From contig OZ237737.1 in the NCBI GenBank assembly GCA_965178125.1, positions 558,001 through 622,000 on the forward strand: a DNA stretch of 64,000 bases, in the 5' to 3' direction. Source of the stretch: Bilabrum cf. latius (Eukaryota). This document shows positions 1-64,000 of the stretch, in pieces. Positions within the stretch are counted from its first letter, which is position 1; every line of letters starts with the position of its first letter. The translations under genes were made by a program, and so were the position numbers. Below the pieces are notes generated by a model. That model was not told the origin of the DNA and did no database searches. It saw only the letters and a list, made by a program, of their open reading frames with translations.

Positions 1-658
1 TGACGAATGGAGTGGCGGGGGCTTTCGCGTCGTCCCCTAGCATCCTGATGGAATCGTAGTGCTCTCCGTTGCGATACACGAGGTTGATCGTCTTCTTGTA
101 ACCCGGCGACTTGAACTCCCACCGGGGCTGGTCCAGCTGGTGCACCACGATGTTCATCTTGAGGTGATCATGAATTGCCATGATTTCTAGCTGCCCCACC
201 CATTCGCCTTGCTTGGCGATGTTGGCCGTGTACTCCTCAAAAGTACCGTCCTCCTCCTCGCTTATGAAAAACTGGTACCCATCCTTGTTTGCCTGCAGGC
301 GCGCCACGCAAGCAGCACGAAGCTCGACGTGATGGGCTTCAGTCCCATGCAACTAGTCTGACACGGCTCGAAACATGCAATTCCCATCTGCAGCAACTTC
401 TCGCACTTGCAAGTTGGCCTTCCGAAGCTCTACAGCCAGCTTTCTGCTATCCGCTGCCCACTTCGCCTTGTCCTACCTAGCCCTTTCTCGCTGCATTCTG
501 CGCCTATCTCTCTTCTCCTGTTTCTTTTCTTGGGCACGCTTCTGGTGCTGCAATCGACGTTCCTCCTTGCGGGTCTTTGCCTTGCCTGCACCCGATCCGC
601 CTGCCGCAGACTTAGCACTTGTCCCCTTTCCTGTCTTCTTTCCCTTCTTCTTCGGCAT
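1..658 (-). CDS. OTU-domain deubiquitinase (OTUD3-like), 3' end runs off window
   Basis: ATG at 658. Basic N-terminus, then, reading through TAG at 473-475 and 353-355: 'ADGNCMFRAVSD*LHG...GEWVGQLEIMA...YRNGEHYDSIR' (OTU catalytic Cys and His motifs). Confidence 0.9.
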
Positions 659-958
659 TAAACAACGACAATTATTTCAGAGGGAGGAAATCTGGGCTTT
701 GCTCCATCGTTCTTGCTCGTGGCATAGAACGTTCGTTTAGAGTAGCGAACCTCGGCTGAAATCCATCGCCACGAGTCGGGAATCGCCATTTCCTTCGCAA
801 TGCCTAGGGTATACATTCACATTTAGGCTGGAAACAATGATCATGTCATAGCTGTTCCTAATGTTCGCGACACTGACACGTGCGAGTCGTTGGCAAAGGT
901 GAGAGACTGATCGTTGTATGATGAGCCACGTGGGCTGTAAACATCGAGATTATGGAAG

Positions 959-3900
959 ATGTCCGCTACAAACGAGTGTAATTACTACCTTTTGCAGGCA
1001 TTCGTGGAGTCTCCCGGGTTTCGCCGCCGATTCAAAGCAATTCGCCCAGCCGCAATTCGATTTCGAGTGTGCGGCAAGCCAGAAGGGGGCCTGCTCCCCC
1101 AAGTAGCTTCAGTAGGAAACGCGCTGCGGTCAGACTTAACTCCAGCGACTCCTGGCTACGCAGACGCTGTTGCTGTGATCGTGAAGTTGCCAGAGTCTGC
1201 AGGTGAGCCGGAATCTTAGGTAGCCGAAGCCGCCAGAGTGGCTGTCAAGCACGAGGGCGCTGGGAAGCGCGAACGTCCTGCTGCTAGGCACGTTGGTGCA
1301 TCTAGTGGAGCCGGCTCCGACGATATCCTAGCGGATACCAAGTCCGTCGGAGGCAGCGAGGCCGAGGACGAGCCCGCGGCAGCGGACTGGAGGAGCGCCT
1401 GCCTGCAGGCAGAGCTTGGCCTTCGAGGGGGGGTCTACAGGCAGGCCATCCAGGCCATCAAGCAGGCGGTGGAAGCATACCCGGGAGGTGCAGCAGGGGC
1501 CCCAACGGAGGCTAGGGTGGCTCTTCTCCGGTGCAGAGCGTGGGTGCAGATGAAGGTGGGGAGACCCGCGAGGGCAGTGAAGCTGCTGCGCCAAGCAGTA
1601 TCGCTGTCTAAGAAAGACCCGTCGCTTGCGTGCGAATTCGGAGAGAGCCTGCTGTAGACTGGAGACAGCAAGGCCGCAGTGTCTGCATTTGACGGCGCCG
1701 CGGTGGAGCTCCGCAAGATGGAGACTAGGCTGGCTGCTAGCCCCTCGGCAGCTGCCGCGGCCCAGGGCAAGTCAACGGCTCTAATCGGCGCCCACGCTGC
1801 GTACAAGCTGGCCATGGGCAAGGGAGGCCGCTTTACCCTGTGCAACGGCCCCGGGGGGCTGTGCACCACGCCCTTCCCGGGCGTATACTGCAGCACGGAC
1901 GCTTTACTCGGTTGTGCGAGAGCTCTGTGGAAAGGCGGCAACTTGGCGGGCGGGGTCCAGGTCATCAACGCGATCGTGGAGACGGGTGCAGGTGACGAGC
2001 ACGCCGGCGTGCTAGTGGAATACTCGAGGGCATGCGAGGCCTTAGGGCAGCACTCCGACTCACTGCAGCAGATACTCAGGGCCATCCTGCTACGGCAGGA
2101 CGACGTGGTCGTCAAGCGCAGGCTGGCGCAGGTGCTATCCCGGCCAGGGATGTCAGCGGCCGCGATTGCGATGCTGGGCGGTGACACAGAGGAGGCCAGG
2201 TCCAAGCCGGGGGCAGAGGGCAAGATGCAGGCCGTGGGATACCTCGCCGGCGCCGTGAAGGAGTTCGGTGCGTGCGAGACCGCGATCGCCCTGCGTCAGT
2301 CGGGGGTGCGGCTTGGTCCCCAGGTGGCCAATGTGGCGCTGAACCTTGCCCACGACCTGGAGTGCGTGGGTGACCTGCAAGGTGCTATCCGCTGCATCGC
2401 CGCCTTCGCGCGATACAATGCCACGACCACCATTTAGTCGACGGGAGCCGAATCGTTCGATGCCGCTGCGAAAAAGGCCAGCGGCAGTGGCAGCAATGGG
2501 GGCAAGGAAGGCGCCGCTGCTTCTGGCGCGGATCCAAGCGCCGCAGGGGGTGTATCGATGGTACGCACGGCTCAGCTGGGCGAGGTGCTCCCGGTCCTCG
2601 AGGCCGCAGCCAAAGACCTCCACTGCTGGGCGAGGGCAGGCGGGTATCCATGCCCCGCCGCGAGGCCCGTCCATTCCATCGGCGGCGAGGAATCGAGCAA
2701 GGCGGGCAGTGAGGAGTTGCCTGGGCTCCTTGAGATGGAGCTGGCCAAATGGATCGTGGGCTCGCCCAAGGAGGAGCGACCGACCGGAGCAGTCAAGGCC
2801 GGCGGTCGTGGCAGGGGCAGCGTGTCGCCGCTCGAGGTGGTGCAGGGCAAGGAGTCATCGGAGGGCCTTTCTCGGCTGCCGAGGACCGCCTACTTTTCGC
2901 CTTCAGATTCGGTGGAGGTCAAACCAGCGGCCATGGAGGACCCGGTGGAGGGCATAAGGGACGGTGTGAGGGCCGCATGGAGGAACCGCCTGTCGGTGCC
3001 CAGTTAGGAGGAACAGGACGCCGCGCACGAGCGATCCTTGGAGCTGCAGGACGAGGCCTACATCATCGACACCAGGGGGGAGAGGCAGGTTGTGGTCTGG
3101 CACCCCGGTCCATGGCCGCACGCCGCGGTGGTACCCGAGAAAGACGCCCCCGCCGAGAGAGCGAAGGCAGAGGCAGCTCGCAAAGCAAGCGACGGTGTTG
3201 AGGACCCCATGGATCGAAAGGAGGGCGAGTCTGCCTAGGAACACGCCCAGCGGGTGGCCGCGTGCAGCAGGGAGATCCCCGACAGTGCGCAGCTGGACGC
3301 GCTGGCTCTGCTCATGACCGCCATCAAGATCATCCACATTGCGGGTGCGCTGCCTCTGCTGCCGCCGCTCATTGCCACCATTGAACGGGTGCGCCAGGGA
3401 TGTGCCCTTCATCAGACCTCTATTCGGAACGAGGCAGCATACTATGCCTGCGTGGTGCAGGTGGTCGCGCACATGCAGGCAGCGCAGCTCGTGGACGAGG
3501 AAGGCGAGTACAAGGAGTCCGGAGAGGTGGCTGAGGAGGGTGAATCGGCGGTGCCTCTGCCCTGCCTCGCCAGCACGGATGGTGCCAAACCAATTTACGT
3601 CCTGGGTGACTCGCACTGCGTTAGCCCTGCCTGGGGGCGCGTGTCGGTGCCTCTTCCCGGGTCGGCGGCGCCCACAGACAGGCTGCTTCGACCCGCGCTG
3701 GTCACTGGTTGCAAGGTCTGGCACCTGCGGCGCGAGTCGTGCTTCTACCCCCGGATCAACTACGAGGCCGTCGCGGGTGCCATTCCACGCGGTAGCGACA
3801 TCATCTGGATGCCAGGCGAGATCGACTGCAGGGAGGGTGTCTCCAGGGCGGTCTCCCAGATGAGGTACAAGGACGGGGATGCGGCCATCCGGTCCATCGT

Positions 3901-4354
3901 GAGGGTTGCGATCGAGAGGATCGGCGTGCTGGCCAGGAGGCTGGGCGCGAGGGTGTTCGTGCACCCTGTGCCTCCAGTGGTGGACGTCACCCGGCCCATC
4001 GTGGCGGCCTACAACCTCGCTCTTAGAGATGAGATCAAGGGGCTGCAGGCAAAGCTGCAGGCAGAAAGCGGCAGTGGCGGTGCAGACTCCAAGGGCAAGG
4101 TCAAGGGTGGCAGTGGCAAAGGTGGGGCGGCCTCTGTCCACTGGCTTGACATCTTCGACTCGCTGGTGCAGGAGACCGACAAGCCAGGCGTAGCTCAGGG
4201 GCCTTCTGTGGCGGAAGCCGCCGTTGGTGCACTGTCCGGGGCGGGCACAACGCTGCAGCTGGACCCGCGGTGGGAGATGGACGGCACACACCTGCACCCA
4301 GCGTACGTGTCGCTGCTAGGTGAGGCCATGGCACAGTGTGAGAACGAGTCTTGA
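959..4354 (+). CDS. TPR-like repeat protein with C-terminal SGNH-hydrolase-like domain (~1131 aa, TAG=Gln)
   Basis: ORFs 959, 1238, 1679, 2558, 3038 and 3254 are in one frame, separated only by TAG, and end at TGA 4352-4354. TPR-like helices; motifs VLGDSH, GEIDCR, DGTHLHPAY. Confidence 0.75.
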
Positions 4355-4530
4355 TTCGATCTGAAATGGAACCACAATCACAGTGGAAAGTAGCAGCCAT
4401 AAATGAAGGTGCAACGCAAACCAGAGTTGTTCGATGTCGCCGCAACGGAGGCCGCAGTACCCAAGCTAGCTGGCTAGATCTAGGTAGGCCTAGCCTAGGC
4501 CAATTGGCGGTGTTGGTCATTCTGATTCCG

Positions 4531-4558
4531 GATCCCCTTGCGACCATAACTGTCCCAA
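4531..4558 (+). repeat. Left terminal inverted repeat
   Basis: GATCCCCTTGCGACCATAACTGTCCCAA, the exact reverse complement of 7281-7308. Confidence 0.92.
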
Positions 4559-4628
4559 CCAACTGCAACTGTCCCAAGATTCAAATGCGACCACTTCTTG
4601 AGCTCATACAGGTCTCAATTCTAGAGTT

Positions 4629-6980
4629 ATGCAAGCATCCTCCTCCAGTTCTAAAGAATCATCAATACTCGACGCAATTGACGACTCGGATACTCGGGCT
4701 ATCCTTCAGGTGTCTGTGGATGACGTGAATCGTGTGCTCGCTTGGCGCACGGCCTTGGAGCAATCGGTAGAAGAATGCACAGCTGAGCAGCCTGAGATGC
4801 GACTATATGAAGCGCAGCAAGCAGATTATATAATTTACAAGCAAAAGCTTTAGGTGTGGAGGGAGAGAAATCCCGGTAAGGTTCAAAATGACAGTGAAAT
4901 CTACCGAGAGATTCAAAATGAGGTGTACCCAGAAAAGACGTTTAGCGCTGTCCGGAAGCGATTCCAGCGAATCTAGCAACGATTAACGTGCCCCCTACAG
5001 GATTTGTGTTGGCGAACAGATTTGCCCTAGTATGTTGAACGGGCACTTGCGAAGCTGGTCATATTGCGAGAGGATGAGAAGGTGCCGTTCACGCTTGAAG
5101 GACTGCGCCGAACTGCAACAGGCCTTCGCAACGACTTTTGTGCTGGTTCACACAAGGATGGGGTGCCACTATCGCGTGTGTGGTCAACCAGATTTCTAAA
5201 GGCTCATAAACTGAAGGATTTGCAAGGTGAAGAGAAGACAATCAATCGTAGCGTGGCGGAGAGCCACACGTGCTTGCTGGACTGGTTTGGCGAAGGAGCA
5301 GCAAAACGAGGCCTGGTACTCAATACTGAGCTTGGCGTCGTCGTGTCAGGGACGTGCATTTATCACGAACGATTGTAGTTAAACATAGATGAGACTGTGA
5401 TCATACTGCATGCCCAGCCAGGGTAGGGCGCAAGGGTTGACGGGGCGGACCGTCTGGTGGTCAGGGCCGAATCGCCCCGTGCTGCGCTTCGCGCGACGCA
5501 TTTTTCCAATACAAACGTATCATTCGTTCCTGTTGTATCAGCGAAGGATGGAATTGTTGCTGGCCTTCTCGTTTTCCGCTACGATGGCAAGTCTCAAAAG
5601 GTCAAACGCGAGATCCAGCGCGAGCAGGAATATGTGGCAGCCCGGTTGCAACGTGCGCAAGCCCAGCGCGATGCGGGCAAGCTCGACGACGACGGCCTGA
5701 AGGCGGAGCTCGAGGATATTCTAGCTGAGGTAAGGCTATCTGGGAATGTTGTGGACCCCTCGTCTGTCCAGAAACTCTTCTTGGTGCTAGCCAAGACGGA
5801 CATCGAGCTCCTCGACATCATCGTGTTCTGTGCGACCCCCTCCGGCTACAGCAACGTCGGGTCCTTGTCCCTGCTGCTTCCAAAGATCGTGGAGTACGCA
5901 GCTAGAGTGCGAAGGGAAGAGAGGCTCCCTCCCACAGCTAGAGTACTGCTCACGATGGACAACCACTCGACGCATGACCAGCGGAGCCTCAGGAAGTTCT
6001 GCGCTGCCAACAACATCGACATCGAGCTCCTCCTTCCAATGAGCACCCACTTCCTGCAGCCCCTGGACGTCGCGTGCATGTCGTCCTTCAAAGCAGAGCT
6101 TCGTGGTGTTAAGAAAGACTTCTGTGTCTATCTGAGCTAGCTTCATTTCATGGAAGCATTCATGGCGTCTGCCCCGGAGGCGAAGAAGTCGGCACTAGCG
6201 AAGGCGTCGTGTGACGCGATCGGGGAGGAGTGGATCGCACCGCTGGTCTTGACCTGTGCAAGCCACAGCTTTCGAGCTTCGAATGCTGCTAGTGGATTCA
6301 AGAAGTGCGGACTTCTCCCGTTCAACCCTTCCGTTGTAGTTGACATGGACAAAGTCAAGCAGCACAGGGCCACGCTGCAGAGGGCCCGGGAGGGGGCCAG
6401 TGGTAGTGAGCTGTCAGACGTAGCCAAAATACTGGAGAGTATCCCGACAGAGTCAGGATCTTTCGTGAAGAGTACTACGGCTGCCAGTGGAGCAGGCGCA
6501 TCTGAGCCGTAGTCATCATCCTCGTCTGCTGTGCTTGGGCCTGCCACGGCTGACAACCTCGGGGGACTGGCGAGCGCCCAGCGCGTGGTGAGCGCCCATG
6601 ATGCCCTGGCGAAGAGACGCCCCAACACGGCTGCATTCCTGAGATTAGCAGGTTTGGGGCTTCAAGCAAAGATTGAAAGCGCAGCTCGGGCACAACAATC
6701 TCAGAAAAGGCGACCAAGGCTGAAGGGGCTGCAAGGCAACCGTGGGGCCATCGGGCCCCGGGGGGGCGGGGGTGACGCCGCTTAGCTGCGGAAAAATCAG
6801 ATGCGCGACCGCCCACTCTAGGATCAGTCCACAGATGAGATTATTGAGCAGCTTGAGGAGGCTAGAGTCAACCTGGACGCAATGAGAGCTCAGAATCAGG
6901 CCCTCAAGGCCAAGATCGCGAAGATCTAGGCTGCAAGCAACAAGAGGGCCATGCCAGCTTCAAAGAAGCGTCGAACTTAA
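4629..6980 (+). CDS. DDE_1 (pogo-family) transposase, DD35D, ~783 aa with 9 in-frame TAG
   Basis: Single frame broken only by TAG. Motifs LNIDET, LLTMDNHSTH, PMSTHFLQPLDVACMSSFK, with 35 residues between the 2nd and 3rd Asp. C-terminal coiled coil and KKRR, ends at TAA 6978-6980. Confidence 0.88.
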
Positions 6981-7280
6981 TATTTTTATATATGATTATA
7001 CTGCTATTATACTGGAAACCTGAAAAAAAAGTGTGAAATGCGAGATATTTAGGACTTTGAAGTTGGGACAGTTGTGATTTTTACCAGGCGCGATCATGCC
7101 GGCCGCCAAGGCCGCCATCTTTGGTCGGTCATAGCTTGAAGAGAACATGTCGTCCTGAAAATCTGGTTACAGTTTTGAAATCTCCTTGAAAACCTGCTTC
7201 ATTACCGAAAAGGACAGGGCCATAGTTGGACATTATTGCTCCGAATTTTGCGACTGAAGTTGGGAATTTTGCCGTTCAGC

Positions 7281-7308
7281 TTGGGACAGTTATGGTCGCA
7301 AGGGGATC
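7281..7308 (-). repeat. Right terminal inverted repeat
   Basis: TTGGGACAGTTATGGTCGCAAGGGGATC. Confidence 0.92.
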
Positions 7309-7727
7309 TGGCAAAAGCGCACCCCAAGCCTGACCTGACCTTGCTGTCTAGCCCGGTGAAGTCGGAGGGGGAGGCTGTGATACGACAGGTTGGTCGAATC
7401 GACGGTTGGTGCCTTCCACCGACAATGCATAGCTTTGCTGCATTATCGAGCAGCGCGCAGAGCCCCCACGAGGTGCAGAGACTAGGCATCCTGTCCAACT
7501 ACGTGCTGCTTCGGTACCCCCAGGCTTAGACTCGCTAGATAAACAAGATCGTACCAGAGCACCTCACGGCAAAACAAGAAGCTGCCCCCACCCCCCCCGC
7601 CCCCCTTCAACGCTGCAACAACACATTCGTTCGAGGCCAACCGACGCCCACGACCTATGCACACCACTCGTAGCACCCAAAACGGTGGATGTCTGATCCG
7701 CTACCCACCCGATTCATTCATCAGGTG

Positions 7728-10433
7728 TCACGTCTGTCTTCTTCGCCTTCTGCCCTTACCTTCCAACTCGGACAGCCTGGCCTTCAGCGCATCCATCTCT
7801 GCCACCTAAGCCCGCAGGCAATCCAGCTCACTTTGCTGCTGCTACAGCGCCACAAACATGTCAGCGCAGGGCCTAGCACCGTGCGAGAGCAAGGTGCTCA
7901 CGCACGCAGCGTGCCCGCCCATCATCGCTGCCTCCACAGGTGACACCATGCGGCCGTCAGCAGCCTTACCCATGGCATCCCGCCCGCCTGCCAGCTTGCC
8001 CAGTCTCAGCCGCTTGTCCAGTTCCATGGGCCTGCCGTCCCTCGCCGCGTTGAAGATTCGGGCCGCGTCACGTGTCGCCGCGTGGGCACGTCTCCATCTG
8101 ATGAGAGCATGCGCGTGTGGCCTGAAGCTACTGATCATGCGCAGCGTCTTGTAGTACACTCCTGGGGACCCCTAAGCACAAGGAATATCGATAGGTCGCT
8201 GATTTGATTTGTTGCGAGCCTTTACATTTGCACCAGCCAGCAGCAAAGCTCGGGCGCACTCCAGCCTGCCGTGCTAAGCTGCCAAGTGCAGAGGGGTATT
8301 TCGATTTGCGCCCCAGGCATTCACATTGGCCCCTGCCTCAAGAAATACCCTAACCATGTCTACCAGCCCCTTGGTGGCCGCCATATGCAGTACACCGTCC
8401 AGGCACCTACGCATCCTAGTTCTTTTCAGGGCAGACTTGGCCGATCGTACAGCGGCCTGTGCTATAAACTTCGCGCTTTCAGTGCATCCTCTCTTTGCAG
8501 CAAGAACTATAGGAAGATCAGTGCCGGGCATACGACCCATTGGATCAGCACCAGCCTCCAAGAGGAGCCTGATACATTCGAAATGGCCCTTGTTGGCCGC
8601 TTCCTGAAGGGCTGATCTTCGCTTGAACCCGTCAGATGCGCGAACGCTTGCGCCAGCGTCAATTAAGGCACGAACGCAATCGGCGTGTCCCATTTCAGCT
8701 GCAAGTCGCAAAGATCCCGATTCACTCCTCCCACACCTTGCTAGCTTGTGGCCAGCCCTAATCAGAGCGAGCACGCAGTCAACGTGCCCGTGCTTCACCG
8801 CTAGGGCCATCGGTCGTCCGACAGCACCATGTATGGACGCGGCAGCACCAAATTCCGCGAGGGCTTCGATGCAACTTGCATGGCCATGAATCGCAGCCAG
8901 ATCCACTGGTGTGCGCCCCTTCAGTCCAAGCGCATGCAGATCTGCACCTCTTTCAGCAAGGGGAGCGATGCACCGCGCTGCGCCAGACTTGGCAGCGAGA
9001 TGGATCGGACTCATCATGACGTCGTTCTCGAGCGTCATGTCGGCCCCAGCTTGGACCAGCACTCTCACACAAGCTGCATGTCCGCCCATGATCGCGAAAT
9101 GGAGGGGGGTGCTGCCACCTTGACTCTATGCATCCACATACGCCCAGCCCGCAGTGAGCGCTCGAACGCAGTCTGCATGTCCACTGCGACATGCGTAGTG
9201 CAATGGAGTCTCGGAGTCAGTATCCAATGCCTCCACATCTGCTCCGGCGTTCACCAGCAGCTCGATGCACCTGGCATGTCCTTTCTTTGCGGCAACGTGC
9301 ATCGCTGTCCTGTTGCTGGCGTCTTTATCCTGCCGGTTGTGATTGGCTCCGGAGTGTAGCAGCAGAGCCAGGCAATTCACATGGTTCAGGCGCACCGCAA
9401 AGTACAGCACCGATTTGCGGAGAGAGTCGCCATATTCCAAGCTAGCGTTCGCACCGAGTAGCGCCTCAACGCAGGCAATGTGGTTCCTCACCACTGCGAA
9501 TTGAATCGGGGGGTGCCCGGCTTTATTTCCAACGTCTGGGTCTGCATCTGCGTCGAGCAGTGCATTCACGCACTCAACATGTCCTTTTCCTGCAGCAAGA
9601 TGCATAGGCGTCATTTCTCCCTCATCGCCTAGGTCGACCGAGGCACCTGCCTCGGATAGCATACTGACGGCGCAGGCGTGACCGCACAGCGCTGCGTAGT
9701 GGAGAGCAGTGCGTGACACACTGTCTGCCGCGTCAACACAAGCTCCCGCTTCGACTAACTACTGGATACAATCCTCGCAGCCACGTATGGCAGCCGAATG
9801 CAGGGGGGTCTGCAAATCACTGTCAACACTTCCAATTATGGCACGTGCACGGATGAGCTCACCCACGCACTCTTCATGACCACCCTCTGAGGCCAGATGT
9901 AACGGTGTTTTATGTAAAGAATTCGACACGTTCACGACAGCGCCAGCGCGTAGCAGAAAACAGGTGCAGGCAACATTGCCGCTTCCTGCAGCACAATGTA
10001 GAGGAAGGTTCAACTACTGATCGGCAGCATTCAATGCAGCACCAGCGCTCGACAACGCCTTCAAGCACTTAGAATGCCCATATTTTGCCGCATGGTGCAT
10101 TGGAGTCCTTCCGTCTGCATCTTCGGCTTCGATATCACTTCCAGCCTTCAGGAGCGCTTCGATGCCAGCAAGCCGACCGCAGGCAGCAGCACGGTGCAGG
10201 GCGGTCCGCTGACAAGCATCTGTAGCACTAATATTAGCACCTGCTCCAAGAATGTGCTTGATAATGCTGATTTCACCATGCGTAGCTAGCGCTACATGTA
10301 ATGCTGGTTCACCCACGGTGTTTTTCTAATTCACAGAAGAACCGTTCTATAATGCGAGCTGCAGTTGACCCAAATTGTTGGTGCAGATAGCGTCAAACAA
10401 TTCACAATTTGTGGCGTGCTGGTGTACTGACAT
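7728..10433 (-). CDS. Ankyrin-repeat protein, paralog 1 (~901 aa)
   Basis: ATG 10433 to TGA 7728. ORFs 10014, 9759, 9126, 8274 and 7842 are co-framed and each ends in TAG. Many TPLH-AA-GH repeats, C-terminal coiled coil. Confidence 0.88.
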
Positions 10434-11008
10434 TAGCAGCCAGCAAAGCCTTGTTACTTCTTTCTATCTTGTGCGTCTGATTTGAATGAGGCATCCGGAA
10501 AAGTGTTTAGGCCGATCGGAGCAACAACATGGTCAGGTGATTGTTGGCCTCCTTCCTTTCTTAGCAATGCATAGCTTTCTTTCGCCCCTCCCATTGATTC
10601 CGTATCCCCACCCCTTGTCCTGCTCATTTGCCGGTTGGACAAGACTGCATTCGAGGTTAATGCCTGTTCACTTGCGGCAGGTAGTACGCCGCAGGTATTT
10701 CCTAGTAGTGGCAGAACTCTTCCGGCGCACCCGCCGGAGTTGCTCGGGCTTGCTCCCTGCCTTGCTCTGTGGGGCTAGCGGTACCAGACCAAGTGCATGG
10801 TGCTCGGGGGTGCAGAGGCCTCCTGATGAGCAGTTGGAGCAGAGCCTAGTATCATGGTACACCTCGTCGTTGCTGCTCGCAATAGTCCAAAGCACAACGT
10901 CTCTATTGCCCAACGGGTCGAATCAATCAACAGCATATACTCTGACACTAGGCAGGCCACTAGCAGTCCTACTCCAAACTCTGCAGGGTCCCCAACAAAG
11001 CACCGTCT

Positions 11009-13678
11009 TCATGTCCCTCTTGGCCTCCTGTACCGCCTTGCGTCCTCCAACTGAGCAACACGAGCACGCAGCTTCTCCAGCTCGACTCGCTGTTGCTGCA
11101 ATATCGACAAGGTGCCAGTTCCCGGCCGGTCCCCGTGCGACAGCAGCACCTTCACGCATTCCATGTGCCCGCCCATCATTGCAGCCTCCATCGGTGACAC
11201 CATTGGGCCGGTAGTAGCCTCACCCTCGATCTTCAGCCCACCAGCCAGCTTGCCCAGTCTCAGCCGCTTGTCCAGTTCCATGGGCCTGCCGTCCCTCGCC
11301 GCGCTGAAGACTCGGGCTGCATCACGTGTCGCTGCGTGGGCGCGTCTCCATCTAATCAGGAAATACGGGCGTGGCCTGAAGTTCCTGATCAATTGCAGCG
11401 TCTTGAAGTATGGTGAACCTAGCTCAAAATGGTCTGCGATCTCGTCAATGGGTTTGTAGTCTTCTACATTGGCTGCCTATTTGTCTGCACCAGCCAGCAG
11501 CAGAGCTCTGGCGCATTCCAGCTCGCCTTTCTCAGCTGCTAAGTGCAGAGGGGTATCGTCATTTTCGTCACGAGCGCTTACAGATGCGCCTCCCTCCAAC
11601 AGCACATTGACCATGTCTGAGAACCCCTTGCTGGCTGCGATATGCAATGCAGTTTGCTTGAGACTCCACGTGGTCGAATCGATCTTAGAACCATACGCTT
11701 GTGTGAGTAGCTTTACGCACTTGATGAAGCCTTCCTGAGCGGCGAGTGTTATTGAAGGATCAGTTTCAGGCTAAATACCGTTTGGGTCAGCCCCAGCCTC
11801 CAGCAGCAGCCTGACACATTCAGAATGTCCATTCTGTGCGGCCCTTTGTAGCGCCGTCTTTCGCGCGTATCCCTCAGTTGCGCGGACGCTGGCGCCGGCG
11901 TCTATTAATGCACGAACGCACTCGACGTCTCCCATTTGAGCAGCAAGCCGCACGTGGCGAGATTCTTTTTTCCCGCTCTTCGGCAGCTTGTACCCCGCCC
12001 GGATGAGCGCGAGAACACAAGCCAAGTGCCCCCGGGAGATGGCTAGGCTCAGGGGCGCGTCAGAGCCACCAGAAGATTTATTTACGTCAGCGCCCGCAAC
12101 AGCTAGAGCCGAAATAGAGCTAGCGTGTCCTTCAATCGCAGCCAGCATGGTAGGGGTCTTGCCCTCCGGTCCAGGCGCATCAAGATCTGCACCTCCCTCG
12201 GCTAGAGGAGGGATACAGTGCGCCTTGCCACACTTGGATGCGAGGTGAATCGGGTGCATCTCGTCAGTATTTGTGGCCACCAGCCTGGCATTTGCTCGCG
12301 CGAGCAGACGTAAACAAGCTGCATGCCCCTGCGTAGCGGCGAGATGCGCCGGAGTGTTTCGATCTGAGCTACGCGCGTTGACGTTGGCCTTGCCCGCAAT
12401 GAGTGCTCGAACGCAGTCTGCATGCCCACTGCGACACGCGTAGTGCAATGGAGTCTCGGAGCCAGTATCCAATGCCTCCACATCTGCTCCGGCGTTCACC
12501 AGCAGCTCGATGCACCTGGCATGACCTTTCTATGCGGCAACGTGCATCGCTGTCTCGTCGTCTTCATCATCCTCCAAACCGTGATTGGCACCAGCGTGTA
12601 GCAAAATGGCCAAGCAATCGACATGGTTGTTGATCACCGCCTTATACAGAGGAGTACCAGGGAAACCGGACGTAGATAGAAGGTTAGCTTCGCAGTCGAC
12701 TGCTAGTTCCTGGACACAGGCAGCTTGGTTGAACTCAACGGCGAGACACACAGCAGTGTCGCCGTCTTCGTCGATAGCGTCAACGTCCGCCTCGGCTTCA
12801 AACAAAGCTTTTACACAGTTGACATGTCCCCGTTTAGCAGCCAAATGCATTGGTGTCTGTCCGGTCGAATCCCCAAGGCCGACCGATGCACCGGCTGCAG
12901 CGATAGCAATGATCGCGTTCGCGTGTCCACCACGCGCTGCATAATGCAGAGCAGTGCGCGCCGCATTGTCTGCGAAGTCCACTTCAGCTCCCGCATTGAC
13001 TAGCTATGCAATGCAATCCACGCTGCCATTTCTGGCTGCCCAGTGCAACGGTGATCGCAGGAGCTTGTCGGTGCTCTACACCATGGCCCGTGCACGAATG
13101 AGCTCCCGCACGCAAGATGCATAACCCACTTTCAAAGCTTCATGAAGCGGAGTCAACTAGTCACGATTTGAAGCATTGACGACAGCGCCAGCACGAATGA
13201 GAAGACGAGTGCATGCGACGCTGCCACAGCGAGCAGCAAAATGCACCGGCAGGTTTAGCAATCGATCAGCTGCGTTCACTTTCGCGCCAGCATTCAGCAA
13301 TACCTTCATACACTTAGAGCGTCCATTTCTTGCTGCATGATGCATTGGTGTCATTCCATCTGCATCTTCTGCCTCGATAGGACTACCAGCTTCAATGAGT
13401 GCTGCGATGCCAGCAAGTCGACCACAAGTTGCTGCTATGTGCAACGCGATCCGCTAGCAGTGATCTTTGTCTCGTACCCCGGCTCCAATTTGTATAAGGT
13501 AATTGATCATCGCAGCATCTCCGTGCGAAATGAGCGCTTCGTGTAGAGCAGGCACGCCTTCCGGGGAAGTAAGAGTTTCGGAGGGTTGGCTCTACACTGC
13601 AAGCTTCAGAGCAGCCAGATTGTTGCTATGAATAGCATCCTAGAATCGAGAATATGCAGAGTGCCGATTTGATGACAT
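11009..13678 (-). CDS. Ankyrin-repeat protein, paralog 2 (~889 aa)
   Basis: ATG 13678 to TGA 11009. Co-framed fragments joined over TAG; collinear with paralog 1. Confidence 0.88.
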
Positions 13679-14005
13679 AGAAAGCCGAAACTCTCAATTG
13701 TGTCAACAAGGCTGTGGTGCTCGGTCCGATTCCGAATTCATTGGATTTGGGCTGCTTCACACCTCCAATCCTTGTTAATCCGCCGACCATCTGATCTACT
13801 TGAATTTACCATCTACCACGGCGAACGGGTGCAAATAAGTATTGCCTATTGTGTATGCAAGCGTGTCGGTCTTCCTCTTTTTCCGCGCGAAAACTCGCGC
13901 AAGCGGCACTGCCAGTGGCCTGTGCTCAGCTCACCACTAGACCCGGAAGCCTCCGGTTGCAACGCAAGCGCCCAAGCCTATGCAACAAAGTGCCAAAGCA
14001 TGGTA

Positions 14006-15610
14006 TCACATGCCCGTCCTCAAGAACCTGCTAGGCTTCCCCTTGCCCCCAAGGACGCGACCCGCCACGGGCCTGGCATCCTCACCCCAACCCGCTGCTG
14101 CCGCCGCGGCGCGATCCGCAGAGGCAAAGGCGAACGGCTCGGGCCCGTGTGCCCTCACGAGACCCTTGCTGGCTTCTTTGGCCACCTTGCGGGGCAGCTT
14201 CCAGAGCTTGCCCTTGCCGCGCATGGACACTGGCACTGACAGCACGTGCGGCCTCTCGCACAGGAACACGTAGCCGCTGCCGCTCTCGACGAGCACCGAG
14301 GGAGGGACGCTGCCCTCCATGGCCCTGTACTTCTCGCGGGGAACAACGTCCACTACGTCCACCGTGCCGATGAGGCAGCTCGTCGGGTACACCGCGGGAA
14401 CGGGGAGCGTGACTCGCCGCACCGCCGCGTCCAGCAGTCCCTCCCGTGTCGCGAGCGACTATGATGACGACGATGACACACCTGCAGCAGCCGCCCCTGA
14501 TTCAGCCGCACCACCGCCCCCCGGCGCCCCTTCCTTACCGGCAGGCAGCTCCGGCGGGATGGCGTGTGCGTATACGGCGGCGTACTGGGCCTGCACCTGA
14601 GCCACGTCGTGGGGAGCGGGCGGATGGCCGCCCGCGTGGATCCACAAAGTACCCCGAAACCCGGTGTTCCACTCCCTTCCCTCCGCCCTTTTTAGCCCCC
14701 GCACCATTAAGGAGGCCCACGGCTGGTGCATGGTCATGCAGATTCCGTCTTCCGGTTTCGCCCATTGCGGCCACGAATCCGTGCCACGGAGCCCGTCGGA
14801 GATTGCTCTCACGAGCGGGGCTGGCGCGGGCACGGGTGCTGGCTCGGATCCTGCCAGTGAGGCAGAGGCCGAGTCTGAGGCCGAGACGCCTTTGGCTGAC
14901 CCGGCTGCTGCCCCCTTGGAATCATAGCCGGACTGCCCTTTGTCTGCTTGTTTGCATGCTTGTTGCATCTGCGTGGCCCAGTCGTCGATTGCTCCGCAGG
15001 GGCCTCCTCGCTTCGTCACGAGGGCGGGGCAGCGCACGTATCTGAGAGGAAGGCCTACCCGGGTGGCATACTTCGCTTCAGATAGAGACACAGGGCCGCC
15101 TCCCAGTGCAATGACACCGGCAAGATGAGGCAGGACTGTCTCGCCAAGATAAATGCGAGAAGCTCCCACCAAACTCCCAGCTGCATCCGTGCCGCCGTAC
15201 GGCCCAATTTTCTTTGGATCGTACGGATCGTCCTGATACCAAGTAACAGCACTACATGAGTGATCGACGCCCCCTTCGCCTTTCAACGTACTCTCCCGGT
15301 ACACTCGCTTCTGCACTGCTAGCACTGGCACGCCCCGGTGCGTGGCCAAGTGCTTCGCAACATTTCCGATGCTTGGGCGCTTGCTGCTGGGTGGATCGCC
15401 ACCAAACACTACAAGCCATTCTCCTTTTCCGTACACGCAGTCAAACCTGGAAGCGATGCTATCCGCCTCTCGCAAAGCCGTGTGAAGGTTCTTGAAGCCT
15501 GCACTGCCGTGTCCTATGAGAAGAAACACCTTGCGCTCGAATGGCTCCAAGTACTCGTCGAGCTCGTCTTCATTTAACTCCGGGATTGGAACGTCAAAGG
15601 GTGCAGACAT
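14006..15610 (-). CDS. ASCH-domain (ASC-1/TRIP4-type) protein with N-terminal Rossmann/SLOG-like domain (~534 aa)
   Basis: ASCH motif MHQPWASLMVRGLKRAEGREW..FRGTLWIHA is continued across TAG 14459 by YPTSCLIGTVDVVD...GKGKLWKL; ends at TGA 14006. N-terminal half has VVFGGD and IALGGGPVSLSE. Confidence 0.8.
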
Positions 15611-16145
15611 ACCTACCGGTTCTGGCTCTGTGTGTGATTCCTTTCCACCGGGAATAGTGATGCCTCATGCAGTCCCCAGGCAGCTCCGATCAGATCGCGA
15701 CGGTGACAGCCAGGATATAATGTATGCGATGCAGCAGCAGCGGCAGGTGGCATATCAGTCTTCTATTCAGAATCAAAGCACTGCATCCATACGCCCGGGC
15801 TGACCACGATCGACCGTGATCAACCTCTCTTGCGATCGACCGTGCTCCCGCTTGCCATGGACCCGTGTCTTCGACCGCCAGATCTCAACCAAATCACCCA
15901 TTGCATCGCGGAGTACTGAACAGTAACCCAGCGCGCCAGCCGCAGCCCGTGCCATCTACAGTGTAGTGTCACCTTGGTGCTGAGACTGCAACCTGCCAGC
16001 ATCATCCATTCTGTTTACCCCATTCACTTGCTCTTTCTTCCGGTTCATCGGTCATCATGCACTGCTGCGCACGGCTCTAGCTCTCAACGTTGTGCTCTGC
16101 ATACCGGCCAAACACACCGTGGCAGCGCGCACTGCGCTGTCTCCT

Positions 16146-16182
16146 GGCATGGCATGGCATGGCATGGCAGGGCAAGGCATGG
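16146..16182. repeat. (GGCAT)n microsatellite, ~7 imperfect copies
   Basis: ggcatggcatggcatggcatggcagggcaaggcatgg. Confidence 0.7.
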
Positions 16183-16326
16183 GGTCCGGGTGAGAGAGAG
16201 TGTTGGTCTAGGGATGGCTGAAGCTCGTGCCTCCCTGCGACCTGCAACAACAGCGTGGGAGTTCAGACGCCTGCATCGGTAGACCTGGTTTAAATTTCCC
16301 AGGAATGCATGTCCGAGCAGTCTCGG

Positions 16327-16690
16327 GGCCTACACCAGAGGCAGTTCTGCCAGTGGTCATGGTCGAGGCCTACACCAGAGGCAGGACTGCCGGTGGTCAT
16401 GGTCGAGGCCTACACCAGAGGCAGTTCTGCCAGTGGTCATGGTCGAGGCCTACATCAGAGGCAGGACTGCCAGTGGTCATGGTCGAGGCCTACACCAGAG
16501 GCAGGACTGCCGGTGGTCATGGTCGAGGCCTACACCAGAGGCAGTTCTGCCAGTGGTCATGGTCGAGGCCTACACCAGAGGCAGGACTGCCGGTGGTCAT
16601 GGTCGAGGCCTACACCAGAGGCAGGACTGCCGGTGGTCATGGTCGGGGCCTACACCAGAGGCAGGACTGCCGGTGGTCATGGTCTAGGCC
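16327..16690. repeat. 40-bp minisatellite, 9 copies, two unit variants
   Basis: Unit GGCCTACACCAGAGGCAG[TT/GA]CTGCC[A/G]GTGGTCATGGTCGA at exact 40-nt period, with no spacers. Confidence 0.95.
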
Positions 16691-16823
16691 CGAACCACAT
16701 GGGTGGCAGCAGGTCGGGAATGCCCAAGCAAGTCCTTTCCGCTGCCGCTGGCAGGTTGGTGCAACTGTTCAAGCAGTCTGCTGATGCCTTGACGAATGGT
16801 TGCATTTTACCAACGCTGGGTCA

Positions 16824-17615
16824 TCACATCATCTTGGATAGCTGCGAGCCGTACTTGGCCATCACTGCCTCAGCCAGCATCGCAAACACGGCGAATCCAA
16901 CCGCCGTCACGGTGCCTCCACGAACCATTTCTGCGAAAGCGAAGGACCTCTTACCTTGAGAAGCTGTATCATGGTGGCTGGGAGAAAATGTTATCATTAA
17001 GGGCACACTTCGGCGGCGCAGACTCACTTGGAACCCCGACGTACCGGTTCTACCAGACACCGAGACCGCCCCCAGTGATTAACCCGCCAAGGATTGGATT
17101 CAGGACATCATGTCTAGCTCTATATTTCTCAATGTGACATTCAATTCCGGAGTATACAGCCATGATTCCCCCAAGGTGCTGCGAACTTACAAATTCGGCG
17201 GTCCACAAGAGGCAATGGGAAGATATCGGTTGAAAGAAAGCTGCAGTTCACCGAGTGATCAATCTCACAAGGCCCATTCGACTACCTCTCCGAACACTGG
17301 CAGTAAAAGTCTTGCCGAAGCCGTTGTAAAGCTGTTCGGAAAAGGTTGCCCCGCGAATCTCTCCATGCGCCCCCTCAAAGCTTCCCATGAACACCCCGAA
17401 GCCGACGCCAATGCCGATCCCTGCAGAAAAATTAATAGGCGCTTTGATAGACCTTCCATGTTTGCCAGCGCTCTCGTTGAAAAGGCGGCGACCAGACTAC
17501 ACATCGTCTCACCTTGGAAAGCGGCAATGACCGATCGGAAGCCGCAGCTCTCTTGCACGATGACCATAGCATCCTGCATTGCACCGCCTTGTCGCATGTG
17601 TTCCAAGAATGACAT
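16824..17615 (-). CDS. TIM22: Mitochondrial import inner membrane translocase Tim22 (170 aa, 4 exons)
   Basis: Exons 17615-17513, 17420-17269, 17178-17028, 16930-16824 with GT-AG introns. Spliced product: ESCGFRSVIAAFQGIGIGVGFGVFMGS...GGIMAVYSGIECHIEKYRARHDVLNPILGGLITGGGLG...GFAVFAM. One internal TAG. Confidence 0.82.
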
Positions 17616-17746
17616 GATCAAACAATTGCTGATGCGACCGTCTCTCCCCGGCGACCGACCGCAGCCGCACGCGATGATGATGAGTGCGACCGACGACGCC
17701 GGGCGTTGCGTGCTCGCTTCCACATTATACGCTACCCTCGAAGCAT

Positions 17747-18562
17747 ATGGCCGAGATCAGCATAACAGAAGCTCTAAAGCAGGTTAAAGATGAGTAGAAG
17801 GCCCTTGAATAGAGACTTCAGGCAACTTATGCCGCTCTGCGGCAACAAGAGGCAGCTACTTCTGCTGCAGCAAAGGAGAGAGATACCGCACTCGGTCACG
17901 TCAGCACAGTATCAACCCTATGCACATCCGGGCAAAAGGAATTGCAAGATTTAGAGCACGGCGTCAGCAGCAAGCGAATGGTTCTGCGTCACGCCATCGA
18001 GGAGGCTGTCGCAAGGCAATAGCAGAGGCAAAGCGAAGCTGTCACCGCCTTGCAGCAACTCAGCACAAACGAATCAATTGCCAATGCCCCTCTAAGTTTC
18101 AGCGCACAGGTGGCTCTAGAGGCGGTTGAGCAAGCCAATGATCGCGTTGTACGGGCTGGCAAAGCTGTCGATGCAGCTGGCAGGCTGCAGGACTCAGTTG
18201 CAAAGCTCTAGTACAGCCAAAGGAACCTGAAGGATTCGAGCGAGCGCCAATCTCGGATTCAAGCTGAAAGTGTGTAGCAAGCTGCTTCCATGGGCAAAAC
18301 GGAGAAGGACCTGGCGGCTTGCAGGCGGCAGCGCGCAGCAGATGCGAAGGAGCTCGCGCACAGCCGGCGGAGACGCAAGCAGCTGATCGCTAGAGCAGAG
18401 GCTACTCGAGGAAAAACAGCAACCGCAAGAATTGACTGCAAGGCGTTCTAGCAGCAAAGGGTGCGCTTGCTTGACCAGCTGCAGCGACTCACCGGACGGC
18501 CTGCCGAACCGCCCAGCGTGTTAGCCGCATTCAACTCTACCATGCAGCGGCTGATGGGATGA
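17747..18562 (+). CDS. Hypothetical coiled-coil protein (271 aa), absent from the ORF track
   Basis: ATG 17747 (MAEISITEALKQVKDE*KALE*RLQ...) to TGA 18560. Open apart from 6 TAG codons, mostly in Q/E/K-rich helical context. Confidence 0.72.
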
Positions 18563-18622
18563 ATGCGATATGGCTTGCAATACGGAAAAGAGATCTTACC
18601 GCAAGCTCTAGATCCAATCAAT

Positions 18623-21600
18623 TCATCGGTGCTTCGCCAGCTCATCCTTCGTCTCGCGCTCCATCGCAGCTCGCTCTTCGGGTTTCAGCATGCCGCCGGC
18701 CACCATACCTTCGAGCTCACCGCGACAGCACTTCACTCGCTGAATAACTTGCTTGACTATCGCATTGTTCGCCTTCTTCTTGTGTAGCTCCATGGCAAGC
18801 GCCTGGTCTGTGAACATGCCCCGCACCAGTCCCCGCGCGTACAACTCCGGAGTGAGGGCCCCCGACTCCCTCTCCTTGAACATCTGATGCATGCGACCCT
18901 CAACCGCCATCAGCTCAATGTCAGACCCTTCAACCCCTTGTGCCACCGCCGATTCGAGTCTAGCCTTCTCCTTCATAATGAACTCGAAGGAGAAGATCAG
19001 CATTGGGCTCAATGGCGCTCGGAGGTGATCCCGAGGCACAACGTACCCTCCTGACGCAGCAGCAGCCGCCGGTTGCTTGCCTTGACCTACAGCTTGAGTT
19101 GCTGCCGAGTACGACGGAGGGGGCGGCGGGCTGCCGGTCCCTGGCTGGGATGCAGGAGCGGGAGTGGGAGCAGGAGCAGGAGCTGGAACCGAGGCAGGCG
19201 CTGGTGCTGGTGCTGGTGCGGGTGCTGCAGCGGTCGCCTACCTCTGCTTAGCAGCCGCCTTCATCTGGTCCATTCTATGCTTCAGCATCACCGCGTCGTC
19301 CTTCGCCAGTTCTTCATCCAGCTTCTTCACCTGTGCCTGCGAGACCGCCTGGCCTTCCACGAGGCTCTTCACGTCGCTCTCGTACGCCTGCACGCGAGAC
19401 TGGACGCTCCTGAGGTCTGCCATCACGGACCGGATCACCTCCAGGGGACCGTCTTCGCCCTGAGCCTTGAGCTTCTTCAACTTCTCGCCAAGGGCTCGAG
19501 CCAAGAGCCGGTCCTGCCGGGCACCTTTCAGCAGCCCCTTCGTGTAGAGCTCAGGAGTGAGGTCGCCGGAGTCTCGAGCAGCAAACATGCTCTACATCTG
19601 GCGGTCGAGCACCATCTGCATGCTGCGGATCTCCGTGGCCTGCGCATCCCCCCTTGCACTGGCTGCCTCCTGTTTCAGTCTTTCTTCCTCAGCCTGCAGG
19701 ATGGTGAAGCTGAAGATGTGCTCGGCACTGCGTGGTGCCTTGAGCAGCCCCGGTGGTAGCAGCAGGAATTGGTCGCTCGGCTACACAGCCGATGCAGGCT
19801 GCTGGCTGTGTCTACCACCTGCACCTGCACCTGCACCTGCACCTGCACCTGCACCTGCACCTGCACCTGCACCTGCACCTGCACCTGCACCTGCACCTGC
19901 ACCTGCACCTGCACCTGCACCTGCACCACTTGCTGGGCCCTATCGTGCCTGTGCAGTTGGCATCGTCCCAGCAGCAGGAGCGGGAGCGGGAGCGGCCACT
20001 GCTTCGTGCGGGGCCTGGGTGCTGGCGCCCTGCATCGATGCAAGCAGGAGTGGTGGGATCTCCGGAGGCAGCCAGGCAGCCACGCGGGGTAGCGTGTGCT
20101 GAGTGCTGACCTTCTTGACCTTGCCCGCGGCTGCCATCCTGGCTCTCAGCCTGCAGCTGAGGCAGCCGTTTGGTCCGTTTCCGTCGCCTTCCTTGTCCCC
20201 TTTCCCTTTGTCTTCCCCAGCTCCGGCGCCACCCTTTGCTGCCCCAGCGCCGTCCTCGTCATCGTCTCCGAGGCCGAGATCCATCCCGTCCATGCTGAAA
20301 GCAGCCATGAGGTCACTGGTACCAGAAGACCCTGCCGGGCGCGACCTGGCCTTCATCTTGCGCTGGGCGTCGTCCTCGGGGCCGAAGACGGGTACGCCTC
20401 CCTCCCACACGCTGTCGTCTACCAGGTGCGACAGCGGCACGTGAACCTTACCGATGCACCGGTCGGGGTAGAAGAAGCCTCGACTGACTTGCCATACCTC
20501 AACGCTGATGCCTCGTCGGTTAAAAGCGTTCGCCATCAGCTTGGTCCTCTTGAGCGGTATCATTAATCGCTTCGCAACCTTGCTGGGCTAGCCCGCCTTC
20601 GCCTGCACCTTGGATGTCTTCGAGTCGAGCTTGGGCAGCCCAGGCATCTCCGCCTTAATGTCGAATCGAATAGTCATGGAGCTGTCCGAGGAGGGCGTGC
20701 GAGCCCCATCAATGGACAAGATGCAGAATTCCAGGCGGTCTTCAGGGACGTCTGTGTTCACCCTGGGTCGATGCTGCTCGTTGATTTGCACCTGCGTGCC
20801 TGCGATGCTGGGTGGTGGTCGATGCGGCTCGCCCAGGCATCCTGTCAGTCCCCTGGTCTCTCCAACCAGTCTCTGCAGCTACACTTTCCACTGCTGCACC
20901 CCCTACGGGTCCTTTCTCCTGTTGGCCGCCAAAGCCTGCTCCTTGGCGACATCCATGGCCTTCTTCAGCACGGCGTACTGATCTGCGTATTTGCTCCGCC
21001 AATGTTCGTCCCTGTCTTTGATCTGCTCCACCAGTGTCAGTCCATCCATGGGCGCGAGATTACCTGCCCTTATACCCGCCAAGATGGACTCGAGCGTCTT
21101 GGCAGACCTTGTTGCGAACAGCTAGGCAAGGGCGTCCCTTGTCTACAGTGCAGCCTGTGCAGACTGCTGGTGGGTCTGCATGAGCCGCATCAGCTCTGTA
21201 CTAATGGCTTGCTTCTGCTGCTCTGTGATGCTGGGCGCTGTTGCTGTTGCTGACTCGGGTGCTGGTGCAGCGGCGGGTGCCGGCGCAGGCGCAGGTGGTA
21301 TTCGGGCGCTAGTCCCCGATTCCCGTTTCTATTTCTTGGCGGCTGCTGCTGCTAGTGGTGGTGTTGTGCCACTACCCTGCAGAGTCTGCAGGTCTTTTTC
21401 CCTGTCCTTGATATCACCCGCCAGTTCCGTTGCCCTGGCCATGAGATCCCTGGCTACTGCCAGGTCCCGCGCCGCCATCGCGTTCCTGGCGTCTTCTTTC
21501 ACGCCCTCCAGCTCCTCTCTGAGCCTGTCCCTCTCATCCTGCAGATCCGCGATCATCTGCTGCTTCCGCTCCAGCTCGGCTCGTTCAGCCGCTGAATCGT

Positions 21601-22407
21601 CATCCCTCGGGTCCGGCATCGCGTCAGCCCTCGCCTTGAGCTCTTCCATGGCGGAGATCAGCTCCTGCGCCCTGTCGAAGTCGCCCGTGTCCATGCAGCT
21701 GTTCGCCTCGTGTCTCAGCTCGCTGATCTGACGAATGAGCACGTCGCGTGGCGGGGCCAGCGGGTCTTGGCTGGTGACTGATGCTGGGGCTGGTTCGGGT
21801 GCGGGTGACGGTGTTCGTGCTGGGGCTGGAGCTGGAGCTGGGGCCGGGGCCGGTGCTGGGGCTGGAACTAGGGCTGGAGCTGGTGCTGGAGCTGGAGCTG
21901 GAGCTGGAGCTGGAGCTGGTGCTGGGGCTGGAGCTGGTGCTGGGGCCGGGGCTGGTGCCGGAGACGCAGGTTTGGCTGGCAATCTTGCTGCGCTGCTCCT
22001 GCTGCCGCTGTTCCGTTCCCCGCCTCGCGGTTCTGCTGCGCGCGCAGTTTTCTGTTCATCCTCAGTCTCTGCCTCCATCTCCAGCAACCCTACGGTGCAA
22101 GCATTCGATACAGGATATACAAGTACAAGCCGATCAAAGTGAGTAGACGCCAGCTCAAAGACAACGATTTGACAAACAAGCGAGGGAACTCACGAAGGGT
22201 TTCATCCATATCGACTGGTCCACCGGGCCCTGAACCCCCTTTTTTGCTACCGCTGCTGCCTCCGTGAATTTCTGCCGTGATTCTTGCGAGCTCGGCGTCA
22301 GCATCAGCATCGCTAACTTCGATCGATTCAATTGCGCTAGCATCAAGTCCGCTCAAATCAAGACCACCACCGAATTGCTTCATGAAGTCATCATCGTCTT
22401 TTGCCAT
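18623..22407 (-). CDS. CC2D1: CC2D1/Lgd-like protein (DM14-like helical repeats + C2 domain)
   Basis: Exon 1 22407-22194, intron 22193-22090 (GTGAGT...TAG), exon 2 to TGA 18623, read through multiple TAG. C2 motif 'VEVWQVSRGFFYPDRCIGKVHVPLSHL'; C-terminal 'IFSF...GxLTPELY' module. Confidence 0.72.
19816..19927. repeat. Perfect (GCACCT)n hexamer, ~18 copies, encoding a Gly-Ala tract in the CC2D1-like gene
   Basis: Directly visible; minus-strand frame reads GGT GCA repeats. Confidence 0.95.
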
Positions 22408-22521
22408 GCTTATGCTTGCAATAATGGCTTTCTCGGAGATCGCCTTGGTCAGCGAACTTTCAATATCGAACGTTCGCCACTGACCAATATGGCCACTTTT
22501 TCATTCCTCTATTTCTTCGGT

Positions 22522-25500
22522 ATGGTGGAGAGTCAACGGGTTGTCAACGCCCTTGATTATGCTGTAGTAAGTTATACTCCAATATATTCCGTCAAGCTCT
22601 GCTGGATCACTCTCAATTTTTGTTATTTTGCTGTATATAATACTACTCTTCGCAGTCTCATGCAACAGCTATCCAATCCCTATTGCAAGCATCCTCGATA
22701 CAGCATGCACGAATTGCTGCTAAAGACATAAATGAGTTAGACATGCCTGCGCTTGGGTCAGTCTAGTACTTGTCTGCTGGTAGGGTCGCACACCCTGTGC
22801 CTCGTGTTGCGCGGCGTCGAGCCCGGGGCTTTCGGAGCTTCAGGATGCCGTTGAGCTCAAGAATTGCATTTGAATTACATAAGAGTAAGCGTGGGGGTGG
22901 CGGTGCTGAGAAGCACTGCAGAGCCAGAAGACGAGCCATGCGAAGTCTTCGAAGCGGCTTGCAGCAAGACATCGGTGCTTGGGCGCATTCGATACAGGAC
23001 TGGAGCAGCAAAATGGCAATTAACGGGCATACATGTCGGCGCGTGACGTGCACAGACGCGCCAATTGCCCGATTGCCAACCCATTTGCGGCTGAAGGGGA
23101 GGTTTCGCTTGCAGCAGCATCCGTCCGGCTGGCTGTTGCCAGCCAGTCGCACCAGCGACAAAACCGGAATCGCGCAGCAAGCCGTGCAACATAGAAGCAT
23201 CATCTCCGACAGCACGGCTTCAAGTATCCCACTTGCGATTGCGGGTCCCGCAAGGCACCTTCGCTGGCTGCTGCGGTCCACGCTGGAGCAGGAGGGGGCT
23301 GGCCCAGCCACCAGCAGCGCGAGGTCACGGCAGTGCCATCCTGCATCCAAGCAAGCCTCCAACTGCAAATTCATCCGGGCGTACGAATCCAGACTGTTTC
23401 AGCCTGGCTGCTTCCCAGCCGGCTCGGTTGGATCCGTCAGGGTCGTGTGGTGGCCCTTGCATTCCGCCGCCCGATCGACCGCAGAGCCAGAGAGACTCGT
23501 GCTTGTTCTGGTGCACCACTCAGCTGCCATACAGGCCATGCGATGCATGCGAGAGGCCATCCGGAGGATTCACGCGCACGAATCAGAGCGGGTCGCCAAG
23601 AGGCGGCATGCAGGAACAGGTGGCAAGGCCAGCTCGGAGCAACCCGATATGGAGGGGGAAACCGAATCGGCGCCCAGGGAACAAATTCCGGCGACCAAGC
23701 GGATAAAGATGTGGTGCGCAGCGGATCGATTAGGATGCATCGCTGTGGCTGGGCATGGAATCAAAGGGTCGCTGCATGGAGTGCTGGACCAGGAGCAGGC
23801 AGCAACGGCCATGAGATGTGCCGGGGCCCGCTAGGGTGGCCGACGCATTAGCACTTGTCTGCCTGTCACATCCCGAGATCCCAGGCTGGTGTCTCGCTGG
23901 CAGGGTGGTGGTACTTGGAACCGACCTATTCGATCCATGCGGGCAAACACGGACACGGACACTCAAGGTCAAGGCATTGTCACGCAGAGCAAGCTGGTTC
24001 GAATCCTTGGCATCGAGCGACTGGCCGGCGCCGTTGGTGTGCCCGTGTCCAACGCCAAGAAAGGCAAAGGCAAAGGCAGGAGGCTTCGAGGGAAGGGTGG
24101 GAAGGCAAAAAAAGCACAAGCACGCGCCGACAAATCAGGAGACTCAAACACCGAGAGTGATGCGAGAGACTCGAACAGGCCTAGTAGAGCATGGAAGGGC
24201 CGGTGGAGGTGGCGCGCGATGCAGCAATTCCGGCTGGCGCAACCGTCTCATGTCATACGAAAAAGGCGAGGTATAGCGGTAATGCGTGGCCGCAAGGCAA
24301 GTCTGGCCACCGAAGGCAGCAAGAGACCCACGGTGGCCCCAACTTCCTCGTCCACCTCCGGCGTGGTAGCAAGCAGCGGATCCGGATCCGTGGCACCTCG
24401 CCCTGCACCCACGGCCGCTAGGAAGACCACGAGTAGATCCAGGGCGGATCGAGCCGCAGATTTGCTCTATTGTATCCTCATGCCTGGGCCGCAGCCAAAT
24501 GCTTGTGCATCGTCCACAGAACCCAGTGATGTGCAACCGCGGACGCTGGAGCCATCGGTAACGTGTGCCGAGCAAGCTGCACTGGAGCGAATCTGGGCAT
24601 CGTAGCAGCTTCAGTCGGAGTCAGGGCATGCAGAAGGCGACAGGGCGGCGGCCAGTGGGTCCGGGGCGGCAGGAAGCACCCCAGCTAGCCTCCCAGCCAT
24701 GCCGGCCCTGGTGCTGCCGGCACCTCTGGGCACTGGAAAGCACGCCGTGCCTGGGGTACAAATCATCGTGCCGTTCGCCTGGACCGTGCCTCTTTTTGAC
24801 TCGCTCCGTAGAGTCGGTGCTGTGCACGTCTCTGAAGATGAGCTGGACGACGCTCGAGTTGCGCTGGACGGGGCATGCCTGCCTGCTGAAGACGTGGACG
24901 CGGCTTGTGGTGCTGGCTGGATGGACGCAACAATGCGACGTGCAGATTCATCGATTGCTTTGAGGCCCAACGGCAAGAAATCGCTGTCTAAGCGGGACTG
25001 GTCCGAGGGATCGGCGAGCGCCAGGTCCGCTGGTTTCGATGCGGATGTAGTCGCACTTGCTGGAGTCGGTGCAGGAGCAGCAGGTATCTCATCAGGACAG
25101 TCCGATGTGTCTGTGTGTACCGAATCCCTGCCGATGCTTGTGAGAGGATCATTCCGGCAAGATTTCTTCGTCCCCCCTGCGATGGATTCTGCTAGCAACG
25201 AGGCAGACGATGCAGTGGATGCTGGTGATAAGATGTACGAGCAAGGCAGTGGCGATGTCGGGGATGCCGATGCCGCCGCGGTTGTTGGAGCACCTGTCTC
25301 TGATGACATTTCTGCCTAGGACTGCACCTCAAGAAGCGTGACGGACCCAGTTGTGCTCGAGTGGCGCTCGCGGTAGGCGGAATCAGACTGCCCATGGCCA
25401 TGCAGGGTGCCCGTCATGCGGTGCAGGCTGCAGTTCCCATCTAGTGGTGTTGTGCCGAGCGGGTCTCTGCTCGTGACCGGCGTCGGGGCAAGACACGGCG

Positions 25501-25838
25501 TCAGCATTCAGAAGTGGGTCTCATTGAAAGGTGGCAGCAGACGGTCTGGTAGCGTCGAGCAGGCAAAAGAGCCACAGCAGGTCTGCGCCGGCCCTCGTGC
25601 TGATCTCGTTGCACTAGCCGTGGGATGGGGCCTCTGTCCCGTCGGGTGGGTCGTCCGGAGCTCGATGGCCAGGCACCTGGGTACGGCTGTCGGGACCGGC
25701 GTGGTGGATGCACTGTCCTTCCGAGCGCTTCTTGGGAGACAGCTGATAGATGTGTATGCCGGGCAGGAGATTCATGTGTGGGTGCTGGACCCTGCCTCGT
25801 TAGGCGCGAGACCGGCAGCTTTGCGCGTGCAAGTGTAA
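22522..25838 (+). CDS. POP1: RNase P/MRP subunit POP1
   Basis: Exon 1 22522-22566, intron 22567-22655 (GTAAGT...CGCAG), exon 2 to TAA 25836. POP1-like motifs RRRARGFRSFRMP and LPTHLRLKGRF..GWLLP; POPLD-like IIVPFAWTVPLF; C-terminal VGWVVRSS..G..G.G. Confidence 0.78.
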
Positions 25839-26058
25839 CCTTCGGGTGCCCGGTGGCACACTTCGGGGCATCGACACTACAATTGATTGCATAAACTATT
25901 CAGTACGAGAAATAATCACACCATCCAGATCCTAGACCAAGGCCACACAGCTCGCCAAGCGAGCAAATCCCGCGCGAAGGTCCCTTGTCCCAACCAAAAC
26001 GCCCGATCGAGACTGATACAGCGCCAAATTGGTGTAGCTACGATGGCCTAGACCACTT

Positions 26059-27078
26059 TCAAGTAGAGTGGTCAGCGATGCGCCAGTCTTGGAACCACGT
26101 GAAGTTGAGAGCCTCGCCACCGGAGGACGGAGCCGAGAACGGGAGCCACACATAGGACGCGTTGGGCAGGCCACCAGGCCCGCCATGGTTCCACCGATCG
26201 CCCATGTAGATGAGCAGCTCGTCCCCGTTCGGGTGCTTGTACGGCAGGACGTACGTGCTCTGCGAGTCGTAGGTGGTTGAGCTGCCCGAGGGGTTGCCGA
26301 GCGCCGTCCACGAGGCGCCCTCCAGAGTGTCGGTCTTGTCTGCTACTGACAGGACAGCTGGGTTCGCGCTCCAGCCGGTCAGGTGTGATCCGAGCAGGTA
26401 GTACTTGCCCTTCCACCGGAAAATCGCCTGCCCCTCCACCCTTGGTCCCTTGCTGGTGATGCCCGTCGTGTTCATGCAGTCGCTCGTGAGCTTGGAGATC
26501 CCGGCGAATTTGTTGTCCACGGATCGAACGAGGTAAGTGGGCTTGGCCGGGTCGCTCTCGTCCTGAAAGAGGCCCATGTCGAGGGAGCGCTGCCCGTCCG
26601 GTTGGTACGAGTGCGAGAACTGCCAAGGTCCCTCGATCGAGTCGCTGACGGCAACCCCAACGTGACCGATGGTAAAACCGGGCGTGTCAAGGTGCCAGTA
26701 CATCACGAATTTTTCGTTCCCGGCACACTTAACTATTTTCGGCCGCTCGATGCGCCAAGGTCCGCCGACGCCCGGAACCGTGATCGAAGTGTTTTTCAGG
26801 ATGTTGCCCACGAAGGACCAGTGCTACAGGTCTGTGCCCTTGTACAATGTGATATATTCGCTGAGAGCTGACCCACCCGGCGAATTCTTGATACTAGTGC
26901 CAACCATGTAGTAAAGTGGAGGAGACTGCTTGGTATCCACCCACATCCCTGCACCATGCGCATGCACAGGGTTGCCGGATGTGTCGTTCCAAATCACATA
27001 TGAAGAAATTGTAGCATCCTCTGGCGTACCAGCACGTACTGCAGTGGCAGCCAAGCAGGCAAGCAGGGCGGCAATCAT
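26059..27078 (-). CDS. Secreted glycoside hydrolase family 43 (exo-beta-1,3-galactanase-like)
   Basis: Signal peptide MIAALLACLAATAVRA. Motifs WNDTSGNPVHAHGAG, DL*HW, ERPKI, SLDMGLF, LTGWSAN, YDSQSTYVLP, YMGDRW, YVWLP; ends at TGA. Confidence 0.85.
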
Positions 27079-27226
27079 CCTTTCTGTGGATCTGTTGCAG
27101 TTGAGCACGTTCAGCGGCGCCGCGCAATACGCGGAACAACCTGGCAAGACCGGACTAGAGCGACAAGGGAAATAACATCCACACGTGGGTCAACTTGGGT
27201 CTCGATCAATCGCGTGCACAACACCA

Positions 27227-28198
27227 TCACTCCCCCTCCTCTCCCGATTCGAGCGAAACGTCCCTCACTGCCCTCTCGACTGCCTCCCTCGCGACCCTCG
27301 ACCTGTCGCTGGGCGGCGCAGGGAGGCCTTCCTCCTGCGCGCGCTCGCTCATCTGACGCACGGCGGCCTCTCGCGCCGCTTCTCCCTGCCTTCCGCCAGC
27401 CCGATCGGGCCGTTCGTCTCCTGCGGAAGACGATAGGCCGCGGCCGGGGGCCGGGACGCGCAGCAGCGAGGGCCTCGGCAGCTCTGAAGCTCGAAGGTCG
27501 GACCCATCTCCCGGCACAGAGGCATTGCTGCCTGCACTTCTACCATCTGCTGACTCGGAGGCTGTGCCGTTGCTACCATGCTCGTGATCGCTCGCAGGTG
27601 CGGCGGCATGCGCGGAGCCATTGCTGGGTTTTCCACCAGCAGCTTCTTGCGATTCTACACGCACTCTATCAGTATGGCCCTCAGCACTAGCCATGGCTTT
27701 CTAGTCATCCTGCGCCTTGCCAGCATCTACCAGCAACCTAAGCAGAGTTCTTGCTCGAGCCGGCACGTCAGTGGAGGGAGTTCGTGCTGTGATGCCATGC
27801 TTCTCCAGCAGCAATCCCAGTGGAGTAAGGCCATCTGAGTTTCTTATTGATGAATCTGCACCAGCTTCGAGCAGTCGCAAAACCGCCACAGAGCGCCCGC
27901 TGTCCACCGCTACGTGCAAAGGCGTTGCTCCTGAGGCATCTTTCGGATCCAATCGCGCGCCATGAGACACAAGTACTCGAATAATTGAGGCGTGTCCATA
28001 CTCGCTTGCAACATGAAGCGCAGTTCGCTTTCGGCTATCGGCGTGGTTCACCTTGGCGCCGGTCTCTATCGCGTCCAACGCAGCCGCAGGATCCCCTTGC
28101 TCTGCAGCTAATCTCAACGACCTTCCCTTGGAATCAGTATCCGTCGAAGGGGGTGCTACAAAGTCCCCAAGGTCGCCACCGAGCAGCCAGGAAAGCAT
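27227..28198 (-). CDS. Small ankyrin-repeat protein with low-complexity tail (~323 aa)
   Basis: About 3 ankyrin repeats (TALHVASEYGH, TPLHVAVDSG). Joined over TAG 27701 to ORF 27227-27694; ends at TGA. Confidence 0.75.
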
Positions 28199-28764
28199 GG
28201 TGCGATTCGAAGTGGTTGATGCGGCTGTATTCGACGCAGTGCTGCACTGGACTGCACTGAGGCACCCAGACGAAGCGCCCACCTGGATTACACTAGTTCA
28301 GTCGATGCGTCGTCGCACGGCACTTACTATTGCGCGCGCCCCAAGCCACGGCTCTCAGGCAGTGCCCCCACCACGACCACTGCCGACCGCCCTCTCACCC
28401 TCGCTCGCAGCCCCGCCCGGTGGAAGCGCGACGGTTTCCCCTCTCCAGTTCGGTTTCCTCCCCATCTTCCCCCAGCACCGAACCGAACCCAGCGCTGCCG
28501 CAGCCCGCACACATCTATCCCGGCAATCAGGCCACCATTACCTGTTTCCTTCTTGCATTGCCACAACCCGCTTCAGCCTCACTCCCACCCCCAGAGGACC
28601 GATCGCAGGCAGGCGGGCCCGTCCAGGCACAGACACTTGTCCAAGGCACTTCTAGTGCAAAAGAACTGCATTCAACTCCAGCTTGCACGCACGCAGCCTG
28701 AGGCCACTGTCTCGAGGATCGTGAGCAACGGCCAACTATGTTGAACACACACATGATACACTTC

Positions 28765-31719
28765 TCACTGCTCAAATTTCAGCCATTCAAGCACTTGCTC
28801 CAGCTTATCTTTGTACTCGAGATGCCCCGACACCACGGGTGTAACGTCCACACTCTCGATGCCGTCATGCCACTCCACTACAGGATCCGGGAGAGGCTCC
28901 GGCGTCCCTGCGTCGGACTCAGCTGCAGTTGCCGCTGAGCCGATCCCCGCGGCTTGCTTCTCCCTCTCTATCGCGGCCTTGGCCACTTCGATCTCCTCCT
29001 CGCTTGGCTCGTCATCGCCACCGCCACTGGTACTGGCACCTCCCTCCGGGTCACCATCTGCCATGCCCTCACCCTCGTCTCCAACGGCATCCCCTTGAGC
29101 GCCAGCCTCGCCATCCACTGCGCTGTCTCCACTCCCCCCATCCACTGCCCCCTATCCCCCCTTTGGCGATCGCTGCACCTAGGCTCCGATTGGCCCAAGA
29201 CCGGCCACCCCCCAGCTGAAGGTGTTGGCCCTGTACACGAACCGAAGCACAAAGTCGGTGGTGCAATACCCGTTCACCAGGCGACCCGCCACCACGGACC
29301 GCGCCTGCTTCCACTCCCCCGGGTCACCACCCGCGGGACACCCGAGCAGGATTGCGTCTTGTACCACCTCGTCCACGTCCAGGGGCTCCTTCGCCTTGTC
29401 CTCCACACTCTTCTCCTCCTCGCCCTTCCCAGGCCTCCCACCGGCAGCGGCAGCAGACGCCCATTCTTGTTCCCTGGCCGCCTACCTCTCGTCCCTGATG
29501 CGAGCCAGTTCGAGGAGGCACCGGAGCACCACCCTGGCACCTAGTGAGAACCCGCACAGAGTCACCGGTCGTCTCCCGTGCCTCCCCTCTGCCAGCACAC
29601 TCGCCAGCGCGATGCCGGCCTTCTCAGCCCTGTCCACGCCCATCTGCCACGGGGAGTCAATGAACGACAGGAGGCCGGCCACCCTGGAGGGCCACGTGAA
29701 GGCACCGAAGAGCGTGTTCATCACCGTGAACTTGATGACCTGGGATACGGCCTGGTCGGCAAGGAACTTGGTCACGAAGTCCCGCATGTGCGTGCCCAAC
29801 TGCTCCAGCACCTCTGGGGCCCACACCAGCGTGTACGTCTCCCCGTATGGCACCATTCTGCGGAACCACCCTGGCTTGGCAGCAGTGTCCATCGAGGCCT
29901 CGGTCGCTGGCAACAAAGTGACTTCTTCCTGCGCTGAACCAGCTCCGGCACCAGCACCTGCGCCAGCGCCAGCGTCAGCACCTCCCAAAGTGTTGCCTGC
30001 GCCTGCCCCAGAGCTTGGTCCAGTTGTGGCTGGTGCGGCTGGATGGCCGCCGCTACTTGCACTGCTGCTGCTAGCGGTAGCATGAGACTCTCCAACGCTT
30101 GCGCCAGCCGCAGTAGGGGCAGCGGTTGCCTTCTTGCCGTCCGGAGCCTTGCCTCCTGCAGCTTTGTCCACGGCTTCGCTGTCCTTGCTTCCCGCTTCAT
30201 CCACAGCTTTTGCCGCGTCTTTCAGTCCGAACTCATCCTGCAGCAGCTGCCCGATCGGCTTGCTAGTCTCGAAACGGTTCTGCACCCCGCCCCACACGTC
30301 GTGGAAATCGACGGTGCTGCGCTCCCCGGCGAGCACCCCGCTGATCAGCACAAACACGTGCAGCCCTCCCGCACTGCCGTCCTCGCCGTCCTCCCCGTCA
30401 CCGCTCTTGCCGGAGGCCTTGCCCGATGCCCCGCCACCGGCCGCGCCCTTGGCAGCCTCGATTGCCTCCTTGGCGGCTTGCTCTGCGGCCACCCGTTCGT
30501 CCCGCGCTTCTGCCGCGGCCTTTTCGTCTGCGGTGGGTGCTTTCTTCTTTTTATTCTCCTCCTCCTGTGATCCCTAGCCCCCACCGAAGGGCCACATCCT
30601 GGAGAGCAGCCCAGGACCCGCCGTTCTCCTCTTCTCCTCTTGTTCCCTCTCCTTGGCGGCCTGTTCCCTGAGCTTCTTCAGCACCTCCACGCGGCGCTTC
30701 TCCCCCTCCACGCCCGCCAAGAGGGCCCAGGGCTCTGCAGAGAGGCGGTCAAACTTGAACACGGACAGTCCCGCGGTCCTCCTCTCCATGCGGAAGGCAC
30801 CCAGGCCCAGCCCCGAGGCGCCGATGACGCCAACCAGCACGGCATACCCAGCAGTCGTTGCCATCCAGGCACCCACCGCTGCTGCTGCTGTTCCCGCAGA
30901 GCCCCCCACGACCGCCAGGCCGCCTATCCCTGCCGCGATGACGGGGGCAGCGAGGCCCCCCGTGAGGACAAGGAGGCCGGCCCCCACCACGCCAGCCGCG
31001 ATAATCAGCGGGATTCTCCACCTCGACACGCCCGACTGGGAGTCCTTCTTGCTCGCTTTCACCCTGAGTCCAAGGTTCACGATGAAGGCGTCTTCGGCGA
31101 GGCCGACGAGCTTCCACGGTACGTCGCACATGCGCGCCATCGTGCGGAGAGCTTCGCGGGATCTTGCGTTATAGCGCTGTTCCTGGATGAGATACACCAT
31201 GATGGCAACAATTGCCCTCCATCGTAACTCCCGAGATCCTAGTTCGCTCGAAAAAGGGCAGTCTGGCAGCGCAGTAAGGGCAGACGAATCGGCGGAATCC
31301 TCGGCTTTCGCTGTCAGCTCTGGGTCTCCTTCGGCCTTTGCCTTGCCGCCCGATTCGAGATACTTATCAACCCTATATTTCAAAGCATCTGGCATCCTCC
31401 AACCATCACAGTGGTACATGGGAGGCGGACCAAGAAGGGCTCTTGCTACCTCAAGCTGCTCCTCCGGAAGTGACAGGGCATTCTGGATAATATCTGGCAG
31501 CGCAACGTCTCTCGCCCAACCATGAAGCTATGTTGTACTCAATTCTTTCATTGACATCGCAAGCGCACCGCCCAATGCACGTCGGTGGCGAAGCTCTACT
31601 TCTTTCAGGTCGGTGAGCGAAAGTTCTAGCTAGGCCATGGAGGCCAGCAGGGATGCACCAACCCTGAGATGCCCAGATACATTCGATTCGATCTATTTCT
31701 ACCGATCCTTACGGTCCAT
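28765..31719 (-). CDS. DUF726/TMCO4-like alpha/beta-hydrolase membrane protein
   Basis: Motifs LTGGLAAP, RPVTLCGFSLGARV, VVAGRLVNGY..DFVLRFVYRA, VAGLGPI, SGHLEY lie across four co-framed ORFs joined by TAG. Start is 31719 or 31638; ends at TGA. Confidence 0.85.
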
Positions 31720-31836
31720 GATTTACAGTATGCGTTTGGATCTGACCTGGAATCGGTTTTCTGTTCAGTACGCATCGGCTGTTCCGAGTTGAAAGGGAAC
31801 GTTCGTCGAGCGCCCACCTTGAGACCCTCTCGCTTC

Positions 31837-34354
31837 TCAGACGTCGACCCAGGGTCCCCAGTGCCCGTTGTACTTCGACAGGGCGGCCTCACACGCGCCC
31901 GGGTCCTCTTTCCCGCGGTTGGGCGCGAACACCGTGCTGTTGTGCTTCTTCAGCACATCCATCATGCTCGCCCGCACCTAGGGCAGCTGCTCCGCCAGGT
32001 TGACATGCTCGGTCGGGTCGCTGCTCAGCTCGAACAGGCAGCCGTCCAGCCCGCAATGCTCGTAGATGTCATCGAACTTCTCCTCCTTCGAAGTGGTCGC
32101 GTTGGGGAACTGGGGGCCCGACCACGTGGCCATGGGGATGTCGTACATGAGCAGCTTGTACTTCTTGCCCTGCTCCAGGTCCGTCTTGATGACTCCCTTG
32201 ACGATCGTGTGCCAGTCCGAGTCCCACTCGTCGTGATACTTCCCGGTGGACCCCATCGGCAGCTCCGATCGGGGTGAGGCATCCGCAGTCCCGGCGATGT
32301 AGTCGAGCATGGACACGGAGTCGATGGGGGGCAGGCCGGCCTTGGCGGCTCGATGGTCCGTCGGGTCTACTCCCGCGAGCTCGCTGAACGTGGACCACGT
32401 GTCCCACACGGCCATGAGTCCGTCCAGCTTCGTCCCGCGCTTGGAGGCGGGAATAACCCCGCCGCTCACAAAGGCCGGGACCTGGGTGCCTCCTGCAGTG
32501 AGAGAGCAATGAGCAAGTGACTGGCTTACCAATGCATGCACATGCCTGGTACTGGGACACTGCGTCAATGATGCTAGGTCACTCCACTCGTGCGCAAGCT
32601 GCACCCACTGATCTCTTCTTGCGATGCTCACCTTGCCAGTTGGACGCCTTGCCGCCCCTCAGGGGCCAGTTGTTGCCCCCCCCGGTGCCCTGCTTGTACT
32701 CCGGGCCTCCGTTGTCGCTGCTCATCTGCGTTCGTGTGGAGAAATGCTTAGTTAGGTCGATACAACTGGAGGTGTGAATGCTAAGGGGCCGCTACCACGG
32801 GTGTTCAGCAGGAGGTAAGCAAAAGGGTGCCCGCGCACAGTGGAGCAATACGGCGCTAGGAAGCGAAAGAGCAGGGCATGTGCTGCACGAGCGGAGACAT
32901 CGGGGCCGGGTTGGTCACTCACCCACATGAACGTGTCCTCCCACATCCCCTTGGCCTTGAGCGCACCCACGACGGCACCGATAGCGTCATCGATGTAGGC
33001 CACCATGGCATGGTAGGTCCTCCTGAGCGGGTCATCGATCATTGCGAACTTGTCGTGCCAGACCTTGGGCACCTCGAGCGGGGAGTGCACCATGTGGGGG
33101 GCGTAGTAGATGAACAGGGGCTGCTCCGGGTTGTGGTTCATGATCGCGTTCACGATGTGGTCCTTGAAGCGGAGGTCCATGTAGATGCAGCCGGACTCGT
33201 TCTTGGGGAACGGTGCTACAATGTTCTCAGGGTCGGTCATGTTCTGGACCCAGCAGTGGGAAGGGTTCTGCCACGCTCGCGGGGCGGGTCTCCACCCCTC
33301 GCTGGCACCGCCTGTGGGCGAGCTGGGACCCACCTCGGAGGAGTTGTCGCTGAAGCCGTTCCCGCCCATGTCAAGCATCCAGGTGCCGTGGCAGTTGCCC
33401 ACCTGGCCTGCGCGCCATGCGTCCGTCATGTGGTTGAAGCTGCGAGCGAAACAGAGGCAAGTGGTAACTAGATTAATCAACCCGAACAATCGGGGCAATG
33501 CGCACAATGTTCTCTGGGCGCTCCTGCAGGTGCTGGAGCGGCCAGAGGGGTGGCGCGCCTCAGGCTGACTCCGAGTCAGCCCCCCGATCGAGCGAGCGAC
33601 AGCCTCTCTCACTATCCGAGCCACGAGTCGAAGCCGCGGCCTTCCGGGGTGTGGTCCACGGTTGCCATCCCGGCGTCCCACTTGCCCGCACCCACCGTCG
33701 CGTACGAGGCCTCCTTCATCTTCGCGGCCAGGCCGGTCATGTTGCGCGGGACGCCTTGGAACCCGCTGACGGGATCCTCGGGGTTCCTGAACCAGGTCGC
33801 GATGTTCTGCACGTTCACGTGGATGGGATTGCGCCCGGAAATGATTGCAGACCTTGTGGGGGAGCACAGCTTGAACGCGTGCTGGAAGTCAAGCTAGATG
33901 CCTTCATCGACGAGGGCTTGCATATTCGGCGTAGAGACCTCAGCGTACCCTGGAGGTCGATTCCAACTGACCTCTGCCCATCCCAGGCTGCAACGTGGTA
34001 TGAAAAAGCTCAAAAAGGGCGGGTCACTGCATTGTTTAGAACTTTTTGTGCTGCGAATCTACCGTGGTACCATGAAAACTCTTAAGCACAACGGTTCGAT
34101 TGCGCCCGTACTGCACGGCCAAGCGGTATTTCTTACTCGTCCACCAGAAGCATGAAGATGCTGCGATTATTTGATTCAGGGGTTTGCCTGGACTGCACTC
34201 AAAGTGTAGTATGTGGGACGCACCAATGCTGATTCCGACGCTTTACGACTCACTGTGGTTTGCTGCCTGACAGGCTTGATTTACCTTTGGCCCAATGCAC
34301 TGCCCCCAAGAAGCACAAAGCCGATAGTAAATTTGGCACAAATGTTGTTCTCAT
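31837..34354 (-). CDS. Arylsulfatase (ARSB/I/J-like), 6 exons
   Basis: Exons 34354-34254, 34160-34137, 33987-33613, 33439-32923, 32725-32632, 32492-31837. Signal peptide, KPHIFMLLVDDLGW, CSPTRS (FGly motif), GKWDAG, HSPLEVP, SSDNGG, DPTEHVNLA. Confidence 0.88.
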
Positions 34355-34666
34355 GTTGAACCAAGGCTTGTGAGAGTGCAATGCGACTAGAACTGGTCAG
34401 AACATGAAAATCTGATTTTCGAATTTGCACCCATTGTAAGGCGCAAATCCAATTTCGGGCAGCCGGCGACCTGCCGTTGGGGCTCTTGAGGGCCTAAAAT
34501 TGCGTGTATCTACCAAACTTCCCACTTTTATTAGCTGGATGACTGCCTGGTCTAGTTGAGTAGTTGGGGCCGCTGTGCTCTAGAGAGAAGGTGGTGCTCT
34601 GCCGTCTGTTCGATCGCCAGGGTGGTCAAGATGCCTGTGAAGGGCCCGGATCAACTACAGAATACG

Positions 34667-34785
34667 AAATGATTCGCTAGCTACCGCACTTTCATACGCA
34701 AGGCCAACGGCCTGCCAAACAGCACGTCATAGCATCAGTCGAGCGCCCCCGTGGACACGAAGTCATCCACTGCCAGCGCGGCTTC
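34667..34785. repeat. Degenerate direct-repeat copy of 43125-43243 (orphan 3' end of the 43193-44839 gene)
   Basis: Ungapped alignment at offset 8458, about 92/119 identical by hand count. The minus strand of both copies encodes DDFVSTGALD*. Confidence 0.85.
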
Positions 34786-35096
34786 ATGCATGACAACACT
34801 AGGAGGAGAACGCTCCCACTCGGTGCAGGCTTGAATGCATGTAATCAACACATTTAGCCGCGCCACCACTTGGTGTACAGAGTTGTGCTCTGCACTCTGG
34901 GCATGCAGTGCTCCGATTGTTTCATAGATCATCATGCCTCACGCTTGCACCGCAGACGGATTCGATCTCGCACAAGGCGCTGTGCGGTGATTTAAGAGTC
35001 GCTATAGATTTGAAAAATCTACTCGACGGAGCAAAATTTACTAACTATTTGATTGACCCGGTCGTCAACCTCTAGACGTTGCCATCGAAGTAATGA

Positions 35097-38000
35097 CAAG
35101 AGTTTGCCACCGTGAGAAGTCCCACTAGTCTCGACCCGGTTAGCGGCTTTTCCGCGGATAATACAGGTTTATTGCAGCGAATAAATTTATCATTGCATTT
35201 CTTAACAAACGGCACAGTATTTGCAATCTCTGCCTCCTACTGCCTGATGTCGATTTTGGGTCAGTTGTCTGATGCTAGCGACCGCAAAACTCTCGCGTCC
35301 CTTGAGGTTAAAGCTTTCCAGCAGCTAGATGAGGCGCATTTAGAGTTTGAATGGCCTCCAAAACTACCATAGAACGTCTCATTGTCCGGGACGAGGCTGA
35401 CTACTACGTCCGGTGCCGTTTGGATCGCAGTGCAAGCTGGCAAAGATGCGGACGCCCCACCGTCTCGCTCCCTACCGACGCATGACCTGAACGTGACGGT
35501 GGGAAACATAACTGGGACATCATCAGGAGCAGGGCTACTCATTCGGGTGGAGGTCCGCGGAAAGCTGGACACGGGTTCGGAGGGCCAGCTGGCCCTCATC
35601 GGCGGAGGCAGCGTGGTCGCATGGCGAAGCAAGGAATCCCTCGCTGCACCGTTTTAGAACAGTTCCCAGCTGCAGGCTCGCATCGGCCTGCAGTCTGCCG
35701 AGGAATATTTCGACCTGCTACTCCAGGGGGATGACAGGGGGTGGTTCCCAGGTGCTGCCTGCGGCAGAGCCGAGCTGTTCCCCACGTGGACGGAAGGCAG
35801 GATGAGGGTTGCCATCCCGCACAGCCTGCTAATGGCAGCACAAGCTTCACGGGTCGATGTTCCAAGCCTGACTGTGCGAGCCTTTGCTGCCGCAGAGGTC
35901 ACAATCAGTGGTGCAAAATCCTCGAGGTCCGCTTGGGATCCACGTCGGCACGGGGAGCTGCTTGGTGCAGACGGGGCAAACGACTGGAGAACTCCGCGGC
36001 CCGTCTCATTTACGATCGCCGTATCGACCCCATGGGATGCCCCCATCGCCAGCCAGCAATGCGTGACGCGATTCGCCACACAGGTCTCTGCCGGTAGCAG
36101 GCTGACTTGCGTGACGCTGGACGGCGCAGAGGCGAGGTGCTGGGGATCGAATTTCCACGGCAATGCCGGCTGTGGCAACGACGACGGTCCTTCTTGCATG
36201 TACGGCCGGAACGGTGGAATCTCGAGCCCAACGACGCTAACCGGGCCGATCCGCATGACCGACGCAGTCAGGAACCAACGAACCGTCCAGATCGAGTCAG
36301 GGGCCAATCACACGTGCGCACTGCTGGAAGGAGGCGAGGTCCGTTGCTGGGGAATGAATGCCGTGGGACAGTTGGGCTGCGCAGGTGGAAGCTCAGAGTC
36401 ATGCACGTACGGACTTGCGAACGGAGTGGGCAGTCCCTCTATGCTTGAGGGTCCAGTGAATATGACCGGGGCTGAAGACGCCCCCCCGGCAACCATGATT
36501 GCGTTGGGTTGGAACCACTCCTGTGCCCTCCTGTAGTCTAACGATGGCAGCCAGCAGCAAGTCCGGTGTTGGGGCTCGAATTTTTACGGTCAATTGGGCT
36601 GCGGTTCGGGCCGGTCGAAATCGTGCAGGTACAGGAATCGTAAAGAGGGAGTCGAATCGCCAGCAATGCTCGATGGGCCCATTGATTTCGGGCCACGGTA
36701 CCAAAACGTCACAATCATCTCCATTGTCGCCGGTGGGTACCACACGTGCGCTCTCTTCGAAGGCGGTGACGTGTTCTGCTGGGGATTCAACGAGAATGGA
36801 TAGCTGGGCTGTGGCTAGAACAGTGGAAGATCGTGTGCCTATGAATAGGAGTTTGGGGGGGTGAGCGCTCCAACTGATCTGAAAGGGCCGATTCAGATGA
36901 CGAGAGATAGCAGCGACTTCGAGACCGCCATGCTTGCAGGCGGTGGGTATCATACATGCAGCCTATCAACGACTGGAAAGTTGCGGTGCTGGGGACTGAA
37001 CCATAGGGGGGCCCTCGGGTGCGGAGATGACAAAACGTAGAGATGCATGTACGAGCAAAGTGAGGACGATCATGATGACGACGCTGACTTCAGGCATGCG
37101 GAGGGTGGGGTTCCTTCGCCATCTTTGTTGGCTGGTTCGATCGATTTTGGGGCACAAAATGTCATCATGGTTGCTGCAGGAGAAAAGCATACATGCGCTC
37201 TGCTTTCCAATAGATCAGTGCTTTGTTGGGGGGATAATCGATTCGGGTAGTTGGGCTGCGGGACTTCGACACTGGCTGGCTGCTTCTTCATGGACACGCA
37301 AGATGGCGTTGCCAGTCCTCTAGCCCTGACCGAACCTGTCGCACTGCCCACAACGCCAAATCGTCAAAATGTGGTGCAGATAGTCGCGGGCGACCGCCAC
37401 TCGTGTGCGCTAGCAGTGCGCGGAGGCGTATATTGTTGGGGAGAGAACGTGGATATGCAGAGGATCGTGCATGGCGGTGGAATATCGAAGCTGAGCGGCG
37501 CCAGCGCTACGTTAAGGTTGGCAGGTTTGGATGCTACGCTGCCTACGAAGTCCATTGCGCTTGGAAATTCGTTCACATGTGCCCTTTCGCATGCAGGATC
37601 ACTGAGATGCTGGGGAGGAAACATTGCAGGGGAGCTTGGCTGTGGTATGAGCTAGGGTCCCGACTGCATGGCAGGCTCGAGGAGCGAAGACCTCTTTGGC
37701 GTTTCCAACCCTTCAGATCTGGTCAGCGATGTCCAGCTCCCAGACTGGCTGTATGATAAGCGACTTGACAGCATCTCGGCGGGCAGCGCATACACATGTG
37801 CCGTGGCATCGTCTGGGGAAGGACTTTGCTGGGGAAATAACTTTTTCGGGCAGCTTTCATGCGGCACGTCCATGCACAAAAGCTGTAGATACGAAGTCAA
37901 TAACCACAACGTTGACGATGATTAGGATGACAACGATGACAATTTTGCTATGGCGAACATTGGCATGCCAGAATCTGGCCCAGTCGGCGTGGCAAGTCCA

Positions 38001-41000
38001 GCTGACCTCAAGTAGCCAATCCGATTGAACAAGGTAGCAAGCATAGCGCCGAGCTCTGCGTTTACATGTGCTCTGCGCGTTAACGGAGAGACGAATTGCT
38101 GGGGCATCAACAATGCAGGACAGCTCGGCTGTGGTCGCAGCCAAAGTGAGCGTTGCGAGTTTGGCACACTTGTGCGTGTCGTATACCCCACGATGCCTGT
38201 TCGCATGAAAGCTGAAGGTCCAAACATACCTGCAGTTCAGATCGTCACTGCTCATGCAGGTGTAGACGACATAGGTAGTACAGGAGATTCCCAGTTTTCG
38301 TGTGCTCTGTTAATCGACGGGCGGGTTAAGTGCTGGGGTGATAATTCCTATGGACAGCTTGGCACGCACCAGGAATACGGATCAGGCGTCGTCGCAAGTC
38401 CTTCGGACCTTGCATCCCCTATCAACATGACGGGAAGCTCGAACGACCCAAAGGCGTTGATGCTGGCAGCTGGAACTTCATTTGCCTGTGCTCTGCTAGA
38501 AGATGGTAGCGTGAGGTGCTGGGGATCCAACACTGCCGGCGCTCTAGGTTGCGGTTCAAGTACCGGACCAGAATGTATGTACGGATCCCCCACGGGTGGA
38601 GTGTACAGCCCTTCCTTGCAGTAGGGGCCTGTGAACATGACCGGTTCTGAGGCCCTCGTCCCTGCGGTGTTGATCACTGCCGGGTCCTTTCACGCCTGTG
38701 CGATTCTCGTGGATGGTAGCACCAGATGTTGGGGATACAACCTGTATGGCTAGTTAGGCTGTGGCTCTCGCGTTACCTCCGACTGCAAGTTTGGCCTTGA
38801 TAACACAGGTGTGGCTAGTCCAATGGATCTCGTCGGACCGGTCCAGTTCTCATCCACCGGAGGGAACCCCCGTGCAATCCAGATCGCAGCTGGGAGTTTC
38901 CACACGTGTGCGTTGCTCGAGGGTGATGATCTGCGTTGTTGGGGATTCAATTACAACGGATAGATCGGTTGCGGGGGGTCTGATCAGTGCTGGGTGCAAG
39001 TCAGCGTTCCCATCGCTGCTTCGCCAATCCAGATTAAAGAGGCATCCATGCGAGGCTTCGTTTCGTGTGGTAGCTTTCCATCGTGCATGTCTCCGCGTAG
39101 CTTGACTCACACAGCTGGTGGTATTTCACTAGGTTCCAATCCCTCCTCTAATGCAACCTACGCGCAGATGCTTCCTGATCCCACGCGATGGGCAGGCGAG
39201 GCAGCGCTGTCCCTGATCACCGTGATCGGCAGCACATCAAAGCAGTCTACAGCGACTGGGGCAGTCGTACTTGGGACCACCGCAGACTGTTCGAAGCCCT
39301 TTGCTGTTCTTCCAAGTGCAAAAGATCGCACCTAGCTTTCCGATTGCGCCGTATCAGTTGATGGAGACCGACGGCTTGATACTGCGGGGGGTAGCATATT
39401 CGAAATCAGGTGTTCGTGGTGGCCTTATCTCGCTGCAAACCTTACTGGCGTGCCAACGGTTCTCATCGGGGGCACCCAGACACAGTCGTGCAGTTTTGTG
39501 TCCTCGAGAGTGCTGCAGTGCCGCGCACCGGCTGGCACCGGTGGCAACGCATCCATCGTTGTGCAATCGGCGTGGGGAATCGAACCTTTTCTCAACCAAA
39601 CTAGGACGATTGGCTAGCTGTCGTATGCCCCTCCCAGTTTAACGGGTGCCGTTCAGTCCGGAGGCAGCAAGCGATTTGTTCCGGGCGGAAACCTAACTGT
39701 GGTTGGGCACGGATTTGGCTCAGCGTCGTCGGAGCCTCACAATTTTGAAGTTACCGTTCAGAACATGCCGTGCCAGAACGTGTCAGTTCAGTCAGATGAC
39801 GCGCTGAGCTGCATCCTGCCAGCAGTATATGGTGATGATCTGTTGGTTCGAGTACGTGCCAGTCGTCAGAATTCAACGAACGAGTTTCCAATTACGATTC
39901 CTCCACCAATTGTGGAGTCGGCTGTGCTGACCGTGAACGCTGGCAAGAAAGAAGCCCGACCCTCAAGCAGGACGCGAATTTCATCGTACAGTAGCAGTGG
40001 GTGCCTAGGTGAACAAGGCGACAATGCCACGGTCACTATCAGCGGCGAGAGCTTTGCCAATGGCTTGCTGCGTTCTGTTGCGGTGGGTGGCGTGAATTCG
40101 ACTAAGTGCTGCGTCTCGCCGTCACGCGAACAAGTCTCGTGCCATGTAAAGGTACCATGTGCCTGGCGATCAACACAAGTGTACGTGGAATCTGCCACAT
40201 GCGCATTTTGTGACACTACGGTCCGAGCCACGAGCTCGGCCACCGGCATTGTCGTACCAAAGCGCCGCCCGATCGTCAAGCCGCTCAACGTCACTGTGCA
40301 TAGACCAAGTAGCAACAAGAGAGAGATTTCCGTGTCGATTCTCGCCCTTTCTAAGCTGTCTGAAGAGATGCTTTTGCAGGCGATGGGTCCTGACTACGCT
40401 GCTGTTGGCGGGGCTCCGTCCTACTTTGAGCTTAATGTGTCAGCGTCATCGACTGGCAGTCTCTTGGTAAGTCAGTCGTTCGAGCGGGCCCTAGGTACCA
40501 CTGGTCACGGACCGAGCCGTGCAGCCATGGGCGGCATGGGCGGCATCATTGACTCATTGTCGATCGAGGATGCGACGCTTCGTGCCAGGGCCGGCCAGGT
40601 CTTCCAGTCACTTCGGGGCCTGGGCGTTGATATGATCTCTCTCACCGCACTGTTGCCCGATGCCTTTACTGGGCTTGTCGACATCAGCGTAGCTCCACTG
40701 CTGCAGGATGAATCGACCGGTGCCTTGATTCGCGGTAGCTTTGTCACCGTCTCCAGCAAGTCATCCGTGCGACAGCTCTGCTCAGATAGCAGCATGTACG
40801 ACGAAGCCTCCGGTGCGTGCCTCCCGTGCGACACTAGCTCTGCCCTGTGCTGTGGCGCACCATCAACGCTTGTGCCACCCATGTAGGGCGTATGGAAGCT
40901 GCCGATGAATTGGACAGGTGGTAGCAATGCATCCTTCCTTGCGTGTGCGGATGACCATCAGCACCGCTGTGACGGAGTTAAGATGCATGGGAGCTCAATA

Positions 41001-42956
41001 GCAGAGCAGTGCGAAACTTACGCAGTGCCAATCAATGAAAATGTGCCTGATTGGATGGATCAGAGCCTTGCCTCTGTTTGGCAGCACACCGTAGAGGAGT
41101 CCCTTCCTCCGGCACTTCGGTTCCCGCAGTTGCACTTTGCATGTGCCGACCACAGCGCAGGCGTGTAGTGTGCTTTTTGCGAGCCGGGTACCCACGCTGC
41201 CTTTGGCTCTGGTGATTCCCCATGCGTCCCGTGTGGGCATCGGTGGAGTCAAATTGCCCTGGCAGCAGTTGGAGTAGTTCTCATAGTTGCCCTCGTCACC
41301 GGATATGTGCTGCTGAACGACATGCGAGCCATACAGGCTGCGGACGAGGCGTAGCATGGGGAAGATTCCAAGGCGACAGGAGCTGAGCCACGTCTTGAAG
41401 AAGCGGACCTCTCCAACATTGGTACAGTCGCGCACGTGAGCATCCTACTGGATTACTTTGCACAGATTTCAATCGTGGGAGCTGTGTTTACAGGAGACTA
41501 CGCAAGCACAAGTGATTCATCCTGGACAAACCACCCGGCGACGTCATGGATCATGCCGGTATCAAACTTTTTTTTCTCCGTCGGCACTTCGCTAGCATCA
41601 CCCGAGTGCCTGCTCTAGTCGCTTTCAGGAGCAGATCACGCCGACGCTGTAGCTCGAGGCTCGTTGGATGTGCAGCACTCCGAGCTGTTTGTGCAAATGA
41701 TCGGTACCATTGTGTTCGTGTGCTTCTTGGTGGCATCTGTCTCGTTGCTCTGGTGTGTTCTTGTTTGCTGTGGCTGTAGTTGCCTGCTTGTTCGTGTCAA
41801 AGACACCATGGGGTCCGTATTGGGCATTCATGGCTCCAATGCGGGCGCTGCGGAGAGCATGATCTCACGGGAGGGTACTGTTGTAAGCACTAGACAGCTC
41901 ACTGCCTCTGCCACAGAGTCCTGCAGTGCAAGTCTACCAGCAGCTGATTCTTCAAGCGGGGGATCATCGAGCGGTGCGACGCGACACAATGCCTTTGCCC
42001 CAACCCTGCTTGACTAGTTCCTGCTTACAACGGTCGTACTGCTTAAGCAGGCTCACCCGTACTTGACGCAGCTAGCCGTCTAGCTCCGATCGACAACGCG
42101 AATTTCGCCTGAGTGTGTGGAGAACTGCGACCGACTTGTCGCTGACATGGACGATTCGTTGGACTACGGAAGCAACAGGCAGGTGGTCAATGCTGTAGTC
42201 TGGCCTGTCATCGCTTTGATCTCCGTCGGTGCGCCTTTTGTTCTTCTCGTGTTCGTACTGCTGCCAGGCTAGTCAAGTAGCCATGGTGCATACAGACTCG
42301 CTCCTCTAGTGGAAAGCTTTCGGCCCGGGCGCCAGTGGTGGGCGAGCGTGGAGATGCTGGGTCGAGTTGCTCAGATCATGCTGGCTGGATTTGCTGTGGC
42401 ACACAGTTCTCAACTGCAGTATCTGGTTCTTCTGCTTATCGTGATGCTGCTGGCTACTGGAAATAGCCTATTTCAGCCTCAAGAGAATCTTGCGGAGAAC
42501 CTCCACAGCCTTGGTTCTCTCGTGGTCGTGGGGGTCACACTCGCTGGCGTGCTTGCCGTGCAGGTCCTGCAGGGTCTTGACGATATCAACGACAAGGACA
42601 AGAAACAAAGCAAGACTGGAATTTTTATCGGACTCGGTGCCCTCAATGCGCTGTATGTGGGAGCATCGATGTATATCCTTGGGCAAGCGCTGCTCAGGAA
42701 GTTCTGGCCGTCCCTTGCCGTTGCTTGCCTCACCTGCAAGGGATGGGACAATGCCTGCTGCCGCTGCTGTCCGTGCTGTGTTTCACGCTAGCAGCAGCCG
42801 TAGGAAGGCGAGAGGCCTGCTCCATCAAGTGAGGCCGCTATTCGTGACAATGCCGTGGAAAATACGCCATGTGCAGTGGAGTTAGGTCTGTCTGAGCCGT
42901 TGCTCAGGAGGCGCAGCCTTGGTTTCGCAGCGTCGGGAACATCGAGCATCAACTAA
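35097..42956 (+). CDS. Very large RCC1/BLIP-II-repeat + IPT/TIG + Cys-rich + multi-pass TM surface protein (~2600 aa; 5' end uncertain)
   Basis: One frame from 35097 to TAA 42954, broken only by TAG. More than 10 HTCAL..G.V.CWG.N..GQLGCG repeats, IPT-like segments, CxxC motifs and hydrophobic helices. Start codon/first exon not resolved (TAA TGA at 35091). Confidence 0.78.
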
Positions 42957-43192
42957 AGGACATGTTCAATGGAGCCGAGGACCTGCTGTTCTATTCGCTA
43001 GATTCCTTATGTCAACTGTGCTCCAGTGTAGATCTGAAGATGGATGTGTTGCTCAGCCTGCGGTAGACAGCGTTGCCGATGTAGTTGCTGCTGTCGGGCC
43101 AGAGCCTACTGATGAACAAATTCAAAATGATTCGCTAGCTATTGCATTTTCATTCACATCGTATATCTACTGCTCGATAGCACGCCATCGCA

Positions 43193-44839
43193 TCAGTCAA
43201 GCGCTCCCGTGGACACGAAGTCATCCGATGCCAGCACAGCCTCCACTCGCTTCTCGATCTCGGCCTCTGGCAGCCCAATCTGGTCCAGGGCCGCTCGCGT
43301 GTCTCCACGCCCCTCAATGAGCCCTACAGCCTCTAGAATATCCACTAGCTGTTGCACAGCTTGTGCCTCTCCCTGTTGCTGCGCTGCACCACCAGCTGCC
43401 GCCCCCTTGCTCGGCGTGAGGGCAGTGGCCCCGCCTTTCGCGCCGTCTTGCTCCAGCAGGCCGGTGCTTTCCAGCTGTGCGAGTGCCCCGGTGACCTATG
43501 CCTCTGCCTTGTGCATCTCAGTGAGGGCCTTCTCTATCTCCTGCGAGCGCTTCACGAAGTCGGTGCACACAGTGTCGAACCGCGACGCGAAGTCCTCCGT
43601 GATGGAAGACTTGGTGGTGTGCGCGGCCTCGGCCACGCGGGTGAGCACCCCCATGATTGCAACGGAGCGCTCCATGGCGTTCTCCACCGCAGCATCGAGC
43701 AGGTCTTTGGTTCCCTTCAAGGATTGCTCGCTCGCCCTGGCCAAGGCCTCTGCCTCGCGTTGGAACTGCTCGAACTGCCTGCGGTCCGAGGCACCGGTGC
43801 CCCGCTTGTCGCCTTTGGCATGCTCCTCTAGGTCCTTCTCGACCCGGAAAAGCTGTGCCTTGAGGCTGTTCCACACAGCATGTGGCTCAATGGGCTAAGA
43901 AGACCCGTCCTCCTTGACCACGTGGTACTCCAGTCTCGGGTACGGGACCACAGTGCTCCCGGCTGGCAGGCGCTGGGGCTTCGCCCAGCGCACCTTCACT
44001 TGGCCCGACACAAGCGGCAGCACAGACTCAGAATCACTGTTTGCTGCCTTGGCTGAAGCATGGCCGGGGGCGCCACCTCCAGATTTGCCGGCACCCGAAG
44101 GTGCTTTCGGCCGGCCAGCACTTGCCTCTTCGAACAGGTCCTGGTCGCTGCCGGAGTCCTCCTCCTCAGAGCCCGAGCTGCTCGTGACCGGGATAGGCTT
44201 GGGAGCTTGAGCAGCAGCTTTGCGGGCTCGCTCGGCGATCGTTCCTCCACTCTTCTGCGCCTTCGCCCTGCGAGCGACACCGAGACCTGCAAGCTGAGAC
44301 TCAATCGCTTGCTTGTCACTGTCAAACCTCTCAATGGAAGACTTCATGGGGGCCTTTGCGGGCTTGATGGGGCTTATTCCGGCGCTGGCTAGCTTGCTGC
44401 CTGCAAGCCTTTTGCTGGCCGCCTCTGCACCTGCTGGCATCTCCTGTAGCGGCAACTGGCTCATTGGATTGTCCGTGTGAGGGCTGACGGCCGATTGGCT
44501 CGAAATGGGCTCGATCTGGGGAGGTTTACGATCTGGAAAAGGTGGTGGCGGCATCGTTCCGGGTGCACTCCACAGTGAACTCGAGGCCCTTGCTGAAAAA
44601 GCTGCTCCAAGTCTACCACGAAAGAGGTCTCTAATACCGAAAGGCTTAAGTTTAGGCATATTGCCACCGCCTACTTTCAGTTTGAACTCTGGGGAGCCCT
44701 TGCCGCGGCCAGGTTGCGAGGTTGTCTTCTTCGTGCTGCTTGCCGGCTCCTTCAGCTCATCATCCGATCCCAGGTCGTCCAGGCAAATAGGTTTCACTGC
44801 AAATCTTAGAAACTCGTTTCTATCCGAAGGATTTGACAT
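43193..44839 (-). CDS. Hypothetical protein, disordered N-half and coiled-coil C-half (~548 aa)
   Basis: ATG 44839; ORFs 43895 and 43496 joined over TAG; TGA at 43193. Confidence 0.65.
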
Positions 44840-44965
44840 TATCCGTGGTCTAGTTGTGGAAAAACCTGGTTTGTGCTCGCTTCGAAGGGATCGGATCAAA
44901 GTGAAGAGCAAGTAATCGCGCAGCAGATTCGAGTGGTCGCAACAAATTTGTCGCCCCTCGACAGA

Positions 44966-47567
44966 TCAACCGGTACTGAATTCGTGCTTTGCACCTTTTG
45001 AAAGCGCCTCACGCCCGATGCTTGATGCTCCTCGCCAGGTAGCAAGCTCGCTCTAGTGCAACACGGCTGCCTCAGGACGAATTTCGGTGGGCGATGCCGA
45101 TTCGAGTTCCGTAGTCAGCCGGTCTCGCAGCCCCGGGAGCTGAGCGAGCCCTCCGACCAGAACAATCGAACTCCACAGCAACGGCTGCATCTCCATTGGG
45201 CATGCTCGTATGCTGTCAGCCACAGCATCGGCCAGGCCGCGCTGCTGGATTCCGGCATCGGCCGGATTGAACAGGCACTCCGGCAGAGCAAACCTGTCCA
45301 GCCCAAGCTCCATGAACTACAGTTTTCCTAGACTCCCAATAGGATCAGCAGCTGCAGAGGACGATCCAGCAGAATCTTTGGTCTCGGCTTCGTCGGATGC
45401 ACCGCCGTCGCCATCGCCTGACTCCATCGGCGCCGATGGTGCCTGGCTGTCGCCACGACTTGGCATCAGGTACGGCGCCGGGTGCTTCCTGTACCGCCTC
45501 GTGGGATCAGCCTCGCTGCCAAGCACAAAGGAAGCCGACACGTCCACATGGTCCGGCATCATGAGCTGCACTCGAGGGCCCACGCTCGGCTCCAGGCAGG
45601 ACGCCAGTCCCGGAGCCCTGCCTGCCCCAAGGAAGCTGTGTTCCCTGTTCCACCTGTGCACGGCCCACAGCAGCGCCCCCACTCCATCTGGAGCAGTGCC
45701 CCGCTTGCCATCGCTACACTTGCTCACCAGAATGTCGGATGCCCGCTGGAAGGCAGCCACCGCCCTGGCCTCCTGCGCACTCGTCATACCTTCCGTGGAG
45801 CCATCTGCAGGCAGCGCGGGCGCGGCCACGCTAGAACCGCTGCCAGATATTGGGGAGCTATCACTGCAGCAGCTGTCGCCACTGCCTGACCTCGCCCTGG
45901 CCCTGGGAGCCCCAGCCCCCACCATGGCGCTAGCTTTGGCAAGCGCTTCGGCTGCGAGGCCGGCCGTGATGGAGGGCGTCTCCCCTTCCTTGGTCGATGC
46001 AGAGTACGGCGATGAAGACGAGGCAGAAGACGAGGATGCGGCCTACTCTAGTCCTGCTGACGCCGCGCCTAGTCTAGGCGGCAGCACCGGTCGCCCACTG
46101 GCACTCGAGGTACTACTACTGGCTTGATCGAGAGCGCGACCGCTGCACACCAAGTCTGCAGCTTGCGCCGCCAGCCAGCCCAGGCACCTGTCCGCAGCGT
46201 ACTGCCTGAGCGCACCCGCGCCGGCCATGCTCGCCTGCATCACCTGCTGGGCCTGCCCGCTCCCCTGCCCGGCCTGAAGCGCCACCTCGGCCAGGTCGCC
46301 CAGCCCCCCATTCCCCCGCTCCCCGAAGTCGACCCCGGCCGCCCTGGCGAATCCCATTCCGAGTCCCTTGCTGTCCTCTCTCCCCAGGAATCGCACCATC
46401 CTCGCGTCTTCGTCGTAGCTCCTCGCCACGAAGCAGGTCGAACCCAGGATCCGCTCCGCCACGACAAAGTCCGTCGAGATGTCCAGCTCCCTAAGCGAGG
46501 CCCTCTCCTTGAGCAGATTGGCGAGGGCTTTCGCGCCCACGTTGACCCTCCGGATACCGGCCTCAAAGGGACCCTTTTGGCCCGGCAGGAACGGTGTGAT
46601 GGTGCACGCGCTGAAGCCCAGGTCAACCACGAGGCATGCGCCAAGGTGCAGCGCAGGAAGCGCTGATTTGGGCCAGTCGTGCTGGAGGAGCTGCGGGGGG
46701 GATAGCGAGGCGAGCAGCGAGCTCTAGCTGCCATAGCTCCCTGCCTCGCTTGCTGTTGCCTCCTCTCTAGCCGTCATGGGTGCCTGAGGTGCAGCTGCGG
46801 CGGCTGCCTCGGAACTGTGGGAGGAGACAAATGACTTCGATTCCGGATCCGACGCGTGTTCTGACCACGCGTGGGATGCAGAAAACGGAGCTGAGTTGGG
46901 CGCCGAAGGTGGTCGGCATGAAAGCACGGCCTGCAGTGCACACGTGGGCGAGGCAAGGACCATTACGGCAGCCGCTCCCATCTTGTCGAGCACGCTGGTC
47001 CTCAGCTTGGAAGCGAGCGATACGGGGTACAGCACCGGAGTAGTGACAATGACAGATCTTTCCGAGAGATTCAGCCGCCCAGTCGCCCGGTCCGTCAGCC
47101 CGAACTCCCTTCGGGACAGGACCTCTCGCCAAATCTCCACCTGCACGTCCCAGTCAGTCACGAACCCTCGATCTGTTGGGCGGCGTATTTCCAGCTGTGA
47201 CGTGTCTGCGCTAGTATTGTCGTAAATGCAGTTGGTAACTTATCCGTGGCTGCAGAAATAAACATAAGGAGCAGCTATAGTAGGTCGGCTGCACTCACCT
47301 CGGACCATCTGATCAATTTCATCTGCTACCAGAACTTTTAGCTATCCTTTGACTCTTCCAACACAATTTCGAACAGATCTGTGATATAGAAATTCAAAAA
47401 TGGAAATAGTGAACCAATGGGCGATACGTGTGCCGAACAGGCCGCCAAAAGCCTAGCTTCGAGTGAACTCGGACTTACATCCGCGGCGAAGGCTCTGTCG
47501 AGAAACCAACACGAAGCCAGCCGCTACCGTTATCTATTACAATACAAGGATTTGATTCCCATGGCAT
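44966..47567 (-). CDS. ARP6: Actin-related protein 6 (~802 aa, 3 exons)
   Basis: Exons 47567-47479, 47378-47299, 47205-44966. Motifs IVIDNGSG, RPTDRGFVTDWDVQVEIW, LVVDLGFS, RVNVGAKALANLLKE, *FMELGLDRFALPECLFNP, IVLVGG, TWRGAS. Confidence 0.85.
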
Positions 47568-47647
47568 GATGAATTGTCGCGCTTCTCGTACCCGGTGAAA
47601 ATGATAATTGAAATCTTCTACCTCGATGACGAGTGCACGAGCGGGAA

Positions 47648-50600
47648 ATGAACACACATACGACGGCCCTCATGGAGGTGTCTGGGTGCCTTGTGCATTC
47701 ATTATCACGCCATGGATACATCGGGACTCGCAGGACGGCGCAGCACCCCGTAAGTGCATGGTATGTTTCAGAGCTTCAGCATGCACTCTTGCAACCCATT
47801 GGCAGGCTCTCAAACCACCGGTTCTTCGTTTGACCGCAGCTTCGCCCAGTCTACTATGCATCAATTGGATCAGTTATCGAGGAGATCTCAACAACGGATG
47901 GATCCAGAACCGCCGTGATCGTGAATGCAGCTACCGGTTCCGTGGACCAGCTGCACGTTTCTGTAGGATCGAAAGGCGATGAGTTCTTGATCGTGATCGC
48001 AGCTGGGTGTACGGCATCTATTTGGAACTTGGAATCCTATGAGTACATATCGACGGTTCAGCTGTTTCGCCCAAGGCCAGGAGCTGGATTGCTAGCTAGC
48101 ACGGCAACTGTGGTAAGGCCTTGTGCATCTGCTGCCCGCGACCACTAGCGCTAATGAACCAGCAGGTGAAATTTTATTGTATTCATGGCATTTCTGACGC
48201 AGGGTCAAGAGAGGTGTGTGCTTGCATTTGCTCGCCAGGGTTCCTCCGCAGTCGACTGCCTGCACGTGCAGCGTCAGCTCGACCACCCAGGCAGCAGTGC
48301 CCTGTGCGGCAGGATGGAGATCAAGGGGCTCTCGAGCACCGCAACAGCTGTATCCATAGCATCCCACAGTCTACTTCCCATCGTTGCCATGGGCTCTTCT
48401 GACGGCTGCGTGACGGTGGCAACTGCCAGCTTCCTGCAAGACCCCTCTGCTCTCCAGCTGGGACTAGGTCCGCAGGCCGTGCAAGCTGCAGCGAGCAAGG
48501 ACCCAACCGGCGGGGTGGACATCCTCATGGTCGCAACAGTGGACCCGTGCGTGACCCTGGATCAAGCAGGGGCTGTGACCCTTGACCCGGAACTGGCGGC
48601 ACACACGGCCGGTGGAGCTGCTGGGTACACGGGGCGAGTGGGCACCCAGCCATCGTCATCTTCGTCCTTCAGCGGTGCAACTGCAGGAATCGTCCCCTCC
48701 GTGCCCATGCCGAGCACCTGGGCGGCCAGTTCCGTGTGTTCCCTGGCCTTTCACCCCACGCTCCCTCTCCTCGCTGCTGCGGATGTTGCTGGCCACGTGG
48801 CTGTGTGGAGGATCGGCGTGGAGGACCCCTCCCACGCTCTCATCGCGGGCACGCACCTGCCCACTGCCTTAGTTCCACTGGGTGACACTGCTAGATCGCA
48901 GGGCATTCGAAGGATGCTGAGAGACAGGCACTGGGCCGCTGAGGCATCACTCGGCACACGCGCCGGCGCGCTGTCTTTCGCAGGTGACGGTCCGGTGCTA
49001 CGAGCCATGCTGCAGTGCCCGGGGCAGACCGTCCCGTCGTTCTGGATTGATCTATTCACGGGACACTCATCAGCCCCGGTGATTGGCCCTAGTTTGGGCG
49101 GGGCAGCGGAGCAATGCGTGCGGGCCATGGGTCTGGATGCGGCTGCGGCCTTGCGTGCCGCTGGCTTGACTGCCAAGGCAGCCAGCGGACTTGCTGCCCT
49201 CGCCGTCATACCAAAGCCGCCACCGTGTATGGTAGGGGCAGGCGGGCGACCGTGGCTGCTAAGCTCGGGCGAAGGTGCCTCCGCGGGGTGTGTGGCAGGA
49301 GGGGCAACCATGACGCTGGACCCAATCAATGGGGCTGGGATCAGCCATGTGCTTGCTGGAGCCCTGCCTCTACCTGCTAGCAGCTACGTGATCGCTGGTG
49401 AAGGCGCGCTATCCTTCGGATGGGGTGCATAGGCTTGGGCTAGGGAGCAAGGAGTGCTGCAGCGAGTTGGGTTAGGTCTGGAAACTGCAAGTTCGGGCGA
49501 ATCTGGCGGAGGGCTCGAGGCGATGCTCGCCCTGGAAGCGGGCGGAGCTGCCGCTGAGGCCGCAGCGAAGGCATCCTCCGGTGCGTCCAAGCGGGAAACG
49601 CCTGAATCCAGAGCCAGTGAATCGCTTGCCAAAGACCTGGAGAGATCCACGATGCTAGCAAGGCTGTTCGGGTCTGGCTTGATCGGTAGAAGCGCGCAGA
49701 CCTCGTCTGTCGTGTACGTATCCACGGAGCAACGAGTTGGAACCTCGCCATTCACGCACCAAGTGAGGCACTGCTTGCGTAGGAAAGACTTGCAAGTAGC
49801 TCCGAGAGCCAGCGATGAAAAAGGCGAAGCCCTTCTACCCGTGTCTGGGTCAGTGGAAGGGCAGCTACTCGCCTGGCTACCCCACACTTGCCCTCGTTCA
49901 GGTATGCCGATCGTTCCGGCGAGCATGCAGCTTGGCGGTGATGGAAGGTATGCTCTGGTTCGTTTTCGTTACCTGTTTCCATCAGATGCATCCCGTGATC
50001 CGACACAGGATGCCAACCTGCACAGAGTAGGAGAGAAGGTGGCAGCTGGGGTCATCGCTGCGGCGCGAGCGGGTGGAGGCGCTCGCACTGCAGACGCACT
50101 GGGATACCGAGGATCAGCAAAGGAGACCGGCTATAGCAGTCGCACTGGAGCAGTGTTTCGCGGTTCGCCTGGCTCTAGCATCGGCTGCGATGGCTCTGAG
50201 AAGTGGATCGGCGTGCATGCCCGCATCTCGAGAGCTGAAGGTAGCAACAGCGCCGCATCCATGGACCACCCCTTTGTGATCGTTGGGCCCCTTTGGCAAG
50301 ATGTTCCCGTCCCTGTAGAAGCTCATCTGCCCGGGAAGGCGGTGGAGAAACTCAATGATCTTGGGATCGAGAGCTCGTGGCGAAACGCCGGCAGTGGTAG
50401 TGACCTTCCCAGATGGCTGCTAGGGTCCAGCAGCGGGCCAAGCAGCGCTGACCGCGCAAATTTCCCTGCAGATAGGCACTGCACCGTGGATCGATTTGGT
50501 AGGAGAGTTGGCATTCGATTGGTAGACAGGCCGTTTTCATCACCCGTGCAGCACGCCCGGTCCAGTGTGATCTCAGGTGGGGGCGGGTGGCTGACAACTC

Positions 50601-53600
50601 TGGGAAGGTAGCGGGATGGCACGAATCAGGTCGGCGCTGGTTAGTCCGTGGACAACCTGCCAGAGTAGAAACTGTGCTCCACAAGATTGCCGAACTGTGA
50701 CGGTCGCCGCAGCCCAGCGAGAGCGGTTGCAGCAGTCGCAGGTGATCGCTCAAGTCAGAAGCAGCATTCTGGGGCCGCCGGCAGCAAACAGCAAGAGGAG
50801 GACGATGACGATGACTTGCCCCCTCTTGCATTTGGGGATGATGAATAGCCCACTGGTACTACGGAAAGCAAGCAAGACGATGACTTTGACCCGTTTGGCA
50901 GCAAGGACAGCTCCCCAGAGGAGGCACCTAAGTCGCCCGCCAAGAGCGATGCGGCGCCCAAGTCCAAGGCATAGGCCAAGGCAGCGAGCAGTGCAGACAA
51001 GACAGCCAGCAGTGAGCAGCTCGAACTCCCGGGCTAGCTCAATCTAATTGACGTGGGAATAGATGGCTACCAGGTCCACGCACCGACTGGCATGGCTGTC
51101 GTAGGTTGTTTTGCCAGCCCATTCGTCCGATTGGGTGACTAGACCGTCCCCCCTGAGGGGCATGCAAACATCGACGACCGGCCGGTGCATCTCCTCGTGC
51201 TGGAGGATCCCTCTGCCGTAAGGCGCGAGTTTCAACCCACATCAGGCGGCTAGATTTTGCAGTACGAGCGTGGCGCAGTGGCCAGCGGTGCTGATGCAAA
51301 ATCCGCACCAGAGTCACCGAGTTGGCGTCTGCTCCCCTTTGAGCGCGTTGTACAGGTCCACTGGCAGGCAACCGAGGCAACTGCAAGCGGCAAGCGAGGA
51401 CAGAGATCGACTAATTCCCACGAAACACTGCTCCATGCGATCTTGTCCTGCAGCCCGCTGGTAGCTGTGACCACAACCCACCGGGTTGTGGTGCTTTCGG
51501 CTGGGCTTGTGCCTCTGTCTGACGCACCGGCTGCGTTCCCCACTGCGGGTCCTGGGTCGCTGCAATCAGCGTGTGACGAGTGTGAACAGGAGTCCATCAA
51601 CGTGATGATTCGGGGCGCAGGTGCTGCCAGCGCTGCACCGCCGTGCCTCTGCCTGACCGGCTAGCACGACGGCGGCGGTACTGCAGTATCTCGCGTGTCG
51701 TCTCAAGGCGGAATAGGAGAGCATTTGCAGGACAGCGTCTTGTAGAGAGCAGATCCAACGGATGGTACATCGGTACCCCTTCAAATCATGAATCACCCCG
51801 CGGTAAGCGGTAGCCGCCCCGGCCAGCCCAGTCACCTCGTGCAGCCCAGAGGCCCTCCCAGCTGCCGCCTTGCGTGCATTTCGTCTGTGCAATGGATGGG
51901 CGACTGCCTCGTGCTACTCACCAGCAACGGTCATCTCTTTGGTTTGTCCCCACTCGGACGGCTGTTCCGCTACGGCACACTGCCAGAGGGACTGCACGGC
52001 AACTGCAGTATATCACACTTGCTGCCAGACCGGGCGGTCTTTGTTGCTCGGTCTGCTGCGTCTGGAGTATCGTTTCCCTTGACAAGGTTTTGGAATCCGG
52101 GCGCTGGTCTGGTGGTGGGTGCCTGTGATCGAGTGCAGTTGCTGGCTGCTGCGTGCAAGGCAACCAACAGCAAGGCAACCCTCGTTCCCATTGAGCTTGA
52201 GCGTAGACTGGCAGCTAGTATTGCGGGTAGCGCAGCATTGTTGCGATCAGCAAGCGGGCCAAGCGAAGACGCATCGACCTAGTTGCCGCTGTCCCTTGGA
52301 TCGTCCAGTCGGTCGGCTCTCGAGTCGCTGTACGGCGCAGGCCTGCGATCCGTGCCACCGCAAAACCGTCCTGGGCTCATCTCTCTGGCCATGGCAGTCA
52401 ACATTGCGCAGGATGCTGCGCTGCGATACCAGCACGCGGGCCGCCTGCCTCCTGCCTTCACCGAGCGGTCGGATTCTGACAGGCTACAGGGGGGATCCCT
52501 TCGATTGTACGACAGGAAGCACCCCCTGGGGCCATCCGAGGGGATGCTGCCGTCGTCTGGCACTTCTCCCATTGTGAGTGCTGCGCTGGAGCGAGCCGGG
52601 CTCATTGCAGTGTCGGCTTGGTCTGCTGCTGCTGACTTGGCAAGCCCTATGGGCCGCCTTCGGCCCAGCCCAAGCGCCGCACCCGCGCCCATACCCACGC
52701 AGCTGGGTACGCCTGTATTGGGCGGTGACCAGGACGATGATTCTGACGACGATGGGATTGCAGAGGCCGTGGGTGCAGGGGAGCAAGGACCTCTGTCGCT
52801 GGGGCAGCTGCATGCCAAGGACGGAGGCAGCCGCTCCCTGCCTGGCACTGAGTCAAGCCTCGTGGGCCAGTCGCATACTGTGGCCTCTACGAGCCGAATG
52901 CCGCTCATCCTAGCTGCAGCTAGCGCGATCAAGCACGGAAGAGAAGGTGACGCCGCGTTACTTTTGCTGAGAAGGCGTCCAGCCCTGCTCTCTTTCATTT
53001 GCAAGCGCACAACAGCGATGTGGCTGTCGTCGAATTTGCTGCGTGCAGCTGGCGATGCGCCTGATGGCGAATCCCCCGATTCTGCTGACCCGTCCGTCTG
53101 GTACACCGGATTCGACGCAGCATCCAGGGCGCTTCATGCCATCGCTGCCTCCTCTGTATCAGGTAGCTCGGCTGCAATCGTAGCAGAGGCCACTAGCAGC
53201 TTTGGTCTCGCCATGGCGGCTGCCTGCAAGTCGGCTGCGCAATCATTGCATGCAGACCTCGATTCCGGTCGATCTATTAGCTCATTTGCCCTTGCAATGG
53301 ATGCTTTGAAGCGGGTATCAAAGCAAAGCAGATCGAGTGGGCTGCAGGTCGCAGCGGCTGCAACTAGCCTCTTGTCTGTCTTGCGGGCAATGGGCACGCT
53401 GTTGCAGGATGCAGTCAATTCAAGCGACAGAGATGCTGGCAGCACTGTATCTTCTGTGCTGAAAGCCGTATCAGACAGCTCAGGCACCAGCACGAAATCA
53501 AGCTCATCTGATTGGTAGAAGGCCATGGAAGACGCGCTGGACACAGCCACACGACTACCTACATTCGCCGCTGCTGTGCAGCGACCCAATCGAATGTTAC

Positions 53601-56600
53601 TAGAAGATGAAGACGACGCCGGGGGTAGCATGTCTCCCGCTGAGGACGCAGGTGGAGACCTGTGGTCTAAGCTGCAGCCCCACTTCCCGTCCATGTCACC
53701 CGGTGCTGAGTCATCAGGCGTGTCAGCTCTCGCGGGTGCATGGGACTCCTCTACGTACGCGAAGCAGGTGCTGCTGCAAAGCAGCAGCGACAACAACAGC
53801 GATGGTGACCGCGATGTAGACAGTAGTAAATTGCTGGCAACGTTTTTCCCGCCCTCGTCACACGGAGGCTTCTCCTCTCCGTGCACGCCCGCACCGTTCT
53901 CGCCGCAGCCGCTCCCCACTGGTTTGAGGCCACTAGCTGACGCCACCTTGCAACAGGCCTATGGGACGGTGCAGCCCGTGGCGGCCGGTGGCCTTACCCA
54001 CACTCAGGCACAAGAGCTTCTTTCTGGCAAGTCCAAGGTCAAGGGTGGGCCGGCAGAAGAGGAGGACGCAGAGACGCGGGAGGTGCGCCAGCTCATGGCA
54101 AGGCTCGGCATCGGTACCGGCGCCAACGCCAACGCTGCAAACACGGCCACTGAGCAGAAGCAGGACAAGGATGCGTGGCGACCTGCAGACCTGCCTCCGT
54201 TGGGACACGGCAAGGAGGACAAGGTAGTCGCATATCTTCGCTTTGGCTCGTCTCGTGTGGCTGGCACGTCAGCTGGAGGCAGGCCTTCCAAGGGGCAGCA
54301 AGTTGGGCTGGGCTCCCTCGGGGGTGCCGCCACAGCCGGTCCGAACGATGGTCTCAAGCTGCGCGGCGAAGACGACCTTGAGGTGCAAGACTTATCAAGC
54401 TTTGGATCGAAGGCGTACTACCTTCGTCACCGTGCCAAGGAGAGGGCAGAGGTGCTTGGCAAGTCCGGAGCGCTGTGGTGCCGCCCTGATACTGGTGTCT
54501 ATGCATCACAGACGGTAGTGACCCCTTTCAATCCCGGCAATCCAGAAAAAGTTGTCATGCCCCGTGGTCTCATTTCGAATTATCATGCCGTGGAGCAGAG
54601 CAGGGGGTCCGCGCCGGGGTCGAGCGGGGCTGCAGCCGGAGCGCCCGGCCCACCCAACAAGGCCATCGGCAAGATTCCAGATTACGACAGTCTTACTGAT
54701 GTTGATGGCGAAGACGAAGACGGTGCAGGTGATTCGGATGAAGAGCTCGACGAGAAAGCCAGAGCAGCCAGGCAAGCGAAACGAGCCAAGAGAAGGTAGG
54801 CGCTCGCGGCCAAGCGGGACAAGCTCGCGCTGCGGGCTCGCAAGGCGGCATCAAAGGAAATCATGCTAGCCCGGAGGGCCGTTCGCAGGCTGCTAGCGTG
54901 GCTACCGTCAAGCATGGCACCAGTCGGTGCCGTCTTGCCAGTGTCCCTTGGCTCTCACGCGGATATCGGTGTGCGACCCTGGTGCAACGCGGCTTGCACC
55001 TGGAGCATCGAGGCGTGGGTGCTGCTCGGGTTTGAGCGGGACCTTGCAGCGATGATGGATGCGGACGATGACGATGAGGATGATGGAATGGGGGAGTACG
55101 GTGGGGGCGACGGGATGGGCTTTGGGGAAGGCGGATTCGGTGGTGGCGACCAAGCAGGTGCAGGCAAAGAGGAGGAGGAGCAGGGCGGTATCGGAAAGGA
55201 GGTGGTCCTCATGCGAAGACTGGAGCCGACCGTGTCTTCTATGCAGAAGGGCAAGGCATTGCTGGAGGCCAGTAAGACCGGAGCTGCTGCTGGCAAGTCG
55301 GCCGCTGCCAGTACTTCGTCCGTCACTGTCTCACCAAAGGACCCGAAGAGGGCGCTCAAGAGCATGCACCCGAAGCTGTCCGTCGCATGGGAACTCTTCA
55401 TTACGGGCAAGGGCGAGATCGGATTCCGGTGCCGTAGGCCACCCGTGTCGCCCAAAGAGTCAGCAGGGTCAGCATCGAGGCGAAGCCGGGTGCAGCAGGC
55501 TCAAGGGGGTGCAGACAAGGACAAGGAGAAGAAGGGCACAACGGACGCAAACGAGGACGAAGAACCATTCGTCACACTGATCGGAAACGGCAAGCCCAGC
55601 CGCGACCCGTCGTTACCCCGGGCGCCCCAGGAGGAGGCCTCCGGCGACTTGCAAAAGTCCATGGTGCAGGCCGGTGGGTGGGTGCACGTGGCGGTGGTGT
55701 TCGATGCTACGCGGGTGTCTGGCGAGTCCTCCTCGGAGGCTGGCGCGCGAGCGGTAGGCGGATTCCGGCCCGGAGACGGCACGATCAAGATGTACGTTGA
55801 CTTCAAGGAGTGCGGTATGGGCGCGGTGAGATGCGGCACACCACTGGGGCGGCCCGATTGGGCCGTGAAGGCTGGCAAGCTGCTCGAGGAAGGTGCTCAG
55901 GCAGCTGCAAGTGGTGGCGCAGATGGGGTTGGATCTGCGGCGCGGTAGCGGCGCGGCGCCGGTGGAAGCGGTTCCGCAAGCAAAGCAGGCGCCAAGGGGG
56001 CCTCAAAAGAGGCCAAGCAGCAGTAGGCCCTGCGTGCCGCTGCCGAGCTGGCCCAGAGCATGTCCGGGGGGACTCTCGTGCTGGCGCCCGAGTTCACCGG
56101 AGCTCTTGCGGAGGTGCGCGTGTGGGGCAGCAAACGTAGCCTCAGCGACCTAAACGACGAGCGAGACCAGCCCCTGGGCCTGGCTGACGTCACCAAAAAG
56201 TCCCTGCAGGTTGAGATATCCGCCGGATAGGGCTCCTCGCAGGCAGGCACCGGCCCTTCGTCGGGAGCGGGTGCGGACAGCCCCGGTGGGCTGGGCCTGG
56301 CTCCGCCTCCTGGGGGCGAGGGATCTGCTGCTGGCGGTGGGATCGGGGCAGCAGGTGGCGGGGATGGGGTCGGTTTCGGCCTCAGTGCGCCCAAGTCACC
56401 GAGCGGTGGTGGGTTGGGCCACCACCGGAGGCGGTCATCGGTAGCCGCGGGCCGCCTGGGACGAGGATCCGGAGTTGCAAACGGAAGGAGCTCCCCGCTA
56501 TCGAACGGGGGGCGGCACGGCAGGGCGAGCACTCTCGGGGCACAGGGTACTGGGCAGGTGCAGGGGGGAGACATGGGCAGCCCCTCCACTGGTGTACCTG

Positions 56601-57136
56601 GCTCTCCGACAGGTGCCCTGTCCCTTGGCGACTCATCCAGCGGTGGTGGGTTGGGCGCCCCTCCGCCTCCTGCCTCTCAGAGGGGCAAGTCCAGGCGCCG
56701 TACCATGGCCACCATACCAGAGAGCTTCACGAGAGCGGGCGGGTCACCACCCACATCCAGGTCACACCGGGCTGCGTCGGCGTCTGCCAGCTCCAGCGGC
56801 CTGGGGGACATTGGCGGTGCCACCGGCATCATAGCAGAGGGGAGTGACGAGGACGAAGACGAGAACGAAGGCGAAGGTGAAGAATAGGAGGGGCAGGAGC
56901 CAACAGGAGAGGAGAGTGAGGCAGGGCAGCAGCAGGACCCAGCCGGCGAATAGGAGGATCAGGAGCAAGCCAGTGGCGATGTCGGCGGTGTAGAGAGCAG
57001 CGCCAGTGGTCATTCCGAAGCTAATGATGCATCCGATGGAGGTAATGGCATCGGCGGGCTGGGTGCCCCGCCTCCTCCAGCGCATGCTCGCTCCGCAAGC
57101 GTCAGCTCTCGCAGGCGTGGGTCCAAACGGTCTTGA
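47648..57136 (+). CDS. TSET complex TTRAY2/TWD40-2-like WD40 protein with C-terminal LamG-like domain (~3100 aa)
   Basis: Exon 1 to 47749, intron 47750-47839, then one frame to TGA 57134 across many TAG. Motifs AQHP..YASIGSVIEE, IASHSLLP, LAFHPTLP..ADVAGHVAVW, ERVVQVHWQ..VTTTHRVVVLS..VQWMG..LPDR, then WSIEAWV/WVHVAVVFD/FTGALAEVRVW. Confidence 0.62.
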
Positions 57137-57328
57137 TGTCCCGTCACACTCGTATTTTTCCTATATCCTGTGATTTTCGACACTGGAAGTTATAATATTT
57201 AGAGTTTTGTGTGCGTTTCCTATTAACTGCTTCATCTTTCGATAATAGCTTGCGACCGCGGCACCCCACAAACGGATAGGCGGCAAGGTTGCAACGCCAT
57301 TCACGCAAGCCGAGTTGCTTCGATCGGC

Positions 57329-60300
57329 ATGTCTTCTCTCACAAAGAAAGCATAGCATATATCTGCTGCTCTTGGTCCTGACAGCTCCATCATGCAAGCT
57401 GTGCAAGAACGAAAAGTTGCGAAAGGGCGTCCGGCGAAGGAGAGGTCCGCACAAGGACGCGCTGCGGTGCTTCTTGATGAAGAGAGAGGGGAAATGGAGG
57501 CAAAAAAGTTGCCTTAGTAGGCCACCGCTGTTGAGAGGGCCGCGGAGCGAGCGCTGAAGAGCGGGCGGCGAGGCGTGTACGCGGTGAAAAGCTAGAACGT
57601 TGACCATCGCTCGTTGCTCCCCAAGAAGAAGCCGCCGCCAAAGGCCAAAGGGCGCTAGCCAAAAGGAGATCATTCCCCAGAGAGCAAGCAGTCTCATGGA
57701 GAGTCGTCGCGAATCAGGCGCCCGAACCTGGACGCAGGCTCCCGAGGCGTGTTGGACGGATCGACATTTATGGATGCTGAGGACGCACTAGCGGACGACG
57801 ACGCCCCACCACCGGGGGATCTTAGCATGCTGCGAAGTACTACAGACGAGGGAGCGGAAGCGGCGTTGCGCGCCACTCGGGGCTCTGTGGCTTCAGTAGG
57901 AGTGCGCGGAGGAGCATCTTCAATGAAAATGCAGCCAATGGGTGGCTCTCCTTCCGCGGCTGCCGCGACATCGGCACCGGCCATTGGGCTGGCCGGTGCG
58001 GGTGGTGCTCGTGGAATGGACATATCCTCGTTCACGAAACGAAATGTCCGAGCGCTCGCTCGACAAGAAGCGCAGTCCACCGGAGCAGACCCCGAGGCGG
58101 AAGCAGGAGCAGATGCTCTTCTGCAGGGACTGGAAACGAACGTTCGCTAGGCACTACTGCGGAAGAGAGCCGAGTACGACGCAGAGAAGCAGAAGACTAC
58201 CAAGCTCAAGGCGGAGCGAGACAAGCTCAGGCTCAGGTTCCGGGACCTGCAGGCGGACCTCAAGGCGCTGGGGGTGGGGCAGGCAGGCAGCAGCGCGAAG
58301 CAGCCCAGGGCCAAGCGGATGCAGCCGTTCAAGAGCGTGTCGGGGAAGCCCATGTACGTGGAACGCTCTGACCTGTCAAAGCTGGAAGCAAACCTTGAGG
58401 CGGAGAAGAAGGCGACCTCGGACGCGATCTACACCGGAGAGATGCTTCAGTTCATGCGGAGGCGACTCATGGACGAGATCGTGGCGGTGAAGAGCAGGCT
58501 AGCGGATCTCGAGGTGGCGCGAAAAGAGGAGAAGGCTCTCGAAGACGAGCTTAGGAGACGGGGGGTGCAGGCCAACGAGGCGCTGGGGAATGCGAGGTCG
58601 CGGTTGAGGGGTCTCCAGCGAGACGTCAAGAAAGAGAAGGGGCTTTGGTTCAGCGAGATCAAGGACAAAGCCGCTTTCTTGGAGCAGAAGAAGGGCTTTG
58701 AGAGCTTCTTGCAGAAGCAGATCCAGCATCATGTCGATCTGGAACGCAAGGCGAGGATCGCAAAGCAGAGGCAGCAGAAGCAGAAAGAGATCGGGCAAAA
58801 CGTGGCTTCCATGCTGGCATCCAGGGCCAAGCAGAGCAAGCTCACGCAGCAGCGAGCAGGAGCAGAGGACGAAGAGGCCAAATACGCAGCTATTTTCAGC
58901 TCCATTGGCCTAAAGACTGCCAAGCAGGGCTCCATGGCGGGCACCAGTACCATCGAAGTAAAGGCACCCAAGCTGCCGCCCGCGATCCCTCCACCCTCTG
59001 GCATGCCGAGCCTCAGCAGTGGCGACACGAACGCCCCCTCCAAGGCCACTTTGTCCACCCTGGCTCCTGGTGCCAAGCGCGGCCAGCGAACCGACTTCAA
59101 GGTGTCTCTGGAGGGAGAGCCCATCGACCCGACGGCCGTGCTGGACGCGATGCACTAGCAGGACGAGAACAGGCAGCTCCTGCTGAAGAAGCGGGAGGCG
59201 GAGGAGAGCCGTTTAGCACAGCTCCAAGCCCGTCTCGCAGAGGCTAAAAAGGTCCTTGCGAATGCGAGGGCCGAATCCCAGCCGAAGTCAGCCCACCGCG
59301 CACTGGCTGATTCCGAGGGCAAGCTTCAGCTGGCCCACAAGGAGATCCAGTCCAGGCAGGCGAGACTAGAATTCCTCCGTTCCGCGTCGGAGCCCGTGAG
59401 GATCGGTCTGCAGGCCATGGGGGAGCGTCTCTTGAACATGAGGACAGACATCGGCCACCCCGAGGAAGCACGCCTGCTGTTATCGGCGCTGCTGAACAAG
59501 GTCAAACTCATCATGGACGAGACGAAGAGGATGCAAGCGACGGCCGACCCGGAGGAGTGGGATGAGGGTCCAAGTCCCGCCAATGCCAGCGTGGCGGCAG
59601 CCTTGACCATGCGATCCCTGCAGGGAGGGGGCGACGAAGGGGGCGACGTCAACCAGTAGAACCTCATCTGGAACGCAGAGCTCAAGGCAGCGGACGGCCT
59701 CTTTGTGTCCAAGTTTAATGTGCGGGTGCCGCCCTCCACCACGCAGGCAAAGGTGCTGTACAGCGCTGAGTACGGCATGGATGACCAGGAAGAAGAGGGC
59801 AGGATCGCCAAGGCCCTAGAGTTGGCGGAAACTGTCGGACAGCGACAGCGAGCGTCAGCTTTGGCTCCTTTGGGAGACGGCAAGAAACAGGGTGGTGGGC
59901 CTGGCCTGCCTCTACCGGGCAGCAAGGGGTCTCAGATCAAGCCATCCGCTCAGAGTCGCAAGGCGAGAGAGCGCGGGAAGAAAGTGGCGGCCACCGCTGC
60001 TGCTGTCAAGGCAGCAACTGCGAAAGCGCGAACTGGCGTGTCCGCTCCTCTAGAGCCCTTGCCTGCCGTGTCAGATGCCGATGATGGCATCCCGCACGTG
60101 AAGGGAAAGGGACCGTCCCATCTAGCTCCCATCTTGCAGGGCACGATCGCGGGTCCCGGTGCAGACATGTCGGACGGAACATTCAAACCACGACGGGCTG
60201 GGTCTGCTCAGGGCAGGCGCGGGGCAAGCGAGAATCGCCGTGCTGCCGAAGAGATGCGGTTCTCTTACAGTGCAGCGGCCCTACCGATGCCCCTGCATCC

Positions 60301-61096
60301 CGTCAGCAGGCAGCTCCGTCGACCGCCGGCCCTGGTTAGCGCCTTCGAGTCGCCAAGCGTGCACTAGGACACAGACATGGCGGAAGGCAGGGCGCAAAGC
60401 CTGGCTGCATCCACTGCTGGTCAGTTCGGGATGGGGGCTGAGAGATCGAGCAGGCACGCAGCAGTGCGAACAACTGCCTCGCCGCCGTCAAGGGCCAGCA
60501 ATAGCAGGCAAGGCACCGGCAGGCAGAGTACCGGCCGGGTGGGCACAGGGTCAGGCTTCAGGCCAGGGGCAACCGGCGGGGGCTCTGGCCAAGACCAGGA
60601 TTCCCTGCCTCACCCGCGCATCGCACAGCTAGGCAGTGATCTTGAGGCTGATTCAATGCTTGCAGAGGCGGCTGCTACTGCTTTGGCTGGGTCAGGCAAT
60701 GAGGCGAAAGACGTGGCTGTGGGCCACGGCACCACCCTGCGAGTGGTCCCGGTTGCCTCTTCACAGCTTGCCCCAGCGGCGGTCGCCGAGATGCGAGCGC
60801 AGCACGAGCTAGATCGGATATCAAGGAAGCAGGCCCGGGCCGCGGCCTTGTCCGCCATCACTCACGGTGCCCGACCGCCGTTGCTGTTCGATCCTGATGA
60901 AGACCCGGAATAGACCGCCAAGTACAGGGGTGGGCTTGACGAGTCGGATAGCTCTGACGACGAGGCAGACCAAGGTGACGATGACGCAGAAGTATTCAAC
61001 CGGGACGAAATCAAGAAGATTTCCGAGACGGTCGTCACTAAAGCCAAGGCAGCAGCAGAGAGGCAAGCGGAGCTAGACGCAGCCGAGGAAATGTAA
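57329..61096 (+). CDS. Long coiled-coil protein, possibly outer dynein arm docking complex CCDC151/DC1-like (~1255 aa)
   Basis: ATG 57329 to TAA 61094, one frame with TAG read-through. Extensive coiled coil, 'FNVRVP', and an acidic 'DDAEVFNRDEIKKISETVV' C-terminus. Gene model fairly secure, family call tentative. Confidence 0.55.
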
Positions 61097-61207
61097 GGCG
61101 AGAGCAAGTGTCATGTGGGTTGCATTTAAGAACAGACGTGGCATTCTATTGAGTGCGGATCAGACTCCGTATGTGCGTATTTATTTCACTGCGACAGTCT
61201 TTCTAAG

Positions 61208-63297
61208 TCATGAGTTCCAAGCTACTTGCTCCAAGTGACCTGCCAGACCAAGAATCACCGCCTCATCATGAGGCCTGCCGATCAGTTGCACGGAGCATGG
61301 CGCCAAGTGCTTTGACCCTTCCTTCAGGGTCACCAGTGTGCCGCCGAAGGGCACAGACACAGCCGGTAGACCTGCAAGAGAGGCCGGCACCGTGAATGTA
61401 TCCTCGCCATACAGCTCTTCGGGGCTGCTACTCGCGGCACGCAACGCGCTGGCCATTGTCAGCACTGGCGATCGCACAGTGGGGGCGAGAATGCAATGCA
61501 CGCCGCTAGCTTTGCTCGAATCGGCGCTTCCTGTGCCGGTGGAGCTGTCCCACGGCGAGCTACTCGCTGCGCCACCAGGCAGCAGAAACGCTCTCGCGAA
61601 GTCAGCCCGGATGGCCTCTCGCGCGGCAACAGCAGAATCGTAGTACATACCCCTCTCCTCAGAGGAGAGCACCAATGCCCCTGTGAGTAGCCTACGCTGC
61701 ACCTCTTCGCCGAATCCCTCGGCTCTCGTCGCCTCGTACAGGGCCTACAGCCCCCCCTAGGGCCCGCTGTAGCTGCCCTCGTCTTGCTGCACAGCGTCGC
61801 TTCGGTGACCATAGCGCACCCCATCGAACCTCGCTAGGTTGCTGGCGGCTTCGGCTGACGAGATGGCGTAGTATGCTGGCAAGCCGAGACTTGTTGTCGG
61901 CAGGGATATCGCCTCGATGCTAGCGCCAAGCGCCTTGTAGACCTTTGCAGCGGCAACGACAGCATCCAGGTGAACATTACCGGAGGGTCCAGCTTTTCCT
62001 GTCATTGATGGTCCACCAAGAGCTGCCGCTAGCTATTCCTCACCCCCTTCGTTCCTGGATCGTCTCAGCGATGCTACTGCATCCAGGTTTCCTGGCGATA
62101 GCACATCACCGAGCAGCCCTTGCATTGTTTCGATCCCATCGCCCCACCCCGATAGAGACAAGTATTCTACAGGGATACCTATCTTCACGCCCTCCAGCGC
62201 ATTATCCCTGGACTATTCCCCCCTATCTGCAAGCACGCCGGGCTCTACCCACGCAGTACCCTCCTCTCCCTCGGCCCGTCCGCTCCTCGATTGCGCCGAT
62301 TTGGCAGTACCACGCTACCTGCACTTGCCAGTGGGAGGAACCACGGCAGCACTTGACGGCCGCTGCTGCAACGAATCGGCGGAAGCATTGCCCTGCAGTA
62401 GCACGCCAATCGCATCTGACAGCTGCCCAACACCCCCAGCACCCTCCATTGATGGGTGCCTCCGGGTCGCGAGGATACCTGCATCCGACAGCTCCAGCGC
62501 CCTACGGAAGCAGGCCAATCGGTCCTTGGACTCGCTTCTAGGAACCACACTCTCCCTGTCGAGCCAATGAATGCTTTTTTGATCCGCGGGCCGCAGCCTG
62601 GCCGAGCTGTCATCGCGCTGGTCGCGGCCAGCAACCCTGTCAAAGGCCACGGCGCAGTCGCTCACAGTCCTCGCAAACACGCCCGGGCAATCGAGTGAGG
62701 ACGCGAACGCGATCAGCCCCCAGCGCGATACTGCACCGTAGGTTGGCTTCAGCCCTACAACTCCGCATAGCGCCGCTGGCTGACGGATGGAACCACCCGT
62801 GTCTGAGCCTAGGGCCACGTCCGCTTCCCCAGAGGCGACGGCGGCAGCTGAGCCACTAGAGGAGCCGCCGGGCGACCAGACAAGATCGGATGACAGTGAG
62901 GTACAAGTGATACTATCGGTAGACATTGCAGGGCTCCATGGGTTCACCGTTGGGCCCATGGCCGAGAAAACACCTGCTGATCCCATTGCGAACTCATCGC
63001 AGTTCGCCATGCCAGCAAGTGCAACCGGAACACCACCTTCATGCTACATGAGGCGAGACACAGCAGTGGCAGTAAACGGAGAGGAATACCCGCTCAGCAT
63101 CTTCGAGGCGCATGAAGACACGTATCCTTCCACACAGAAGTTCTCCTTGACTGCAACCCGGAGGCCTGGTCCAGACTGTAGATCAGTGGCAGGCTGTGTC
63201 AGCGCATTTGTGGAAATTCTACAAGTATGCCGCTGAAATCCAGTTGCGAATCGCGATACTACCACTCGTTGTCTTGCCTGCGAGCAAAACTTGACAT
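61208..63297 (-). CDS. gatA: Glutamyl-tRNA(Gln) amidotransferase subunit A (mitochondrial GatA/QRSL1)
   Basis: Amidase signature: [72 protein letters not shown]. Co-framed over TAG; TGA at 61208. First exon inferred (63297-63278). Confidence 0.9.
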
Positions 63298-63531
63298 CGA
63301 AGTGGCATCAAAGTGGACAAGCAAGATTCTTCCTAGTGGGCCACTTGACAGTGATGCTGCCGTGCTCACGTATAGCATGATAGTTAATTATTCAGTTACC
63401 GATACTGAAACCATGCCAATAGCCTAATCTATCGATATTTTGGCCTATCTTGACGGACGAATTTTTTGGAGCAGATTGCGTGCACTTTCGCAACTTGATG
63501 AAGCGAGGCCGATTTTTCAAGACACACAATT

Positions 63532-64000
63532 ATGGCCGACCAAGGCGTGTATGAAGTCGATGAAATAGCAATAAGCAGAGATGTTAATGAAACACTGCGT
63601 GGCAGAGTGACATCAACGTGTGTTCATGGACCGTTGGTCTTCTTGGGATCCTCAACCGGAGATGTTGCAGTTTGTGCAATTGTTGATTGCAACTTCATCA
63701 GCCGCCGCAATGAAATACTAGGTGTCCCCGATGTCGGTGACACGGGGGGAATATCGGACTCGCAGCTAGCATTGCATCAAGTGCTGCTTCTGCCGGATTT
63801 TGGCAGCAATGCGAAGCCTCGACCAAACACAGATCCTGCCGCACCTGCACAAGCCATAGTTAAGCCAGAAGGATTCATCAGCTAGATCATTGTAGTACCG
63901 GAATGGGATATGATTTTCGTGTTACGTGGCGGAAGCGTGCTGGTCTGCAATCTCCAGCTTTCTGTTGACGAGGATCTTGAGGAGCTCTTCGTGACAGAAG
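63532..64000 (+). CDS. CNH-domain protein, Vps39/TGFBRAP1-like, partial (runs off window)
   Basis: VTSTCVHGPLVFLGSSTG...FIS*IIVVPEWDMIFVLRGGSV resembles the CNH propeller start; frame continues through TAG 63883. Confidence 0.55.

Follow-up and report, generated by a model that had tools for sequence, protein, structure and literature searches.

A 64-kb window of GC-rich protist nuclear DNA in which UAG is a sense codon and UAA and UGA are stops

Introduction

Few nuclear genetic codes give UAG and UAA different meanings; the lineages named in the literature consulted are Iotanema, one rhizarian, Scotinosphaera, and some ciliates (PMC5304391; PMC11687900). The published cases in which UAG means glutamine and UAA remains a stop are those of Iotanema spirale, Protocruzia tuzeti, Hartmannula sinica, and Trochilia petrani, and wherever these sources give the stop usage of a UAG-only lineage, UAA is its main stop (PMC5304391; PMC11687900). 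In I. spirale, a member of the Fornicata, the GTS motif of eRF1 is altered by T32G (PMC5304391). The eRF1 of the rhizarian exLh has an L69A change.

Here we analyze a 64-kb stretch of DNA, called the window throughout. It is supported that UAG is a sense codon (Gln) and UAA and UGA are stops in this window; the two UAR codons are uncoupled because UAG is sense while UAA and UGA keep terminating. This pattern is that of NCBI table 15 (UAG = Gln, UAA and UGA = stop), and it is shown in one window and one contig of a relative. I. spirale has the same codon table, with UAA as its predominant stop, compared to a TGA-to-TAA ratio of 14:4 in the window (PMC5304391). The same table also applies in P. 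tuzeti, H. sinica, and T. petrani (McGowan et al. 2024, PMC11687900). As in those ciliates, most or all genes of the window contain the reassigned codon (PMC11687900), and the share of TAG among Gln codons is 17.6% in the window, 18.5% in H. sinica, and 31.8% in T. petrani (PMC11687900). The ciliates with UAG = Gln differ in that UAA is their dominant stop and UGA their rarest (1.7 to 13.1% of genes), whereas TGA is the main stop of the window; the GC content reported for the ciliate class is 27.4 to 53.6%, compared to 59% here (PMC11687900). Also in contrast to those ciliates, the DNA contig that spans the 20 kb compared with sequencing runs measures 58,860 bases, and its run includes contigs of up to 212,023 bases.

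More distant codes share single features with the window. The table 6 codes of many ciliates, hexamitids, some ulvophytes, and Amoeboaphelidium protococcarum also turn stops into Gln, probably, as here, via a mutated tRNA-Gln. In these codes TAA is sense, whereas in the window it is not (0 of 17,207 codons, and 0 of 823 in a relative's contig), and the GC content of Amoeboaphelidium is about 40% (PMC10608142), versus 59% for the window, on which ground this aphelid was rejected as the source. UAG is likewise uncoupled from UAA in the rhizarian exLh and the TARA phyllopharyngean MAGs (UAG = Leu) and in Scotinosphaera (UAG = Ser, as mentioned in PMC11687900), but it specifies another amino acid in each of them, while the conserved positions in the window are Gln.

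Results

Reading frames opened by TAG

We counted the codons in stop-to-stop ORFs of at least 300 codons and recounted them with each stop codon made sense. The standard code gave 6,426 codons in 17 ORFs, the longest of 470 codons. With TAG as sense, the count was 24,006 codons in 33 ORFs and the longest reached 2,988, and with TAA as sense there was almost no gain (7,529 codons, longest still 470). When both TAA and TAG were made sense, 27,683 codons were counted, the longest ORF was unchanged, and the large ORFs were not merged. The ORF lists and codon counts define one overall feature.

959 to 63265, no single strand: 18 complete nuclear protein genes in a row, with two more truncated by the window ends

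The small unsupported ORFs at 7236 to 7943, 10486 to 11307, 16309 to 16959, and 17110 to 17787 were left out of this gene count. Pfam families were matched at an E value of 0.001 or lower by 13 of the 28 ORF translations scanned, and the introns in the window measure 93 to 197 bases. The host is read as a GC-rich (59%), intron-poor, mitochondrion-bearing protist, and the window as nuclear DNA.

TAG stands in frame 135 times in 18,260 codons (21 ORFs) and at least once in each of the 18 complete genes, so that both the window genes and the ORF-length test place UAG in frame inside conserved genes. The 17 gene ORFs used for codon counts (17,207 codons) contain 131 TAG, no TAA, and no TGA in frame, and the other two frames of the same ORFs contain 51 and 70 TAA. 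If TAA encoded Gln, the A/G ratios of the CAR, GAR, and AAR codons would lead one to expect 49 to 60 of them in these 17,207 codons. Both standard Gln codons are used (CAA, 174 to 184; CAG, 438 to 466), and TAG accounts for 131 of the 743 Gln codons; by our own calculation, Gln with TAG counted makes up 4.3% of residues, which is an ordinary value. The original prediction had noted no in-frame TAA, against dozens of TAG and despite the use of CAA, and this was borne out (174 CAA in the 17 genes). TAG is uniformly distributed along these 17 genes (Kolmogorov-Smirnov P, 0.21), and their last 50 codons hold 5 TAG, with about 6.5 expected by hand arithmetic. The absence of in-frame TAA is partly circular because TAA delimits the ORFs; the noncircular tests of TAA were the merging of ORFs, the distance from TAA to the next TGA, and the codon usage log-odds after the stop.

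Gene ends

The 18 complete genes of this one 64-kb window end in TGA 14 times, in TAA 4 times, and in TAG not once. The original prediction had listed 19 complete gene models, 15 with TGA and 4 with TAA; the TAA part held, and the total is corrected to 18 accepted genes. All four TAA positions were confirmed, each closing a long ORF. They are listed here together with one example of a TGA end.

6978 to 6980, plus strand: TAA stop of a DDE_1 (pogo-like) transposase ORF, 4629 to 6980, 783 amino acids (ORF and log-odds)
25836 to 25838, plus strand: TAA stop of a POP1-like ORF, 22743 to 25838, 1,031 amino acids (ends of relatives, contig, and log-odds)
42954 to 42956, plus strand: TAA stop of an RCC1-TIG membrane protein gene, about 2,570 amino acids (spliced contig and log-odds)
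61094 to 61096, plus strand: TAA stop of an ORF, 57329 to 61096, 1,255 amino acids (ORF and log-odds)
61208 to 61210, minus strand: TGA stop of a mitochondrial-type GatA gene, 61208 to 63265 (structure alignment)

UAA is therefore absent inside the genes and used as a terminator, with only four TAA ends. GC3 periodicity did not mark gene ends clearly enough, and a codon log-odds score was used instead. This score, which has a coding mean of +0.21, was negative past all four TAA and 13 of the 14 TGA. It changed from +0.33 to -1.46 across the TAA at 6978, where AT-rich noncoding sequence lies directly 3', from +0.11 to -0.23 at 25836, from +0.12 to -0.36 at 42954, and from +0.40 to -0.14 at 61094. 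The next in-frame TGA codons lie 4, 15, 26, and 38 codons beyond the four TAA, and the genes have 784 to 2,570 codons. Because an in-frame TGA follows each TAA so closely, no single gene excludes TAA readthrough. For the TAA at 61094, readthrough had been predicted to run up to the convergent gatA gene, and this is what the sequence holds: it would meet a second TAA at 61127 and then a TGA at 61211, inside the gatA 3' end. The alignment of the 685-residue GatA protein with bacterial GatA structures extends to its residue 675, which is paired with residue 462 of 478.

The RCC1-TIG gene consists of an exon 1 that runs to 35111, an intron from 35112 to 35217, and a second exon that runs to 42956. 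It is fully covered by a spliced contig of 8,028 bases with no differing letters, which ends at 43133. The POP1-like ORF had been said to be POP1 and to end on TAA where its homologs end. The end was upheld, given that relatives P0002 (84% identical) and P0004 (38% identical) end at the residue of the TAA at 25836; the name was not. The transcript-like contig over this TAA reaches only 25890, and contig ends are not true poly(A) ends.

The POP1 label of this ORF is weak, with a POPLD match at an E value of 0.013 and 16.2 bits, versus a cutoff of 26.8. No Pfam match to the POP1 N-terminal domain was found in the ORF, neither phmmer nor a profile search of the PDB gave a POP1 match, and the protein gave no match as a metagenome query. 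A comparison against 1.84 billion representatives returned only 7 matches, all of them fragments of close relatives.

Residues at TAG positions

The TAG codons at the most informative positions were as follows.

36801 to 36803, plus strand: TAG where the RCC1 motif G-Q-L-G has its conserved Q (repeat alignment and relative)
37248 to 37250, 38751 to 38753, and 38961 to 38963, plus strand: further TAG codons at the Q of GQLG (repeat alignment)
353 to 355, minus strand: TAG where the OTU motif D-Q-L has its Q, just past the catalytic DGNC box (PDB alignments)
25374 to 25376, plus strand: TAG at residue 878 of the POP1-like ORF (Q in P0002 and P0004)

The RCC1 repeats, CWGxNxxGQ(L/I)G, have TAG at the Q in four of nine cases and CAG or CAA in the other five. 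The residue facing the TAG at 37248 is Q in yeast Srm1, and the one facing the TAG at 36801 is Q in relative P0008. The residue opposite the OTU TAG at 353 is Q in OTUD3 (E value, 3.5e-27) and OTUD5 and T in OTUD1. Protein fragments of relatives cover eight TAG positions of the query and have Q at five of them; the 10 residue pairs at these positions comprise 6 Q, 2 K, 1 N, and 1 S, and L never occurs. UAG thus aligns with Gln in homologues at four RCC1 sites, one OTU site, and five of the eight positions covered in relatives. An alignment of the paralogues ANK1 and ANK2 has 16 columns with TAG, in which the partner is TAG (2 columns), Q (2), L (3), K (2), R (2), or one of E, H, G, M, and F (1 column each). 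Homologues in solved structures show K or a gap, and F or E, where they align with a TAG of GatA. The paralogue and structure comparisons were thus uninformative, and the motifs and relatives give glutamine as the amino acid at UAG.

Spliced contigs

Transcript-like, spliced contigs of runs X5 to X7 had no differing letters at TAG codons over the 8-kb RCC1 gene and others, and a single difference, C to T at 43550, was reported over the 20 kb compared. Run X5 was flagged as "probably DNA", yet its contigs are spliced; contigs of this kind cannot show true poly(A) ends. For the genes covered, the mRNA sequence in the spliced contigs of three runs carries UAG with no sign of editing. The contigs also cover an in-frame TAA in a sulfatase gene.

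32726 to 32922, minus strand: intron of the sulfatase gene (joint 32725/32923, contigs of three runs)

This intron, bounded by CT..AC (GT..AG when read on the minus strand) and removed in the transcript contigs, holds the sole TAA (32752 to 32754) that lies in frame between the two coding ORF pieces. The spliced coding sequence is open, with two TAG, no TAA, and a TGA end.

Relatives

A metagenome scan with the relative fragment P0006 found contigs L001 and L002. In L001, from a distant relative and with a GC content of about 59%, the orthologous ORF is open for 823 codons and contains 12 TAG, no TAA, and no TGA; its other Gln codons are 30 CAG and 13 CAA, and about 5 TAA would be expected. 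The TAG columns of the L001 alignment sit in poorly conserved stretches and are therefore uninformative about the amino acid. The two species showing the pattern have roughly 30 to 50% protein identity in one gene, the second being represented by two metagenome contigs. The standard-code protein predictions of two relatives end exactly at a query TAG, and there are TAG positions common to the window and relatives. Three fragments of one gene are each reported with a longest contig of 4,435 bases, and another three with one of 7,445 bases; the equal figures suggest single contigs.

Residues 605 to 850 were used for the DUF726 homologue search, and the best named matches, among the matches listed, were from animals and chytrids. 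In a FastTree phylogeny of 64 rows hand-picked from the 120 listed matches (31 unnamed plus a named subset), neither the animal clade (support, 100) nor the fungal clade (98) included the query. Its long branch groups with unnamed sequences and, with weak support (81 to 82), lies close to a pelagophyte group; this placement was flagged as a possible long-branch join.

Discussion

The original prediction that UAA and UAG are uncoupled was upheld by every test possible on the window and its relatives. The best explanation, which we consider very likely, is a nuclear cytoplasmic code with UAG = Gln genome-wide, UGA as the main stop, and UAA as a stop too. Since the sample is one 64-kb window with 18 stop codons, a minority of TAG-ended genes or rare in-frame TAA may occur elsewhere in the genome.

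The type of code in which UAA and UAG both mean Gln (table 6, as in ciliates, hexamitids, and an aphelid) is the commonest eukaryotic variant (PMC5304391). Applied to the window, it would have TAA rare from GC richness alone and the four TAA-ended genes really stopping at the next TGA, which does lie in frame within 4 to 38 codons of each TAA. We regard this as highly improbable: the absence of in-frame TAA stands against both the expected number and the 174 CAA, the coding signal stops at each TAA, L001 has 12 TAG and no TAA where about 5 were expected, and TAA codons placed uniformly would cluster so near TGA with a chance of about 3e-8 (hand arithmetic). That TAG also terminates some genes is unlikely. 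The sample comprises only 18 gene ends, and the DDE gene may end at its last TAG because only 17 codons separate this TAG from the TAA; however, a TAG stop is needed in none of the 18 genes, homology or conservation runs past the last TAG in the GatA, OTU, POP1-like, and RCC1 genes, and TAG is not depleted near 3' ends. Nor do the 18 genes, a small sample, show a context-dependent stop of the Condylostoma or Blastocrithidia type.

TAG could instead be sense but specify another residue, such as the Leu of the rhizarian exLh, or be decoded ambiguously by a near-cognate tRNA. The ANK1/ANK2 comparison speaks for such a reading, with TAG opposite L in three columns and opposite K or R in four. Against it, Gln is the residue at all the conserved-motif positions (four in RCC1 GQLG and one in OTU DQL), Q occurs in close relatives at five of eight positions and L at none, and the overall Gln content is ordinary; we consider this reading very unlikely. 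An artefact, whether from pseudogenes, assembly errors, or UAG-to-CAG RNA editing, is scarcely credible. No point in its support was found, and against it stand the 131 TAG that share a single frame in long ORFs carrying Pfam domains, the same letters in the DNA contig and in spliced transcript-like contigs of other runs, the TAG positions kept in relatives, and a second species with the same pattern. Reassignment of UAG to Gln, with UAA and UGA kept as stops, remains the reading that we adopt.

Under that code, UAG would be decoded by a tRNA-Gln with the anticodon CUA, which would pair with UAG and not with UAA. Such a tRNA probably arose from a copy of tRNA-Gln(CUG) via one anticodon change, and eRF1 may have lost or weakened its recognition of a third-position G while keeping UAA and UGA. 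A tRNA-Gln(CUA) together with an altered eRF1 has likewise been inferred for Iotanema (Panek et al. 2017, PMC5304391). ARAGORN and Rfam gave no tRNA or other Rfam match in the 64-kb window, and eRF1 is not among its genes. Stop recognition in bacteria is split between RF1 and RF2, while eukaryotes have a single eRF1; a bacterial UAG can therefore be freed by avoiding RF1, whereas eRF1 in eukaryotes must change its specificity. Code 15 with TAG = Gln occurs in crAss-like and Lak phages (PMC9523058), which use the same table as the window but are viruses of bacteria.

The original prediction implies too much novelty, given that uncoupled UAG/UAA codes have been published for I. spirale and several ciliates. 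What is probably new here is the lineage, the GC content of 59%, and the predominance of TGA among the stops. Iotanema lives anaerobically and has a mitochondrion-related organelle in reduced form. The GatA amidotransferase in the window implies organellar translation and therefore a lineage other than Iotanema. We judge it an evenly balanced question whether the code represents an independent, previously undescribed origin of UAG = Gln with UAA = stop, in a GC-rich, mitochondriate, non-ciliate clade of at least two species with UGA as the main terminator. Besides Iotanema, no GC-rich, non-ciliate lineage with UAG alone reassigned to Gln was found in the open-access literature and preprints, and others may be in print.

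In public protein collections, the proteins of this organism and its relatives have already been fragmented by standard-code gene callers, and these assemblies therefore need table 15 annotation. Codes that split UAG from UAA are natural test cases for how eRF1 can be retuned against one third-position purine, and setting eRF1 and tRNA-Gln(CUA) beside their counterparts in Iotanema and the ciliates would reveal whether the solutions converge. A GC-rich lineage that stops mainly on UGA would widen the known conditions for a change of UAG. If the independent origin is true, UAG was reassigned under GC pressure, when it would be expected to be common as a stop; this would favor a route through an ambiguous intermediate and speak against codon capture driven by AT drift.

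TAG is a sense codon in the window

The window had a G+C content of 59% over its 64 kb and was densely packed with about 20 genes on both strands. A Pfam family was found at E<=0.001 in 13 of 28 ORF translations, and the gene products were typical for a eukaryotic nucleus:

4629-6980: pogo-like DDE_1 transposase
31837-34330, minus strand: sulfatase
35247-42956: RCC1-TIG membrane protein, about 2,570-2,600 residues
OTU deubiquitinase
TPR proteins and ankyrin proteins
ASCH protein
GH43 hydrolase
DUF726/TMCO4 protein
actin-related protein
mitochondrial-type GatA amidase

Stop-to-stop ORFs with a minimum length of 300 codons were collected under alternative codes and their codons were summed. The standard code gave 6,426 codons with a longest ORF of 470, compared to 24,006 codons and a longest ORF of 2,988 when TAG was read as sense. 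Reading TAA as sense instead gave 7,529 codons, and the longest ORF remained at 470. With TGA as sense, 25,548 codons were obtained in many more medium ORFs, as expected because TGA is the most frequent of the stop triplets when DNA is GC-rich; the longest was 835 and the long genes were not recovered. In-frame TAG codons numbered 135 in the 18,260 codons of 21 gene ORFs and 131 in the 17,207 codons of the 17 best-defined genes, and each complete gene carried at least one. They were distributed evenly along the genes, like CAG and CAA (KS p 0.21), with five in the last 50 codons. The spliced contig of the RCC1 gene (8,028 bases) had no differences from the DNA, and across the 20 kb compared, a C>T at 43550 was the sole difference listed between transcript-like contigs and DNA. 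This letter identity rules out RNA editing as an explanation. These results demonstrate that TAG is a sense codon in the window. The DDE_1 transposase ORF (4629-6980) had 10 in-frame TAG codons, showing that this element is adapted to the host code; it ended at a TAA that was followed by unusually AT-rich sequence.

Introns and gene packing

Spliceosomal introns were present and few. Contigs of three public runs lacked six segments, each 93-197 bases long and bounded by GT..AG, that a DNA contig of another run kept; five belonged to the sulfatase gene, and the sixth was close to the beginning of the RCC1 gene. Intron density was very uneven, since the sulfatase gene (31837-34330, minus strand) had at least five introns of 139, 197, 173, 149, and 93 bases and its neighbors of 3-9 kb had none or one. 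A contig of run X1 joined 40546 to 43381 and left out the 2,834 bases between them, with CA..CT ends and just 21 letters on its shorter side; a repeat or a foreign contig is the probable cause, not a true deletion.

Convergent genes were very tightly packed at 25887-25890 and 61096-61208. The transcript-like contigs of the POP1-like gene (end 25890) and the GH43 gene (end 25887) overlapped by 4 bases, and just 111 bases separated the stops of ORF 57329-61096 and gatA. A tandem array at 16323-16690 (40-base unit, 9.2 copies, 93% matches) occupied a region without a supported gene, and a 5-base repeat was found at 16145-16182. No tRNA or other Rfam family was detected within the 64-kb window by ARAGORN and Rfam searches.

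TAA remains a stop codon in the window

Within the limits of the window size, TAA remains a stop. The original prediction, that UAA and UAG are uncoupled with TAA and TGA as stops and that TAA is missing in frame against dozens of TAG, was borne out by the ORF test, the codon counts, and the codon usage past each TAA. There were no in-frame TAA codons beside the 131 TAG in 17,207 codons, and the other two frames of the same genes contained 51 and 70; if TAA were a glutamine codon, 49-60 would be predicted from the A/G ratios of CAR (0.40), GAR (0.46), and AAR (0.37). This zero is partly circular because the ORFs are bounded by TAA, and the effect of allowing TAA as sense was therefore examined: the large ORFs did not merge. 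The sole TAA codons in frame were the four terminal ones originally proposed (6978, 25836, 42954, and 61094), which lay 4, 15, 26, and 38 codons ahead of the next in-frame TGA in genes of 784-2,570 codons, a placement with a chance of ~3e-8 if uniform (hand arithmetic). Log-odds of coding versus intergenic codon usage (mean of +0.21 per codon and 5th percentile of -0.13 in coding sequence) were positive ahead of each TAA and negative past it (-1.46, -0.23, -0.36, and -0.14), and ranged from -0.52 to +0.10 past TGA stops. A single apparent counter-example, the TAA at 32752 that keeps the frame between two sulfatase ORF pieces, lies within an intron absent from the transcript contigs; the spliced sulfatase CDS was open, with two TAG, no TAA, and a TGA end. 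Accepted gene ends were 14 TGA, 4 TAA, and no TAG, retaining all four TAA ends originally proposed and one fewer than the 15 TGA ends.

The TAA end proposed for POP1 also held, as relatives 84% and 38% identical had their C-terminus at the same position. The gene name was weakly supported, with a sub-threshold POPLD match as the sole hint at POP1 for ORF 22743-25838. Among 1.84 billion representative proteins, this ORF had no significant homologue beyond its own clade; its seven hits were all fragments from relatives.

TAG is read as glutamine

Sequence comparisons indicate that TAG encodes glutamine. The strongest positions were in conserved motifs. In the RCC1 motif CWGxNxxG-Q-(L/I)-G, the Q was TAG in four of nine repeats and CAG or CAA in the other five, and yeast Srm1 had Q facing one of these TAGs. 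In the OTU domain, TAG stood at the Q of D-Q-L, which is Q in OTUD3 and OTUD5 and T in OTUD1. Eight TAG positions of the query were covered by relatives' protein fragments, which came from assemblies in Logan, ENA, and JGI and shared 35-96% identity with it; Q stood at five of the eight, and the 10 residue pairs were six Q, two K, one N, and one S. Less helpful were the GatA TAGs alignable to solved structures, which fell in variable columns (K or gap; F or E), and the alignment of two ankyrin-repeat paralogues, ANK1 and ANK2 (514 identities in 909 columns), where 16 columns with TAG had as partners TAG (2), Q (2), L (3), K (2), R (2), and E, H, G, M, and F (1 each). With TAG included, glutamine made up 4.3% of residues, and TAG accounted for 17.6% of its codons.

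ANK1 and ANK2 are tandem giant paralogues of about 900 aa on the minus strand (7728-10433 and 11009-13678), and two TAG codons were kept in both. The closest non-self matches of the RCC1 part of the RCC1-TIG protein were mostly bacterial RCC1-repeat proteins (24-34% identity).

Relatives share the code

The relatives have the same code as the query. Their orthologues were cut into pieces by standard-code gene callers, and a pair of RCC1 fragments, at 96% and 90% identity, stopped precisely at query TAG positions. Three fragments of the POP1-like gene each had a longest contig reported as 4,435 bases, and three from a more distant relative each had one of 7,445 bases; these common figures suggest that each trio lies on one contig. 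A metagenome contig of this distant relative (L001; 2,470 bases, GC about 59%) had an orthologous frame open throughout its 823 codons, with 12 TAG, no TAA, no TGA, 30 CAG, and 13 CAA, and its other frames contained 3+3 TAA and 11+26 TGA. Because both species have the code, it is at least as old as their split; they share about 30% identity over a fast-evolving protein. The presence of this relative in two metagenome contigs (L001 1-2470 and L002 1-1031) places the clade in environmental samples.

Proposed mechanism and relation to known codes

The decoding outcome was observed, and from established knowledge we infer the tRNA and eRF1 changes behind it. A tRNA with a CUA anticodon would read UAG and not UAA; one with UUA would pair with both through wobble, and eukaryotes use one eRF1 for all three stops (PMC5304391, PMC11687900). 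Since a single eRF1 serves all three, its N-domain would have to lose acceptance of UAG, rejecting this codon and still accepting UAA and UGA. The most economical origin would be duplication of tRNA-Gln(CUG) and mutation of its third anticodon base from G to A. The 64-kb window contains neither a tRNA-Gln(CUA) gene nor an eRF1 gene.

UAG as glutamine with UAA and UGA as stops is described in the fornicate Iotanema spirale (PMC5304391) and the ciliates Protocruzia tuzeti, Hartmannula sinica, and Trochilia petrani (PMC11687900). UAG alone is reported as leucine in the rhizarian exLh and some ciliate MAGs, and as serine in Scotinosphaera (PMC11687900). Uncoupling of UAG from UAA is thus not new per se. 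The organism does not correspond to any published case, and differs from them in its 59% GC and a DNA contig of 58,860 bases over the compared stretch. Fornicates have reduced organelles, whereas GatA is encoded here, implying translation in an organelle. Iotanema is described as stopping mainly at UAA (PMC5304391), in contrast to TGA here. UAG-only ciliates are described as using UAA in most genes and UGA least, and their class as having 27-54% GC (PMC11687900), compared to mainly TGA and 59% here. The aphelid Amoeboaphelidium, in which both UAR codons are reported as glutamine, was set aside at about 40% GC (PMC10608142) versus 59% here. A DUF726-domain single-gene tree (64 hand-picked rows) gave the query a long branch that fell within neither animals nor fungi.

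The observation is genuine and greatly exceeds what chance would give, and UAG as glutamine with UAA and UGA as stops is well supported for the window and one relative. It adds a case to a known type of variant code, possibly in a new lineage, and is noteworthy as a GC-rich genome with UGA as its main stop.
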